Part shown: positions 1-64,000 of the stretch, one piece after another
Layout: each line of letters opens with the position of its first letter
How positions within the stretch are numbered: position 1 is the stretch's first letter
Assembly: GCA_043797665.1 (NCBI GenBank)
Contig: JAZDPL010000073.1
Coordinates: 32,001 to 96,000 of the forward strand
Length of the DNA stretch: 64,000 nt
Direction: 5' to 3'
Source: Candidatus Omnitrophota bacterium
GTDB taxonomy: Bacteria; Ratteibacteria; UBA8468; MWAK01
Notes under the pieces: model-generated
What the model saw: the letters and a program-made list of their open reading frames with translations, nothing else
Database searches by the model: none
What the model was told of the DNA's origin: nothing
Translations under genes and position numbers: made by a program

Positions 1-1
1 T

Positions 2-301
2 TCGGCTCAGGACAGCCTTCTGAAAGCCGGCTTGGCCGTAAACCGGGCAAACTTTGAAGAGGCGAAGGCAGAGATGTCCGCCGCCAGGAAGAACTTAGAA
101 ATATTTGTAACCTTACCTCTGCCCAAGGAGGTTAAACCTTTTAGAGATTTTAATACGGCGCTGACTGAAATTGATGTTGCTCTGACCAGCGTCAATCCGG
201 AAGTACAGAAGAATATTTCAGCCTTAGCCGATACGGTGGCAGGCCTGCGCAATTCGTTGAGTAGAAGCGTCCAGGCGCAAAAAAAGAAAACTAAACCCTG
301 A
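2..301 (+). CDS. 3' part of a hypothetical helical protein (runs off the left edge)
   Basis: Frame is open from base 2 to TGA at 299-301; same strand as the downstream genes; no recognisable motif. Confidence 0.55.
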   Translation, partial: SAQDSLLKAGLAVNRANFEEAKAEMSAARKNLEIFVTLPLPKEVKPFRDFNTALTEIDVALTSVNPEVQKNISALADTVAGLRNSLSRSVQAQKKKTKP

Positions 302-323
302 AGGACACAAAGTGATCTCCAAT

Positions 324-425
324 GTCATTCCTGCGGATAGTAAGCAGGAATCCATACTCGTAATCACTGGATTCCCGTTTAATACCCCTGTTTACTGCAT
401 ACAGGGGCAGGCTTTCGGGAATGAC
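324..425. repeat. GTCATTCC...GGAATGAC palindromic repeat with an internal extra hairpin
   Basis: GTCATTCCTGC-ggatagtaa-GCAGGAATCCA ... TGGATTCCCG ... CGGGAATGAC; related copies at 3457-3518 and 5916-5985. Confidence 0.8.
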
Positions 426-441
426 AAATTTTTGTAGTAAT

Positions 442-513
442 GGGGCGTTGGTCCAATGGTTAAGATCGCGGTCTTTCAAGCCGTAGATACGGGTCCGATT
501 CCCGTACGCCCCG
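442..513 (+). tRNA. tRNA-Glu (TTC), CCA not encoded
   Basis: Acceptor stem GGGGCGT/ACGCCCC, D-arm GTC-CAATGGTTAA-GAT, anticodon arm GCGGT-CTTTCAA-GCCGT, T-arm ACGGG-TCCGATT-CCCGT. Confidence 0.9.
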
Positions 514-517
514 CGAG

Positions 518-1291
518 ATGGGACTATTAGTCTTTGTAGTAGGTGCGGTCTTCGGGAGTTTCCTTAATATGTGCATCCACCGTCTGCCCCGGAGCCTTTC
601 TATCGTCAGACCCGGTTCGTTCTGTCCTCATTGCCAGCATAAACTCGCCTGGTTTGACAATATTCCTCTGGTTAGTTATCTAATTTTACGCGGCCACTGC
701 CGGTACTGCCGCAAGTTAATCCTTCCGCGTTACTTCATCGTGGAGTTGCTAACCAGTTTTCTTTTACTTTTACTCTACCTGCGTTTTGACCTTTCTGCTT
801 CCTTTTTTATCTTCAGCCTTTTTATTCTGGCATTGATTTTGGCGTCCTTCATAGATTGGGAGCATTACCTGATTCCGGACCTGGTGGTCTACCCGGGCAT
901 CGTTTTAGGTCTTCTCTTTAATCTTATCTTTCCGGAATTAGCCTTTTCCAACGATTCCCTTTACGCCTTAAAAGAGTCGTTCCTCGGAGTGCTGGTCGGC
1001 GGCGGATTCCTCTACCTCACCGCCCTGGCCGGCGAAGTTGTTATGAAGAAAGAGGCGATGGGCGGCGGCGACGTTAAACTTTTAGCGATGATTGGTGCTT
1101 TCCTGGGCTGGCGGCCGGTTCTCCTGACCATTTTCTTCGGTTCCATCATCGGCAGCGTGGTCGGTTTAGCGCTGATCGGTCTGAAGATAAAGAAACGGAC
1201 CGACTACATCCCTTTTGGTCCTTACCTCTCTTTGGGGGCAGTGCTCAGTCTCTTCTATAAAGGCAGTACCTTCTTAGGCTACTACATATAA
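518..1291 (+). CDS. pilD: Prepilin peptidase / N-methyltransferase (A24 family)
   Basis: GSFLNMCIHRLP, two CxxC pairs (CPHC, CRYC), FID and MGGGDVKL catalytic Asp motifs, IPFGPYL. Confidence 0.93.
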   Translation: MGLLVFVVGAVFGSFLNMCIHRLPRSLSIVRPGSFCPHCQHKLAWFDNIPLVSYLILRGHCRYCRKLILPRYFIVELLTSFLLLLLYLRFDLSASFFIFSLFILALILASFIDWEHYLIPDLVVYPGIVLGLLFNLIFPELAFSNDSLYALKESFLGVLVGGGFLYLTALAGEVVMKKEAMGGGDVKLLAMIGAFLGWRPVLLTIFFGSIIGSVVGLALIGLKIKKRTDYIPFGPYLSLGAVLSLFYKGSTFLGYYI

Positions 1292-1298
1292 TTATGAT

Positions 1299-1388
1299 GT
1301 CACCCTGAGCATAGCGAAGGGTCTCGTAAAAAAGCGAGATTCTTCGGTTCCCTACCTTGATGGTAGGGAACCCGTACCTCAGAATGAC
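1299..1388. repeat. GTCACCCTGAG...CTCAGAATGAC palindromic repeat carrying a nested 26-bp hairpin element (1350-1375)
   Basis: Terminal inverted arms plus an internal CCCTACCTTGATGGTAGGGAACCCGT identical to the copies at 4232-4257 and 25063-25088. Confidence 0.75.
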
Positions 1389-1391
1389 AAA

Positions 1392-3446
1392 ATGGTGGAC
1401 CCGAGTACGCCGGTTCGGTATCTGAAAGGAGTGGGGCCCAAGAAGAGTGAAATCTTCGCCAAAATGGGCGTCCACACCATCTTTGACCTCCTCTACTATT
1501 TCCCCAGACGCTACGAGGACCGGAAGAAGACCGTTAAGATTGCGGAAACCGTCCCGGGCCAGAACGCAACTATCCGGGCTGAAGTTTTAACTTCAGGCTT
1601 GAAGGACGGGTTCCGAGGCAAACGTATCTTTACGGTAGGCCTGAGTGACGACACCGGGGTCCTTTTTGCCACCTTCTTCAACCAGTCTTACCTTCAAGAT
1701 ATTTTTAAGCCGGGTCAGACGGTGCTGGTCTCCGGCCGGATTGAAGTTTACCAGGCGGGGAAGCAGATGGTCCACCCGGCATTTGAAATCATAGGCGAAC
1801 ACAAAGCATCTCTGGAAACCGGACGCATCGTCTCCTTATACCGGCTCCCGGAAGGCTTGAGCCAGCGCAGTTTTCACCTTGTCCTCTGGGAGGCACTGAA
1901 GGATAACCGGGGCAGATTTGAGGACATCGTCCCTTTTACGGTGCGGAATGAAATGAACCTGGGAAACCAGTACTATGCCCTGAAGAATATCCACTTTCCG
2001 GTAACGCCTACCGATTTGAAGAAGGCACGGGAATATCTAATCTTTGAGGAGTTTTTCTTCCTGAGTTCTGCGTTAAGGCACCGCAGGTTGGAGAGACAGA
2101 AGAATCAGATTTTGAAATCTGACGAAAGAGAAACAGAGCCTTTCCAGAAGATAGAGTTTCAGGATTTCCTGGCTAAATTTCAGGGTCTGCTGGACTTTCC
2201 CCTTACGGATAGCCAGCGGTCTGCGTTGAAAGAGATTGTCGCTGACCTCCGGAAGGATTACCCGATGCAGAGACTTTTAACCGGTGAGGTAGGTTCCGGA
2301 AAGACCTTGGTGGCGGCCGGCGCCATTTTTTACATGGTGCTTTCCGGCGGACAGTCCGCTTTCCTGGCGCCGACCGAAATTCTGGCAGAACAGCACTTCC
2401 TTAACCTCCAGCGTATTTTTGCCAGAGCCGGCAGAGAAGTCGCTCTGCTGGTCAGCGGAATAAGCCGGCAGGAGAAAGAGGCGGTTAAGACCGGTGTGGC
2501 TGAAGGCAGAATTTCCATAGTAATCGGTACCCACAGCCTCCTTTCGGAAGATTTAATCTTCCCTTCTCTCTCTTTAGCCATCATTGATGAGGAGCATAAG
2601 TTTGGTGTCAATCAGCGGGAAGTTTTAGGTGAGAAAGGAAAGGGAGTACATCTCCTGCTGATGAGCGCCACGCCGATTCCCAGAACGTTAGCTCTTACCC
2701 TTTACGGCGAGATAGAATTGAGCAGTCTCTCGCCCCGGGGCAAACGCCGGGTTGCCACCTATCTCTTCCGTAAAGAAGAACGGGAGGTTGCCTACCGGTT
2801 ATTTGACCGGTATCTGGTCCAGGGCAAGAAGGGATACGTAGTATCCAGTCGTTTAAAGGGAACGGCCGAAGATGTAGTTGGCGCTAAACCTCTTTTTGAA
2901 GAAGTTACGGCTAAGTTTCCTCACTGGCAGCCCGCCTTAATCTACGGCGGTCTTCCTCTGAAAGAAAAAGAAAGGGTCATCGCGGGTTTTCGTGAAGGGA
3001 AGTACCAGGTTCTGGTAGCGACCTCAGTGGTTGAGGTGGGTATTGACCTGCCGGAAGCAAACCTCCTTCTGATAGAAGATGCGGAACGTTTTGGTTTGGC
3101 GCAACTCCATCAGATACGGGGTCGTATCGGCCGGCAGTTTGAAGAAGCGCTCTGTCTGGTTGTCAGTGAATTCCAAAATGACCGGGCAGTAGAACGTTTA
3201 GAGATATTTGCTTCCACCTCGGAGGGCCAGGAATTGGCTGAGGACGACCTGGTTCTGCGTGGTGAGGGCGAGGTATTGGGAGAGCGGCAGCATGGTTTAC
3301 CTTCTTTGCGGCTGGCAAACCTGCGCCGCGATCTGGATTTATTGCAGAGCGGCCGTAAGACCGCCTGGGAGATTCTGGATGTTGACCCCGGACTGGAACT
3401 TCACCCGGAACTGCGCCAGCGCCTGATGATGCAAAACTTGTGGTAA
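1392..3446 (+). CDS. recG: ATP-dependent DNA helicase RecG
   Basis: LKGVGPK...LLYYFPRRYED N-terminus, wedge/OB domain, GEVGSGKT, DEEH, SATPIPRTL, AERFGLAQLHQIRGRIGR. Confidence 0.96.
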   Translation: MVDPSTPVRYLKGVGPKKSEIFAKMGVHTIFDLLYYFPRRYEDRKKTVKIAETVPGQNATIRAEVLTSGLKDGFRGKRIFTVGLSDDTGVLFATFFNQSYLQDIFKPGQTVLVSGRIEVYQAGKQMVHPAFEIIGEHKASLETGRIVSLYRLPEGLSQRSFHLVLWEALKDNRGRFEDIVPFTVRNEMNLGNQYYALKNIHFPVTPTDLKKAREYLIFEEFFFLSSALRHRRLERQKNQILKSDERETEPFQKIEFQDFLAKFQGLLDFPLTDSQRSALKEIVADLRKDYPMQRLLTGEVGSGKTLVAAGAIFYMVLSGGQSAFLAPTEILAEQHFLNLQRIFARAGREVALLVSGISRQEKEAVKTGVAEGRISIVIGTHSLLSEDLIFPSLSLAIIDEEHKFGVNQREVLGEKGKGVHLLLMSATPIPRTLALTLYGEIELSSLSPRGKRRVATYLFRKEEREVAYRLFDRYLVQGKKGYVVSSRLKGTAEDVVGAKPLFEEVTAKFPHWQPALIYGGLPLKEKERVIAGFREGKYQVLVATSVVEVGIDLPEANLLLIEDAERFGLAQLHQIRGRIGRQFEEALCLVVSEFQNDRAVERLEIFASTSEGQELAEDDLVLRGEGEVLGERQHGLPSLRLANLRRDLDLLQSGRKTAWEILDVDPGLELHPELRQRLMMQNLW

Positions 3447-3456
3447 CGCTTACGCT

Positions 3457-3518
3457 GTCATTCCCGCACGTGGTAAGCGGGAATCCATAGATTCCTGTTT
3501 ACTACATACAGGAATGAC
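3457..3518. repeat. GTCATTCC...GGAATGAC palindromic repeat
   Basis: GTCATTCCCGC-acgtggtaa-GCGGGAATCCATAGATTCCTG-tttactacata-CAGGAATGAC. Confidence 0.8.
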
Positions 3519-3533
3519 ATCTTAGGATTATAG

Positions 3534-4229
3534 ATGGAAAAAGGGTTGGTAGTTGTTATTTCGGCGTATAACGAAGCCAGATTCATTAAAGGGGTGGCGG
3601 AGAATGCCAGGGGGTATGCGGAAGAAGTGGTTGTGGTGGACGACGGCTCTAAGGACAAAACTGCCGAACTGGCGAAGTCGGCCGGAGCAACGGTCATCAG
3701 CCACTCTGAAAATTCAGGCAAGGGTACCGCACTCCGTACCGGTTTTGAATATGCTTATCAGAAAGGATATCCGATTATTATCACGATGGACGGCGATGGT
3801 CAGCACCACCCTGAGGACATGCCGGTTCTTTTGGAACACTACCGTAAAACCGGCGCCGGAGTGGTGGTTGGGTGCAGGTCCCGGAACCTGAAGAATATGC
3901 CGGTAGAACGGTTTGTCACCAACTGGTTTACCTCGTTTCTGGTCTCTTTACTGGCTGGTCAGCGGATACGGGACAGCCAGTCCGGATTTCGGGTTTTTGA
4001 TAGCCGGGTTATACCGTTTCTCTCCTTTTCTGCCAGCCATTTTGCCACGGAATCAGAAGTTTTAGTGGAGGCAAGCCGGGCCGGATTTAAAATTGCGGAA
4101 GCGCCAATCCGGACTATCTACGGACAGGAGCGGAGTAAACAGCATCCCTTGCGGGATACGGTGCGGTTCTTTAAATTTTTCTTCCGTTCCCTCTTTAAAA
4201 GACACCCTCACCCCACCCTCTCCCCTTGA
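3534..4229 (+). CDS. Glycosyltransferase family 2 (DPM/DPG synthase-like)
   Basis: AYNE, VVDDGSKD, GKGTAL, MDGDGQH, DSQSGFR motifs; the last codons (HPHPTLSP*) come from a repeat. Confidence 0.9.
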   Translation: MEKGLVVVISAYNEARFIKGVAENARGYAEEVVVVDDGSKDKTAELAKSAGATVISHSENSGKGTALRTGFEYAYQKGYPIIITMDGDGQHHPEDMPVLLEHYRKTGAGVVVGCRSRNLKNMPVERFVTNWFTSFLVSLLAGQRIRDSQSGFRVFDSRVIPFLSFSASHFATESEVLVEASRAGFKIAEAPIRTIYGQERSKQHPLRDTVRFFKFFFRSLFKRHPHPTLSP

Positions 4230-4277
4230 GGACGGGTTCCCTACCATCAAGGTAGGGGAGGATTAAGGTGAGGGGTG
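4203..4277. repeat. CCCTCACC...CTCTCCCC...GGGGAG...GGTGAGGG palindromic repeat with a nested 26-bp element (4232-4257)
   Basis: Inverted arms CACCCTCACC / GGTGAGGGGTG; related half copy at 26051-26107. Confidence 0.75.
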
Positions 4278-4286
4278 CTAATATCT

Positions 4287-4336
4287 GTAGGGGCTTGATT
4301 TATCAAGCCCGCGGGTCGGATGAATCCGACCCCTAC
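4287..4336. repeat. GTAG-family REP doublet (REPIN-like), 50 bp
   Basis: GTAG-GGGCTTGATTTATCAAGCCC-GC-GGGTCGGATGAATCCGACCC-CTAC. Confidence 0.9.
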
Positions 4337-4346
4337 TATGGCTTAA

Positions 4347-5000
4347 ATGGCAGAGCAAGATTACGAAACTCTTCGGCAGGAGATGGTCTCCGGGCACCTT
4401 GTTGGCCGGGGAATAAAAGATCCTTTGGTCCTCGCTGCCTTTCGCAAAGTTCCCCGGGAGAAGTTTGTCCCCGTAGAATACCGGGTAGACTCCTACGGTG
4501 ACTTTCCCCTGCCCATCGGCTATGACCAGACCATCAGCCAGCCGTATATCGTGGCTTTGATGATGGAGGCGCTTTCGTTGAAGAGGACAGACAAACTTCT
4601 GGAGATTGGAACCGGAAGCGGTTATCAGACTGCGCTCCTGACCGAGGTTGTTTCTTTTGTCTACTCCATAGAACGAATTCCGAACCTGGCGGAAAGGGCA
4701 GAAGAGATATTGAAAGAATTGGGTTACGCCAATTTTGAAATAAAGTTCGGTGACGGTACCTCCGGCTGGCAGGAACACGCACCCTTTGATGTGGTTCTGG
4801 TAAGCGCCGGCGCCAATAAAGCGCCAGCCAGTCTTTTGAACCAGTTGGCGCTTTCCGGAAGGATGATTATACCGGAGGGAAATCACTGGAGCCAGGACTT
4901 AACCCTTTACCGGAAGACCCCTTCCGGTATTACCTCCCGGAGCCTGGGCGGCTGTCGGTTCGTTCCCCTGATTGGAAAGGAAGGATGGGAATCTATGTAA
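4347..5000 (+). CDS. pcm: Protein-L-isoaspartate O-methyltransferase
   Basis: VPREKFVP, QTISQPYIVA, LEIGTGSGYQTA, GDGTSGW, CRFVPLIG. Confidence 0.95.
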   Translation: MAEQDYETLRQEMVSGHLVGRGIKDPLVLAAFRKVPREKFVPVEYRVDSYGDFPLPIGYDQTISQPYIVALMMEALSLKRTDKLLEIGTGSGYQTALLTEVVSFVYSIERIPNLAERAEEILKELGYANFEIKFGDGTSGWQEHAPFDVVLVSAGANKAPASLLNQLALSGRMIIPEGNHWSQDLTLYRKTPSGITSRSLGGCRFVPLIGKEGWESM

Positions 5001-5449
5001 TCACCTTTATCCTCTCCCTGCTTCCGATTTCGGAACTGCGGGGAGCCATTCCCTATGGCCTCAGCCAGGGTCTGCCTCTGAAGTGGGTTCTGGTTACCGC
5101 TATTGTGGGTAACTTTATTCCGGTTATCCCGGTCTATTGGGGTATTCAGAAGTTAGCCCGGTATCTTTCTAAGTTCCCGTCAGCAAAAAAGTTTTTTGAC
5201 TGGCTTTTTGAGCGTAGCCGGAGGAAGGCAAAAGGGATTGAGTGTTCCGAGTTTCTTGGTTTAGCCATTTTTGTCGGAATTCCCTTGCCGATGACCGGTG
5301 CCTGGACCGGTGCGATTATCTCCAGCCTTTTAGGCATACCACCCAAGAGGGCGATTCCCTCGGTAACCTTAGGTATTCTGATAGCGGCCGGAATCGTAAC
5401 CGGAATCTGCCTGGGCGTAATCACCGTCTTCCGCCAATTCGTCAGGTAA
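4985..5449 (+). CDS. Small multi-drug export family membrane protein (COG2426-like)
   Basis: LPISELRGAIP and FVGIPLPMTGAWTGA signatures; hydrophobic. Confidence 0.85.
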   Translation: MGIYVITFILSLLPISELRGAIPYGLSQGLPLKWVLVTAIVGNFIPVIPVYWGIQKLARYLSKFPSAKKFFDWLFERSRRKAKGIECSEFLGLAIFVGIPLPMTGAWTGAIISSLLGIPPKRAIPSVTLGILIAAGIVTGICLGVITVFRQFVR

Positions 5450-5458
5450 ATAGGGGCA

Positions 5459-5508
5459 GTAGGGGTCGGATTCATCCGACCCGCGGGTTCGATAAATCGA
5501 ACCCCTAC
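5459..5508. repeat. GTAG-family REP doublet
   Basis: GTAG-GGGTCGGATTCATCCGACCC-GC-GGGTTCGATAAATCGAACCC-CTAC. Confidence 0.9.
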
Positions 5509-5542
5509 AGAAGCCCCGCCTTGTAAGCCGGAATCTATACCT

Positions 5543-5818
5543 ATGAAACGGCTTCATCTTCACGTCTCCGGATACGTCCAGGGCGTGGGTTTTCGCTGGT
5601 ACGCGGAGAAGATTGCCCGCAAAGTGGGCGATATCACCGGTTTTGTGCGCAACCTGGGTGACAGCCGGGTGGAGGTTGTAGCGGAAGGCGAAGAGGCACA
5701 ATTAGAAAAGTTCCTCAACGAACTGAAGTCCGGTTATCTGGGTAAAAACATTGAGGATATCCGGAATTTAGACGAGCCCTGCACCGGCCAATTCCCCGAT
5801 TTTGCCATAACTTTTTAG
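5543..5818 (+). CDS. acyP: Acylphosphatase
   Basis: VSGYVQGVGFRW and GFVRNLGDSRVEVVAEG signatures. Confidence 0.93.
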   Translation: MKRLHLHVSGYVQGVGFRWYAEKIARKVGDITGFVRNLGDSRVEVVAEGEEAQLEKFLNELKSGYLGKNIEDIRNLDEPCTGQFPDFAITF

Positions 5819-5985
5819 TAGCGGTGCGATTCATCGCACGAATAAATAGTGGCATGAATGCCCTTGCTAATTCTAATGGAAAGGGGACCCGTATTCCGGA
5901 TGCTACAAAAAAGCTGTCATTCCGGCGGATAGTAAGCCGGAATCCAGTAGTTAAAGACGAGATTCCGTATCGAGTACGGAATGAC
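5818..5985. repeat. Composite repeat cluster: GTAGCGGTGCGAT REP, nested CCCT-hairpin element (5861-5892), GTCATTCC repeat (5916-5985)
   Basis: Each component recurs elsewhere (23853-23874, 25976-26053, 27075-27096, 324-425). Confidence 0.8.
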
Positions 5986-6002
5986 AAATTAGGGGTTAAT
6001 AT

Positions 6003-6401
6003 ATGGAGACGATACCGGTAAGGACAGGGTCAAGACAGGAGTTTGTGGAGGTTAGCCGGGAGGTACAGAGGGTTGTTGGAGAGAAAGGCTGGCAGGACGG
6101 CGTCCTTTTCCTCTTTGTCCCCCACACCACCGCGGGTATCTTAATTAACGAGCACGCGGACCCGGATGTGGCTGAGGATATCGGCGCAATGACGGATAAG
6201 ATGGTGTCCGCCACATTTCCTTATCAGCACAGCGAGGGTAACAGCCCGGGCCACATCAAGTCGGTCCTTTTCGGGAGTTCCCTATACGTAATCGTGGAGC
6301 AGGGCTCCTTACAGTTAGGGACCTGGCAGGGGATATTCTTCGCGGAATTTGACGGTCCCCGCAGCCGCACCCTCTGGCTGAAATTTCTTTCTTCTGGTTG
6401 A
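6003..6401 (+). CDS. yjbQ: YjbQ / UPF0047 family protein
   Basis: FVPHTTAGILINE.ADPDV, HSEGNSPGHIKS, LGTWQGIFFAEFDGPRSR. Confidence 0.92.
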   Translation: METIPVRTGSRQEFVEVSREVQRVVGEKGWQDGVLFLFVPHTTAGILINEHADPDVAEDIGAMTDKMVSATFPYQHSEGNSPGHIKSVLFGSSLYVIVEQGSLQLGTWQGIFFAEFDGPRSRTLWLKFLSSG

Positions 6402-6416
6402 TTGCCATTCTGAGGC

Positions 6417-6466
6417 GTAGGGGTCGGATTTATCCGACCCGCGGGCTTGATAAATCAAGCCCCTAC
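6417..6466. repeat. GTAG-family REP doublet
   Basis: GTAG-GGGTCGGATTTATCCGACCC-GC-GGGCTTGATAAATCAAGCCC-CTAC. Confidence 0.9.
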
Positions 6467-6475
6467 TGTAAAATT

Positions 6476-6933
6476 ATGGTTTGGCGGCAAAAATTCCGGT
6501 TGATTTATCCGCTTTTTTTCGCTGCGGTTCTGGTAAAATCTTTTGCTAACCTGGGTCTGGAGTTGATACCCTGTTACCCGGAAGCAGAGGCACACCTGGG
6601 CCTGCAGTATGTTATCGGATTACCGGAAAATACCGGGCTTATTTTTAAGGAGCCGGCGGGCATCGAGTTCCACACCCATAACTGCCGGTTTCCGATTGAG
6701 TGGTCTTGTTTCTCCGGGAAGTTTGAATTGCTGAAACGGAAAGTCCTGCTTCCGGAGACTTCAGGGCATATTACACCCGCCGGAACCCGGTACGTCATAG
6801 AGACGAATAAAGGGTTCTTTGCCAGAAAGGGAATAAAAGAAGGTGACCGGTTTGACCCGAAGAGTATCCGGTATTCCCGGAAATACAAAACCGTCTATGA
6901 TTTACCCCGGATTAAGGACCGCGGAGGAAAAAG

Positions 6934-6937
<4 letters not shown>
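6476..6937 (+). CDS. DUF192-like exported protein
   Basis: Hydrophobic N-terminus, GLQYVIGLPENTGLIF, FHTHNCRFPI, YVIETNKGFF..GIKEGD; start moved to ATG 6476 because the upstream extension is translated REP. Confidence 0.65.
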
Positions 6938-9260
<2,323 letters not shown>

Positions 9261-9282
9261 CGCACCTTCGGTGCGAACGTGT

Positions 9283-9338
9283 GTAGGGGTCGGATTCATC
9301 CGACCCGAATAAGCGAGCTTGATAAATCAAGCCCCTAC
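9283..9338. repeat. GTAG-family REP doublet (8-nt spacer) between convergent genes
   Basis: GTAG-GGGTCGGATTCATCCGACCC-gaataagc-GAGCTTGATAAATCAAGCCC-CTAC. Confidence 0.85.
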
Positions 9339-9360
9339 GGTTATTCCGGATAGTTTCGCG

Positions 9361-9687
9361 TTATTTTTTCCGTAATGTTTGTGCCTCCATATCATGTTTA
9401 TCCGTGTGGCGTATGTACACCTTTTGTTCGTTGCTTTCGGTTTGTTCAGATTTATCGGTAGCCCGTCTTTGGAGCTTTTCCTGACCCGATTCCTTGGGTT
9501 CGTACCAGATAGCTAAGAAAAGGACATTTTCTGAACTACCACTCATTCCGGTTGGCGCCTGACCGAAATTCTGTTGAATCTCTGTAATCGTTATTCCCGT
9601 CTTCTCCACCCATTCGTTCAGTTCGGCTTCCAGAAACTCTAACGCTTTGCGTGTTACTCCGGTGGTAAAGAATCGGACCTTGGACAT
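9361..9687 (-). CDS. Small hypothetical protein
   Basis: ATG at 9687 preceded by a GAGGGGG RBS; compact N-terminal domain and charged tail with RRATDK / IRHTDK. Confidence 0.65.
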   Translation of the reverse strand: MSKVRFFTTGVTRKALEFLEAELNEWVEKTGITITEIQQNFGQAPTGMSGSSENVLFLAIWYEPKESGQEKLQRRATDKSEQTESNEQKVYIRHTDKHDMEAQTLRKK

Positions 9688-9865
9688 TTTATTCCCCCTC
9701 GTCAATTCTATAAGGGTTCCCTTTCCATAGGATTGGAAAGGGCAATGGAACCCGTCTTTTACATTTCCGGATGATTCTTTATCTTACCAAAAACAGTTCC
9801 AAAAATCAATAGATGATTACACTTTATGATATTTTGTTGGTGTATATGGTATCATAACAACGGAG

Positions 9866-10489
9866 ATGCTGAAGGTAAAGACGTTGGTGGTGGGACCGCT
9901 GGCGACCAATTGTTACCTGGTAACTGAACCTGAAACCGGACAGGGTGTCATTATTGACCCGGGTGCGGAAAAGGAGAAGATTTTACGTGCGGTCAGCCGG
10001 AACGGAGCGAAGATTTCTGCGGTTGTCAATACCCACTGCCATTTTGACCATACCGGTGCGGATATCCTTAAGGAGGAATTAGGAGTTCCCCTCCTTGTCC
10101 CACGGCTGGACCTGCCGTTTCTGGAGAGCAGCCTTTCCGACCAGACCGCGCTCCTGGGGTTTGGTCCGGCTGAGGAGGCGATACCGCAGCCGGATAAGTT
10201 TTTGAAGGAGGGTGACGAAATCAAAATCGGCAAAGAAAGTCTTCTGGTCTGGCACACACCCGGCCATACACCCGGGGGTATCTGTTTGGTGGGTAAAGAC
10301 ATCGTCTTCACCGGCGATACTCTGTTCAAAAAAGGGGTGGGAAGAACCGACTTAGAGGGTGGTTCAGACGAAGAGTTGGAAAAGTCGTTGAGGAGACTCT
10401 TTACGTTACCGGATGAGTTCATCGTCTACCCGGGTCATGGTCCGGCCACCCTCATCGGTGACGAAAAACCCCTTATCAATAAAATTTAG
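9866..10489 (+). CDS. MBL-fold metallo-hydrolase (glyoxalase II-like)
   Basis: THCHFDH, HTPGHTPG, FTGDTLF..GVGRTDL, VYPGHGP. Confidence 0.92.
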   Translation: MLKVKTLVVGPLATNCYLVTEPETGQGVIIDPGAEKEKILRAVSRNGAKISAVVNTHCHFDHTGADILKEELGVPLLVPRLDLPFLESSLSDQTALLGFGPAEEAIPQPDKFLKEGDEIKIGKESLLVWHTPGHTPGGICLVGKDIVFTGDTLFKKGVGRTDLEGGSDEELEKSLRRLFTLPDEFIVYPGHGPATLIGDEKPLINKI

Positions 10490-10493
10490 CCGG

Positions 10494-12599
10494 TCATATC
10501 TTACCCATTGCCTTAATGAGCCGGATGATGCCGTCGGTTATCCGGTCACGAAGTTCCTGGTATACACCATCTTTCCAGTAACCGTGGACATCGTAGTACT
10601 TAAGAGAACCCTGAACCGAATCCGCTATTTTATTTAGGTTTGTTTCCTCTTCCTCCGCCTGCCAAATAACCTTTTTGTCGCCGGATTTTTTACCTTCTTC
10701 AATCAGATTGGTCAGGGTCTGGATGTATCGGTAGTCGTTGATGCCCATCCGCGCCATCTCAAAGTTGAGCGTCCGGAGTTCATCCCGGGCAGATCCGTAA
10801 CCTTCAGGCAGGTAGCAGCCAAAACGATTTTGTGATTCTGCTAATATAAACGGCAGGACCGTTAAGTTAAGTTTAACCGTCATTTCATTCCCCTTTTGTA
10901 AAAGGGGTGTCTGCGTTAGCAGACGGGGTATTCCCCCTTCCTCAACGGATAAGCCTATCTTGCCGCGATAGATTCCCGGGGCGGTATCCTCTGGTATGCG
11001 TAAGGTAAACCAGATTTGTTTAGTCGCACCTTCATTAAGGTCAGTATCGACGTGCCTTATCGGTTCCACCACAAACGGAAGCAGAATGTACCTGGAAGAG
11101 GTGCTATGCAGAATAGTTTTTACCATTCCTGCTTCAATACGGTCTGCGCTGATTACCCCTTGTGAACCGGTCAAACCGCTTATTGTAACCTTCAACCGGT
11201 CCAGGTCTTTTAACGGGTAAACCCCCAGGGTAGCATTGGTTGTTTCTCCCGGTGTTGCTCGCACGGTCAGTTTATCTGTAATTTCGCTCCTTTTGGGAAT
11301 GGAGGTTTTAAAGATACGGACACCTAAGTCCCGGGTAAAAACAAGGAAACCCCGGTTCTTTTCCGGAATGGTTATATCGGTTAAAGGCGCTTCTTCGGGT
11401 GGTTTTACTTCTTCCAGGAGGGCTAATTTTTCCGGAGGCAGAAGATTAAAATCCTGTTCGTCTCTGGCAATCTGTTGTTCCGCCAATTTCCGGTCCTTTG
11501 CCGGATAAACCACCAGAGTGTTGGCTATCCAGTCCTTGCCTCGGAATCCTATGCGCAGGCAGCCGTCAGTAATTCTCACCCGTTCTCCCCCCTCGCCCAT
11601 TATCAGATGGACCTTATACTCACCGTCAAGGAGGTCCACCCGGAAGGTATGTTCAACAATATCCGGGTCATCGTAGGGTACGCCGAGGGTTCCTGTCCAG
11701 CCGTAGCCTTTTCTGGTGGTATAAGCGGTTTCAGGAGTAACCCGGCGGTAGCCGGATTTTAACGGGGACCCCTGGGGTCCAAAACTGAAGGCGTAACAGA
11801 AATCGTAGAGACGTTCGTCTGCCTCTAATTTCTTTTTAGCCACCTTTTCCTCTCTCTCCTTAAGGGCAGACTGAATTGCAAGGAGAAACGTCTCTTTTTG
11901 TTTCTGATAGTTTTCATCCGCAGTAAAGACCAACTTCCCAAACCGTTCCGGGTTCCGGAAGGGACCGACTAACCGGTTCCAGGTACTCAGTTCGCCAAAT
12001 TCTTTCTCCTGCCGGCAGAAATTTACCCTCCAGGTACCTTTTAATAAAGGATTACTGATGTCAACAAAAAGGTTACGGAAGGGAATAGCTATTTCTGCAG
12101 TCCAGGATTCTTTTCCCTTTGATACCGCATACTTAATCTGGTTGTCAAACTCCGCCCCTTCCTTTAACATTTCTTTTCTTGCCCGGAACTGCCCCACGGA
12201 ATCAAGCGCTAAATGGTAAAATAATTTTCCTTTTGGTTCGGTCATCAGAAAGACCTCAATGCAGTCATTGTTGAAAAAAATGTTTGGTTCCAGGCATTCA
12301 AAGGCTACGTATAGATTTTCCTTATCCCGTGCCAGCCGGACACCGGTCTGCTTGGTAGGCAGGGAAAAAACCGGGTGGTTGAGGATAAAGGGCTCTAACC
12401 TTTCCGCAGATTCCCAGAAAGGCTCGTCTACTTTGCCGTCAATCTCCGGGGTTCCCTGAAGGAGCGGAACATAGGCGGTCCGCAGACCATCGAGTACTTT
12501 TTCCGGGTTTGTGGCACCCCGGGCTATTTCAACCAGAATACCGCAGACTAAACCAATGACCAGTGCCCCCATCCCTAACTTTCTGAATATCATTTCCAT
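10494..12599 (-). CDS. Secreted CBM9-like / glycoside-hydrolase-associated protein, catalytic domain apparently absent
   Basis: Signal-like N-terminus, PEIDGKVDEPFW...NLYVAFEC...WTAEIAIPF (CBM9-like), IPEDTAPGIYRG, C-terminal MGINDYRYIQTL. Confidence 0.6.
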   Translation of the reverse strand: MEMIFRKLGMGALVIGLVCGILVEIARGATNPEKVLDGLRTAYVPLLQGTPEIDGKVDEPFWESAERLEPFILNHPVFSLPTKQTGVRLARDKENLYVAFECLEPNIFFNNDCIEVFLMTEPKGKLFYHLALDSVGQFRARKEMLKEGAEFDNQIKYAVSKGKESWTAEIAIPFRNLFVDISNPLLKGTWRVNFCRQEKEFGELSTWNRLVGPFRNPERFGKLVFTADENYQKQKETFLLAIQSALKEREEKVAKKKLEADERLYDFCYAFSFGPQGSPLKSGYRRVTPETAYTTRKGYGWTGTLGVPYDDPDIVEHTFRVDLLDGEYKVHLIMGEGGERVRITDGCLRIGFRGKDWIANTLVVYPAKDRKLAEQQIARDEQDFNLLPPEKLALLEEVKPPEEAPLTDITIPEKNRGFLVFTRDLGVRIFKTSIPKRSEITDKLTVRATPGETTNATLGVYPLKDLDRLKVTISGLTGSQGVISADRIEAGMVKTILHSTSSRYILLPFVVEPIRHVDTDLNEGATKQIWFTLRIPEDTAPGIYRGKIGLSVEEGGIPRLLTQTPLLQKGNEMTVKLNLTVLPFILAESQNRFGCYLPEGYGSARDELRTLNFEMARMGINDYRYIQTLTNLIEEGKKSGDKKVIWQAEEEETNLNKIADSVQGSLKYYDVHGYWKDGVYQELRDRITDGIIRLIKAMGKI

Positions 12600-12601
12600 A
12601 A

Positions 12602-12630
12602 ATTTTAGTAGGGTTATTTATTTGTGTCAA
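12602..12630 (-). promoter_or_regulatory. Sigma70-type promoter
   Basis: TTGACA-17 nt-TAAAAT on the minus strand, 8 nt before ATG 12593. Confidence 0.7.
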
Positions 12631-12662
12631 GTTCTTCTCCTCTACGAGGCTGATTGAGTAGG

Positions 12663-12695
12663 ATGTTGTAAAATTACAATGTAATATTACAACAT
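12663..12695. promoter_or_regulatory. 33-bp near-perfect palindrome (operator-like)
   Basis: ATGTTGTAAAATTACAATGTAATATTACAACAT. Confidence 0.55.
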
Positions 12696-12707
12696 AATAG
12701 GCAGAAT

Positions 12708-12797
12708 ACTGGTTCGCGGCCTTATCGGTTTGACGATGTCCATGTGTGGCCCATGGCAGACTTCGTTAAGGCGTTGTTTTCCGGGGAAGTCTTCTAA
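12708..12797 (+). pseudogene. C-terminal remnant resembling the end of an AAA_14/DUF4143 ATPase
   Basis: Hand translation TGSRPYRFDDVHVWPMADFVKALFSGEVF*; pattern parallels YGGQRTMREKEIEILPIEYFLKNL at the end of the intact ATPase at 27117-28256. Confidence 0.45.
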
Positions 12798-12832
12798 GGC
12801 AACTTTATTCTGTGACAACCCCTGACAGTGAG

Positions 12833-14104
12833 TCAAAGTACGATTTCAGATGGCAGAGGGTCATACCGGCAGTGTGGAACCGCTGGATTGCGGTGTCCGC
12901 CGGTCTTGTAGATACAGGGCGATTCCTGCGTTTCGAATCTCAGGACTACCGGCATAGTCGTATCGTACTTTTCCGGGAGATTGGACACAACCAGTTTTCC
13001 GCCGGTCTGAGTGAACGTATATTTTTCTCCGGTTTTCAGGTTGACCACCTTTTTCACGGTGCATTCCAATCCACAGATAGTGAGCCCGGAACCAGGCCAA
13101 CTGTGAATATGCAGATAAAACTGATTCCCGCGGGCCGAGAACCCCCCGTGAAAAGTCCAATCGGCTCTTTCGTTATCTCTTTCTCTTAAATTGTATTCGA
13201 ACCGGTCAGAATCATATATCGCTTCTCCGTTGACCTTAAGCCATGTACCCACGCGGTCAAGAATACCCACCGCGGGCTGCGGTATTGAGCCGTCTCCCTT
13301 AGGGGCCACGTTCAGGAGCAGGTTTCCCCTTCCCGCCGCTGCTTTCCGTAGCATTTCAGCGATTGTTTTCGGACTTTTCCAGTTGTGGTCACCTTTGTGA
13401 TAGCACCAGTTGTTGTTCATGGGCACACAGGCTTCCCACATTCCCAAAAATGAAGTTACATGCTGTTCCGGGGTGACGAAATCTCCTGGTATGCCGCACC
13501 GCCCGTTAAGCAGTATTCCCGGTTGCAGCGAGCGGGCCATGGCGTTTAGTTTTTCCGCCTGCCAGCCCTTTCCGTCGTAAGGCCACCATCCGTCATACCA
13601 CAGGATGTCCACCGGGCCATAGCCGATGAGGATTTCCCGGCACTGGCCATGCACGTAATCAATAAATGGCTGGTAACATTCCCCCGGCCTTTCCAGGGCG
13701 TCTACCGCATTGGGAGAAGTGCTCCAATCGTTCAGGGAGAAGTATAGTCCTATCTTCACGCCGTGTTTGCGGCAGGCTGCGACGAATTCAGCCGTCAGGT
13801 CCCTTTTGGCCGGGCAGTTGGTAACCTTAAAATCCGTCAGTTTGGAATCATACAGGCAGAACCCGTCATGATGTTTTGTGGTAAAAGTGGCATATTTCAT
13901 TCCCCAGTCATTTTTTGCTTTGCCGATGAGGGCATCAAAATTACACTCCTCGGCGCTAAAATAACCCGCCAGCTTGGCATATTCGGCCACGGGAATCTCT
14001 TCTCTGTTCATAACCCACTCGCCTCGCTCGAGGAGCGAGTAGAGTCCGTACTGGAACAACATTCCGTAGCGTGCGTTTCGGAACCATTTCAGATTAGTTT
14101 CCAT
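12833..14104 (-). CDS. Alpha-L-fucosidase (GH29)
   Basis: WFRNARYGML, TTKHHDGFCLY, ILWYDG, TPEQ, GNLLLNVAPKGDG. Confidence 0.9.
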   Translation of the reverse strand: METNLKWFRNARYGMLFQYGLYSLLERGEWVMNREEIPVAEYAKLAGYFSAEECNFDALIGKAKNDWGMKYATFTTKHHDGFCLYDSKLTDFKVTNCPAKRDLTAEFVAACRKHGVKIGLYFSLNDWSTSPNAVDALERPGECYQPFIDYVHGQCREILIGYGPVDILWYDGWWPYDGKGWQAEKLNAMARSLQPGILLNGRCGIPGDFVTPEQHVTSFLGMWEACVPMNNNWCYHKGDHNWKSPKTIAEMLRKAAAGRGNLLLNVAPKGDGSIPQPAVGILDRVGTWLKVNGEAIYDSDRFEYNLRERDNERADWTFHGGFSARGNQFYLHIHSWPGSGLTICGLECTVKKVVNLKTGEKYTFTQTGGKLVVSNLPEKYDTTMPVVLRFETQESPCIYKTGGHRNPAVPHCRYDPLPSEIVL

Positions 14105-14338
14105 AGTGCTCTCCCTTAAAACTTCGAAAAATCTGAGGTGGGGCGACCTTTATGTTGTTCGATAAATTTCCAGAAATTCTGTTGGTGACACGGGGGTCTT
14201 TTTTTGTCACTCAGATGATATTACAACTATCACTCAATTGTCAACCAATGATAGATTGCGACACGGGCTTGTCTTTTACCCCGAAGGAGACTTTCCTTTT
14301 TGACAAGGGTCGGTTTAATGTCAGACAATATCTTAAGG

Positions 14339-14465
14339 ATGGGAGTAAAAATTCCGGAGGTGGAGAGTTTTTTCGGCTACCTTTTGACCGAGCGGGGTCT
14401 GAGCCAGAATACAATTTCCGCATACCAACGGGATATAAATAAGTTTAATTCCTTCCTGGAGAAGA
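14339..14465 (+). pseudogene. xerD: Duplicated 5' end of xerD (about 42 codons)
   Basis: 14342-14465 matches 26134-26257 with 7 mismatches in 124 nt; preceded by TTGACA(14300)-18 nt-GACAAT. Confidence 0.9.
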
Positions 14466-14488
14466 GCGGCACGTCAGCACAAACCGAT

Positions 14489-16732
14489 TCATTCCACGGC
14501 CAGATTACCCGGATAGCCAGACACCTCGTAGAAGCGTCTGGTCCAAGCAAAGACGCCTGATAGGTCAAGGCCACTACCTGAAACCATTTCTCCACTTGCC
14601 CACATGGGTTCGGTGATTGTCAGAGGTCGTGGGCATACCAACGCTGCCAGTTGAGGAATGTCCGCATACTTCAGTATGTTGGGGATACAAGGTACCATAC
14701 TGCCGTATCCAGTGCGTGTGGGGGTTGGTTTACCATATTCATACGGTTCACCATACCCATTGGCTGAATAGTAAGACGCCAGAAGACCGTTTACTTCAAC
14801 AGTTTTTATACTCTGGCTCTGGCTTGCGGCAAGGATGGCCACAAGCCCGGTTTCACGCTCGCCTCTGACCGTCACGTCCACAGCAGTTCCGGTGATCTTG
14901 GACGCAATACTGACCACTGCCAGTAGATCATTCATCCACCATCCAGCTACCGTTTCCCCTAATTTCAACGCGCCCATACACAGCGCCCGTTCTCGGAGAC
15001 CAACGTAGGATTCATGGATAGCCGACCAGGAACCCATCCCCCGGAGATCGGCGCAAACAACCCAATATCCTTTATTGGTCAGTTGCATTCGTTCCACTGA
15101 GTTCGCGGTGGCAATCACGCCCTGAGGATGAAGCAACACATAGAGACGACCGTTTGGGGGTATGCCCGGTGAAGGTCGAAACACCAGGATATGCGTAATT
15201 GCGCCCGGTTCTGCTTCAACGGCATACTTGGACGCCACGACCCCTGCATCGAGTGTAATCTCGCCTTCCCGCGAGAACTTCGCATCTCCCTGAAATGCCC
15301 GAACTCCAAGGAGATTGTTTATATCGTCTTTCAGTTTTGCGCCTAGACGCTGTGCGTCTTCCGGATTTGCCGGCGGCTTCGGAAGTTTGGCGACCAAAGC
15401 AGAGGTTTCTTTCTGCGTGTAGGCCGTCGGGCCAAGCAGATCAGCGGGTCGGTTGCCATCCGGCCAAAACTGGAGCGTTAACTGAGCTTTTTTCACATCC
15501 TGAATGGGTGACAGCGGTTGCTCGGGAATCGGTGAGGCGGTGTCTCTTTCCATCAGAAAATGTGCAAACCACCCGTAGGCAAGCTCACGATACTGCCTGG
15601 CATCGCCATGAGGTCCCTCAACCTTGATTTCCTTGAAACGATCGGAAGCCTTCTTCAATCCGTAGATTTCCCTTGCATACGGATAGAGCTGGGCCATCTG
15701 TTCGTTAGTCAAGGAATATTTCGTCACGGTTTTGTCCCCCCAAGCAACGCCCTCGCTGTATAGTAAGAATTTTTCTTCCGCCAGCGGAACTTCCAGGGGG
15801 GACGGGTAGATTACCAGCAGCGGCCGTGGAGCAATGAGCCCGCGGATGATTTCGGCATCGGCCACATTGAAGAGTCCCACCATCAAATCACACAGACAGT
15901 GTTGAAACAACCCATATTTGGGTTCGGTGAGAGTGGCCGCGGACACAGGTACAGCCGCCTTTACTCGAGTATCGATTGCTGTAAGCCACAAAGTATGCGT
16001 TCCTCCCATCGATCCACCCATTACAACCACCTGATCGCGGTTGACGTCGCTCCGTGAACAGAGGTAGCTCAAGTCGACCGTGTAGCTGGCCATGATGATC
16101 CCGAGGAGACTCTTCCCGGTCGTCAGGAGATATGCCATCGAGGCGCAGCCATGATACTCGTACTTCAAAGGCACGTCCGTTAATTCGGTCTGACCGAAAG
16201 GCTCCACGAGCACGGCGATATATCCCTGCTTGGCAAATCCGAGTGCTCGCTTTTGCAGCACGGGGTCAAAAGCCGGGTCGCCATGCCCCGGCAGATAGAA
16301 CACGGCGGGATGACGTTCCTTTCCGTCAACAGGCTTATAGATCCAAAGTGTTGAATAGACCCCGGGCAGTATCTTCAGCAGTCGCATCTCGACGGGAATT
16401 CCATCGACGGTTACTTCACGGACCAGGGTGACTTCATGATTCCCTGCCACAGTCGGCATTAAGTAGGTGGTTTTCAGCGATTCTCGTATTTTCTCGGTTT
16501 TCTGCAGAAACATATCTGGAGGGATGCTTTTCCGCAGACCTTCCACCTTCGCTCTTGCACGCTGGTAGAAGTATTGCACTATTTCATGATCCGTTTGCTG
16601 TTGTTCATGCCACTGCGATCTTGGAAAGTCCTGGGAGTAACACATCTCAGATTGAAGCACCATGCCCAACGCCATGGCAATTGCATATGGAGTATTAGCC
16701 TTTAATCTACAGATTGAATTGAAGATTTTCAT
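14489..16732 (-). CDS. Secreted two-domain alpha/beta hydrolase (acetylxylan esterase-like)
   Basis: PAVFYLPGHG, nucleophile elbow GGSMGG, IAPRPLL; degenerate second domain (ADLRGMG, LVCPRPL). Confidence 0.75.
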   Translation of the reverse strand: MKIFNSICRLKANTPYAIAMALGMVLQSEMCYSQDFPRSQWHEQQQTDHEIVQYFYQRARAKVEGLRKSIPPDMFLQKTEKIRESLKTTYLMPTVAGNHEVTLVREVTVDGIPVEMRLLKILPGVYSTLWIYKPVDGKERHPAVFYLPGHGDPAFDPVLQKRALGFAKQGYIAVLVEPFGQTELTDVPLKYEYHGCASMAYLLTTGKSLLGIIMASYTVDLSYLCSRSDVNRDQVVVMGGSMGGTHTLWLTAIDTRVKAAVPVSAATLTEPKYGLFQHCLCDLMVGLFNVADAEIIRGLIAPRPLLVIYPSPLEVPLAEEKFLLYSEGVAWGDKTVTKYSLTNEQMAQLYPYAREIYGLKKASDRFKEIKVEGPHGDARQYRELAYGWFAHFLMERDTASPIPEQPLSPIQDVKKAQLTLQFWPDGNRPADLLGPTAYTQKETSALVAKLPKPPANPEDAQRLGAKLKDDINNLLGVRAFQGDAKFSREGEITLDAGVVASKYAVEAEPGAITHILVFRPSPGIPPNGRLYVLLHPQGVIATANSVERMQLTNKGYWVVCADLRGMGSWSAIHESYVGLRERALCMGALKLGETVAGWWMNDLLAVVSIASKITGTAVDVTVRGERETGLVAILAASQSQSIKTVEVNGLLASYYSANGYGEPYEYGKPTPTRTGYGSMVPCIPNILKYADIPQLAALVCPRPLTITEPMWASGEMVSGSGLDLSGVFAWTRRFYEVSGYPGNLAVE

Positions 16733-16762
16733 TGGAATCCTCCTTCTGACATTGGCTCACCG

Positions 16763-17680
16763 CTACTTGCTGCTGTAATTTGGGCTATCCGAAAACACAA
16801 TTTCCCCGTATCGCCACAATTGATGATCATCCAAAACGCCAATAATCGGCCAGGTCCAGTAAATAACGGCTGACCTGTCGGTTTCCGGCTTGTCAAGCCT
16901 TGAGCGATATTCCCATCCGGTGTGAATAGCCCACTTATCACCCGGTTTGGGAGGAATAGAACCCCTGGTAAATTGTTTTAAAGCACTAAAAGGAACTGCA
17001 AGTTCCGCGGACCATCCCACATCAGTATCTGAGGGGTCATTCAGGGTTCCATAAACACAAACTGCATGTTGAAGACCTTCACAGTCCCAACCCAGATGCA
17101 GGTTGTTCTTTCCGCAATCAAGATTCTGGAATTCCCTTGAGTTGGATCCTTGCTCAAACCACCAGTCATTCACATTGTTTAGTGCGTTAATGTGGAACTC
17201 CTCATAGTTCCTGCCGTCTGCATCCGGATCTATGAAAGCCATAAACAATGGATCATGAAGCATAATAAGCGGCAGTCCAGCGAATGACGGACCTATATCT
17301 ACCCCATTCGAACGTTTTTTTAACGGCAGTTCTTCAGGCAGACGCGCTGCATCCCTGTCTACAGAGGCTGCGACATCCGGATCTCCTCCCCAAAATGCTA
17401 TGTACAGATATTTGTCATCCCAAACTACTTTACAATAACAATCAAACCATGGTGGCCCTCCAGAGACTAATTCTCCGAATTGCATTCGGGGAATATCTTT
17501 CCAGAATGCCTCGGATAGTTTTCCATCAACTGTCACTGCTGTAGAAATTCTATAACAGGTATAGGTTGGAGGGGGTGCATCATGAGGCCCTTTAGCCGAT
17601 ACATCGTTTAACGATAGCGCTAAAAACATCAAACTACCTGCGAGGATCTTGCTGAGTTTTGTTTTCATGATAGCCATCAT
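16763..17680 (-). CDS. Secreted CBM9-like domain protein
   Basis: Signal peptide, VDGKLSEAFW, WDDKYLYIAF, YEEFHINALN, WSAELAVPF; start at ATG 17680 after an AGGAG RBS. Confidence 0.75.
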   Translation of the reverse strand: MMAIMKTKLSKILAGSLMFLALSLNDVSAKGPHDAPPPTYTCYRISTAVTVDGKLSEAFWKDIPRMQFGELVSGGPPWFDCYCKVVWDDKYLYIAFWGGDPDVAASVDRDAARLPEELPLKKRSNGVDIGPSFAGLPLIMLHDPLFMAFIDPDADGRNYEEFHINALNNVNDWWFEQGSNSREFQNLDCGKNNLHLGWDCEGLQHAVCVYGTLNDPSDTDVGWSAELAVPFSALKQFTRGSIPPKPGDKWAIHTGWEYRSRLDKPETDRSAVIYWTWPIIGVLDDHQLWRYGEIVFSDSPNYSSK

Positions 17681-17684
17681 TTCT

Positions 17685-17731
17685 AATCTCCTTTCTTCCC
17701 CCTCTGCAAAAGGGGAATACAGAGGGGAATT
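17685..17731. repeat. AATCCCCC...CCCCTTTG.AAAAGGGG...GGGGATT palindromic repeat
   Basis: Related copies at 10888-10932, 21693-21734 and 61980-62024. Confidence 0.7.
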
Positions 17732-17769
17732 GGCAATCAATCTCCCTTATAATAGGGTCGATGTTTATC

Positions 17770-18342
17770 CTACTGTTCTTGTATTTGGATAGATTCGATT
17801 TCTTGCGCACCCAGATAGATTCGATCGATCAGAATCTTAGAGGCTGCGCCGTCCTCGATGCCGCAAAACCAGACAAAGGATTGGCCTTCCGCCTTAATCG
17901 TTCCGATCGCGTAAGTCTTCCAACCGGCAGGGACTTTTTTAACTGAAACGTAATTACGCATCAGTTCTATTTTTGAATCTACGTCGTAGATGCCACAACA
18001 GAAAGCGTCGCCCGCATCTTTTGCTTTAATCACCTTAACGACCGCATAAACACGATAACTCTCCCCCCGTGAAAGAAGATTGATCGGAATGGGGCACTGT
18101 ATCGCCCATTCCGGTGTGGTGCCTAAAAGCCAGGCATAACTTCCGGATGGTGCATCTTTATCAACCATCCTGCCGCTAAGATCCCCTTCCTTATAGATGG
18201 TGAAGTCCGCATTCTGGAAATTAACCACGCTGGATGCCGGAAGTCCCTCTGTGCGCTCCAGAGGAACTTCCGCAGCACGCACATTCGGGGATGTCAACAT
18301 AAAAACCGCCAATACACCCACAATAACCGATAACCTTTTCAT
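17770..18342 (-). CDS. Secreted hypothetical protein (possible beta-sandwich)
   Basis: GGGAGG RBS, signal peptide ending VRA, aromatic-rich, C-terminal ILIDRIYL. Confidence 0.65.
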   Translation of the reverse strand: MKRLSVIVGVLAVFMLTSPNVRAAEVPLERTEGLPASSVVNFQNADFTIYKEGDLSGRMVDKDAPSGSYAWLLGTTPEWAIQCPIPINLLSRGESYRVYAVVKVIKAKDAGDAFCCGIYDVDSKIELMRNYVSVKKVPAGWKTYAIGTIKAEGQSFVWFCGIEDGAASKILIDRIYLGAQEIESIQIQEQ

Positions 18343-18466
18343 ATACCCTCCCCTTTATCTCAAACGACGTATAACGGTAATTATCTTTTTAGAAGAAAAA
18401 ATAATAACCACGATACCCTGGCTTTCCGCGGGAAACGGAATTCGGCGACGCCGGACCAATTCGTCT

Positions 18467-18973
18467 TCAATCCTTTTGGCTCGCCTTTTCCCTGGCAACT
18501 TCCAGAAGCGCAAGGATGTTCTCCAGCATCACCGGGTTTTTCTCGATGACTCGGTTCAGAAGCCCCCTGGCAAAATCCTTTTGCCCTGCCATGTCTGCCA
18601 GAAAATTTTCGATACCCCGGGCGTAATAAGCTTTTTCGAAATGACTTTTATAGATACGAACCAGAAAATACTTGTCCGAAGTTTCCCGCGATTTCTTGAG
18701 CGCATCGATAAATTCGGAATAGCTGCCGAAACCGATGACCGTCGCCCGGGATGTTGGGACGTCAGTCCCGGTCCAGTCGCTTGCCAGTTGGTGCCAGTCC
18801 CACCACGGATAGACGAAATCTTTTACGTCGTTGTCAAAAAATTCCTCGGCGGTTTTATCCGCAACGACTTTTCCTATCGCCTCCCAGACATCGGGACAGA
18901 GGTCAATTGCGTATGGAACCCGTTCTGTGCTCCGGTGTCGTATTGCTTCCTTAACCAGCTCTCGACTTTTCAT
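18467..18973 (-). pseudogene. Truncated uroporphyrinogen-decarboxylase-family gene
   Basis: MKSRELVKEAIRHRSTERVP and FEKAYYARGIENFLADM match the URO-D family N-half; ends well short of the length of the intact family member at 46886. Confidence 0.6.
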
Positions 18974-19090
18974 GGATGAATTTTGTTCCGTCATAAATCC
19001 CTTACTATTCACTCTGACATCCTCCGTCTTGCCCATCAAAAGGGAATATTTTAGCCTAATATCTGCCTTGTTTGTTATATTTTACTCTGA

Positions 19091-20845
19091 TCACACCGGC
19101 TCGGGAAAACACGCGGTCTTTTGCGCCCGCTGTCCCTTGGCGAACAGGTGTTCCCAGCGGAAGAAGATGCCCCAGCCCGTGCCGTGACTCAGATCGAAGA
19201 CGATGACAACGTCGTGCGTTCCGCGGCCGAGTTTGACTTCAGCCTTGGATCGCCACGGATTTGTGGGGTTGAAAGACTCCGGCTCGACAATCATGGACCG
19301 GCCATCCACGAACACGCGCACACCGCCATCATGGCCTACATGCATCTTCCAGGTGCCTGCCTGCGTTACCTTGAATCGGTTAGCCAGATACACGTACCCA
19401 TCCGTATTCCCCACCCGCGAGTGGGTATTGACGAAGCCGTCCTGCTCGGCGCCGATGCCGCTCCATCCCAGCGACTCGTCAAGCGTGACGGCTTTGGCCT
19501 GGGCCGTTGTCCATCCCACGGTCTTGGGGAAAATCTGTGACAGGGACCAAGCCCCGACATAAGGAGACAGCAACGCGACCGGCTCTAACGGCAACGGCAG
19601 GTATTCACAGGTGCCTCCCAGTTGTTGGAACGGCGTCCCTTTAAATTCCAGTTTTATCAGCGTTATGCCGGCCACAGGATCCGGGCACTTTTCCGGCAGT
19701 CCCATGAAGACAATCCGGTCCCGCTCCTGACGAAAGGCCACCGTTCGGTCCGAGGCTACCCACGAGACCTTCTTTAGTTCTCCACGCATGCCGCCGATCG
19801 CGAATTCTTTTCCTGGCCACTGCGCGATCCAAAAATAATAGGCCGATCCTTTGCGTGACCAACCACACGTGGGGAAGGAAATCGGCATCACCCGGAACTT
19901 ATCGGACATACAGTCCGTCTTCCCGTAGACTACAGCGCCATAGGTCTTGAGCCAGTGTCCCACAGCCTTCAACCGCGTCACCGCTTCCACGGGAATCGTG
20001 CCGTCCGGCTTCGGTCCGACGTTCAACAGCAGGTTCCCGCCGCTGGCCGCGCAGGTGCTCAGCATTCCGATGACTTGGCGTACCGGCAACCAGTCTTCTT
20101 CCGGCGTCGGCATCCAGCCCCACGAACCGTTAAAGGTCATGCAGGCTTCCCAATCGCGACCAGACGGTGTGATGTGTTCTTCGGGCGTACTGAAATCCTC
20201 TGGTAAGTTCGAGCGGTCGTTAATCAGGATGTGTGGTTGGAGCCGGCGCACCATGGCCACAAGCCGCTCGCTCTTCCAGCGCTCGGGGGGCCCCAACGGC
20301 ATCGGCGCATCGAACCACAGAATATCAATCTTGCCGTATTCGATCATCAACTCACGAACGCAAGCGTAAGTGAATTCAATGAACCGGCGACGGGCCGCCT
20401 CGTCTCTCGCGCAGCGCGTACCATCGGGATGATGCCAATCCGCCAGACAGTAATACAGGCCCACACGCAGTCCGGATTCGCGGCAGGCATCAATATATTC
20501 TCGTACCAGATCGCGCCGGGGCCCGCGACGAACCGCATTGTAGTCCGTCTGTTGCGTGTCCCACAGGCAGAAGCCTTCAAGATGTTTGGTGGTCATGACC
20601 ATGTACTTCATGCCCGCCTCTCGGGCCAGCCGGGCCCAGGCCCGAGACGCATGGGGTTTGGGACGCCACGTGTCCGCGTATCGCTCGTAATCCGCCAAAG
20701 GGATTCGTTCATTGCACATCACCCATTCGTGCCGGGCGATTTGCGAATAGAGCCCCCAATGTATGAACATGCCGAAGCGGGCTTCGCGCCACCATCGCAT
20801 GCGCCGGTCTCTATCGTGGCTCGCCGAACTCTGCGTTGAACTCAT
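19091..20845 (-). CDS. Alpha-L-fucosidase (GH29) with an extra C-terminal beta domain
   Basis: WWREARFGMFIHWGLYS, TTKHLEGFCLWDT, ILWFD, GNLLLNVGP; C-terminal GHDGGVRVFVDG; visibly more GC-rich than its neighbours. Confidence 0.88.
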   Translation of the reverse strand: MSSTQSSASHDRDRRMRWWREARFGMFIHWGLYSQIARHEWVMCNERIPLADYERYADTWRPKPHASRAWARLAREAGMKYMVMTTKHLEGFCLWDTQQTDYNAVRRGPRRDLVREYIDACRESGLRVGLYYCLADWHHPDGTRCARDEAARRRFIEFTYACVRELMIEYGKIDILWFDAPMPLGPPERWKSERLVAMVRRLQPHILINDRSNLPEDFSTPEEHITPSGRDWEACMTFNGSWGWMPTPEEDWLPVRQVIGMLSTCAASGGNLLLNVGPKPDGTIPVEAVTRLKAVGHWLKTYGAVVYGKTDCMSDKFRVMPISFPTCGWSRKGSAYYFWIAQWPGKEFAIGGMRGELKKVSWVASDRTVAFRQERDRIVFMGLPEKCPDPVAGITLIKLEFKGTPFQQLGGTCEYLPLPLEPVALLSPYVGAWSLSQIFPKTVGWTTAQAKAVTLDESLGWSGIGAEQDGFVNTHSRVGNTDGYVYLANRFKVTQAGTWKMHVGHDGGVRVFVDGRSMIVEPESFNPTNPWRSKAEVKLGRGTHDVVIVFDLSHGTGWGIFFRWEHLFAKGQRAQKTACFPEPV

Positions 20846-20914
20846 TTAGACATTCTCCATAAAATACTGTGGCTCCACTTTCTCAAGCCAATTTATGCAG
20901 TAACTTAGCTGACT

Positions 20915-21676
20915 TCAAAAAATACTCATATCCTGTCTATACCCTTTCCATGGCGCTCCAACGCCGGCGTAGTCCTGGTCAAAGGTCTTTAATTTACTTT
21001 CGTTAACCGGTTCCACGTGTCCATCGGCAAAGAGACAGTTGGCCTGCCCGTTATGCCGCAAGTAAATACCGGGATAACCACTGTTCGGGACGTTCCACCA
21101 ATAGAACCACGAAGCCTGAGTTTCCCTCATAGAAGAAGGATCAAAGGCTGGTCCGAAGACAGAGTCGGCGGCGAGCACATACTCTGCCGGATTGCGGATT
21201 TTCTTGAAGATGGTAAAAGCTAATCCGCCAGAGTATTTCACACAAACACTACCAAACGGGTCAGGTTGATCGTTCCAGTCATAAACACTAAGTGCCCGTC
21301 GCATTCCATAGCATGTCCAATAATCCGTATAGACAGCCGGTTTACCTGATGGACACAAAGAAATACCCGATTTCCCAACGGAGGGGACCGGTAGATACCC
21401 ATTCTGATAATAGTAATACAGCCAAGAATAGTTGTCGCTTCCGTTGATGAGATAGTCGTCATTATCTTGGGCGTACATCATAAACGCCAGTCCTATCTGT
21501 TTCAGGTTGCTCATACAACTTGCCTGCCTGGATTTTTCTCTTGCCTGACTGAGCGCCGGCAGTAACATCGCCGCCAGGATGGCGATGATGGCGATTACCA
21601 CTAAAAGCTCTATCAAGGTAAACCCATTCCTGTGTTGGGACAAGACATTTGTCCGGTTTCCTATCTTTTTAACCAT
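20915..21676 (-). CDS. Prepilin-type N-terminal cleavage/methylation protein (DUF1559, H-X9-DG)
   Basis: G^[30 protein letters not shown]...CMSNLKQIG...Y; C-terminal [16 protein letters not shown]. Confidence 0.92.
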
Positions 21677-21690
21677 TTTCCTCCTTTCCT

Positions 21691-23835
21691 CTAATCCCCC
21701 TCATTTCCCCTTTGTAAAAGGGGGTAAAGGGATTGGGAATCAATTTGGTTCGGTATCAGTTCTCCCACGGCGTATGTCTGAAATGCCGGCACCGATATTT
21801 CATGCCCCTTAACCTCTAAGCAGATTCTGTCGGGTTCCGTGTCAAAAAAGAAGAAGGTACATTTCCGATACTTGTCCTGGGGAATGAAGATTTTGACCGT
21901 GGAGACGGTATTCCGGTTATCATAATTGACCAGGTGCAGGTACTCTTTGCTGCCGTGAACAGCAGAAGTCCAGTTAACCGCCACACTTTCCGGAGCACGT
22001 ATAGTCAAAGATAGGTTTCCGGCCCACTTGATTGCCTTGAGAATTTGCACGCTGTTTTTGGGCAATGCCCAGTTGCAAAACGGGTATTCCGCCCAATTCC
22101 GGGCAGGGTTTTGACCCCTGATGAAGTAACGATTTGCGTCTGAGTCAAATCTCCAGTTCGGAAACCAATTTTCCTCTTTCACCTCGGGTACGACATCAGG
22201 AACATAGGCTACTTTTCCACCGCCGAGAACATTTTCAAAGCGGGCGTTTTCAGTGTACTTAAAAATCAACATCAGTTTCTTCATCAATAAGTTCTCCGGG
22301 TAACATCGGGAATTTTCATTCCTTTCCCCGCTTCTGCCCGTGACCAGAAGATTTCCACCTGCTCTCACAAACCCGGCAATCTCGTCCATAATATCCGTAC
22401 TAAGACAGGTTTGATTTGCCAGGACCAGGAGGTGATAGCCGGGGAGTTTCCTCTTGAGGTTCTCGTCAAACAGGATATCAAATGGAATCTGTTTCTGTAT
22501 TAACATCTGTTCTATCAGCATAACATGCCGATGTGCCGTGCGGGTGTCAAACGCCATAGACGAAAAGTTTCGCAGTATGGCAACTTCGGCATTGCTTACC
22601 ACGTTGCTAAAAATATCCGTGTGATTCTTTCTCCAGCCGGTAATATGATGCAGAGTCTCGGACATATGTTTATCATCAATCATCCGCAGTGCCCCTTTAA
22701 GGAAGCCAAGATGTCCTGAGTTGCCGCGGTTAAAGGCAAGAGATTCTGCGACCGAAAGGCAGAACCGCTTACGATCATAAGGAGATTCTTTACCGTGCGA
22801 TGGATATGGATGGTTATAGGCAATAACAGATTGTCCGATGGAGTCGGCAATTTTGTAGTCGCGTATTCTGTGGCAAAGTATTCCTTTTTCTCTAACGGCA
22901 GGGAGATGGCCGTCTTCGGAGAAAACGATGTCATTCCTACCCGCCAGCAGAGGCAGATATACTCCGAAGTAGGCGGATGTATTGGTCCAGGAGAAAATGC
23001 CGGAATTGATACACATTACCACGTTCGGGTCAAGGCGGTGTAAATAGTCGGAGAGTTCCCGGTGAAAGTCCGCAAAAAGAAAACACTTGTAACGGATCCA
23101 TTCCTGAACATCAGGTGCAATAAGGATACCCTGGAGGAACATGACGTTATTTATCCCGGCAATTGTTACACCCGGTTCCCAGGTTGGAATTTCTACTCCC
23201 TCTATGTTCCGGTGACCAAAATAGAGTGCGAACTCTTTTCGCCGCTTTCCCCATCGCTCAAGTAAAAACTTTTTGAAGCCTTCGCTGCACCTGGTACACT
23301 TACAAATAGACGCCTCATCCATTCCGGCCATTCCGTCAAAATGAATGGCATCTACCCCAAGTTCTTTCACCGCATACTGGATAACCTTTTTGGCGTATGT
23401 CCGGTAGGCGGATTCGTTAAAACAAATACGGTGGCGCCAGGAGCTCCCGCAAACAGGCACTTTTTCTCCACGTTCATTCCTGGCGACCCATTCTTTTGCT
23501 TCCGGCATTTCCTGGTAAAAAGTCTCTCCAATTATGTTATCTACACGGAAATAGACCGCTATTTTCATCCCATATTTATGGCAAAGATTAACCTGTTCTT
23601 TGACCCGTTCTCTCTCCTGGCGTTCTGTTTTCCAACCGAACCCCTTATGATAATGGGTGATGAAGAAGTTGAAACCGTTGCGAGCAAGTTTCTTGATGGT
23701 TTCTTCTTCATGCGCCATTTCATACTCTTTCAATGAGGCCGGGTCCTCCACACCCCACCGCCGCGAGACCATCAAAGACTCCCAACAGCCGATAACGACC
23801 ATACCGCTTGCCAACCAATCCTTCGACCGCTTCAT
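21691..23835 (-). CDS. Putative glycoside hydrolase (TIM barrel plus beta-galactosidase trimerisation-like domain)
   Basis: [18 protein letters not shown] metal-site motif, IPFDIL...[10 protein letters not shown]...[21 protein letters not shown] before ATG 23835. Confidence 0.65.
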
Positions 23836-23852
23836 GAAAAACTCCTCAATTT

Positions 23853-23874
23853 GTGCGATAAATCGCACCGCTAC
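23853..23874. repeat. Single GTAG REP (GTAGCGGTGCGAT family)
   Basis: GTGCGATAAATCGCAC-CGCTAC. Confidence 0.8.
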
Positions 23875-23882
23875 TGGGTAAC

Positions 23883-24947
23883 TTACGGGTAGATTTTGAC
23901 ACTGTTTCTGACCACCAACTCCGGCTTGACCACAATCTGGCGAGGAGATTTTTTTGCCCCACCCATCATCTTCAGTAATAAGTGTAAACCCGCCACGCTT
24001 ACTTTATCCAAATGCGGCTCAACGGTGGTAAGAGGCGGGTCGCTGAATAAAGTCTCCGAGATATTATCGTAGCCGACGATACTTAAATCCTCCGGGACTT
24101 TGATATTATTTTTGTGACAACAATCCAGTAGGTGCAGGGCACGGTGGTCATTGGCGGTAAAGACCGCGGAAGGCGGCCGCGGGAGAGCCAATAATTGCTC
24201 CAGGGCGGTCTCATCCTCTTTTGGGTTGAAGCCGCTGGTTTCTTTCGCCAGACTCTGGTCAAGATTTATCTTACTCTCTCTCAACGCCTGCTGATACCCT
24301 TCAAAGATGGATACAAACCAGGCTGAGGTAACCGGACCACAGATAAGACCTATTCTTCGGTGTCCCATTGTAATTAGGTACCTGGTACCTAAATATCCCC
24401 CTGTTTTTTTATCCACCCGTACCTGTACCACCTCTTTCTCTTCCCTGGCCGGGTGGAGGACAACGAAAGCCAGGTTATTTTCTTTTATCAGCGAGAGGTT
24501 GTAGGCGGCCGGGTTACGAAGAATGAGAATACCTACCTGATGGTTGTTTTTGGGGGAGAGCAGGGTTAAGAACCTTTCGGAAGTAATATCAAAGTCCACC
24601 CGTAATTTCTTTGCTTCCAGGGACAGGTTACGGACAATCTTACTGGCAACGTGGCTGGCCAAGAACTTCTCAGTTGATATTTTGTCGGGTATTACCAGCC
24701 GTATCTTTAAGGGCTGGGTAGAGACGTTGACTACGGTTCCCCGTTTCTGTACTTTTTTCACCAGTCCGTTGTGGTGCAGTTCATTCAGGACCCGGCGTGC
24801 GGTAATGTTACTAACCTTATATTTGGCGCAGATTTCGCTGAGAGTGTAAAAACGCTGACCGAATTCAAATCCGGGAATCTGGGTGATTAAATCATTACAT
24901 ATCTCTTCCCAGCGGGGGAACTTGTTCGTCTCTAACAAAAGTTCCAT
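23883..24947 (-). CDS. GntR-HTH / LacI-type sugar-binding hybrid regulator
   Basis: EICAKYKVSNITARRVLNEL wHTH; GHRRIG, VPEDLSIVGYDN, PPLTTV, PELVVRNS. Confidence 0.88.
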   Translation of the reverse strand: MELLLETNKFPRWEEICNDLITQIPGFEFGQRFYTLSEICAKYKVSNITARRVLNELHHNGLVKKVQKRGTVVNVSTQPLKIRLVIPDKISTEKFLASHVASKIVRNLSLEAKKLRVDFDITSERFLTLLSPKNNHQVGILILRNPAAYNLSLIKENNLAFVVLHPAREEKEVVQVRVDKKTGGYLGTRYLITMGHRRIGLICGPVTSAWFVSIFEGYQQALRESKINLDQSLAKETSGFNPKEDETALEQLLALPRPPSAVFTANDHRALHLLDCCHKNNIKVPEDLSIVGYDNISETLFSDPPLTTVEPHLDKVSVAGLHLLLKMMGGAKKSPRQIVVKPELVVRNSVKIYP

Positions 24948-25002
24948 TTTAGATTCTTCAGCTCAATACGCTTCAGAATGACCACAATTGGCTGATTATA
25001 TT

Positions 25003-25042
25003 TGTATACACTTATTTTACCATGCAAAAAGTCAAATGTCAA
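25003..25042 (-). promoter_or_regulatory. Promoter of the regulator operon with a downstream TGTATACA palindrome
   Basis: TTGACA(25042-25037)-17 nt-TAAAAT(25019-25014); TGTATACA at 25003-25010 resembles a GntR-type operator. Confidence 0.65.
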
Positions 25043-25287
25043 GTCGTTCGCCTCCGGCGAACCCCTACCTTGATGGTAGGGAACCCGTCCCAACGGGGGT
25101 TTACACCCCCAATGGCGGTCGCTAGCGCTCCCTGTTACCCCCTCTACTGCGTAAGGGGGTTCCTCGCCACCCTCCAACCAAGGGTTGGAGTCCCTCCATC
25201 TGGATGATGGAGTCCTCGTGCCTTGGCAATCCCCCCTTGAACCTACGAAGTATGAAAGATATAAATTCCTGTAGGTTCAAGTCGTTC
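25039..25287. mobile_element. Non-coding, hairpin-rich element bounded by 11-bp direct repeats (MITE-like)
   Basis: TCAAGTCGTTC at 25039-25049 and 25277-25287; several short stems inside. Confidence 0.45.
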
Positions 25288-25315
25288 AAGTTTTAGTTTG
25301 AATTTTGGAACAAAT

Positions 25316-25371
25316 ACGTAGACCGTACCCGCTTAAGAGAAATCCACCAGCGCTACCATCCCCGCCCGTAA
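25316..25371 (+). pseudogene. xerD: Duplicated 3' end of xerD (VDRTRLREIHQRYHPRP*)
   Basis: Matches 27008-27063 with 2 mismatches in 56 nt. Confidence 0.9.
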
Positions 25372-25383
25372 ATAAAATAAATG

Positions 25384-25412
25384 TTGTCTAATAATCTAAA
25401 AAATGTTATAAT
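25384..25412 (+). promoter_or_regulatory. Promoter of the TA-like pair
   Basis: TTGTCT-17 nt-TATAAT with an extended -10 TG; GAGGGG RBS follows. Confidence 0.65.
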
Positions 25413-25429
25413 TTTTGAGGGGTTAAAAT

Positions 25430-25687
25430 ATGCCGATTATAAGCAGATTTTTTGGGATCGTAATTTACATGCTCTGGCGGGAACATCGGCCGCCGCATTT
25501 TCACGCTAAATACGGGGATGACGAAATAATCGTTGAAATCGAAAACGGCAAGGTCAACGGCACGATGTTAAAGCGCGCTCTTAATTTGATTCAAGAGTGG
25601 CGCGAATTGCACAAAGAAGAACTCATGCGCGACTGGGAGCTGGCAGAACAGAAAAAAGCTCTCTTCCCCATAAAACCCTTGGAGTAA
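25430..25687 (+). CDS. DUF4160 family protein (putative toxin)
   Basis: MPIISRFFGIVIYM...EHRPPHFHAKYG...EWRELHKEELMRDW. Confidence 0.85.
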   Translation: MPIISRFFGIVIYMLWREHRPPHFHAKYGDDEIIVEIENGKVNGTMLKRALNLIQEWRELHKEELMRDWELAEQKKALFPIKPLE

Positions 25688-25691
25688 ATCT

Positions 25692-25937
25692 ATGATTTTA
25701 CATGTTAAAGAAGCAAAATATCTTCACGATTATGTAATATGGGTGCGCTTTAACGACGGTATTGAAGGCGAGGTTGATTTAAAAGGCGAGCTGGAAGGCG
25801 AAGTATTCGGCCCGCTCAAAGATAAAAGAAAATTCAAATCTTTCAAAGTTGTCCCTATTCTTGAAACCATCGCTTGGGAAAACGGCGCCGACCTCGCCCC
25901 GGAATTCCTTCATGATAATTTGAAAATCTTGGCATAA
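25692..25937 (+). CDS. DUF2442 family protein (putative antitoxin)
   Basis: VKEAKYLHDYVIWVRFNDG.EGEVDL...TIAWENGADLAPEFL; directly follows DUF4160. Confidence 0.85.
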   Translation: MILHVKEAKYLHDYVIWVRFNDGIEGEVDLKGELEGEVFGPLKDKRKFKSFKVVPILETIAWENGADLAPEFLHDNLKILA

Positions 25938-25975
25938 CTGCTCATTTCACCCGCAAATTTGACGTCATACCTAAA

Positions 25976-26107
25976 GTAGCGGTGCGATTTATTGCACGAA
26001 CGCACGAATAAGTGGCATAAATGCCCTTGCCAATTATATGGCAAGGGAACCCTTAATCCTTCCCTTACAGATTCAACTGTAAGGGGACCCGTCCACAAGG
26101 GGAGAGA
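25976..26107. repeat. Composite repeat cluster: GTAG REP, two CCCT-hairpin elements (26024-26053, 26062-26092) and a CCTTAATCCT...GGGGAGAG host repeat
   Basis: Components match 5818-5892, 9713-9742 and 4203-4277. Confidence 0.75.
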
Positions 26108-26127
26108 AGAATATTTTTGACAGTACC

Positions 26128-27063
26128 ATGGCGGGAGTAAAAATTCCGGAAGTGGAGAGTTTTTTAGGCTACCTTTTGACCGAGCGGGGTCTGAGCCAGA
26201 ATACAATTTCCGCATACCAACGGGACATAAGCAAGTTTTATACCTTCCTGGAGAAGAAAGGGATTTCGGTTTCCGGGATGACCTATCCCCTCTTTACTTC
26301 CTTCCTTTTAGAACTGCGCGAGACCCTTTCCGCAACTTCATCTGCCCGGCTGGTCGCGGCCGTCTCCACCTACATTAAGTTTCTCTTACAGGAAGGCGTT
26401 CTAAAGGAACATCCCCTGCCGGATTTGGAAAGCCCTCGCTTAGAGAAGAACCTGCCCAGATTTCTTTCCCGGCAAGAGGTTGAAAGACTTTTGGCGACTC
26501 CGGACAGTTCTCCGGCCGGTATCCGGGACCGGGCGATATTGGAACTTCTCTACGCCACCGGAATGCGGGTGAGCGAACTGGCTAAATTAAAGGTGAGCGA
26601 TGTTGATTTGATTGAAAATCTGGCCCGGGTGAAAGGGAAAGGGAATAAAGAACGGTTGGTTCCTTTTGGTGAACCGGCGGCAAGGGCGGTCAAAAAATAT
26701 CTTGATGTAGTGCGGCCCTTTCAGGGTCGCGAAGAATTAACAGCGAGGCTAAAAGCCTCGCACTACGAAGGACCAAAAGCCGATGACCCTACCCTGTTTT
26801 TGAGCCGGCAGAAAAAAGGGTTGAGCCGGCAGTCGGTCTGGAAGGTCATCCGGAAATCAGCCCGGTTAGCCGGAATTTCCAAGAAGGTCTATCCCCATAT
26901 CCTGCGCCACTCTTTTGCCACCCACCTTTTGGAGGCTGGTGCGGATATCCGGCTGATTCAGGAACTCTTAGGACACCAGAGTCTGGCAACCACCCAGGTC
27001 TATACCCACGTAGACCGCACCCGCTTAAGAGAAATCCACCAGCGCTACCATCCCCGCCCGTGA
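26128..27063 (+). CDS. xerD: Tyrosine recombinase XerD
   Basis: ERGLSQNTISAYQRD, RDRAILELLYATGMRVSEL, GKGNKERLVP, PHILRHSFATHLL, LLGHQSLATTQVYTHV, YHPR; carries a 20-codon in-frame REP insertion. Confidence 0.92.
   Translation: MAGVKIPEVESFLGYLLTERGLSQNTISAYQRDISKFYTFLEKKGISVSGMTYPLFTSFLLELRETLSATSSARLVAAVSTYIKFLLQEGVLKEHPLPDLESPRLEKNLPRFLSRQEVERLLATPDSSPAGIRDRAILELLYATGMRVSELAKLKVSDVDLIENLARVKGKGNKERLVPFGEPAARAVKKYLDVVRPFQGREELTARLKASHYEGPKADDPTLFLSRQKKGLSRQSVWKVIRKSARLAGISKKVYPHILRHSFATHLLEAGADIRLIQELLGHQSLATTQVYTHVDRTRLREIHQRYHPRP
26707..26766. repeat. GTAG REP doublet in frame inside xerD
   Basis: GTAGT-GCGGCCCTTTCAGGGTCGC-gaagaattaaca-GCGAGGCTAAAAGCCTCGC-ACTAC, 60 bp. Confidence 0.8.
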
Positions 27064-27074
27064 ATACCGGGAAA

Positions 27075-27096
27075 GTGCGATGAATCGCACCGCTAC
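27075..27096. repeat. Single GTAG REP between convergent genes
   Basis: GTGCGATGAATCGCAC-CGCTAC. Confidence 0.8.
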
Positions 27097-27116
27097 TATG
27101 GATGAATGATGGCGGT

Positions 27117-28256
27117 TCAAGGTTGAAGGAGTTCAGGCAGGTTCTTAAGGAAATACTCTATCGGTAGAATCTCAATCTCTTTTTCTCTCATCGTCCGCTG
27201 TCCTCCGTAAATAAGGTAACGTTTGGCCATAGGATAGTCTTTAAGAAAACTTCTCAATCCGCTTAAGTATGCCCGGGAAATTCTGCCGGTGCGTTTAACC
27301 TCAAAGGCAAAAAGTCCTTTGTTTCCATATAAGATAAAGTCTACTTCCATTCCGTCAGATGTACGCCAGTAGTATATCTTATACCCTAAATGCAGGGCAG
27401 CATTTACCGCATGCAAATTCTGGAAAATCAGCGTTTCCAGAGCAACTCCTTCAGCCATTTCCGGCATATCCAGGGGACCCATCGGCCGGAGGACGCGGTA
27501 AACACCCGTATCAAAAAAGTAGAATTTCGGATGCGCTACCATCCGCCGACGGGCTCTTTTGGTAAAGGCGGGTATTCTGTACGCAATCAACAGGTCTTCT
27601 AAAATATTAAAATAACTTTCAACCGCTTTTCTCTCAACCGCACACTCCCGGGCTACCGAACAGATATTGAGAACAGAACCCTGAGAAAAACTTGCCGCTT
27701 CTAAGAATCTTGAGAAGGCGCCTAAATTCCGGGTCAATCCTTCGTAGCGCACCTCTTCCTCAAGATAAGTTTGAACATAACTTTCCAGGTAAGCCTTTGG
27801 GTCTTTTTCCGTATAGACACAGGGTAATTGACCATACGTCAGGGAATGACGTAACCTAAAGTCTTGGCCCAATTCCGGAGCCGTAAGCGGGTGCATAGAG
27901 CAGGTAAGGGCCCGACCGGCTAATAAATTCGGACCTTCCCTTTTAATCTTTCGGACACTGGAACCGGTAAGGACAAATTTGTATTTATATTTTTCAATCA
28001 GGCGATGGACTTCGTTTAGAAGTTCAGGAACGCGCTGCACTTCATCTATGATAATCCAATCGGGGAAGTTTTTGGGAATGAGGTTCTCAAGTCTCTGGGG
28101 ATTAGCAAGGAGGTCATTAAAGATTTCCGCCTCCAGCATATCCAGATAGATAGATTCAGGGAAGGTTTCTTTGACCCAGGTGGTTTTTCCTGTTCCGCGC
28201 GGTCCAAAGAGGAAGAAACTTTTCTCTCGGGGCGGTTTCAGCAATCTGGAGTACAT
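27117..28256 (-). CDS. AAA_14 ATPase with DUF4143 / PD-(D/E)XK-like C-terminus
   Basis: GPRGTGKTT, IIDEVQRVP, LTGSS, LAGRA, KFYFFDTG, YYWRT...EVDFI...AFEVK. Confidence 0.9.
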   Translation of the reverse strand: MYSRLLKPPREKSFFLFGPRGTGKTTWVKETFPESIYLDMLEAEIFNDLLANPQRLENLIPKNFPDWIIIDEVQRVPELLNEVHRLIEKYKYKFVLTGSSVRKIKREGPNLLAGRALTCSMHPLTAPELGQDFRLRHSLTYGQLPCVYTEKDPKAYLESYVQTYLEEEVRYEGLTRNLGAFSRFLEAASFSQGSVLNICSVARECAVERKAVESYFNILEDLLIAYRIPAFTKRARRRMVAHPKFYFFDTGVYRVLRPMGPLDMPEMAEGVALETLIFQNLHAVNAALHLGYKIYYWRTSDGMEVDFILYGNKGLFAFEVKRTGRISRAYLSGLRSFLKDYPMAKRYLIYGGQRTMREKEIEILPIEYFLKNLPELLQP

Positions 28257-28298
28257 AACTCCATTTTACTTATATTTTTGGAATTGTCAGGGCAATTA

Positions 28299-28348
28299 GT
28301 AGGAGCTTGATTTATCAAGCCCGCGGGTCGGATAAATCCGACCCCTAC
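28299..28348. repeat. GTAG-family REP doublet supplying the TAG stop of the TPR gene
   Basis: GTAG-GAGCTTGATTTATCAAGCCC-GC-GGGTCGGATAAATCCGACCC-CTAC. Confidence 0.88.
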
Positions 28349-30279
28349 TGGGGGGAGTTTTTGCGCAGGAGTTCCAATAGTTCTCCGGGGATTTTCGTAC
28401 CCAGACTTTCGGCTTTGCGGACGTCTTCCCAGGCTTTGGCGTAGTTCCCTTTTTCCGCATAGGCGATACTGCGGTTGATGTAGGCGATGCCCAGTTGCGG
28501 GTTTATGACGGTCGCCCTGGTGTAGTCTGCAATCGCCTGGTCGCAGTTCCCCCGGTTACTGTAAGCCACCCCGCGCAGGTTGTAGGTTTCCGCATCGTTG
28601 GGGTTAGACGCTAACGCCCGGTTGTAATCTGCAATCGCCCACTCATATTTTCCCATCTCACTGTAGGTAACTCCCCGTACCTGATAGATACCGACGTCCC
28701 CGGCTTTAATCTCCAACGCTTTGGTGTAATCTGCAATCGCCCCCTCATAATTGTTATTGAGACGATACGCCAGACCCCGGCCCTGATAAAAGTCAGGGTT
28801 GTTTGGTGTCAGACCAATCGCCGAGGTATAAAAGAGAATCGCCTGGATGTAGTCACCGGCGTAGAGAGACTGGAGCCCCTGCTGATAATAGGTATTAGCG
28901 CTATTTTTTGGAGTCTGCTGTTCCATCGGTTTAGCCGGCGGCGCAGGTTCTTTCTGCTTTAAATTAACCGTGAGGCGCCGGGGAAAGGTTAAACTTGACC
29001 TGGGAGGTACGACAGGTTTTTCTTCCGGTTGTTTTTCTTGCATCGCAATTTTTGCCAGGGTCAGCGAAATGTTGGTTTTGATGTCTTCGTCATCCGGGTT
29101 AATTTCCTGGGCTAAGTTGTAAAAACTGAGTGCCCTGGCATATTCTCTTTGGGCAAAGAATGTCTCTGCCTGGTTATAATATGCCAGAAACTGTTTTTGT
29201 TCTTCCGGTGAAATTGAGGGTAGCGGTTTGTTTCCCGGGGCAGATTTTTCCGGTACTATCGGCTTGCAAAAAGGAGGCAGGCCGATGATTTTAAAGATTA
29301 TGGATAATACGGCCAGAATTACAAAGAGACCCAGAAACAGGACGGCCCGCTTCTTTTTTAGAGTCCGGAAGAAGGACCGTTTTGGAGCGCGGGGACCCCA
29401 ACTCTTGGTTGGGGAGACTGGTTCGTTGGTTTCCGGCACTACCCTCTCCATCGGAGGTAATTCTTCTTCCGGAGGTTCTGATTGACGGAACGAAACGGGT
29501 AATTTAGCCTGAATGGCTTCTATAAATGACGGGGAAACCCTGTACCCTAAGATTTTTGCTTGCCGGACGTCTTCCCAGGCGGTATCGTACTTTCCCTGAC
29601 CGTAATATGCCTCTCCCCGGGTGTAATAGAATCTTCCTGTTTTAGGATTAAGTTCTATCGCCTGATTACAATCAGGGAGCGCTTTTTCGTATTCCCCTTC
29701 TGCGTTGTAGATTTCTGCCCGGCTGTTATAGGCGTCGGCATACTCCTCACCGATGTTGGGGAGATTGTCCGGGTTAATCTTTATTGCCTGACTAAAGTCA
29801 AAGAGCGCTTTGTCATAATCACCCTTTCGGCAGTACGCTTTTCCCCGGTTGCCGTAAGCCTTGGCATAGGAGGGGTTGATGCTCAACGCCCGGGTATAGT
29901 CCGCAATCGCCTGTTCATAATCTTCGGTCATGCTGTAAGCATTGCCGCGGTTATAATAGTAGGTTGCCCGTTCCGGATTAATCCGGAGGGCGTGGGTATA
30001 ATCAGCGATCGCCAGGCGGTAGTCACCGATTGTGGCGTAGGCATTACCCCGGCGGTGGTAGGCTTTTTCGTGGTCCGGATTTATCTTTAAGGTCCTGGTG
30101 TAGTCGGCAATTGCCCCGGTATAATTTTTTTGAGCCCAGTAGACGATACCCCGGTTGTAATAGGCTTCCGTACTTTCCGGATTGAGTTCTATCGCCTGAT
30201 TGAAACAGTCGAACGCCTCTTCGTATTTACCCTGTTGATAGGCGGTGATACCCTGGTCGATCAGTTTCAGTACCGACAT
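28345..30279 (-). CDS. TPR protein with a central transmembrane helix
   Basis: Repeated AYxNRG...AIADYTRAL units on both sides of AVLFLGLFVILAVLSIIFKIIG. Confidence 0.88.
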   Translation of the reverse strand: MSVLKLIDQGITAYQQGKYEEAFDCFNQAIELNPESTEAYYNRGIVYWAQKNYTGAIADYTRTLKINPDHEKAYHRRGNAYATIGDYRLAIADYTHALRINPERATYYYNRGNAYSMTEDYEQAIADYTRALSINPSYAKAYGNRGKAYCRKGDYDKALFDFSQAIKINPDNLPNIGEEYADAYNSRAEIYNAEGEYEKALPDCNQAIELNPKTGRFYYTRGEAYYGQGKYDTAWEDVRQAKILGYRVSPSFIEAIQAKLPVSFRQSEPPEEELPPMERVVPETNEPVSPTKSWGPRAPKRSFFRTLKKKRAVLFLGLFVILAVLSIIFKIIGLPPFCKPIVPEKSAPGNKPLPSISPEEQKQFLAYYNQAETFFAQREYARALSFYNLAQEINPDDEDIKTNISLTLAKIAMQEKQPEEKPVVPPRSSLTFPRRLTVNLKQKEPAPPAKPMEQQTPKNSANTYYQQGLQSLYAGDYIQAILFYTSAIGLTPNNPDFYQGRGLAYRLNNNYEGAIADYTKALEIKAGDVGIYQVRGVTYSEMGKYEWAIADYNRALASNPNDAETYNLRGVAYSNRGNCDQAIADYTRATVINPQLGIAYINRSIAYAEKGNYAKAWEDVRKAESLGTKIPGELLELLRKNSPQ

Positions 30280-30293
30280 CGTTTTCCTTATGA

Positions 30294-30343
30294 GTAGGGG
30301 CTTGATTTATCAAGCCCGCGGGCGCCATGAATGGCGCCCCTAC
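30294..30343. repeat. GTAG-family REP doublet
   Basis: GTAG-GGGCTTGATTTATCAAGCCC-GC-GGGCGCCATGAATGGCGCCC-CTAC. Confidence 0.9.
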
Positions 30344-33001
30344 TTATTCTAAAAATAATAGGTGGTCTTCCAGACTCTGCTTCTTTTCCCGAAACTCTTT
30401 TTGTCTAACTTCTTCTCTACCGATAACCTCGGCCGGCGCCTTACTCAAGAACTCCGGGTTCTTTAGCCGGTTTTCAATCTTAGCCAGTTCTGCTTCCATC
30501 TCTTCCAATTCCTTCCGGAACCGAAATTTTTCCTTATCCGGGTCAAAGAGACCGGTCAGAGGCAGGAAGACCTCAGCCTTGCCTGAGAGGAGCCGGCAGG
30601 CTTCCATCTTCTGGCGCTGGTGGTTAGAGGTAACTTCAATCTCCGAGAGACCGGCCAATTTCAAGAAATAGTGTTTGGTTTCGGAAAGCAGCCCCTTTTC
30701 CTCCTGCGTAATCCGCAGAATCGCCGTTACTTTCTGACCCGGCGCAATATTAAATTCCCGCTTTAAATCACGGGTTGCGGTGATAGTTTCCAGGACCAAA
30801 TTCATCCGCTTATTTAAGCCAGGCTGGTAATGGCCCCGGCCGGTTGTAGGCCAGGCAGACAGCGCCAGAGGTTTGTCTGCTTTCAGACGGCTCCAGATCT
30901 CTTCGGTAAGAAAAGGCATTAGAGGATGGAGAAGGTGCAAGAACCGGTCCAGAACAAAGATTGCCACCGCAAGGCTGGTTTTATCACCTTTTTCTTCCAG
31001 GTCCACCTTCATCATCTCCAAATACCAGTCGCAGTACCGGTGCCAGAAGAACTGGTAGAGAGCGAGGGCATTTTCGTTGAGCCGCAGCGTTTTGAACCCC
31101 TTCTCAACATTCCGGCGGGTCTCTTCCAATTCGGAAAGAATCCAGCGCTGGCTGCTGGTAAGGGTCGGATAAATCCGACCCCTACACAGAGTGAGATGAG
31201 GGGAATCAGCCAATCCAATTTCCTCGGCGCGGGTTATGAGCAGACGGCTGGCGTTCCAGATTTTGTTGGCAAAGTTCCGGCCCAGGGTGAAACTCTTTCT
31301 CCCGATGAAGAGGTCCTGGCCCTGGCCGGCAAAAGAAATGAGGCTGAACCGCAGAGAATCCGCACCCACCTCTTCAATCACCTCCAAAGGGTCAATGACG
31401 TTGCCGTATGATTTGCTCATCTTTCTGCCGGTCTCATCCCTTACGGTTCCGTGGATATAGACTTCAGCGAAGGGTAATTTTCCGGTAAACTCCAGGCCAG
31501 CCATTACCATCCGGGCGACCCAGAAGAAGATGATTTCCGGTGCGGTAACCAGAATATGGGTGGGATAAAAGGACCGGAGGTCGGTGGTTTCTTCCGGCCA
31601 GCCAAAGACCGAGAAGGGCCAGAGCCAGGAGGAGAACCAGGTGTCCAGAACGTCCGAATCCTGGCTGATGTTGGTAGCGCCGCAGTCCGGACACCTATCC
31701 GGAGGTGTTTCCGAAACGATGATACCTTTAGCAGAATTGCGGTTGATACATTCTTGACAATAGTAGACCGGTATCCGGTGTCCCCACCAGATTTGCCGGC
31801 TGATGCACCAGTCTTCAATATTCTCCAGCCACTGCCGGTATACCTTCTGCCAGCGCTTCGGGTAGAAACGGGGCTTCCCTTTTTTTGCCCATTCCAGAGC
31901 GGATTCTGCCAGCGGTTTCATCCGGACAAACCACTGTTGGGAAAGGTATGGCTCCACCACAGTTTCGCACCGGTAACAACGACCGATACTGTGCTGGTAG
32001 TCAGAGGTCTTTTCTAACAGACCATCCTCTTTCAGAAGCGCCACCACTTCCTCCCGGCAGGAAAACCTTTCCTTGCCGGCAAAAGCCCCGGCTTCTTTGG
32101 TCAAAAAACCCTTTTCATCTATCGCGGTGATGCCGGGCAGACCCAGGTCTTTAGCGATTCGGAAGTCGTTGGCGTCGTGGTGAGGTGTTATCTTGACCGC
32201 ACCGGTCCCGAACCCTTTGTCCACTAAAGGATGTGCCACAATGGGTATCGGACGGTTTAAAATCGGAAGGAGCACTTTTGTCCCGACCAGTTTTTTGTAC
32301 CGGATATCTTTTGGGTTGACCGCAACTGCGGTATCGCCGAAGAGCGTCTCCGGCCGGGTGGTGGCAACCACCACACCTTTGGTCCCGTCCGCGCCGGGGT
32401 AACGGATATAGTAAAGGTGGCTGTCCTCCGGTTCGTGCTCCACCTCTTCGTTAGCCAGCGCGGTTCCGCAGCGCGGGCACCAGTTAACGATGTAGTTCCC
32501 CCGGTAGACCAGACCTTTCCGGTAGAGACGGACAAAGGCAATACGTACCGCCTGGCTCAAGCCTTCGTCCATCGTGAACCGCTCCCTTTCCCAGTCGCAG
32601 GACGCTCCCAATTTTTTTAACTGTTCAATAATAGTGGAACCGCGTTTTTCTTTCCACTGCCAGACCTCTTCCAGAAACTTCTCCCGGCCCAGGTCGTTCC
32701 GTTTCAGACCCTTTTCCAGAAGGTAGCGTTCCACCACGTTCTGGGTGGCGATACCCGCGTGGTCGGTCCCGGGAACCCATAAGGCATTAAAGCCAGCCAT
32801 CCGTTTCCAGCGGATGAGCACGTCCTGGATAGTATTATTCAGGGCATGGCCGATGTGGAGGACGCCGGTCACGTTGGGCGGCGGAATGACGACGACAAAG
32901 GGTTTCTTGTCGGAAAGGTTATCGGCGCGGAAAAACCCGTTCTCCTGATAGACCTTCAGCCACTTTGTTTCCACCTCTTTCGCATTATACTGCTTATCCA
33001 T
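30344..33001 (-). CDS. valS: Valine--tRNA ligase
   Basis: PPPNVTGVLHIGHAL, GTDHAGIATQ, DWCISRQIWWGHRIP, KMSKS, C-terminal coiled coil. Confidence 0.97.
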   Translation of the reverse strand: MDKQYNAKEVETKWLKVYQENGFFRADNLSDKKPFVVVIPPPNVTGVLHIGHALNNTIQDVLIRWKRMAGFNALWVPGTDHAGIATQNVVERYLLEKGLKRNDLGREKFLEEVWQWKEKRGSTIIEQLKKLGASCDWERERFTMDEGLSQAVRIAFVRLYRKGLVYRGNYIVNWCPRCGTALANEEVEHEPEDSHLYYIRYPGADGTKGVVVATTRPETLFGDTAVAVNPKDIRYKKLVGTKVLLPILNRPIPIVAHPLVDKGFGTGAVKITPHHDANDFRIAKDLGLPGITAIDEKGFLTKEAGAFAGKERFSCREEVVALLKEDGLLEKTSDYQHSIGRCYRCETVVEPYLSQQWFVRMKPLAESALEWAKKGKPRFYPKRWQKVYRQWLENIEDWCISRQIWWGHRIPVYYCQECINRNSAKGIIVSETPPDRCPDCGATNISQDSDVLDTWFSSWLWPFSVFGWPEETTDLRSFYPTHILVTAPEIIFFWVARMVMAGLEFTGKLPFAEVYIHGTVRDETGRKMSKSYGNVIDPLEVIEEVGADSLRFSLISFAGQGQDLFIGRKSFTLGRNFANKIWNASRLLITRAEEIGLADSPHLTLCRGRIYPTLTSSQRWILSELEETRRNVEKGFKTLRLNENALALYQFFWHRYCDWYLEMMKVDLEEKGDKTSLAVAIFVLDRFLHLLHPLMPFLTEEIWSRLKADKPLALSAWPTTGRGHYQPGLNKRMNLVLETITATRDLKREFNIAPGQKVTAILRITQEEKGLLSETKHYFLKLAGLSEIEVTSNHQRQKMEACRLLSGKAEVFLPLTGLFDPDKEKFRFRKELEEMEAELAKIENRLKNPEFLSKAPAEVIGREEVRQKEFREKKQSLEDHLLFLE
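31162..31185. repeat. Single REP inside the valS coding sequence
   Basis: GGGTCGGATAAATCCGACCC-CTAC, read as CRGRIYPT in ValS. Confidence 0.85.
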
Positions 33002-33005
33002 AATG

Positions 33006-33091
33006 GTAGGGGTTCGATTTATCGAACCCGCGGGCCCCGTATAGGCGGCTATCGCCTTTTACGGGGAGGGCTTGATGAATCAAACCCCTAT
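33006..33091. repeat. GTAG REP doublet interrupted by a 36-bp hairpin insert (33035-33070)
   Basis: GTAG-GGGTTCGATTTATCGAACCC-GC-GGG[CCCCGTATAGGCGGCTATCGCCTTTTACGGGGAGGG]CTTGATGAATCAAACCC-CTAT. Confidence 0.8.
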
Positions 33092-33171
33092 TATTAAACC
33101 CTTATTTGGGTACATCTGTCAAGAATTCTGCAGAATGCGATTACGAGTGACCCTGCAATATTATTCCCGGC

Positions 33172-33226
33172 CGGTTGACAATAAAAAATAAGGAAGGTTG
33201 ACATTTAGTTGACAATAGCGTATAAT
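33172..33226 (+). promoter_or_regulatory. Consensus sigma70 promoter embedded in a triple-TTGACA repeat
   Basis: TTGACA at 33175, 33198 and 33209; TTGACA(33198)-17 nt-TATAAT(33221). Confidence 0.8.
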
Positions 33227-33234
33227 GTTATTCC

Positions 33235-34251
33235 ATGGAAACGATTGATAAAATACTGAGGTATCTCAAGGTAAGAAATACCGTTTCCGGAGGAGAATTG
33301 TCCGAACTCCTCGGGATATCAAGACAGGCAATAAATAAGCATCTTAAGTCCTTGATTCAAAGAGGCGTTGTTGCCAAAGAGGGTAATACAAAGGGGACAA
33401 TATATCGGATTGCCGGGAAGATTAAACCGCAACGGAAATTCAGAAAAATCTGTGTCCTTAAGGACTTAGAAGAAGACAGGGTATTTAAGGAAGTGGAATT
33501 ATTTCTAAATTTAGGGGGCAATCTCAGGGAAAATGTTCTTGATATCGTCAACTATGTATTCACGGAAATTCTGAATAATGCCATAGAACACTCTAAGTCG
33601 GAAAAATGCGGCGTGGAAGTCTGTCTCAGTGAGTACCAGTGCAGGTTTACCATAAGAGACTACGGCATCGGTATTTTTCATTCTATTTATACCAAGTTTA
33701 ACCTCCCGGATGAAAATTCTGCCATGGGAGAACTTATCAAAGGGAAAATAACCACGATGCGGGAAAAACACACCGGCGAAGGCGTCTTTTTTTCCTCAAA
33801 ATCAGGGGATAGTGTTCTTTTCAGGTCTCACAAAATAAATCTTGGTTTTGATAATATGAAACAGGATGTTTTTGTGGAAGAAAAGAAATTCATAAACGGT
33901 ACCGAGGTCACCTTTAATATCAGCCGTTCTTCGCGGAGAAGACTTGCGGAAATTTTTAAACAGTATGCTCCGGAGGAGTTTGATTACGGATTTGAAAAAA
34001 CCAGGGTATTTGTAAAACTATTTCAAAAAGATTACGTCTCCAGGTCAGAGGCGAAAAGATTACTTGCCGGGCTGGATAGGTTTAAAGAAATCGTATTGGA
34101 TTTTAAGGATGTCAAATCCATTGGTCAGGGTTTTGCCGACGAAACATTCCGGGTATTCCGGAGACAACATCCGGATATCGTGATAAAGACCGAAAATCTT
34201 AGCCCCCTTATTTCCCCGGTCATTAAACATGCGGTTGACAATATAATTTAG
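33235..34251 (+). CDS. wHTH + HATPase_c-like + STAS-like (DUF4325) protein
   Basis: ELSELLGISRQAINKHLKSL; EILNNAIEHS, IRDYGIGIF, HTGEGVFFS; VSRSEAKRLL...IVLDFKDVKSIGQGFADE. Confidence 0.85.
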   Translation: METIDKILRYLKVRNTVSGGELSELLGISRQAINKHLKSLIQRGVVAKEGNTKGTIYRIAGKIKPQRKFRKICVLKDLEEDRVFKEVELFLNLGGNLRENVLDIVNYVFTEILNNAIEHSKSEKCGVEVCLSEYQCRFTIRDYGIGIFHSIYTKFNLPDENSAMGELIKGKITTMREKHTGEGVFFSSKSGDSVLFRSHKINLGFDNMKQDVFVEEKKFINGTEVTFNISRSSRRRLAEIFKQYAPEEFDYGFEKTRVFVKLFQKDYVSRSEAKRLLAGLDRFKEIVLDFKDVKSIGQGFADETFRVFRRQHPDIVIKTENLSPLISPVIKHAVDNII

Positions 34252-34275
34252 CCAAGGTTGACAATAGATTGACAA
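34232..34275 (+). repeat. Second copy of the triple-TTGACA repeat
   Basis: TTGACA at 34235, 34258 and 34269; same 23- and 11-nt spacing as 33172-33215. Confidence 0.8.
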
Positions 34276-34286
34276 ATGGGGGGTGA

Positions 34287-36215
34287 TTAGCCAACGCCGA
34301 TGAGAATCGGATTGATTTGTTGACCGGAAAGGGCATTGATCGCGGTCCAGACGCCAACCGCACCAATCAGCCCCAGGATTAAACCCAGGAAGAACGGCAC
34401 CGTCCGGCGGTAAACGATTGGCCCGCCGTAACGCAGGATGAGAGATTTGATTAACCAGGCTAAAAAGATCGAGAACCACGCGTAACGCATCACGTAGGTA
34501 TCCGCGATGGGGAAACCGATGTAGTGCAGGGGCCACCACAGAAATTTCTGGCGCATCACCGCCAGAAAGAGCATAACCGCAGCGCCCAGTCCGGCGAAGC
34601 CCAGACGGGGCAGGATGACCTGGACAGTTGGCGGGTTTGTTATCTTATCCTTGATAAAGTTGGCGATTGCAGAAGGCATACCAACGCCGTAGAACCACCC
34701 GTTGGGCGCGTTAAGCGCTCCGTACCGGTAACCTATTTTCACAATCATCCAGGCAGAGATAAAGTAAGAGACCACCAAAGAAGCGATGATTCCCCAGAAG
34801 AGAAGTCTGGGTTTTATCTTTGCCTCTTCCTGGATTTTCAGTCCGTTGGCGGTAGAAGCCATCACTGTGGTCCTGATATCTGAAGACCAGACGTATTGCA
34901 GACCCAAGGCGGTGTATCCGGACGGTTTCACCATTGATGGCGGCAAGGTATAAGCGGTAAAGTCCGGGGGGACGCATTGGCTCCGGGCAAAGCCGATTCC
35001 TGCCTGGCTGATGATGCGGGTTAAACCTAAGAAGACCACCAGTACGAAGAAGAGAAAGAGAAGGAGCGCCAGAAAGGACATCCCGGCATAAGACAGGAAC
35101 CCGGCCAAAAGAATGATGGAGATTAACCCGCCGAAGACCGCGGTGCGGTAGGAGATAATTTCCGGGGAATCATCCGCCTCTCCTTTCCCGAAGGCCTTTC
35201 GGAAGACCGCAGATAGGTGTTTCCGGCCGGTCCAGATGAGGAAGAAGAAAAGGACAACCATCGCCCCGCCGCCCTGAAAGGAGGTGGCGGCAGAACCTCC
35301 CGCAAAGACTTCGTTATGCCCCGGCAGGGAATAACCGGTGACATTGAACCAGCCGGTCTGCAGTTTAGAGACCAGGTGGAAGAACCACAGGGAGAAAGCG
35401 ATATCTAAACTTAAGAGATAGGCAAACCCCATAATGGGGAAACTGAGGAGGAAGGAGAGCGAATCGGTATTCCTGAATATATTTATGGCGTATTCAAATG
35501 AAATTCGCTTAAAAGCCGGGAAGAAGTAATTTAACCCGTTGATAGAAATCAAGATGAAGGGAATCGCAAAGCCCATCCACATAACCTTGTCGTAAAACAG
35601 GGAAGGCAGTCTCTGAGATGCTGTCTCCTTCCGGCACATCTCCAGAGGGACAAGGGCTAAGGGGAAGATGAGCCGTTCGTTCTCCATCCATTGCTTGCGG
35701 AAGATGACCGCTAAAGAAATGGAAAGGAAAGAGAAGAAAAGGAAGGGCAGGAACCAGACCACAAGAGGTTTCAGCCAGGGGAGGAAGGAGACCGGAACGT
35801 TAGGGGGTAGACCTTCATAGAAGTAGAGGATACTCTGGAAGTCCTGGTTCACCAGGCAGGTCTTAATCTTGTCTCCAAAGGTGGCTACCCACTCGTTGGC
35901 CGGGCTGGCAAAGTAGGGGATGCCCGCGATGACCGGAAAGAGGTTTCCCATCACGCCCCAACTGGGTACCACGCAGGCTTCCGAGACCATAATAAAGATA
36001 AGCAGCAACTCCGGAGGGCTAAAGATGAGTTTGCGGTGGACGAAGGATAATGCGCCGCTTAGCAGAATGACCACCAGAAGCGCCAGGAGGGCTCCGGCGG
36101 TCATAAAATCAGAACAGAGTCCGTTCCCCTGAATTTTCAGCAGGAGTAAAGGTTCCAGCGCCGCAATTCCGGCAGACAGGACCAGACCGGTCAGGAACGC
36201 CCGTTTCATCGCCAT
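34287..36215 (-). CDS. Large polytopic membrane protein, DUF6785/DUF6784-like (putative transporter)
   Basis: Many hydrophobic segments; FRKQWMENERLIFPL, FLWWPLHYIGF, AWLIKSLILRYGG motifs. Confidence 0.7.
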   Translation of the reverse strand: MAMKRAFLTGLVLSAGIAALEPLLLLKIQGNGLCSDFMTAGALLALLVVILLSGALSFVHRKLIFSPPELLLIFIMVSEACVVPSWGVMGNLFPVIAGIPYFASPANEWVATFGDKIKTCLVNQDFQSILYFYEGLPPNVPVSFLPWLKPLVVWFLPFLFFSFLSISLAVIFRKQWMENERLIFPLALVPLEMCRKETASQRLPSLFYDKVMWMGFAIPFILISINGLNYFFPAFKRISFEYAINIFRNTDSLSFLLSFPIMGFAYLLSLDIAFSLWFFHLVSKLQTGWFNVTGYSLPGHNEVFAGGSAATSFQGGGAMVVLFFFLIWTGRKHLSAVFRKAFGKGEADDSPEIISYRTAVFGGLISIILLAGFLSYAGMSFLALLLFLFFVLVVFLGLTRIISQAGIGFARSQCVPPDFTAYTLPPSMVKPSGYTALGLQYVWSSDIRTTVMASTANGLKIQEEAKIKPRLLFWGIIASLVVSYFISAWMIVKIGYRYGALNAPNGWFYGVGMPSAIANFIKDKITNPPTVQVILPRLGFAGLGAAVMLFLAVMRQKFLWWPLHYIGFPIADTYVMRYAWFSIFLAWLIKSLILRYGGPIVYRRTVPFFLGLILGLIGAVGVWTAINALSGQQINPILIGVG

Positions 36216-36267
36216 ACAGTATACCCTTTTTCCATCAAAATTTTCAAACGGGCGGGAAGAATATAAG

Positions 36268-38259
36268 TCACCGCCTTAAAGCGGATTGGCCTCTTTGAAA
36301 AAGTTTGCGGATTTTCTTTGCGGCCGGCTTGGGATGGCCGTAAAAATCTATAATGGATGTATTTGCGGTACAGGGAAAACTGTCGTGTCCCATCCAGATA
36401 ATAATGCCGCCGCAGGCCGGAAAACGTGCCTGGCATGCTTCCACCGCGATTGACAGAGCCTGTGCCTGGCGTTTCTGGCTCCACCGGACATACTCACCCA
36501 GGTTTTTTGGCCCCCGGCCTTTTTCCCGGATAAACTGCGGCCATTCTATCCACCAAGTGGAAGTCCGACGCCAAAGAGGATTTTCTGCTTTGCCGGGCAC
36601 CTCCGGACAATTGCCCCGAAACGCACGGATGACCTTGACAGAACTTGCTCCGGGCGCACCAACCTCTGACCGAAAGAGTGCGTCGTCCTTCTGCCAGTAA
36701 CTTCTCCACCCCTTCTCCAGATTTCCGATTGCCTTCCAGGGACCGTGCACATCCCAGTGCAAACCTTTGCCGAAATCTTTTTTATCAGCGGTGAAGCGGG
36801 GTCCCCCGGCTGATGTCGGCAGAAAGCGCCGCGTCGGGTCTCTTTTGGCAACAATACTTTTCAGCCGCCTGATAAGAGGGTGGCTGCACTCAACCGGTTT
36901 TCCGATACCAACCTTGCCGCCCTTCAAATCTCCCTGCAATTCGTTACCTCCGCACCAGAGAGATAGAGAGACGTGGTGCTGTCGCCGGCTGATATAGGAT
37001 TCGGCAATCTGAGCCATTTCAACAATGATTGCTTTATCTTCCGGCGGCCAGTTATCTATACCCGACGAGGACAAGGGGAATTCTTGCCAGACCAAAAACC
37101 CCAGTTCATCACAGAGGTCATAGAAAGCCCCCTTCTCCAGATAACCTCCGCCCCAGACGCGTAAAATATTGCACCCCAGGTCTTGATAAAGTTTCAGTCT
37201 TCGGCGATAATCGCCGGGAGTTACGTCGGCGAAATTCGGCCGGAGCGGAGTCCAGTTTACTCCCTGCAGGAAGACCGTCCGGCCGTTCACCACGCATAAC
37301 CAGGGGTCAGCTTTTTCGGGCGCTTCCCGGCACTGCGACCAGGCCAGAGATTTGAAACCGACCCGTCGCGTAACCCGGTCATTTTCCTTTCCTTTTTCGT
37401 CAAGCAACCGGCAGGACAAAAGGTAAAGAGGTTGTTTTCCCTGTAAGTTCGGCCACCACAAATCCACCGGTAGACCGCTCCAGGAAAAACCATCTCTATT
37501 AAATTTTGATGCTTCCAGTTCTTCCGTGCGCAACGCAAGGCCGTCCTTCTTCAAAGAAAGTCTGACCAGATAACGCCCCGGACCCGCCGGAACCGAACCC
37601 GAAACCCGCAGGGAGCCGGTCTTGTCGGAGAGGTTAACATCGGTGATGCAGCGAAAATCATTAATTTCCTTCCTGTCAAACGATTCCAAAAGAACCGAAT
37701 CCCAGATGCCCGTCTGAACCAGTCTCGCGGTCCAGTCCCAGGTGTAATTGAAGCGGGGCTTCCAGTCTTTAATCCGGCTGGTAAACCCGAATTGTCCCAG
37801 CCACCGGGGAGGATAGTCGAAGATTATGGTTAAGAAATTATTCTTCTTTCGCAAATAAGGAGTGAGGTTGAATATGTGCGGGATAAAAGAACCTTTAAAT
37901 TGTGCAACTTTCCGGCCATTGACAAATATCCAGCCGCTGTAGTCAAGCCCCAGGCAATTCAGGCGCCAGGAACTTCCGGTCCGCAGCCAATGGTCTGGAA
38001 TCCGCACCCCGTAAATCCAGTGGCGGTTTTCCACCCACTCACAGTCCCGTCCGTTCAACCCCTTGTTCCAATCCGGCAGAATTCCGGCCTTACGCAGTGC
38101 GCCCTGAACCGAACCGGGTACCCTGACGCTTATGCCCGGCACTTCGGCGTGAGGATGGAAGGAATCCTTGGTTCCTTCAGGGAGCCACTGATAGGGCGTC
38201 CACCCTGATAAACGCCACTTCAGTTGTGACAGGTCATACGTTCTTTTCATCGGCGTCAA
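36268..38259 (-). CDS. GH2 beta-mannosidase-like hydrolase
   Basis: VNGRTVFLQGVNW, LRVWGGG, YDLCDELGFLVWQEF, WCGGNE, SEVG. Confidence 0.82.
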   Translation of the reverse strand: MTPMKRTYDLSQLKWRLSGWTPYQWLPEGTKDSFHPHAEVPGISVRVPGSVQGALRKAGILPDWNKGLNGRDCEWVENRHWIYGVRIPDHWLRTGSSWRLNCLGLDYSGWIFVNGRKVAQFKGSFIPHIFNLTPYLRKKNNFLTIIFDYPPRWLGQFGFTSRIKDWKPRFNYTWDWTARLVQTGIWDSVLLESFDRKEINDFRCITDVNLSDKTGSLRVSGSVPAGPGRYLVRLSLKKDGLALRTEELEASKFNRDGFSWSGLPVDLWWPNLQGKQPLYLLSCRLLDEKGKENDRVTRRVGFKSLAWSQCREAPEKADPWLCVVNGRTVFLQGVNWTPLRPNFADVTPGDYRRRLKLYQDLGCNILRVWGGGYLEKGAFYDLCDELGFLVWQEFPLSSSGIDNWPPEDKAIIVEMAQIAESYISRRQHHVSLSLWCGGNELQGDLKGGKVGIGKPVECSHPLIRRLKSIVAKRDPTRRFLPTSAGGPRFTADKKDFGKGLHWDVHGPWKAIGNLEKGWRSYWQKDDALFRSEVGAPGASSVKVIRAFRGNCPEVPGKAENPLWRRTSTWWIEWPQFIREKGRGPKNLGEYVRWSQKRQAQALSIAVEACQARFPACGGIIIWMGHDSFPCTANTSIIDFYGHPKPAAKKIRKLFQRGQSALRR

Positions 38260-38280
38260 ATTTTTAAATGCCTGATTTCC

Positions 38281-40359
38281 TCAGAAAATCCGGAAAAGGC
38301 TGGTGCTCCGCGGCGGAAAATTCCGGACAAAAAAGTCTTTATCTTTGACAATCCGTTTTCTGGCAAAGAGGTCGTAAACGGAAGTTCTTTTCTTGAGTCT
38401 GATTTTCTTTACGCCGCCGTACTTTGTGTGTATCGCCAAAAAACTTTTGTTGACATAAATAACGTCGCCCGCGTCTCCGTAGATGTGCACCCCGCAATAT
38501 CTGGCGATGCTGCGGAAAAGGGGGAATGGCATCTCCGGTACCGCACAGTAAATAGATGTCCAGTCCCGGAATTTCCGCAGGACCAAACCCGGCTTTTGGT
38601 TGTCTAAAAACTCTCCCAGCACCTCCGCGTCCCTGTCTTCGGCATAATATACCGGATTCAACCAGCCGTCCAGCACCTGGCCCGGGATGTCGTAGAAACA
38701 GCGGGGGTTGATACCTTCTGTAATTTCGGGCATATTGTCGGTGAGCCTCAAATAAGGCAGAGCGGCCTGATATTTCACCGACGCCTTTATTCCGGTAAGA
38801 GCCCTCACGTTATCCAGCGAAAACCCTTTATTGTTTATTATTCCCGGAGCGTAAAACCACACGCACAGCTTGTCTTCGGCCTTAACCTTTAGATTCATTA
38901 TTGTCCGGCAAGCGTCGCTTACGTAAAAAGCGTTCAGGAAGATGTACATCTTATACTGCTTGTGATTCAGGTTCCCGATGTCGCTCAGGAGATACGTGTC
39001 GTAAGGACTCCCGATACGGCTTAATTGGTACTGCAGGTTCCGGATAATAAGCGGATAGGTTACGTTGTTGTTAATGTCCTGGTAAGCGAAACTTTCTTCG
39101 TCGATGAACACCGCGATTTCCGAAACGGAAGAACGGTCTAATCCAAGGCTTCCGTCCCCTATTTTCTTAAGATTCCGCATCAATGCCAGAATTTTGCGGT
39201 CAGCGAACCACCCTGAGTTCTCCAGGTCGAACCACCACATATCAACGCCGGATGTCAGGGTTCTTGCGAAGTCCCTCTTAATTATCGCCAGGGAGTCTTC
39301 CAGGTTTTCCGGACGCCCGAACGCATCCTGTTCCGGGGAGGCAAGGAAGGTTCTGGTATCGGTCTCCGCAAACCACAGTTTTTTGTGCATCTTCACGGAA
39401 TCAAGGGTAGTCATACTGGCGGCTGTCCCGCCCATCCCGCGGTTGATGTAATTGTTAGGGGACGAAAGAAAATCTATGTGCCTTGATTCCAGCATTTTTT
39501 TGAGGGCAAGGTGTCCGGAATGCTGATAGAGATACGGGTGCCAGGCAAAGACTAAATTATATCCGTAAAATGCGCCGCATAAAACATCTCTGGATGAAGC
39601 GCTTTTGACCGCCTTCCCGAAATATGTGATATCCTGAACAATGAGTTCCGAAAGGAATTCGAAATAGTCGATGACGTTTCTCTCGGTGGATACGTCGCGG
39701 AATCCGGTCCGGTTGCATCGCAACCTCTCGTCCCGCGAAGGAATGCCGACATTGCCAAAATCCACCCGGTTATTGTTCCACTCTCTTTGCAACTCGGATA
39801 GGTTTTTGTATTTCCTCCGGAGCCAATTCCGGAATGTCCGTTCCATCGGCCGGGAAAAATCGCTGATGCGGAAATCGACGTATCCCCGGTAAAACCATTC
39901 GCCGGTCTCTCCGGCGCATAACATATAGCCGATAATCCTCTCCCGGTAAATCTTTTCCAGATACTTTACCAGGAGGGTCAATTTTTCCTTCCGTTCTTTT
40001 CTCCAGAGTTCTGAGGCCAGGGACTGACCGTGGCGCCCCCCCTGGTCGTCCCGCTGCATCTCATCGGGATGGCTTTTTTCCCACCAGGCGGGTGCGTCCA
40101 CTTCAACCCTGAGAAGGAATTTTGCGTCCTTATCCGCCCGGATAACTGCGTCAATGTCTTTCTTTATCTTTTTGTAATCGTAATCTTTCCGGATTATGTG
40201 CTGAAAGACATGAACCCCGCAATCTGCAAACTGGGCGTTATAAATTCCATTCGGGGAGGGAATGGCAAACTGCATGGTAAAAACGGGTTTGTTATTAAGA
40301 TGCAAGGCCGGTGTGCCTTTGCAGTTTTTAACTTCTGCTTTCAATTTCCCGTATACCAC
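38281..40359 (-). CDS. GH42-like beta-galactosidase family protein
   Basis: [36 protein letters not shown], class I GATase-like C-terminal domain. Confidence 0.68.
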
Positions 40360-41003
40360 ATATTATTCCCTTGATTGGGAGGGATACTGGCTGCCTCACA
40401 GGACACCCAACCGGCATGGCCATCTACGTAGAGGACGTTTAAACCGACCTTGTGAAGTGTCGGCAGGGAAGTATCGATAAACATAACATCTACTGCTCCC
40501 CGGTCACCCATCATGGCACAGTCCGAGGGATTTGGGATACCGGTTATTCGGTGGCGGTCTCCCATATAATCAGCAGGGTGTCCGACCGCGTCTCCGCAGA
40601 TATAAAGGCTCAAACCATAATGCCAGTTTGGTGACCAGGATATATCACTGAAATTCGCAACCCCGTTGCCGTATATATTAGCGGTATTCGTGCTGTTGGA
40701 AGGACACTTAAGTATCCTGCTGTTTGTTATGTAATTCATCATTTCTCCTCCGTCGGGAGCATAGTAGCCGACGTCGGAGCACCACCAGACATTAGCCGGG
40801 CTTCTTGCCAGCGGAAGCCAATCATCATAGTCCTGCTCATACATCAAAATACATAACCCCAGTTGTTTCAGATTGTTCAGACACGCCGCCTGCCTGGCTT
40901 TGTCCCTCGCCTGACTGAGCGCCGGCAGCAGCATCGCCGCCAGAATGGCAATAATCGCGATGACCACCAGCAACTCAATTAAAGTGAATCCTCTTTTCTT
41001 CAT
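40341..41003 (-). CDS. Prepilin-type N-terminal cleavage/methylation protein (DUF1559, H-X9-DG)
   Basis: MKKRG^[30 protein letters not shown]...[29 protein letters not shown]. Confidence 0.92.
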
Positions 41004-41017
41004 TTTACCCTCATTTT

Positions 41018-43534
41018 TTAAGGCTCGACAAATATCAAATCTCCGTACAAACGTGAACCTTCACAGTATCCGATTCCGCCGGCCCATTCCAGCCAACCCC
41101 GTCGGCCCTGCCCATCGTTGTCGTTCACCAGAGCGGAAAACCCGATTATTTTTCCCGGAACCGGTGCCAACAGAAGTTCATTTAGCGGAATAGCGGCTTC
41201 ACAGGTCCATCCGTCCGGGTCGTTCTTTATGCTCACTATGGCTTTATCAACCAGTTTTCCTTGAGCGGCACCAAATGCCTGGTCGGCAAAATTTTCCCAC
41301 ACCTGTGGACCTTCCGGTGTCAGGGCAATGGTAAAAACCCGGCCGTGACTGACCGGCGACTCCGGCTCGGGGTCAACGGCAAACTGGATACTGTCTCCCG
41401 CCCAGGTCCGGTCACCTTTTTCATCCTGGACAAATTTATCATCGTAAACCCTTCCGGCCAGGTAGAGGTTCCTTTCGTCCCAGAGGGTGTAGAGAACGGC
41501 GCTTAAATCATTTCGGCCATGCCACTCCTGAATTTCTCTAACCTGGCTTGCCTGTTCCAGCCGGACCGGAGTAGCCCTGTCCCATTCTGTCTTAAGAAGT
41601 CCGTCTATTTCCGGTGCAGAGAGGGTTTTCACGCAGGTCAAAAAGTCCATTGTTTCTTCGCTGTGATACACAAGACCCCTGGCTGTTTTCAGCGTCGCCG
41701 CTATCCCGTACCAGGCATCAGGAATAACCCCGCCGCTTTCAACCGTAAACTTCAGCGAGGTTTCTTCAGATGGATTCAACTGCTCCAGCGTGGCGTGAAC
41801 GGGTTCCATAACCCAGCCTCCGGGGACCGCAAGGCTGACATCGCCGCTCAACGCCTTTTTCGTACAATTGTCAACGCTTACCGAAATTACCGGTTTTTCC
41901 GAGGATTTAACCAGATACGGTCTTAACTTAATGGTTGGCTGCGCAAGAATTCCCTCCGGCTTGACGTGCATATAGACAGGGCTCTCATCCAGGTCCAGAC
42001 TCAAAACTCCGTTTTTCGGCTGCAGGGTGGTCGGGTTACCCATAATGTCTACGACCTCAATTTTATCATTGATAACGTTCAGGTTCAATTTCTGGTTGCC
42101 CTTGTTGGACCAGAGCACGGAAATCGGCTCACCTTTTTTCTCGAAATAATAACCGGTGAAGCCCGCTCCCATTTTCAGGCGGGACACCGGCCGGGCGCCG
42201 TCAAGCTCGGAAATCAAAGCCGCATAACTTAGATAAGCCGATTTCGGCGTAAGGTCCCGGTAGAGCATGCCGATATTATTTAAATTGGCGGAGGACTCGT
42301 CCGTAAGGATATCCGTCCCGAGAAACCAGAAGACCTTGCTTATTCCCTCGCCCAGAAAAACAATGGTCAATTTGGTCCTCAACTCGGTATCCGCTTTGGT
42401 GTCGGGTCCGGAGGGATAGTTCGCCATTTCGGTCATCCACAAAGGTTTGTCGTACCCGCGTTTCTTCAACGTCTGGCCGATTTTCGCGCCTTCCCGCGCC
42501 CCCTCTAAGTAATTGCCGGTATGGATGCCGAAAATATCAAAATAATCACCGCCTCCGTTTTTCAGCACTGCTTCCAGGAAGGGATTCCAGACGTCATAAT
42601 TCTCGTCTCGCTGAGTATCCAGAATCGACTTCCCGATCGGCATACTTAAACTGCCCAGGTGTATTACGCAGTCGGGGTCTTCCTTTTTGGCTGCCTGATA
42701 GGACAGTTTAAGCATTTCCGTGTAAGATTCTACAGGTCCGTTCCAGAAATCAATCAGGTTTGCTTCGTTCAGCAGTTCCCAATTTTTGACCCTGTCTTTG
42801 TAACGCTTAACCGACGTAGCAAGGAAATCAGCAAAATCCTGTACATTCTTGGGCGGGGTGTTCAGATAACCGGTACCGTTTGCCCATTTCGGATAACTCA
42901 CCACGCAAGCCAGGATATTCAAATGGTGTCTTTCCGCCCTGGGAATAAAGTCGTCAAAATGCGCCCAGACATATTTGTCCTTTCCTTCATTCTCGGCAAA
43001 ATTCCAGGGCCAGTCCATCCTTATCCACCGGATGCCTATCTTTTCGTAAAGTTCCAGGAGCGGGTCATCCCAATCAAACCAGGAACAGATTCCGAAAGGG
43101 GAATCAGGGTTAAACTTCAGCGGAGGCGCCGGCGGGATAATTCCAAAGGTGGATTTCTTCTCCGCCAGGACGTCTTTGCCGGAAAGCAATTCGCAGGATA
43201 CATAAAATATGCCTTTCTTTTTTAACCGGAGGCTGATTTCCCGGGAGATTTCCTGGCTGTTTGTATACTTTATGGCTATACGTTCATCTTTTATGGATTC
43301 GCCGTAATAATCGAAAATGCAACATCTTAAAATTGCCTCCGGTACTTCCCTGGGATAAGATTTAACCGTAACCGTTAACCTTACTTCCTCGTCATAGTTG
43401 AATATGTTGCCGGTTTTGGTGCTGGCAATGGAAATGATTGCAGATTCCACCCTTGCGCCCGGCACGAGGACGACCGCTGCCAGGAATAATGTTTTAAAGA
43501 AATTATTTTTCATGAAAAATAAACCCTGGTCCAT
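41018..43534 (-). CDS. Secreted GH39/GH-A clan hydrolase with Ig-like and CBM9-like domains
   Basis: [31 protein letters not shown]...WDERNLYLA...GDSIQFA...CEAAIP...VNDNDG. Confidence 0.75.
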
Positions 43535-43537
43535 TTA

Positions 43538-44290
43538 TTATTGCATTAACATACCACCACAAACCGGCAAATTTGCACCAGTAATAAAGTCTGCAAGCTC
43601 ACTGGAAAAAAAGACACAGGCTTTCGCAATGTCATCAGCATTTGCAATACGTCCAAGCGGCGTACGTTCAACATGTCTGGTGAGCAATATGGAACTGGGA
43701 GATTTTGTTAGATCAGTCCACACCAGGCCAGGTGTAACCATATTCGCCGTGATATTGAATTTTCCGTAGTCACGTGCCAATGCTCGAGTCATGGTAAGAA
43801 GGCCGCCTTTCGCCGTAATATAGGGAGCGCTTGCTTCATTTAGCTCCCACATACAGGTAGTGCCAATATTAATAATGCGACCATAATTTTGCTGGCTCAT
43901 CGTTGGCAATACTGCTTGGCAGCAGTTGAAGGCGCCATGTACGATGACCTCCCAGGAATACACGAAATCTTTCCATTTTCCCTCCCCGACCGTTCCGCCG
44001 TGAAAGCCTGGAAAGGCATTGTTAATCAATACATCAATACGTCCGCCAAATTCATTTTTTGTCTGTTCCGCCATTGTGCTTACCGAGTCGGCATCTGAGA
44101 CATCAGTCTGTATGGCAATCGCCGCACCACCGTCAGATTTAATCTGCTCAACAATTGCAATTGCGGCATCGGCATTATGAGCAAAGTTTACCACAACACG
44201 CGCACCCTCGCGGGCGAAACGCAAGGCTGTTGCTGCGCCAATACCACGACTGGCGCCGGTGATAATCGTCACCTTATCTTTTAATAACAT
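43538..44290 (-). CDS. SDR family oxidoreductase
   Basis: ITGASRGIG, LINNA, YITAKGG, TPLGRIA, ITGANLPVCGG. Confidence 0.9.
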   Translation of the reverse strand: MLLKDKVTIITGASRGIGAATALRFAREGARVVVNFAHNADAAIAIVEQIKSDGGAAIAIQTDVSDADSVSTMAEQTKNEFGGRIDVLINNAFPGFHGGTVGEGKWKDFVYSWEVIVHGAFNCCQAVLPTMSQQNYGRIINIGTTCMWELNEASAPYITAKGGLLTMTRALARDYGKFNITANMVTPGLVWTDLTKSPSSILLTRHVERTPLGRIANADDIAKACVFFSSELADFITGANLPVCGGMLMQ

Positions 44291-44317
44291 GAAAAAACCT
44301 CCCGCATCTGTTTTTAT

Positions 44318-45664
44318 TCATTCCTCTTCGTCGTCGGCCGGTTTACTTTCAGCAATAGTTGAATTTTCCGCTTCTATCCGGGTTGCCGGGTTCAAAATGA
44401 AGTTTGTTATGTCGGTATAATTCAGTTTTAAGGAGCCTGTTTTGGAGAATGTCCAGGTTCGATTCCCTTTTTCAATGTCCATCCGGGAGCGTTTTTCCGG
44501 TGTTCCGGTTACCGACAACGAAGCACCGTCCGGGACCACCAGGCTTGAACCGATCGGACTGAATTTCACGTTGACGCTGGAATGCGGTTTGCCGCCTTTC
44601 CAGAACGGCTGACCGCCTCCCCAGACCACCGGTCCGCCTTTGGGAATATAATAGGTTCCGATAATGTAGATGACATCGCTATCTTTGCCGCCGTGACTTT
44701 CGCTGATAACACCTCCGTTTGCGGGGTCATCTACGACGCAGTTCTTAAAATCAGAGTTCCGGAGTTCCATTATGGATTTGCTTGCGAGGTAAATATCGAT
44801 GGCGTTATTTAAAAATTTTGCATCTGAGAACGCGCTATCAGAAAGATCGTGGGCTACAAAAATGGCGTAAGCGGCCGCTTTTTCGAAAACGCAGTTCTTA
44901 ACTGTAGAATCGCTCAGACCCAACTGGGAGCCGCTCGCAAAGATATGAGCGGTGGCGTTCTTCAACGTGCAATCACTTATTTCCATACGGCTGACGTCAT
45001 GCAAAAAAATGTTATAGGTACAGTCTTGAAAGAGACAATTCCGGACCCGGATGTCGTTCGACATAAATAGGCCCAAACCATAATAACCTTTTGAAATAGT
45101 GCAATAGTCCATTTCCAGCGCCGGCACGTTTACCGACTCACCGCAGTAATATGCGGAAACGCCGTATTTCTGAGGGGCATCTTTACCGAGTGATTCAAAA
45201 GACACGCAATAGAATTTCCCTTTCGCCGATTGACTTAAAAGAATGTAGGCGTTCTTCCCGGGTTTTGGCATATCAGTATATATCCTGTTCAACGCTCCGG
45301 GATTTTTTTCCCCGTCGGGATTTCCCCGGTTGACAAAAACGCCCCCGTCTACAGACAGGCCCCCGCCGGCGTCAATCGCAATGTTTACCTGCTTGTTACC
45401 GTTGGAAGAATAGTCTATTTCCAGAATGCCGCCTTTTTTAATGGTTCCTTCTTTAAAACTGATGTTGATGGGCGCCGCACCTTTGGCAACGGTAATTTTA
45501 TGTCCTTCTTCAATAACGAGATTATCTCCGCTCCGGGGGACGCCGATGTCGTTCCAGGTCGCCGGGTCGTTCCAATCACCGCCGCGGCTTGAGGCATAAT
45601 CCGCCCCGGACAAGTAACCGCCGAAACCCGCAATAAACATCAAAACCATTATGGTCCTGCGCAT
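44318..45664 (-). CDS. Secreted right-handed beta-helix protein
   Basis: Signal peptide, GDWNDPATW..GVP start, repeated IxNCxFxN-type units. Confidence 0.65.
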   Translation of the reverse strand: MRRTIMVLMFIAGFGGYLSGADYASSRGGDWNDPATWNDIGVPRSGDNLVIEEGHKITVAKGAAPINISFKEGTIKKGGILEIDYSSNGNKQVNIAIDAGGGLSVDGGVFVNRGNPDGEKNPGALNRIYTDMPKPGKNAYILLSQSAKGKFYCVSFESLGKDAPQKYGVSAYYCGESVNVPALEMDYCTISKGYYGLGLFMSNDIRVRNCLFQDCTYNIFLHDVSRMEISDCTLKNATAHIFASGSQLGLSDSTVKNCVFEKAAAYAIFVAHDLSDSAFSDAKFLNNAIDIYLASKSIMELRNSDFKNCVVDDPANGGVISESHGGKDSDVIYIIGTYYIPKGGPVVWGGGQPFWKGGKPHSSVNVKFSPIGSSLVVPDGASLSVTGTPEKRSRMDIEKGNRTWTFSKTGSLKLNYTDITNFILNPATRIEAENSTIAESKPADDEEE

Positions 45665-46794
45665 ATTTCCCCCCTTAAAACCGTTTGCGTTTTCGCCAAA
45701 GTTCTGACTCTCGCCTTTCCGGTTGATTCCCGGACGACCAATTCCACCGGAAAGGAGAACACCACTTTCTTATTTGTCAATTTTCCCGTTATTTGCCCCA
45801 GCAGAATGTCGGCTGCCTTTTCACCCATTTGGTATTTTAGTTGGTTGACCGTTGTCAAAGACGGGTAAAGGTTAGAGGTGAAATCCAGGTTGTCAAATCC
45901 CAGTACGGAAAAATCCTGCGGGATGTTGATTTTCATTTCGGCAAGTCGTTTTAAAGCGCCCCAGGCGATGTCGTCGTTAAGACAGAAAGCCGCGGTAACT
46001 TCCGGCCGGTTTTCAATAACCTCTCGGATAAAATGATAACCGGCCGGCCCCCCCCTTTTTTCCCCGCGGAAAATAAGGTTTTCGTTTTCAGGAAGACCGT
46101 ATTCCAACCGGGCTTTTTTGTAACCGTCAATTCTTTCCGACAGGGAGGTGGCTTCCGGTTCGCTCAAAACGGCAATCTGTTTGTGACCTAAGTCCAGCAG
46201 GTATTTGGTGGCTAAGTAACCACCCTGTACGTTGTCGGAAAGTACCGCATCAACATTAAATTCCGGTAGATGCCGGTCGACAAAGACGAACGGGATTTTC
46301 TCAGCCAACAGTCCTCCATAATAAGCATGATTCTGGTTACCGGTAGCGGGTGCGACAATAAAACCAGCCACTGAACCGGTATATTTTGAGAAGTAGTCTC
46401 TCTCTTTTTCGGACGAGTTTTCGGTATCGCAGAGAATCAATTTGTAACCTTCCTGGTCAAGTTTACCCTGGATACCTTTCAGGATTTCCGCAAAAAACGG
46501 CCTGGTTATATCCACCAGCATGACGGCGATTGCCTTTTCATCCCTTTTTACTTCCGGAGAATATGAAATTTCCGTGCCGTATCCCCTTTTCCTGACCAGG
46601 TATTTTTCCCTCTGAAGTTTCAGTAAAGCCTGCCTGATTGTCACCCGGCTGACCCTGAATTTATCAGCCAGCGCATATTCGGAAGGGATAATTTCACCCT
46701 TGACCAGTTTACCTTTTTCTATCTGCTGTTTCAGAGAATGGTAGATTTGGAGATATAAATATTTTGCCGGGCGGCTTTTTATCTTCACAATCAT
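45649..46794 (-). CDS. GntR-HTH / LacI hybrid regulator (AraR-like)
   Basis: IPSEYALADKFRVSRVTIRQAL...RKRGYGT; PFFAEILKGI, IPFVFVDR, DFSVLGFDN, LVVREST; start may be GTG 46788. Confidence 0.9.
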   Translation of the reverse strand: MIVKIKSRPAKYLYLQIYHSLKQQIEKGKLVKGEIIPSEYALADKFRVSRVTIRQALLKLQREKYLVRKRGYGTEISYSPEVKRDEKAIAVMLVDITRPFFAEILKGIQGKLDQEGYKLILCDTENSSEKERDYFSKYTGSVAGFIVAPATGNQNHAYYGGLLAEKIPFVFVDRHLPEFNVDAVLSDNVQGGYLATKYLLDLGHKQIAVLSEPEATSLSERIDGYKKARLEYGLPENENLIFRGEKRGGPAGYHFIREVIENRPEVTAAFCLNDDIAWGALKRLAEMKINIPQDFSVLGFDNLDFTSNLYPSLTTVNQLKYQMGEKAADILLGQITGKLTNKKVVFSFPVELVVRESTGKARVRTLAKTQTVLRGEICAGP

Positions 46795-46879
46795 ATTATA
46801 CCCCAGCCGGGATTTCTTTGTCAATACCTTCATAATACTTTAATAATACTTGTACAATACAACTTCCTTATGTTATAAT
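46795..46879. promoter_or_regulatory. Divergent promoters with an operator-like palindrome
   Basis: Minus strand: TTGACA(46824)-18 nt-TATAAT(46800). Plus strand: TTGTAC(46850)-18 nt-TATAAT(46874) with TG. TTGTACAATACAA overlaps the plus-strand -35. Confidence 0.7.
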
Positions 46880-46885
46880 TACAGC

Positions 46886-48013
46886 ATGGATATCATAACT
46901 TCCCGGCAAAGACTGTTAAGAACATTAAAGGGAGAACCAACGGACAGGATTGCCATTTCTCTGTATGAATTTGACGGAATTTACGATTCCTGGATTCACA
47001 ACCATCCGGAATATGAAGCGATTCTAAAGTATGCGGAGGGAAAAACCGACCGGCTCTATTTCTGGAACCCAATCGGCGATAAGCCGGTTTTATTTTTGGG
47101 AGAAGTTACCCCGGAGATTATCCGCGCGGATACCTGGAAAAAAGGCGATTCAGCCTACACCAGAACAACGGTCAAAACGCCGAGGGGCGAAATCTCCAAC
47201 CTGGTTCGGCAGGACGACAACATACACACCTGCTGGGAACTGGAAGAATTTTGCAAGACCGAAGAGGACGCGGAAAAAGTCATTTCCCTGCCTTATATTC
47301 CCTATAAGCCGCTGGTGGGTTCGTTTTTTGAATTGGACAAGAATCTGGGCGAGTCGGGTATCGTCCTGGGAGATTTTCCGGACGCCCTCTGTTTAACCGT
47401 GGGCATCTTCGGGTTCAGCCGGTTTTTAATGATTTACACCGACAACCCGTCGCTTATTTTCAGGTTGCTTAATTTTTTTCAGGAAAGGATTTTGGATTAC
47501 GCCCGGCATCTTTTGGAAAAAGGGGCAGTTACGCTTTACCGCATCGTTGGACCTGAGTATGCGACTCCGCCTTATCTGTCTCCGACGGTATTTGATGAAC
47601 TGGTTACCGGATATGACCGGGAATTGATAGTACTTTTTCATAAATACGGCGCTAGAGTGCGGTTGCATGCGCACGGAAAAATAAGAAAAGTGCTCGCTTC
47701 TTTTCTGGAAATGGGCATAGATGCCACCGACCCGGTTGAGCCGCCGCCGGACGGCGACGTAACGCTTGCCGAAGCAAGGAAAGTTTTAGGCAGCAAAGTA
47801 ACTTTATTCGGCAACATTGAGGAAAGACTATTTGAAATCGGTACCAAAAATGACGTGGAAGAGGCGGTCCGGAAGGCGATTGAAGAAGGTGCGTCCGGCG
47901 GACCTTTCGTCCTCTGTCCGACCGCTATGCCCCTGGCCACTCCCCTGGACAGGAAAATCCAGGAAAATATCATCCACTACATAGATTGCGGGTTAAAGTA
48001 CGGCAAGGTCTGA
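46886..48013 (+). CDS. Uroporphyrinogen decarboxylase / MtaA-CmuA fold family protein
   Basis: TSRQRLLRTLKGEPTDRI, VKTPRG, GPEYATPPYLSP, LHAHG, DPVEPPPDGDV, LFGNIE. Confidence 0.8.
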   Translation: MDIITSRQRLLRTLKGEPTDRIAISLYEFDGIYDSWIHNHPEYEAILKYAEGKTDRLYFWNPIGDKPVLFLGEVTPEIIRADTWKKGDSAYTRTTVKTPRGEISNLVRQDDNIHTCWELEEFCKTEEDAEKVISLPYIPYKPLVGSFFELDKNLGESGIVLGDFPDALCLTVGIFGFSRFLMIYTDNPSLIFRLLNFFQERILDYARHLLEKGAVTLYRIVGPEYATPPYLSPTVFDELVTGYDRELIVLFHKYGARVRLHAHGKIRKVLASFLEMGIDATDPVEPPPDGDVTLAEARKVLGSKVTLFGNIEERLFEIGTKNDVEEAVRKAIEEGASGGPFVLCPTAMPLATPLDRKIQENIIHYIDCGLKYGKV

Positions 48014-48098
48014 AAGGAAATTTGCCGATGATAAAGATGCGGACTTTGTTTGAAGATAACCGGTTCACCCGGGCCGGAATGGTTCTGAAACTACGGTC

Positions 48099-51000
48099 AT
48101 GACAAAACAAGAATTTAAAGAGCCGGGGGACCGGTATCGGCCGGTGCCTTTCTGGTTCTGGAATTTTTACCTCGACGACGAGGTTATTAAATTCCAGATC
48201 AAGCAGATGAAAGAGGCAGGGCTGACTGGTTTTTTTATTCATGCCCGCCACGGTTTAAACATTCCTTACCTGGGCGAATCCTGGATGCAGAAATGCCTGA
48301 TTGCCATTACCGAAGCGGAAAAATTGGGCATGCAGGCCTGGATTTACGATGAGGATAACTGGCCCAGCGGGACAACAAGCGGCCGCGTAATCCGGGAGCA
48401 CCCGGAGTACCTGGCTTCGTTCATAACTGCAAAGGATGTCAACCTGTCCGGTCCTAAAAAAGTGGTTCTTGAGATAGAGCCCGAAGACGGCCTGTTCCTC
48501 CTGTTGGCGCTAAAAAGAACAGAAGAGGACAAGTTATCCGGTTTTCCCGGGGACGCGATTGACTTGAAACCGCACCTGGTTGGAAAACGGCTGAAGTGGC
48601 AGGTGCCGGCCGGAAACTGGAAGATAATAACGATTACAAGGAGGGTTTACCGCAACCTGATCTGGGGTGGTGAGGAGAAGAACGTCCGGAGAGGTTATCT
48701 TGACGTTCTGAATGAAAAAGCCGTGCGGTGTTTTATCGAAACGACGCACCAAAAGTACGTGGAAAGGTTTGAAAAGTACATCCCGGCGGTCATCCCCGGA
48801 TTCTTTGTCGATGAACCGTCAATGAACTACAGCAATACCAACGATTACAACTGGAATCATGCCCGGTTGAAAGCGGTTCCTTTCACTCCCGGTCTGGCGG
48901 AAAAATTTTTACGGGTTGCCGGTTATGATTTTCTGACGGTTCTGCCCGGACTCTTTTATGATGTCGGAAAAGAGACGGCCAAAATCCGTTGCGATTACTA
49001 CGAAACCATCACCACTCTTTATAGCGAAAACTTTTTCAGACAGATTCACGATTATTGCCAGGCGCACAAACTTTTAAGCGTCGGACACGTCATTGCCGAA
49101 GGGGAACTGTTTATGCAGGTCAGGAACCAGGGAGACTACTTCCGGGTTACTGAACATATGCACTATGCCGGGTGCGACCAGCTGGCTGACCAGACCTGGC
49201 CGGCCGGTCTCTTTCACACCAATAATCTGGCGGCGCCGAAGTTCGCCAGTTCTGCCGGCCATCTGCTCAATAAACCGCGGGTGATGAGCGAAGCATACGG
49301 ACTGGCCGGCGGCTGGGGTCTCACCCTGAAGACTCTGAAGAAACTGACCGACTGGCAGGTGGCTTTAGGCGTAAATTTCTTTGTGCCTCACGCTTTTTAC
49401 CATTCAATCTTCGGTTTCCGGAAGTGGGAATGCCCGCCTTCCCATTACCAGACAACCTTTTGGAAATATTACCGCATTTACGCCGATTATGTGGCCCGGC
49501 TGTGTTCGGTTTTTTCCGGCGGGCGTCATGTGGCGAAGGTGGCGGTTTTGTCGCCGGTCAAGAGCATTTGGTCGCAGATGGACCCGGATGATAGTCCGTT
49601 GATAAACAAAATTTGCGAAGAATTCGACTGGGTCAGCGGATTCCTTCTCCGCCGCCATTACGACTTCGACTACCTGAATGAGGAGATTTTACAGAAGGCA
49701 AAGGTTCAGGACAACCGGCTGAAGTTTTTTAAGGAAGACGGTGAGTTGAGCGAAGAATTTGAAGTGTTGATTCTACCCCGCATTACCACTCTTTCCCTGG
49801 CAACGGCGGAAAAGATTGAAGAGTTCGCAAAAAGAGGCGGTCTGGTAATCGCAACTTCACGCCTTCCGGATACTTCCGTAGAACGGGGTGGGGATGAAGT
49901 GTTGGAAAGAAGGATGGCCGGTATCTTTGCGAATGACCGCTGCAGTCTTGTCAAGGACGCATCAAAAAAGAGGAAAGAAGAAATTCTGGGAAGGCTGCTT
50001 GCCAAAAATCTGAGGCCGGATGTGGTCATCAGGAAGAACAATAAACCGGTGGAAGAGATTATCTACCTCCATTATCTTAAAGACGAAAAAGATTTCTACT
50101 ATTTGGTCAACACTTCCGAGACGGGAAAGAAGACCGCAGAAATAGTATTGGACCGGGCGGGAACAATGGAGGTGTGGGACCCGCTGAACGGAGAGACCGC
50201 GGTCTGTCACAGTAAAGTTGTTGACGGCCGGATTAATCTTGACTTGAAGTTTGAGCCGGTTCAATCCTACCTGCTGGCGGTTGACAACGGGCCGCCGGTC
50301 CCGGAGGCAGACAGTACCGGGTTTTCCGGCCGGAATCCCCGGCCCGCCTTTTCCATCGGCCTGAAAGGACTATGGGGATTTTCCACTCTGAAACCGAACG
50401 CGCTTCCGCTGAAAGAATGGCAGTATGCGACTGCGGTTAAGATTACGCCCACCAGCGGTTTTCCGCTGGGAGTGCACCGTTACCGGACCGTCTTCTACGT
50501 CCGGGACGTGCCTGATTCTTTGAGAGTTTTACTTGACGGTTTACTCATTGACCGGATAAATTACGCCTGTCCGGCGCTTCGGGAAACCACCGAACACGGC
50601 ATCCGGGTTTCTGTCAATGGGAAAAAAATCCCGCGGTGGCAGGACGGAACCTATCTTGACCACTATATCAAAGAGATGGATATCAGCCGGCTGGTTAAAA
50701 AAGGAAGAAATGTCATCGCGGTGGAGACCCTGAGCGAACTTTTTGAAGCGCCTAACCTGACCGACCCTTTTATCCTGGTCGGAAATTTCAGCCTCCGTTT
50801 TAAGGGCAGGAGACCTTTTCTGGTCAGGGAAAAAGGTGCGGTGAAAACAGGTTCCTGGGCTGAGCAGGGTTATCCCTACTATTCCGGGACCGCCTCTTAC
50901 CGGAAATCACTTAAGATATTCAGGAGCGTTGCGGGAATGAGAGTGGTTCTCAGGATGGAGGGCATCGCTGATATGGCGGAAGTGTGCGTTAACGGCCGGG

Positions 51001-51200
51001 ATGTCAAGGTTGTACCCTGGCCGCCGTACGAAGCAGACATCACCGGATTGCTGAAACAAGGCGGGAACGAACTGGTTCTGAAGATAACCAATTCCCTTCA
51101 TAATCTTTTGGCTGGAGAAAAGAATCCCTCCGGTTTGCTGGGAAAGGTACGGATTGACTTCTATGGTGAAAAAAAGGAAATAATTGTCGGGGAGGAATAA
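48099..51200 (+). CDS. GH106-like glycoside hydrolase
   Basis: RPVPFWFWN, FIHARHGL, WIYDEDNWPSG, FFVDEP, MSEAYG, ALGVNFFVPHAFY, GSWAEQGYPYYSG. Confidence 0.78.
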   Translation: MTKQEFKEPGDRYRPVPFWFWNFYLDDEVIKFQIKQMKEAGLTGFFIHARHGLNIPYLGESWMQKCLIAITEAEKLGMQAWIYDEDNWPSGTTSGRVIREHPEYLASFITAKDVNLSGPKKVVLEIEPEDGLFLLLALKRTEEDKLSGFPGDAIDLKPHLVGKRLKWQVPAGNWKIITITRRVYRNLIWGGEEKNVRRGYLDVLNEKAVRCFIETTHQKYVERFEKYIPAVIPGFFVDEPSMNYSNTNDYNWNHARLKAVPFTPGLAEKFLRVAGYDFLTVLPGLFYDVGKETAKIRCDYYETITTLYSENFFRQIHDYCQAHKLLSVGHVIAEGELFMQVRNQGDYFRVTEHMHYAGCDQLADQTWPAGLFHTNNLAAPKFASSAGHLLNKPRVMSEAYGLAGGWGLTLKTLKKLTDWQVALGVNFFVPHAFYHSIFGFRKWECPPSHYQTTFWKYYRIYADYVARLCSVFSGGRHVAKVAVLSPVKSIWSQMDPDDSPLINKICEEFDWVSGFLLRRHYDFDYLNEEILQKAKVQDNRLKFFKEDGELSEEFEVLILPRITTLSLATAEKIEEFAKRGGLVIATSRLPDTSVERGGDEVLERRMAGIFANDRCSLVKDASKKRKEEILGRLLAKNLRPDVVIRKNNKPVEEIIYLHYLKDEKDFYYLVNTSETGKKTAEIVLDRAGTMEVWDPLNGETAVCHSKVVDGRINLDLKFEPVQSYLLAVDNGPPVPEADSTGFSGRNPRPAFSIGLKGLWGFSTLKPNALPLKEWQYATAVKITPTSGFPLGVHRYRTVFYVRDVPDSLRVLLDGLLIDRINYACPALRETTEHGIRVSVNGKKIPRWQDGTYLDHYIKEMDISRLVKKGRNVIAVETLSELFEAPNLTDPFILVGNFSLRFKGRRPFLVREKGAVKTGSWAEQGYPYYSGTASYRKSLKIFRSVAGMRVVLRMEGIADMAEVCVNGRDVKVVPWPPYEADITGLLKQGGNELVLKITNSLHNLLAGEKNPSGLLGKVRIDFYGEKKEIIVGEE

Positions 51201-51205
51201 GAAGA

Positions 51206-54190
51206 ATGGAGTGGAAAGCGAACTGGCTCTGGGCCGCCGGGAGAGGCAAGGCAGTAAATCAATATCTCTACGCGCGAAAAGTCGTGGAGATTCCCGGGGC
51301 AGTTAACAGCGCTCAAGTTTATTGCGCCTGTTTTTCAAGGTATAAATTATACGTTAACGGAAAGTATGTCGGGAGAGGTCCCAGTCACTGCAACCCGGCC
51401 TGGCAGTATTATGATGAATACGGGTTGGCCGGCTATCTGCGTCCGGGCAGGAATGTAATTGCCGTCATTTGCTACAACTATGGAATAGGAACGCACAACC
51501 GACCGTATTGCCGCGGCGGTTTTCTCTTTCAAGGCGAAATTTTTTCCGATAAAGAAAAGATTGCCGTTTTTTCCGATAGTTCCTGGAAGGTATCGCCGGA
51601 GACGCCCTGGGCGCAGGACAGCCCCCGGCTCTTCTTCCCGGCTGGATTCCAGGAGATTTACGACAAACGGAAAGAATCGCGGTGGCTGGACCCGGACTTT
51701 GACGATTCATCCTGGGAGGAACCGGAGATAATCGGTCGTCCGCCCGTGGCGCCCTGGTTACGGTTAATCCCGCGGGAGATACCGCCGTTACGGGAGACCG
51801 CATCATTTCCGGAAAGCATCTTGAGAATCGGCCAGGGAGAACGACCGGACGGTCTCTTTAACATCAACTTTGACCGTTTTCTTGCTCCGGACGAAAACGG
51901 CATTGTCTACGCCCTGACCTATCTGTATTCCGCTGTTAACCGCAAAGCGCAACTGACACTCGCGTGTGACGATGCGTTCAAAGCATGGATTAACGAAAAG
52001 TCTGTTTTGACCCAGAACGGGGAGGGATGGACCAAGTGGATCCCGGACGAAAAGGAAACTTATCACCAGTTTCACAAGGGGTACGGTTGGCCGAAGGAGA
52101 TAGCCGGAATTTCCCTGCGGCGCGGCTGGAATAAGATACTGGTAAAAGTCAGCCAGGGTGTAAAGAGCTGGGGTTTTCTTTTTTACATATCTCCCCTGTC
52201 GGCGGGAATTATCGGGAAGGATATGTTCTATTCCAGCCGCAAAGAATATGAGGACGCGGAGTCCTGGATGTTGGCCGGTCCTTTCCCCGAAACGCTGAAA
52301 GAGGGAAAAGAAATCGGCCTGGAGACAACTTATCCGCCCGAGAAAGAAATAGACTTCAGCAAGTCCTATCCGTCTGACGACCGCAGGGCGAGGTGGAAAC
52401 CGTTTGGGGATGAACGGACGGTTATAGAAGTGGCGGGATTTATGAAAAAGGAAAAGAAGAGCCTCGCCCCGGAAAACTTGTTTGCCAATCCATCGGCAAT
52501 CTTATCGGATAATGAAGAATTTGCCGAAGTCAGAACGGAGGGGCAAAAGTCCACATTCATCCTCTGCGATTTCGGCCGGGAAGTGACGGGTTATCCGAAA
52601 GTTGAAATTGCTGAATGTCGGGGCGGCATCCTGGATTTGGGCTACAGTGAATGGCTGGACGAAAAAGGGAATATTGACCCCACCAGACAGAACATCAAAC
52701 AAGCGGACCGGTTCATCCTCGCCGAAGGACCGCAGACCATCCAGACATTTTCCCGGCGGGCTTTCCGTTATCTTCAACTCACCTTCCGTTCCTGTCCCGG
52801 CTCGGTAAAGATAAGGGACGTGGAAATTATTTCGGTTAATTATCCGGTGGAATACAAGGGATTATTCCATTGTTCGGATGAACTCCTGAATAGTATCTGG
52901 AAGGTGAGCCGTTACACCTTGCAATTGTGTATGCAGGACCACTATGAGGACTGTCCGCTGCGTGAACGTGCCCAGTACTGTGGAGACATGCGCGTGGAAG
53001 CCATGGAAAACTACTACGCTTTCGGGGACTACAAACTTTCCGGCAAAGGTTTGAAACAATTTATCCAGTCGCAGGAGCCCAGCGGCTGGTTCCGCGCCGA
53101 TTACCCCAGCGCCACTTATCACCAGATTGTTGATTACTGCGCCGTTTGGGTCCTTGCTCTGTATGATTACTATTTCTACACCGGAGACATCCGCCTGGTT
53201 TCGGAACTCTACCCGAATCTGCTTGCGGTGTTGGGCTGGCTTGAAGACCAGTTGAACGAGCGGAAACTGATTTCCAAGAAAGAACAATGGTGGGTTTTCA
53301 TTGATTGGGCGGAGATGGACAACAGAGGTGAAGTAACCGGATTTCAGATGTTCTATTACCAGGCGCTTCTGACTGCGGCGAAATTATCTTCCGCATTGGG
53401 TGACCGGAAGCAGGCAAACAGGCAGCGCCGGCTTGCCGACAGGATTAAGGCTTCCATCAACCGATACCTCTGGTCGGATAAGAAAGGCGCCTACGTGGAT
53501 TGCTGCAGCGGGGGTCGTCAGAGTCCCTCGGTCAGTTATCCTGCCAATTGCCTGGCGATTCTCTTTGGGGTTGCCGATGACCGTAAGTCAAGGAAGATTC
53601 ACGCCAACGTCTTTAACAATCCTGCGGTGAAGCCGCTCAACGCCCCCTATTTTTATTTCTATTTTCTGGACACTCTTTTCAACTTTAAAAAAGATAAAGA
53701 AGCGGTTTTGCGGACAAGGGATTACTACGGACGGATGCTGGAACACGGTGCAACCACCTGGTGGGAATGGTTTGAACCCGGAGCGAAGGTCATTCCCAGG
53801 GAAGACGTCAGCCTTTGCCACGCATATTCTTCGGCGCCGGCCTATATTTTTCCTTCGCGCATCTTGGGGGTAAGACCGCTGGAGCCGGGGTTCAGCCGCT
53901 TCTGCGTAGCGCCGATGTTGGGCGGTCTGACGTGGGCCGAGGGAAAAGTCCCGACACCCAAAGGCATCATCACGGTCTATTGGAAAAGGGACCTTAAAAA
54001 AAATTCCTTGGAAATAGAAATAACCGCTCCGGAGGGTTGTCAGGCCGATGTTCTTTTACCCGAGATAAAATTTTCTGAAACCATAGTTAGGGTCAACGGC
54101 GAATTGAAAAAGTCCGGCAGGATTCGGCAAAAAAGGAAAGGAGGGATTAGAAATGGGGTGTTTTGTCCGGGAAGAACCGAGAAGGGTTGA
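51206..54190 (+). CDS. Alpha-L-rhamnosidase (GH78-like)
   Basis: YKLYVNGKYVGRGP, DFGREVTG, RAFRYL, EDCPLRERAQYCGD, GATTWWE, SLCHAYSSAP, VPTPKG. Confidence 0.85.
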   Translation: MEWKANWLWAAGRGKAVNQYLYARKVVEIPGAVNSAQVYCACFSRYKLYVNGKYVGRGPSHCNPAWQYYDEYGLAGYLRPGRNVIAVICYNYGIGTHNRPYCRGGFLFQGEIFSDKEKIAVFSDSSWKVSPETPWAQDSPRLFFPAGFQEIYDKRKESRWLDPDFDDSSWEEPEIIGRPPVAPWLRLIPREIPPLRETASFPESILRIGQGERPDGLFNINFDRFLAPDENGIVYALTYLYSAVNRKAQLTLACDDAFKAWINEKSVLTQNGEGWTKWIPDEKETYHQFHKGYGWPKEIAGISLRRGWNKILVKVSQGVKSWGFLFYISPLSAGIIGKDMFYSSRKEYEDAESWMLAGPFPETLKEGKEIGLETTYPPEKEIDFSKSYPSDDRRARWKPFGDERTVIEVAGFMKKEKKSLAPENLFANPSAILSDNEEFAEVRTEGQKSTFILCDFGREVTGYPKVEIAECRGGILDLGYSEWLDEKGNIDPTRQNIKQADRFILAEGPQTIQTFSRRAFRYLQLTFRSCPGSVKIRDVEIISVNYPVEYKGLFHCSDELLNSIWKVSRYTLQLCMQDHYEDCPLRERAQYCGDMRVEAMENYYAFGDYKLSGKGLKQFIQSQEPSGWFRADYPSATYHQIVDYCAVWVLALYDYYFYTGDIRLVSELYPNLLAVLGWLEDQLNERKLISKKEQWWVFIDWAEMDNRGEVTGFQMFYYQALLTAAKLSSALGDRKQANRQRRLADRIKASINRYLWSDKKGAYVDCCSGGRQSPSVSYPANCLAILFGVADDRKSRKIHANVFNNPAVKPLNAPYFYFYFLDTLFNFKKDKEAVLRTRDYYGRMLEHGATTWWEWFEPGAKVIPREDVSLCHAYSSAPAYIFPSRILGVRPLEPGFSRFCVAPMLGGLTWAEGKVPTPKGIITVYWKRDLKKNSLEIEITAPEGCQADVLLPEIKFSETIVRVNGELKKSGRIRQKRKGGIRNGVFCPGRTEKG

Positions 54191-56138
54191 AATTGGCAAT
54201 GAGCAAATAAGGGTTTCCTGGACCAGACTTCGGGGAAACTTGATTGCCAGAACCGGCGGAGGAGTCTTTTACCGGGAAGGCCGGGAATGGATGAAGGTTG
54301 CCGAATTGGCCGAAGGTGATTGTACAATCAGTAGCGGAACGGGCGACAAATCCCCCAACTTTCCGGTCTCCGGCCGGGTTATTGCAAAAGGAGGCGAAGC
54401 GGTCATGCGCCTGGAATTTCCACTGGTTCACACCGGCACTACCGATTGGCGGATAGAGGGCGAATGGCGTATCATATCAGGCGAAAATAGGGTACACTGG
54501 TCTTATGAATTCATCCCGTCCTGGCACCTTGAATTTACGCCTTCCGGTCCGCTGGAACAAAAGTTTCTTTTAAGCGTCAACTTTAACGTCCTGCCTAATG
54601 TCTGGAGGAACCTTACCGTTCCCTCCTGCTGCGGTTATAAAGAAGGAGACATCTGCTATGCCGTCTTTCCTGAAAAGGAAGACCCTTTTTGGATGCGGTT
54701 GGAAGATCCGGAATGGGTGCGCAACAACGTAAATTCCCTGGAGATAATGAAGTACAAGCATTACGCGTCTTCCTACAAGCCCTCGAAATACTCCAAAGGT
54801 TTGCAGAAGGTGAGGTTGGCCGGTTGGTTTCTGGTGGACCGGATTGATCCGCGGATGCTTCACCAGACATTGTGGAACTATCTGAAACCGGTTCCGAACC
54901 AGGCAGTCCGAAGCCTGAACGAGACATCAAAATTAGCTTTTGACTTTTTGTGCCGTAGTTTCCAGGAGGCAGTCAGGACCGGGTACTTCGTTCCCGGAGA
55001 AGGCGCTTTTACTGATTTGGCCACCGGTTATGACTGGTTTCATATGTACAGCCCCAGTACTTACGGGGTTGGTTTCAGTTGTGGTTACGCCGGCGGTTCC
55101 ATCGCTTTTCTGCTTGAATATTACCGGGCAAAAAAGGATAGACGAGCGCAAGAGATGGCCCGTTCCATCGCCAACTGGGTCTGCCGTCGTGTCCAGGCAA
55201 CGTACGGCGGTTACCATAATATGTACGACGTGATACTCCGGGAAGGCTTCGAAATGGCCGGAGAGGACTACATCAATCCACATACGACCGGGCGCATTGC
55301 GGCAAACATCTTTTCCGCCTATAAACATTTCGGAGCGGAAGAGTATAAGAACTCCGCACTCAATGCCTGTGACTGGCTTTTAAAAATCCAGGAACAAGAT
55401 GGAGCATTACCTTACCGGTTAGTTGCTTCAACCGGTGAACCGGATGGAGTTAAGGCTTATGCGGCAACCGCTCTACAGGTGGCCAGCGCCTGGCTTGCGG
55501 CCTACGAAATAACCGGGAAGAAACATTATCTGAAGTCTTCCCGAAAACTGGCCGAATGGGTTGAATCCCGGTTCCTATGCCGCCGGATAATCAGCGGCTA
55601 CTTCAGTTACGAAAGGCCAGCCAACGGTTTAAGCGACTGGGAAGTTCCCAGCGTCAGTGCACCTTCGTTTGTGATTGAAGCCCTATCCAACCTTTACCGC
55701 GTCACCGATGACCGGAAATATCTCAACCAGGCTGAGGAGGTCGGTTACCTCAACAGCCTCTGGCAGTGGCTGTGGGAATTTCCGGAAGGTTCTCTGGGTA
55801 AGCGGGTAAAGGGTACCTGCCAGGCCGGTTACGGTATGAGTTATACCATAGACCAGATTCTTGGTAACGAACTGCCCAACGTAATCGACGGTTTTTTAAC
55901 TCTATATGAATTGACCGGCAAGAAACACTGGCTTCAACTGGCGGAACTCGGTCTGCCCTGCCTGGCCGAATACCAGCACAGCATTCCAGGTCAACCGATG
56001 TACGGCGCCATCTGTGAGGGCTGGAGTCTGACTGAAGACCGTTTTTTGCCTCACCCAACCGGCTTGGCCGGCGGCACTGCTTATCTGCTACATGTTATCA
56101 TTAAGTATCGGCAATTAACCAGGAGAAACAGAAGATAA
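54153..56138 (+). CDS. Hypothetical protein, probable (alpha/alpha) barrel glycan-active enzyme
   Basis: Repeated AYExTGKKxYL...A helical units; AGGAAAGGAGG RBS; in an operon with glycoside hydrolases. Confidence 0.6.
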   Translation: MGCFVREEPRRVEIGNEQIRVSWTRLRGNLIARTGGGVFYREGREWMKVAELAEGDCTISSGTGDKSPNFPVSGRVIAKGGEAVMRLEFPLVHTGTTDWRIEGEWRIISGENRVHWSYEFIPSWHLEFTPSGPLEQKFLLSVNFNVLPNVWRNLTVPSCCGYKEGDICYAVFPEKEDPFWMRLEDPEWVRNNVNSLEIMKYKHYASSYKPSKYSKGLQKVRLAGWFLVDRIDPRMLHQTLWNYLKPVPNQAVRSLNETSKLAFDFLCRSFQEAVRTGYFVPGEGAFTDLATGYDWFHMYSPSTYGVGFSCGYAGGSIAFLLEYYRAKKDRRAQEMARSIANWVCRRVQATYGGYHNMYDVILREGFEMAGEDYINPHTTGRIAANIFSAYKHFGAEEYKNSALNACDWLLKIQEQDGALPYRLVASTGEPDGVKAYAATALQVASAWLAAYEITGKKHYLKSSRKLAEWVESRFLCRRIISGYFSYERPANGLSDWEVPSVSAPSFVIEALSNLYRVTDDRKYLNQAEEVGYLNSLWQWLWEFPEGSLGKRVKGTCQAGYGMSYTIDQILGNELPNVIDGFLTLYELTGKKHWLQLAELGLPCLAEYQHSIPGQPMYGAICEGWSLTEDRFLPHPTGLAGGTAYLLHVIIKYRQLTRRNRR

Positions 56139-56223
56139 TATATCCAAGGATATTTTGCATTACCAATGCAAATTTGTCTTGATTGATCGGATGCGGAGGC
56201 ACCGTTGGACGCGAGGGGACGAT

Positions 56224-57240
56224 ATGGATAATATCAAGGCGGTAGTGGTTGGGGCGGGGGGTATTTCCGGTGCGTGGTTTGGGCCTCTTAAAGCCGAAGG
56301 GGTGGAAATTATGGCGGTGGTGGAAAAAGATACGGAAAAGGCGAAAACCCGGCTTAAGGAATTTGGTCTTGAGACTGAGATATCCGATGACCTTAAAGGT
56401 GTTCTTAAAAAGAAGAAGCCTGATTTTGTGGTTGACTTAACCCCGCCGGAGGGACACTGTCAGGTTACCTGTACCGCACTTAAAGCCGGCTGCCACGTGA
56501 TTGGCGAAAAGCCGATGGCTTCAAGTATGAGTGAAGCAAGGAAGATGGTGCATACATCAGAAAAGACCGGAAGGCTCTACATGGTCAGCCAGTCCCGGCG
56601 GTGGGATACCAACTTTGAGACCGTCAGGCAGACAATCATAACCGGTGAAATCGGAGTTTTGACCACCGTTAATTGTGGGTTTTTCTTAGGCGCCCATTTT
56701 GGCGGGTTTCGGGACCGGATGTCAAGCCCGTTGATTCTTGATATGGCAATTCATCACTTTGACTTAGTGCGTTTCCTCTCCGGTTTGGACCCGATAACGG
56801 TGGTGGCGAAAGAGTTCAACCCGAAAGGCTCCTGGTATGCGGGAGACGTCTCGGCAAGCTGTATCTTTGAGATGACCGATAGGGTTATCTTTACCTACCG
56901 GGGCAGTTGGTGTTCCGAGGGATGTGCTACCGGATGGAACGGATGTTGGCGGTTTATCGGGGATAAAGGTACCCTGATTTATGAAAAGGACAGCCAGATT
57001 TACGGTCAGGTAGTGGCAGGTTCCGAAGGTTTCTCACTGCCCTTAAAAGACCTGCCGATTCACGCTACGAAAGTAGAATTTACAGGAATGCACGGTGCTC
57101 TTCGGGAAATGCTGGATTTTATTCGTACCGGCAAAAAACCCCGGACAGAATGCCATGACAACATTAAGTCTTTAGCCATGGTTTTTTCCGTGTTAGAAAG
57201 CGCAAAAAAAAGACGCTGGGTACCCGTCCGCACTTTATAG
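56224..57240 (+). CDS. Gfo/Idh/MocA family oxidoreductase
   Basis: VVGAGGIS, HVIGEKPMA, VSQSRRW, DMAIHHFDL; GAGGGG RBS before ATG 56224. Confidence 0.9.
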   Translation: MDNIKAVVVGAGGISGAWFGPLKAEGVEIMAVVEKDTEKAKTRLKEFGLETEISDDLKGVLKKKKPDFVVDLTPPEGHCQVTCTALKAGCHVIGEKPMASSMSEARKMVHTSEKTGRLYMVSQSRRWDTNFETVRQTIITGEIGVLTTVNCGFFLGAHFGGFRDRMSSPLILDMAIHHFDLVRFLSGLDPITVVAKEFNPKGSWYAGDVSASCIFEMTDRVIFTYRGSWCSEGCATGWNGCWRFIGDKGTLIYEKDSQIYGQVVAGSEGFSLPLKDLPIHATKVEFTGMHGALREMLDFIRTGKKPRTECHDNIKSLAMVFSVLESAKKRRWVPVRTL

Positions 57241-57294
57241 TCACATCTATAAAAAAGGTTGAATTAATACCGGGTTTTGCGGTATAATTAAGTA

Positions 57295-57936
57295 GTGAAA
57301 CTGTTCTGGGAAGTCCTGGGCAAAGAGCAGATAAAACTCTTACCCCGCCTCCGGTTTTTAAAAGAAGAAGGGTTCTACTTATCCGGAGGAACCAGCCTTG
57401 CTCTCCAGATTAACCACCGTACCTCGGTGGACTTTGACTTTTATAACGAGAAAGAATTTTCTTCAGAGGATATCGTAACCCTATTTCAGAAAAAGATAAA
57501 AGATACTACTATCGTTCAAACCGGGAGAGGAACTCTGATTACCAAAGCAGGAAATACAGAAATAAGCCTTTTTTATTATCCCTATAAACTTTTAGCGCCT
57601 CTTGTCGAGACCGAAAGCATTGTTTTGACTTCACTGCAGGATATCGCGGCCATGAAATTGGTCGCCATCATTCAGAGAGGTAAAAAAAGAGATTTCTTTG
57701 ACCTCTATTTTTTAGTTAAGACCTTTGGGTTTGGGGAGGTTTTTAAATTGACCTCTCAAAAATATCCGCCGTTCAACCCTTATTTAGGTCTGCGGGCATT
57801 AACCTATTTTGAGGATGCGGAAAGAGAAGATTTAAAAGAAAGGAAAATTGTCTTGTTTAATCCAATCACCTGGAAAGAAGTTAAGGAGTTTTTTATCAAG
57901 GAAACAAAGAACTATTATAAAGAAAAACTGCAATGA
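57295..57936 (+). CDS. AbiEii/AbiGii-like nucleotidyltransferase
   Basis: FYLSGGTSLALQINHRTSVDFDF, DIAAMKL.AI.QRG.KRDFFDLY. Confidence 0.85.
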   Translation: MKLFWEVLGKEQIKLLPRLRFLKEEGFYLSGGTSLALQINHRTSVDFDFYNEKEFSSEDIVTLFQKKIKDTTIVQTGRGTLITKAGNTEISLFYYPYKLLAPLVETESIVLTSLQDIAAMKLVAIIQRGKKRDFFDLYFLVKTFGFGEVFKLTSQKYPPFNPYLGLRALTYFEDAEREDLKERKIVLFNPITWKEVKEFFIKETKNYYKEKLQ

Positions 57937-58241
57937 TTACCAGGATTCCCGGGTTCCTTAAGCATGCTTTCCCTTCCTATAATGTGAATATGCTAAATCG
58001 GAAGGAAGATAAAAGATTGATTATTACTCAGATTTTGAATTATGGGGTTTGGAAAGATATAAAGTGGCTTTACTCTGTCTATAACGAAGAAGATATTAAA
58101 AAAATTCTCAGGGTTCCTGACCGGGGGGTATGGTTCCCTGATGTCTTGAATTTCTGGGAGACCATGCTGGGCATAAAAGTCCCGCCAAAAAAGAGAAAGA
58201 AAGCAATATTTAACCTCCACCCTGATTTTACCGGGGATTGA
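57933..58241 (+). CDS. DUF6922-like small partner protein (putative antitoxin)
   Basis: IITQILNYG.WKDIKWL..VY...IK motif; ATGA overlap with the upstream nucleotidyltransferase. Confidence 0.7.
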   Translation: MITRIPGFLKHAFPSYNVNMLNRKEDKRLIITQILNYGVWKDIKWLYSVYNEEDIKKILRVPDRGVWFPDVLNFWETMLGIKVPPKKRKKAIFNLHPDFTGD

Positions 58242-58260
58242 TTTAGATTAGGTTGTGTAC

Positions 58261-58824
58261 CTACTCCAGGTTGGCGTGGCGTTTCCAGAGGTCTTCGTTC
58301 TTCAGTTCCTTCTTTTTCTGAATCATTATCGTGACGATATCTCCAAAAACTACCAGAGCCTGTTCAAAAAGGTTACTCATCGGCTGGATTGAAGAGACAC
58401 TGGCTGATGAACCGGTTTTGGTGGGTGCGGACAGATGGACGCAGAAGTCCGCGATGCTTTTTAGTGTGGATTTCCGGGCAGAAGTGATTAGACCGATTGT
58501 CGCGCCTTTCTCTCCGGCTATCCGGGCAATCTGAACCGGAAGTTTACTCTCTCCGGAACCGCTGGCAACCAGAAGAAGGTCCTTTTTCGTGATGGGCTTT
58601 TCCGTAACCGAACCGACCGCCTGGCAGTCAATCTGAAGGTGTCCTAACCGCTTTCCCAAACACTGTAAGGCAAGGAAGACCCTGCCGACGCCAAAGATGA
58701 AGACCTTTTCTGCCTTCAGGATTTCCGCAACCAATTTCTCCGCTTCTGCCGGAGTAACCTTTTGAAGTACCGCGCTGATTTCAGCGGTCACCTTCGGCGC
58801 TAATTCTGAATATTCTCTTTTCAT
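58261..58824 (-). CDS. hxlB: SIS-domain 6-phospho-3-hexuloisomerase family protein
   Basis: FIFGVGR, ASGSGES, IQPMSNLFEQ, C-terminal RHANLE; ATGA overlap start at 58824. Confidence 0.82.
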   Translation of the reverse strand: MKREYSELAPKVTAEISAVLQKVTPAEAEKLVAEILKAEKVFIFGVGRVFLALQCLGKRLGHLQIDCQAVGSVTEKPITKKDLLLVASGSGESKLPVQIARIAGEKGATIGLITSARKSTLKSIADFCVHLSAPTKTGSSASVSSIQPMSNLFEQALVVFGDIVTIMIQKKKELKNEDLWKRHANLE

Positions 58825-59738
58825 GGCACGTCTCTTCCCTTTACCCAGTGGCGCCAATATTTTACTGATTCCCGCAGGTTGTGTTCTAAATGACATTCTT
58901 CCGGATAATAAGCCCGGTGACGAATCTCCAGAGCCAAAAGGATTTCGTGTTTGGCTTCCGAACGTCTTAGTGCCGCCAGGACTTTTTCGGGTTGAACGTC
59001 GCCCTTATTATTATACTCCGGAACAAATGGCCAGTGGAAACTACCCTGGTTGTTGCTCTGCTGGATGTGGATGAGCGGAGAGACCTTGCCATAGCGTTCA
59101 ATCCAGGCATAGGGGTCTGCCTCCGGCGCCCCGGGATTCTCCTGGTTCCGGTGGCCTACGTCAAGGCAGAGCAGCATCGGTATGGCCGAACCTTTCATCC
59201 GGGAAAGGAGCCAGTCGTTTTCCTCAAAGGTCGCGCCGGTCTCCCGGGGGGTTGAGGTCGTTTCGTAAAGGAGGTACTTAAGACCCAGTTTCTTACCGTA
59301 ATCAGCCAGCCGGTGGTAAGATTCTATCGCCCGCAAAAGTATTTCTTTCCGGCGTTTCCGGTCCCGGTTGGCGTTAACGGTGAGAATCGCAAAGCAGGTG
59401 CCGAACCCTTCCGCACCCAACCCTGCGGTGAGGTCCGCCATCTGCCGGTAGAAGGTTTCGTAAGCCTTTGCTGCCTCGTCGTCCGGATGACCCAAATAGT
59501 TCTGGTGATGGTTGTGACCGCCGAAGGCGCACTTAATCCGAATATTATTCTTCCGGCAGGACGCCAGCGTTTTTTCGACTAATTTCTTTTGAATCTTTGC
59601 CGGCAGCAGGAAATCAATGACGTCGAAATTGAACTGGATTATGTGGATGCCGCAGGAGGCAACAACATCGGTCCAGGCTTCCGGCTCCATATAGCGGTTG
59701 CCGAAACAGTTGAGGTCAAATCCTAATTTGATATTCAT
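58821..59738 (-). CDS. TIM-barrel sugar-phosphate isomerase/epimerase (EryC-like)
   Basis: LGFDLNCFGNRYMEPEAW, LGHPD, LLYE...PRE, LCLDVGH, DPYAWI, IHIQQ...HWPF. Confidence 0.7.
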   Translation of the reverse strand: MNIKLGFDLNCFGNRYMEPEAWTDVVASCGIHIIQFNFDVIDFLLPAKIQKKLVEKTLASCRKNNIRIKCAFGGHNHHQNYLGHPDDEAAKAYETFYRQMADLTAGLGAEGFGTCFAILTVNANRDRKRRKEILLRAIESYHRLADYGKKLGLKYLLYETTSTPRETGATFEENDWLLSRMKGSAIPMLLCLDVGHRNQENPGAPEADPYAWIERYGKVSPLIHIQQSNNQGSFHWPFVPEYNNKGDVQPEKVLAALRRSEAKHEILLALEIRHRAYYPEECHLEHNLRESVKYWRHWVKGRDVP

Positions 59739-60775
59739 GGGTTTATCACTACTTTTAAGGCACTGTGGCTTTCCACGGTTTCAAAAGCCTTTACGATTTC
59801 AATTAAGGGAAACCGGTGCGTAATCAATTTGCCGGCATCCACTTTTCCGGAAGCGATTAATTCTAAGGCTTCTTTATTCTGGCGTGCCAGAGAGGAAGAG
59901 GCACCGCTGACGAAGAACTCTTTGTAATGGATTTCGTTGGCGTTAATCGTTATCCGGTAGTCATCCTTGGGCAATCCGCCAAAGAGGTTTATCCTGCCCC
60001 GGGGCGCCAGGAGTTTAAAAGCCCCTTCCTGAGCCTGCCGGGAAGGCGCGCAGACAAAGATGACGTCCGCACCCAGGCCGTTGGTCTCTTTCATTACTAT
60101 CTCCGCAAGGTCTTCCTCCTCAGAAGCGATGATTCGGTCCGGACTGAATTTTTTTGCTAACTCCAGCCTTGCCTGACTGCGCTGGGTTATCAGGATTTTC
60201 CGGGCTTTGTGCAATTGCGATAAGAGTATCTGGATACAGCCGGCCGGTCCGGCGCCGATAATCAGGACGACGTCGCCTTCCCTGACCGGGCAGTTCTCCC
60301 GGGCGTTCAAACTGCAGGCTAAAATCTCTGAAATGGAAGCTTCGTCAAAGGACAATCCATCAGGAATTTTATTGACAAAACCCAACCGGACCACATTTTC
60401 CGGCGGAACGACGTATTCCGCAAAACCGCCGTCAGAAGCGTAGCCGATGGCAGGACAGGGTCTGATACAAACATTACTGTTGCCGGAAAGACAAAGCCGG
60501 CATTTCCCGCAGCCGTGTCCGGGCGCCACGCAGACCCTATCCCCTTCCTTAAAGCCTTTCAGTTTTTTGCCTACCGCCTCCACCACGCCGGCAATCTCGT
60601 GGCCAATGACAATCGGGTACTTTGCCCGGGTATCTCCTTTCCGGAAGATGCGCACGTCCGAACCGCAGATGGCACAGGATTCAACCTTGACCAGAAGGGA
60701 ATTTCCGCCGGGCGCTGGTTTTGGTTTTTCCACCAGTTCCATCTTACCCAAACTTACTACCTGTGCCACCAACAC
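59735..60775 (-). CDS. Zn-dependent polyol dehydrogenase
   Basis: CAICGSD, GHEIAG, CGKCRLC...C, GAGPAG; GGAGGT RBS before GTG 60775. Confidence 0.88.
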   Translation of the reverse strand: MLVAQVVSLGKMELVEKPKPAPGGNSLLVKVESCAICGSDVRIFRKGDTRAKYPIVIGHEIAGVVEAVGKKLKGFKEGDRVCVAPGHGCGKCRLCLSGNSNVCIRPCPAIGYASDGGFAEYVVPPENVVRLGFVNKIPDGLSFDEASISEILACSLNARENCPVREGDVVLIIGAGPAGCIQILLSQLHKARKILITQRSQARLELAKKFSPDRIIASEEEDLAEIVMKETNGLGADVIFVCAPSRQAQEGAFKLLAPRGRINLFGGLPKDDYRITINANEIHYKEFFVSGASSSLARQNKEALELIASGKVDAGKLITHRFPLIEIVKAFETVESHSALKVVINP

Positions 60776-60807
60776 TGGTACCTCCCAGATCCTTAAACAT
60801 TTCACTC

Positions 60808-60857
60808 GTAGGGGTCGGATTTATCCGACCCGCGGGCTTGATGAATCAAGCCCCTAC
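60808..60857. repeat. GTAG-family REP doublet inside an operon
   Basis: GTAG-GGGTCGGATTTATCCGACCC-GC-GGGCTTGATGAATCAAGCCC-CTAC. Confidence 0.9.
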
Positions 60858-60873
60858 AATTATCCAAACTCTA

Positions 60874-61866
60874 TTACGTAATTTTGATTAACACCTTACA
60901 ATAAAACATTTCCTTACGCCACATCTTTTCAATTATCTCCGGACCTTCTTCTATGGGAATCCGCTGAGTAATCATAGGCTGGAAATTAAAACTACCGGAC
61001 TGAAGATGGCTATAAATCAGTTTTTCCTCTCCCCGGATATCATAACCCCAGCAACCTCTTAAGTCAACCTCTTTGCGCATAATCTTTTCAAAGATTGTCA
61101 GGGGCAGGACCGTATCCTTGGTGTCCCGGCCGACCACCGTAATCGTCCCTTTTGGCGCAGATTTTCCCACCGCAGAAATCAAGGCTTTTCCGGAGCCCGC
61201 CGCCTCAAAGACCAGGTCGAAATTATCCAACCTTTGAAAAAGGTCTGAGGCCGGATTGATTACATTTTCAAAACCACAGTTTTGGGCAATCCGGAGCGAT
61301 TCCTCTCTGATATCTGCCACCCAGATTTCACCCGCACCTAAAATCCTTGCCCACTGGCTGATGAGGAGTCCGATGGTGCCGGCTCCAAAGACCAGTACCC
61401 GCTCCTTCCCTTTCAGACCGGCACGCCTTGCCGTATAGAGCGCCACTAACAACGGTTCTAAAAACGCGCCTTCTTCCAGGGAAAAGTTTTCCGGCAGCGG
61501 GAAGAGGTTCTGGTTGGGAACAAGGCAGTATTCCGCAAAGCCGCCGTCCCGGCGGGAGCCCAGAAAATCGTATTTCTCGCAATGGAACGGACCCAGCCGG
61601 CAGCCGGGACATTTTCCGCAGGGAATAATAGGCAGCACCGCCACTTTTCTTCCCCTCTCCGCAACATTTTCAACTGTGCCGGCAAACTCGTGGCCCGGGA
61701 TAAGCGGGTGGCAATAGGCGCCGGTCTGCATAATCCTGGGCAGGTCAGAACCGCAGATACCGGAGGCAGCCACCTTAACCAGCGTCCATCCGTCTTTCGG
61801 GTCAGGCTGGGCCCGGTCCGGCTCAAACCTGAGGTCTCCCGGAGCATGCAAAACCAACGCCTTCAT
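60874..61866 (-). CDS. Zn-dependent dehydrogenase, galactitol-1-phosphate 5-dehydrogenase-like
   Basis: GICGSDLPR, GHEFAG, CGKCPGC...CEKYDFLGSRRDGGFAEY, GAGTIG. Confidence 0.85.
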   Translation of the reverse strand: MKALVLHAPGDLRFEPDRAQPDPKDGWTLVKVAASGICGSDLPRIMQTGAYCHPLIPGHEFAGTVENVAERGRKVAVLPIIPCGKCPGCRLGPFHCEKYDFLGSRRDGGFAEYCLVPNQNLFPLPENFSLEEGAFLEPLLVALYTARRAGLKGKERVLVFGAGTIGLLISQWARILGAGEIWVADIREESLRIAQNCGFENVINPASDLFQRLDNFDLVFEAAGSGKALISAVGKSAPKGTITVVGRDTKDTVLPLTIFEKIMRKEVDLRGCWGYDIRGEEKLIYSHLQSGSFNFQPMITQRIPIEEGPEIIEKMWRKEMFYCKVLIKIT

Positions 61867-63995
61867 CGGTAGTCAAGTGCTAACATCATAAAGGTGTTGA
61901 GTTTAGGTACGCCAAACTCAACGTATCCATCCGTTAATTTATACTTTAAAATTTTTTCATCAGGCAGGACGACCAACCTAATCCCCCTTCTCCCCCTTTG
62001 CAAAAGGGGGATTGAGGGGGATTTCAATTTCAGACTGATTTTTATTCCCGCTACCGGAATATTGGGAAGTTCCTTCTGGAAGTTAAGAAGATTGATAAGG
62101 TAACGTCTTTTTTTTCTCTGGTGGAAGGTGGTAACCTCGACTGATTTTGGAGCCTCGGCTTCCAGGCTGTAGGAACTGACCAGAAGTTTCAGAAATCGGC
62201 TGAAGATATCCCGGTGGATATCCAATTCACTGCTTTCTATTTCGCCGGCAGCGTAAAGCACTTTTCCTTTCCCGAATTTGTTGAATACTACCGCTGGTTG
62301 GTCTGTCTGGACACCTGGCGGGTTGCTGTGGATGGAGGCGAACCGGGTGGTATCAGCCGGGTTCGTGTAGGGAAGGACCAGATAACCTAAAACCTTTGCC
62401 CCGGGCAAGGCTTTTACCTTCATCTGGTACGAATCTAAACCCACCGGATACTTCTGCGAGAAGTCTGCAAACTTCTGCGAGAAATCAGCAAAAAGGTCTT
62501 GTGACCCTTCTGCAGGTGCGATATAGGTAAACCTCTCTTTTGTTTCACCTGCATACGAGACGCCAAAAAGGTCAGCCAGGAGGAAATCCTTCTGCCTTAC
62601 TCCATCTTTGGTAAGGAGAGAGGTATATTTACTGGCGTAGAGGGTTCCGCCGGACCGGACGTATTCCCTGATGGCGGAGGCCTCCTCCTTATCCATCATC
62701 AGGACGTTAGGAAGAACAAGCATCTTGTACCGGGAAAGTTCGTTAATCCGTTTTTTGGTTATGATGCCAAAAGGAATATGGTTATTGATGAGCGTTTTAC
62801 AGACGTTCACCGCACCGTCTACGTGGGGCATCTTTGAAGAAAGTGGTGAATTCCCGGTTTGAACATTCTCTAACGACTTGCCGTTATCCGCAAAGTCGCA
62901 TTTTGATTCGGTACTCAGGTAAATCGCAACGTCCTGAACCATCTCGCCGCCTAAATACAGTTCGTAGACCTTAGTTTCTTCAAAGACATCGTGCATCTTC
63001 TGATAGACCGCCGGATTCAGGGTTCCGACCGGGTCGACGGCATCGATAAAGATGAAGGTACCTCCGTCAGCCAGGGCAGCGCAGGCTTTAGTTTGTAATA
63101 GTTCTTTTGACTTCATCCCGGTGTGGTAACCTAAGTTAACGCAGATGGAGGTTTCAAAACCGTAAGGCAGGTTTTCGCTCAAATTATAAAACAATTTTCG
63201 GGCGAATGAACCCTGCAGGGCATCACCGTAAAAGTCACCCTGAAGGAAATCACACTGCCGGGTCATGGGATGAGTCACTCCCAGCACCCAGGACTGATTA
63301 TAGGTGGACGCCTGATGTTCCACCGTAACTTCAGGTTTGAGTTTCTTGACGGTACTGGTCATTAGGGTAGCGAAGTCAACCAGCCACTCCTCCCGTTTAC
63401 GCTGGAAACTTACCCAGACCGGGTCTTCCCAGTTAATCACCCTGGGCAGACTGCCACCAACCTCCCGGGCAAACCTTTTCTGGCAGTAAGGGCAGTAACA
63501 TATCGCGGGCCAGAAGGTCATATCAAACCGTATCCCTTCAAAATCAAAATCTTGACAGATTTCTTTTGCGATACCGGACGCATAGTTCCGGTAAGGACTG
63601 TTAGGACAGCAGAGTCCGTATCTGCTTTTCTCGGCGCGGCTGGTTCCGTCCACATCTACGACGTGCCAGTCGGGGTGGGTCCGGAAAGCTGATGTATCAA
63701 AGATAACGCTGTAATAGACCACCACGTAAATACCTTTTCGGTGGCACTCTTCAATCACCTCCGCCAGAATATTCCTTCCTTTCAGGCCCCGGTGCATCTG
63801 GCCGAGCCTGGTGGGGAAGTAACAGAGTCCGGCGTGGGAGTGGGCATGGATCACCGCAGACTGAACCTGTGCCAAAGCCATCATTTCCGCGTACTTTTTC
63901 GGGTCAAACTCAGACATAAACCTTGCATCCCAGTCAGCAATGTGCATATCAACCACATTTCTGCGATACGCCTTCTGATACCACTTCTTCTTCAT
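61863..63995 (-). CDS. Putative glycoside hydrolase (GHL6-like) with a trimerisation-like domain
   Basis: RRNVVDMHI.DW, HAHSHAGLCYFPT, CPNSPYR, GIRFDM, CYCPYC, LVLPNVLMM; contains an in-frame repeat and a 7-aa tandem duplication. Confidence 0.72.
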   Translation of the reverse strand: MKKKWYQKAYRRNVVDMHIADWDARFMSEFDPKKYAEMMALAQVQSAVIHAHSHAGLCYFPTRLGQMHRGLKGRNILAEVIEECHRKGIYVVVYYSVIFDTSAFRTHPDWHVVDVDGTSRAEKSRYGLCCPNSPYRNYASGIAKEICQDFDFEGIRFDMTFWPAICYCPYCQKRFAREVGGSLPRVINWEDPVWVSFQRKREEWLVDFATLMTSTVKKLKPEVTVEHQASTYNQSWVLGVTHPMTRQCDFLQGDFYGDALQGSFARKLFYNLSENLPYGFETSICVNLGYHTGMKSKELLQTKACAALADGGTFIFIDAVDPVGTLNPAVYQKMHDVFEETKVYELYLGGEMVQDVAIYLSTESKCDFADNGKSLENVQTGNSPLSSKMPHVDGAVNVCKTLINNHIPFGIITKKRINELSRYKMLVLPNVLMMDKEEASAIREYVRSGGTLYASKYTSLLTKDGVRQKDFLLADLFGVSYAGETKERFTYIAPAEGSQDLFADFSQKFADFSQKYPVGLDSYQMKVKALPGAKVLGYLVLPYTNPADTTRFASIHSNPPGVQTDQPAVVFNKFGKGKVLYAAGEIESSELDIHRDIFSRFLKLLVSSYSLEAEAPKSVEVTTFHQRKKRRYLINLLNFQKELPNIPVAGIKISLKLKSPSIPLLQRGRRGIRLVVLPDEKILKYKLTDGYVEFGVPKLNTFMMLALDYR

Positions 63996-64000
63996 TCCCC

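Follow-up and report, generated by a model that had tools for sequence, protein, structure and literature searches.

We analysed a 64,000-nucleotide stretch of DNA (the window) from genome G000, with genomes G001, G004, G005, G006 and G008 for comparison. Reading all intervals confirmed the seven hairpin copies that the sequence-only reading had reported there, namely a 26-mer identical at 1350-1375 (+), 4232-4257 (-) and 25063-25088 (+), and variants at 5861-5892, 9713-9742 (-), 26024-26053 and 26062-26092. The pattern CCCT-N10-20-AGGGRACCC matched the window seven times against a shuffle mean of 0.15, and 0 of 100 shuffles reached seven. Three copies of sibling families had been overlooked at first (25172-25221, nested 25194-25219, and 29389-29414). 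The features are listed below; in target sites, hyphens set off the two target bases.

1299 to 1388, + strand: CGTC/TGTC-type palindromic repeat, GTCA...CTCAGAATGAC, host of the 1350 copy
1350 to 1375, + strand: E1 element, 19-nt hairpin and tail AACCCG (1350-1374), then a target-derived T (1375)
4203 to 4277, - strand: palindromic repeat CCCTCACC...CTCTCCCC/GGGGAGAGG, host of the 4232 copy
4232 to 4257, - strand: E1 element, 19-nt hairpin form, at CCTC-TC-CC of a C-rich hairpin repeat
5861 to 5892, + strand: E1 variant, 25-nt imperfect hairpin, at a chimeric joint (left, GTAG-REP arm; right, ATTCCGG-type arm)
9712 to 9742, - strand: E1 element, 24-nt hairpin form, tail variant AACCCT plus T, adjoining an inverted tail remnant
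25063 to 25088, + strand: E1 element, 19-nt hairpin form, in a composite repeat
25172 to 25221, + strand: sibling element of the CTCC-stem family, 8-bp stem and 3-nt loop, tail TCCTCG, at CACC-CC-CTTGG, with another copy nested in its tail
25194 to 25219, + strand: sibling element E3, CTCC-stem, tail TCCTCG, at TC in the tail of the 25172 element
26024 to 26054, + strand: E1 element, 24-nt hairpin form, tail variant AACCCT, at a chimeric joint of a REP arm and a C-rich hairpin host
26062 to 26092, + strand: E1 element, 24-nt hairpin form, host site as for 4232, just upstream of a XerD-like integrase gene
29389 to 29414, - strand: sibling element E2, CCCC-stem, tail TCCCCG, lengthening a TPR gene (28345-30279) in frame by 24 nt

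The 1350 copy sits in the small hairpin loop of a CGTC-type palindrome, a repeat that also flanks small GIY-YIG genes in this genome and is empty with TC in 4 of its 12 forms in G000. The copies at 4232 and 26062 share one site of one host family, as first described, and all 19 matches to the C-rich host of 4232 among the fetched G001 contigs had the empty TC form; this host repeat may be linked to DUF559 nucleases. The CACC-CC-CTTGG site of the 25172 element was empty (CC) in four copies at 12-nt flanks, and the 94-nt unit with the 5861 copy was wholly missing from the orthologous G001 site. The 5861 and 26024 copies had been placed within a REP arm. Both do follow GTGGCATRAATG, but the empty REP arm continues CCACCGCTAC and their right flanks belong to other hosts, which makes them chimeric joints. 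The copy at 9712-9742 does not lie within a host palindrome. Pfam scanning of 47 ORFs bore out the statement that the window contains no candidate enzyme, the sole recombinase being the XerD-like integrase.

The element is 25 or 30 nt long and consists of a 19- or 24-nt C...G hairpin followed by a 6-nt tail ending in CG. Among 221 hairpins, 139 measured 24 nt and 67 measured 19 nt. The tails read DACCCG, WCCCCG or TCCTCG, equivalent to CGRG on the opposite strand, and the first C is the closing base of the hairpin in all variants. The stem covaries, with 99.4% of cells paired and two-sided change in 26 cells, a result matched by 0 of 500 shuffles. In the 26-32 bp unit originally proposed, the terminal T or C is copied from the target and lies outside the element. 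A strict genome-wide pattern search returned 104 matches, and a backwards-pattern control gave 0 against 96 for the real pattern. Curation yielded 122 sites in G000, split over three sibling families, and a congener genome carried 45 copies. The element was restricted to one family-level lineage. Neither three element patterns searched in viral contigs (0 matches) nor phage and plasmid records gave a credible match, and Rfam searches at gathering score (window 1-30000 and eight loci) returned only tRNAs. Among the sequencing-run rows listed, which is uninformative, there were only contigs with small shares, no RNA data set and no joint at an element.

Copies were found in other repeats, in their own copies (nesting) and in genes, with 16 of 122 in non-repeat parts of long ORFs. 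The element is shorter than about 30 nt, dispersed, keeps its structure by compensatory change, nests in itself and has filled and empty sites among relatives, traits that characterise small dispersed repeats (SDRs). The terminal inverted repeats and target-site duplication of a MITE of a DDE transposon were absent, the element being an asymmetric hairpin with a tail that produces no duplication. The 16 tail-only matches comprised outer elements interrupted by nested ones, truncated copies and damaged-arm copies, with no long autonomous form among them. These findings support the initial view of a non-autonomous element of very small size whose 3' tail is conserved, and the hairpin is very probably mobile.

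The insertion rule is X-YC-Z to X-[C...CG]-Y-Z, by which the site grows by 24 or 29 nt net and nothing is duplicated; one target cytosine was missing after insertion wherever the empty site is known. A tRNA-Trp 3'-end duplicate was filled with the element, while the adjoining intact gene reads TC. All 29 filled TG-TC-ATTC sites, with 17 distinct element variants, ended in T and none retained the C; this TC class comprises one orthologous pair, with the remainder from paralogous hosts and the tRNA duplicate. Likewise, ATCC-CC-CTTT sites ended in C (8/8) and self-loop sites in T (9/9), and 19 of 32 multi-copy variants were found with both T and C as last base. The last base is demonstrably supplied by the target. 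Three sites ended in A, at two of which the orthologue reads CC, and some copies within one MITE-like host had an extra T on the left. An intron-like insertion in tRNA genes was ruled out, as these copies lie in 3'-end duplicates or fragments. In a 559-kb alignment of G000 and G001, the element accounted for 11 of 81 clean indels of at least 15 nt, each of +24 or +29, and single units come and go at orthologous sites. Three sibling families with different stems follow this one rule.

The target motif HB-YC-VYH, derived from the scored sites themselves, was present at 133 of 166 deduplicated sites compared with 14% of all YC steps; A is disfavoured at -1 and T at +1 in a two-fold pattern, and the motif is about 13-fold enriched in repeats. 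The proposal that the element targets a fixed position in other repeats did not hold, because a short motif is targeted and stems, feet and loops of host hairpins are used about as unused motif sites in repeats are distributed. Transcription bias was absent (41/47). Guide pairing of tail or stem with the target gave no consistent pair, and apparent associations were confounded by host family. A candidate RNA master locus, an in-frame copy in a helicase-like gene, had no Rfam match.

The ends, lengths, covarying stem, insertion rule, motif, nesting and filled and empty alleles are established. From the lack of coding capacity and of a long form, we infer movement in trans, and a dedicated enzyme is likely to be responsible. 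We lean slightly towards nick-primed copying rather than clean strand transfer. The complete reading, to which we give an even chance, is a gene-less 25- or 30-nt hairpin copied in by a nick-and-prime reaction that a small host-encoded endonuclease, most likely of GIY-YIG type, would start in trans. The enzyme would bind the folded hairpin and cut the target across both YC bases; the invariant C would be held out of the helix or removed, and a polymerase extending the cut end would read Y, skip C and switch template to the element. The GIY-YIG type is our best-fitting guess, and its presence pattern makes it a tentative candidate: G000 (C85:18886-19179 and a C89 gene near 10714-11010) and all but one of the 8 other genomes of the family carry small stand-alone GIY-YIG ORFs. 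The one without, G004, has no element match and is only 85% complete. Such genes also occurred in about a dozen genomes of other families, and the element was not found in those searched.

No nuclease gene flanked by the element, of the sort that the first reading proposed to look for, was found. ORFs flanked by element pairs were ordinary genes, and among 137 small ORFs with repeats on both sides the only nucleases recognised by eye were GIY-YIG and RAYT, each with its own repeats. HNH and GxxExxY genes were not found in G000, nor was an IS91 Y2 transposase in G000 or G001. The single reverse transcriptase of G000 belongs to an ordinary DGR, and the DUF559 gene lacks repeat flanks and was not found in G001. 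An IS110 derivative was rejected, since the two IS110 genes have unrelated flanks, ends are not shared and the core dinucleotide is not duplicated.

We next weighed other explanations for the hairpin. High-copy repeats house 83 of 122 copies, about two thirds, which would suit a hairpin integral to its hosts. Empty hosts, however, far outnumber filled ones (445 vs 24, 510 vs 1 and 24 vs 10) and were found both as paralogues and as orthologous alleles in the congener, the check originally suggested; the hairpin is therefore an insertion element. The same variants recur across independent assemblies, which argues against an assembly artefact, and we consider the probability of either explanation negligible. 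Gene conversion or template switching between hairpin repeats, together with amplification of filled hosts, would need no dedicated enzyme. About 15 copies do ride within one amplified MITE-like family, the element has been a point of recombination in the chimeric joints of 5861 and 26024, and some tail variants perfect a palindrome. Insertions by the same precise rule in unique genes without homology to the element, and in at least eight unrelated host contexts, largely refute this explanation, which is very improbable.

A REP-like substrate of a Y1 HUH enzyme (RAYT/TnpA-REP), excised as a single-stranded dumbbell circle and inserted by strand transfer with the C lost in later repair, is unlikely but has several points in its favour. 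Circular folding of the element gave a stable dumbbell, the circle junction CG-CCCTW matches the target motif, and a RAYT 82-100% identical is present in G000 (C47:11213-11644), G001 and G006. HUH strand transfer conserves all nucleotides, whereas the footprint loses one C at every TG-TC-ATTC site, and empty alleles read TC, not CT. Orientation relative to replication was 50/50 at 100 sites on 42 contigs, giving no sign of a lagging-strand bias as far as a crude contig-level skew can assign strands. RAYT loci of G000, G001, G006 and G005 were flanked by GTAG REPs, and the RAYT query had no match in G008, which has eight element copies; relatives of this RAYT occur in family f2, which yielded no element match. 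On the opposite strand the element reads CGRG, 2 nt and a perfect stem, as do group 3 REPs (PMC8266576), and the product resembles clean insertion between C and T, C and C or C and A, dinucleotides cut by TnpA-REP. An undescribed dimeric integrase or recombinase inserting a 24/29-bp core with a 2-bp stagger is equally improbable. A 2-bp duplication whose outer bases are missing would appear as a YC to C...Y swap with no net base loss; the net gain equals the core length exactly, two-fold symmetry holds for the footprint as well as for the -1/+1 exclusions, and two length classes five bases apart suggest a ruler. Nevertheless, as the closing base of the hairpin in every variant, the first C reads more naturally as part of the element, Cas1 was not found in G000, and the IS110 genes there offer no related flanks. 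We know of no one-step chemistry for such a swap.

To our knowledge, how repeats of less than 40 nt move has been an open question since they were first described in cyanobacteria. The closest known system is probably the cyanobacterial SDRs. Elhai and co-workers (Elhai et al. 2008, Genome Res 18:1484) reportedly described SDR1-8 of Nostocaceae as lineage-restricted repeats of about 25 nt with compensatory hairpin change that insert in other repeats and in themselves, their mover being said to be unknown. The present element would resemble them in size, hairpin, repeat and self-insertion and lineage restriction, but it comes from a different lineage. SDR5 inserts at HIP1 and is confined to Nostocaceae (PMC5861425). 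REP/REPIN-RAYT systems (PMC8266576, PMC3116915, PMC6006769) share a tag, 2 nt and a stem on one strand, non-autonomy and size, and the genome here likewise has a RAYT. However, the tag is CGRG rather than GTAG or CGTC, copies are singlets rather than inverted doublets and do not flank a RAYT gene, and the element loses a target base and uses REPs as its targets. The CGTC-tagged palindromic repeats (Di Nocera et al. 2013, PMC3733652) likewise have stems of 8-9 bp, short loops and tails and copies inside genes, and no dedicated transposase is known for them; here they are hosts, and the element enters the TC of the TGTC/CGTC tag, destroying it. IS1397, IS621 and IS1594 likewise land on palindromic repeats (PMC3184786). 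Those are full-size elements with their own transposase, whereas the present element is gene-less. IS91 and Helitron elements have a hairpin a few bases before the 3' end, make no duplication, conserve target bases and use a target motif 3' of the cut that resembles their own first bases. The element resembles them in the near-3'-end hairpin, the lack of duplication and the motif 3' of the cut resembling its start, but it loses a target base.

Full-text searches, mainly of openly available papers, listed no account of the family or its footprint. The footprint is the useful new result, and within one small lineage the family supplies an exact, testable footprint together with a target motif, rules on length and a small set of candidate enzymes. 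It is possible, though doubtful, that this represents a new insertion chemistry in which an enzyme reads a 7-bp motif, precisely writes a 24- or 29-base cargo and prevents recutting of the site by taking out or shifting one invariant cytosine. On that view the rule common to the three sibling families would mean that shape, length and a short tail define the cargo. If a single enzyme did this, it would offer a compact tool to write short tags into DNA. In long ORFs, 19 of 22 copies preserve the frame, and ORFs of at least 200 aa contain 16 of 44 net +24 copies compared with 3 of 71 net +29 copies. Each insertion of the 25-nt form brings exactly eight codons, and proteins are already being lengthened in this way.

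All seven intervals at which the sequence-only reading had placed a hairpin element carry the sequence as described, and the pattern matches seven times in the window against 0.15 expected. The genome-wide pattern search that it had proposed returned 104 strict matches in the source genome G000 (2.69 Mb assembly, 86% complete; the window is its C79:32001-96000), or 120 if T was allowed at the tail start. A loose scan gave 137 hits compared with 24 in the reversed genome; 15 hits unlike families E1, E2 and E3 were removed, leaving 122 curated sites. In an unbiased hairpin scan, C-starting hairpins with a 6-nt CG-ending tail peaked at 19 and 24 nt. The families are as follows:

Sibling families of the element in G000 (curated sites)
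E1 (102 sites): CCCT...AGGG with tail DACCCG
E2 (15 sites): CCCC...GGGG with tail WCCCCG
E3 (5 sites): CTCC...GGAG with tail TCCTCG

Stem and loop lengths were 7+5, 8+3 and 9+6. Among 18 aligned copies, 99.4% of cells were paired and five of nine pairs showed two-sided change, figures biased upward by a scan that had selected for hairpins; neither shuffles nor slid registers approached the real value. The covariation may owe as much to copying between the arms as to selection.

To find empty sites, the flanks of each copy were joined and searched for unfilled versions. In this comparison of filled and empty hosts (the other repeats that carry the element), which had been proposed, the empty versions were mostly TC for copies followed by T and CC for copies followed by C. 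The insertion rule is that X-YC-Z becomes X-[C...CG]-Y-Z, YC being a two-base core. We pooled G000, fetched contigs of the congener G001 and scan loci into 221 deduplicated sites. In the context TG-TC-ATTC, all 29 filled sites (17 variants) ended in T, with the C kept in none and an extra left T in none. All eight ATCC-CC-CTTT sites and five copies at the REP CC-CCTAC site ended in C, and insertions in the element's own loop ended in T (9/9). Since, in addition, 19 of the 32 variants seen more than once occurred with both T and C as last base, this base is set by the target. The footprint can be read in two ways: either the element brings its own first C and the target loses its C, or a core of 24 or 29 nt goes in with YC reversed on its two sides. 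Exceptions were three sites ending in A (two with a CC orthologue), several copies in a MITE-like host with one extra base on the left, and one insertion common to both genomes that ends in T in G000 and in C in G001.

The target was then described in 166 deduplicated sites. G was avoided at -2 (5) and +3 (5), A at -1 (7) and T at +1 (2), a pyrimidine occupied +2 in 150, and the first core base was T in 98, C in 64, A in 3 and G in 1. The motif HB-YC-VYH was matched by 133 of these sites, compared with 14% of YC steps, and it also held at 21 sites with low-copy flanks. Element density per motif site was about 13 times higher in non-coding repeats (71/4158) than in other non-coding DNA (23/17799), a ratio raised by host amplification and lowered by missed low-copy repeats. 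Host use was uneven (filled versus empty, 24 versus 445, 10 versus 24 and 1 versus 510 for three hosts). A fixed position in host repeats had been claimed; the position within host hairpins varies. With replication strand assigned by a crude contig-level skew, copies split 50/50 (100 sites in 42 contigs); they showed no transcription-direction bias. The MITE-like unit (~300 bp, TTGAC...GTCAA ends, frame open throughout) lies at G000 C21:72589-72889, at ~15 other sites and at L017:1566-1867; it is polymorphic against G001, two sites in it host the element, and filled copies mostly preserve the frame through one-base compensations.

Orthologues, tRNA duplicates and reading frames provided independent checks. 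We took 790 kb of the 1.3-Mb G001, of which 559 kb aligned with G000. Among 81 clean indels of at least 15 nt, 11 belonged to the element family, each +24 or +29, mostly at CC sites with one at TC (C85:49568). In another genome, a tRNA-Trp 3'-end duplicate is filled with the element, and the intact gene upstream reads TC. Of the 122 copies, 22 fell within ORFs 200 aa or longer, some of which may not be genes, and the net gain was divisible by three in 19 of them; by size, 16/44 of the +24 copies lay in such ORFs versus 3/71 of the +29 copies, two of these three being read-through of the MITE-like host. Taken as a whole, the analysis finds a genuine micro-element that has moved recently and belongs to a kind known but rare.

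Several related observations were made. Three different assemblies (L052:~1380-1705, L060, L049) contain duplicated tRNA 3' ends that lie ~100 nt downstream of a tRNA gene and are filled with the element at the T-arm TC. At L312 (G001 C84:~3189), an E2 head-to-tail doublet occupies a gene with a single copy in G000, consistent with the element having inserted into its own first CC. The G000/G001 indels (e.g. L074, L080, L118, L152) also include a second polymorphic micro-family of +27 nt, its hairpins resembling GGGGCAGG / CCTGTTTACTAC, as well as several mini-hairpins of the form GGG...CCC, 15-19 nt long.

The footprint is the element's most surprising trait and renders the mover testable. 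GIY-YIG enzymes make cuts staggered by 2 nt, and HUH transfer conserves bases. The element would move by a nick-and-copy reaction on double-stranded DNA; the two-base window, the symmetric exclusions at -1 and +1, the lost base and the apparent absence of strand bias suit this better than HUH strand transfer. HUH transfer retains some weight, since the opposite strand of the element reads tag + 2 nt + stem, the layout of group 3 REPs in PMC8266576, and the product resembles the insertion between C and Y described there; the empty alleles, however, are TC.

The sequence-only reading had found no candidate enzyme in the window, and this held: 47 ORFs scanned with Pfam were housekeeping, sugar-metabolism, toxin-antitoxin-like or unannotated genes, with one XerD-like integrase as the sole recombinase. 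It had also suggested looking for a nuclease or recombinase gene flanked by the motif, and the G000 candidates were:

Candidate mover genes in G000
Small GIY-YIG genes, two intact and one fragment: CGTC-type repeat flanks
RAYT: GTAG REP flanks
L167 (C3:3356-4708), longer Y1 HUH protein, 450 aa: upstream AAGGTGCCAGGCACC repeats, two nested micro-elements in frame
DUF559 protein: without repeats
IS110 genes: two
L180:612-2328 (C50), diversity-generating retroelement: Avd-like gene, AAC-rich template repeat, reverse transcriptase

The element flanks none of these. Of the families profiled across relatives, DUF559 among them, small GIY-YIG genes and RAYT were the ones that occurred in both high-copy genomes; both also occurred where the element was not found. 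A GIY-YIG gene on a small contig (G000 C54:836-1500) resembles a phage homing endonuclease, its C-terminal region being repetitive and basic.

Cyanobacterial small dispersed repeats work in like manner to the element. The tests that define REP/RAYT, IS200/IS605, MITE and IS110 membership each placed the element outside the group, the repeat, REP and IS comparisons drawing on PMC3733652, PMC6006769 and PMC3184786.

The congener has 45 element matches, and 6/8 other genomes of the family have at least one; in 32 genomes of other families there were three single pattern matches, none a hairpin. Among 65 genomes of the phylum, E2 and E3 occurred in G000 and G001 only, and viral contigs yielded no element. 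The 30-nt pattern was found among 185,579 species at 35 loci in 6 assemblies, where all four taxon-naming titles read Omnitrophota or Ratteibacteria, and in 85 metagenome stretches, of which 80 were fetched and most align to G000 or G001. In the window itself, three micro-element copies sit in a composite repeat at 25020-25260. Downstream of this repeat comes a DUF4160/DUF2442 gene pair (25430-25937), with more copies beyond the pair, and 57295-58241 holds an AbiEii-type nucleotidyltransferase and DUF6922 pair.
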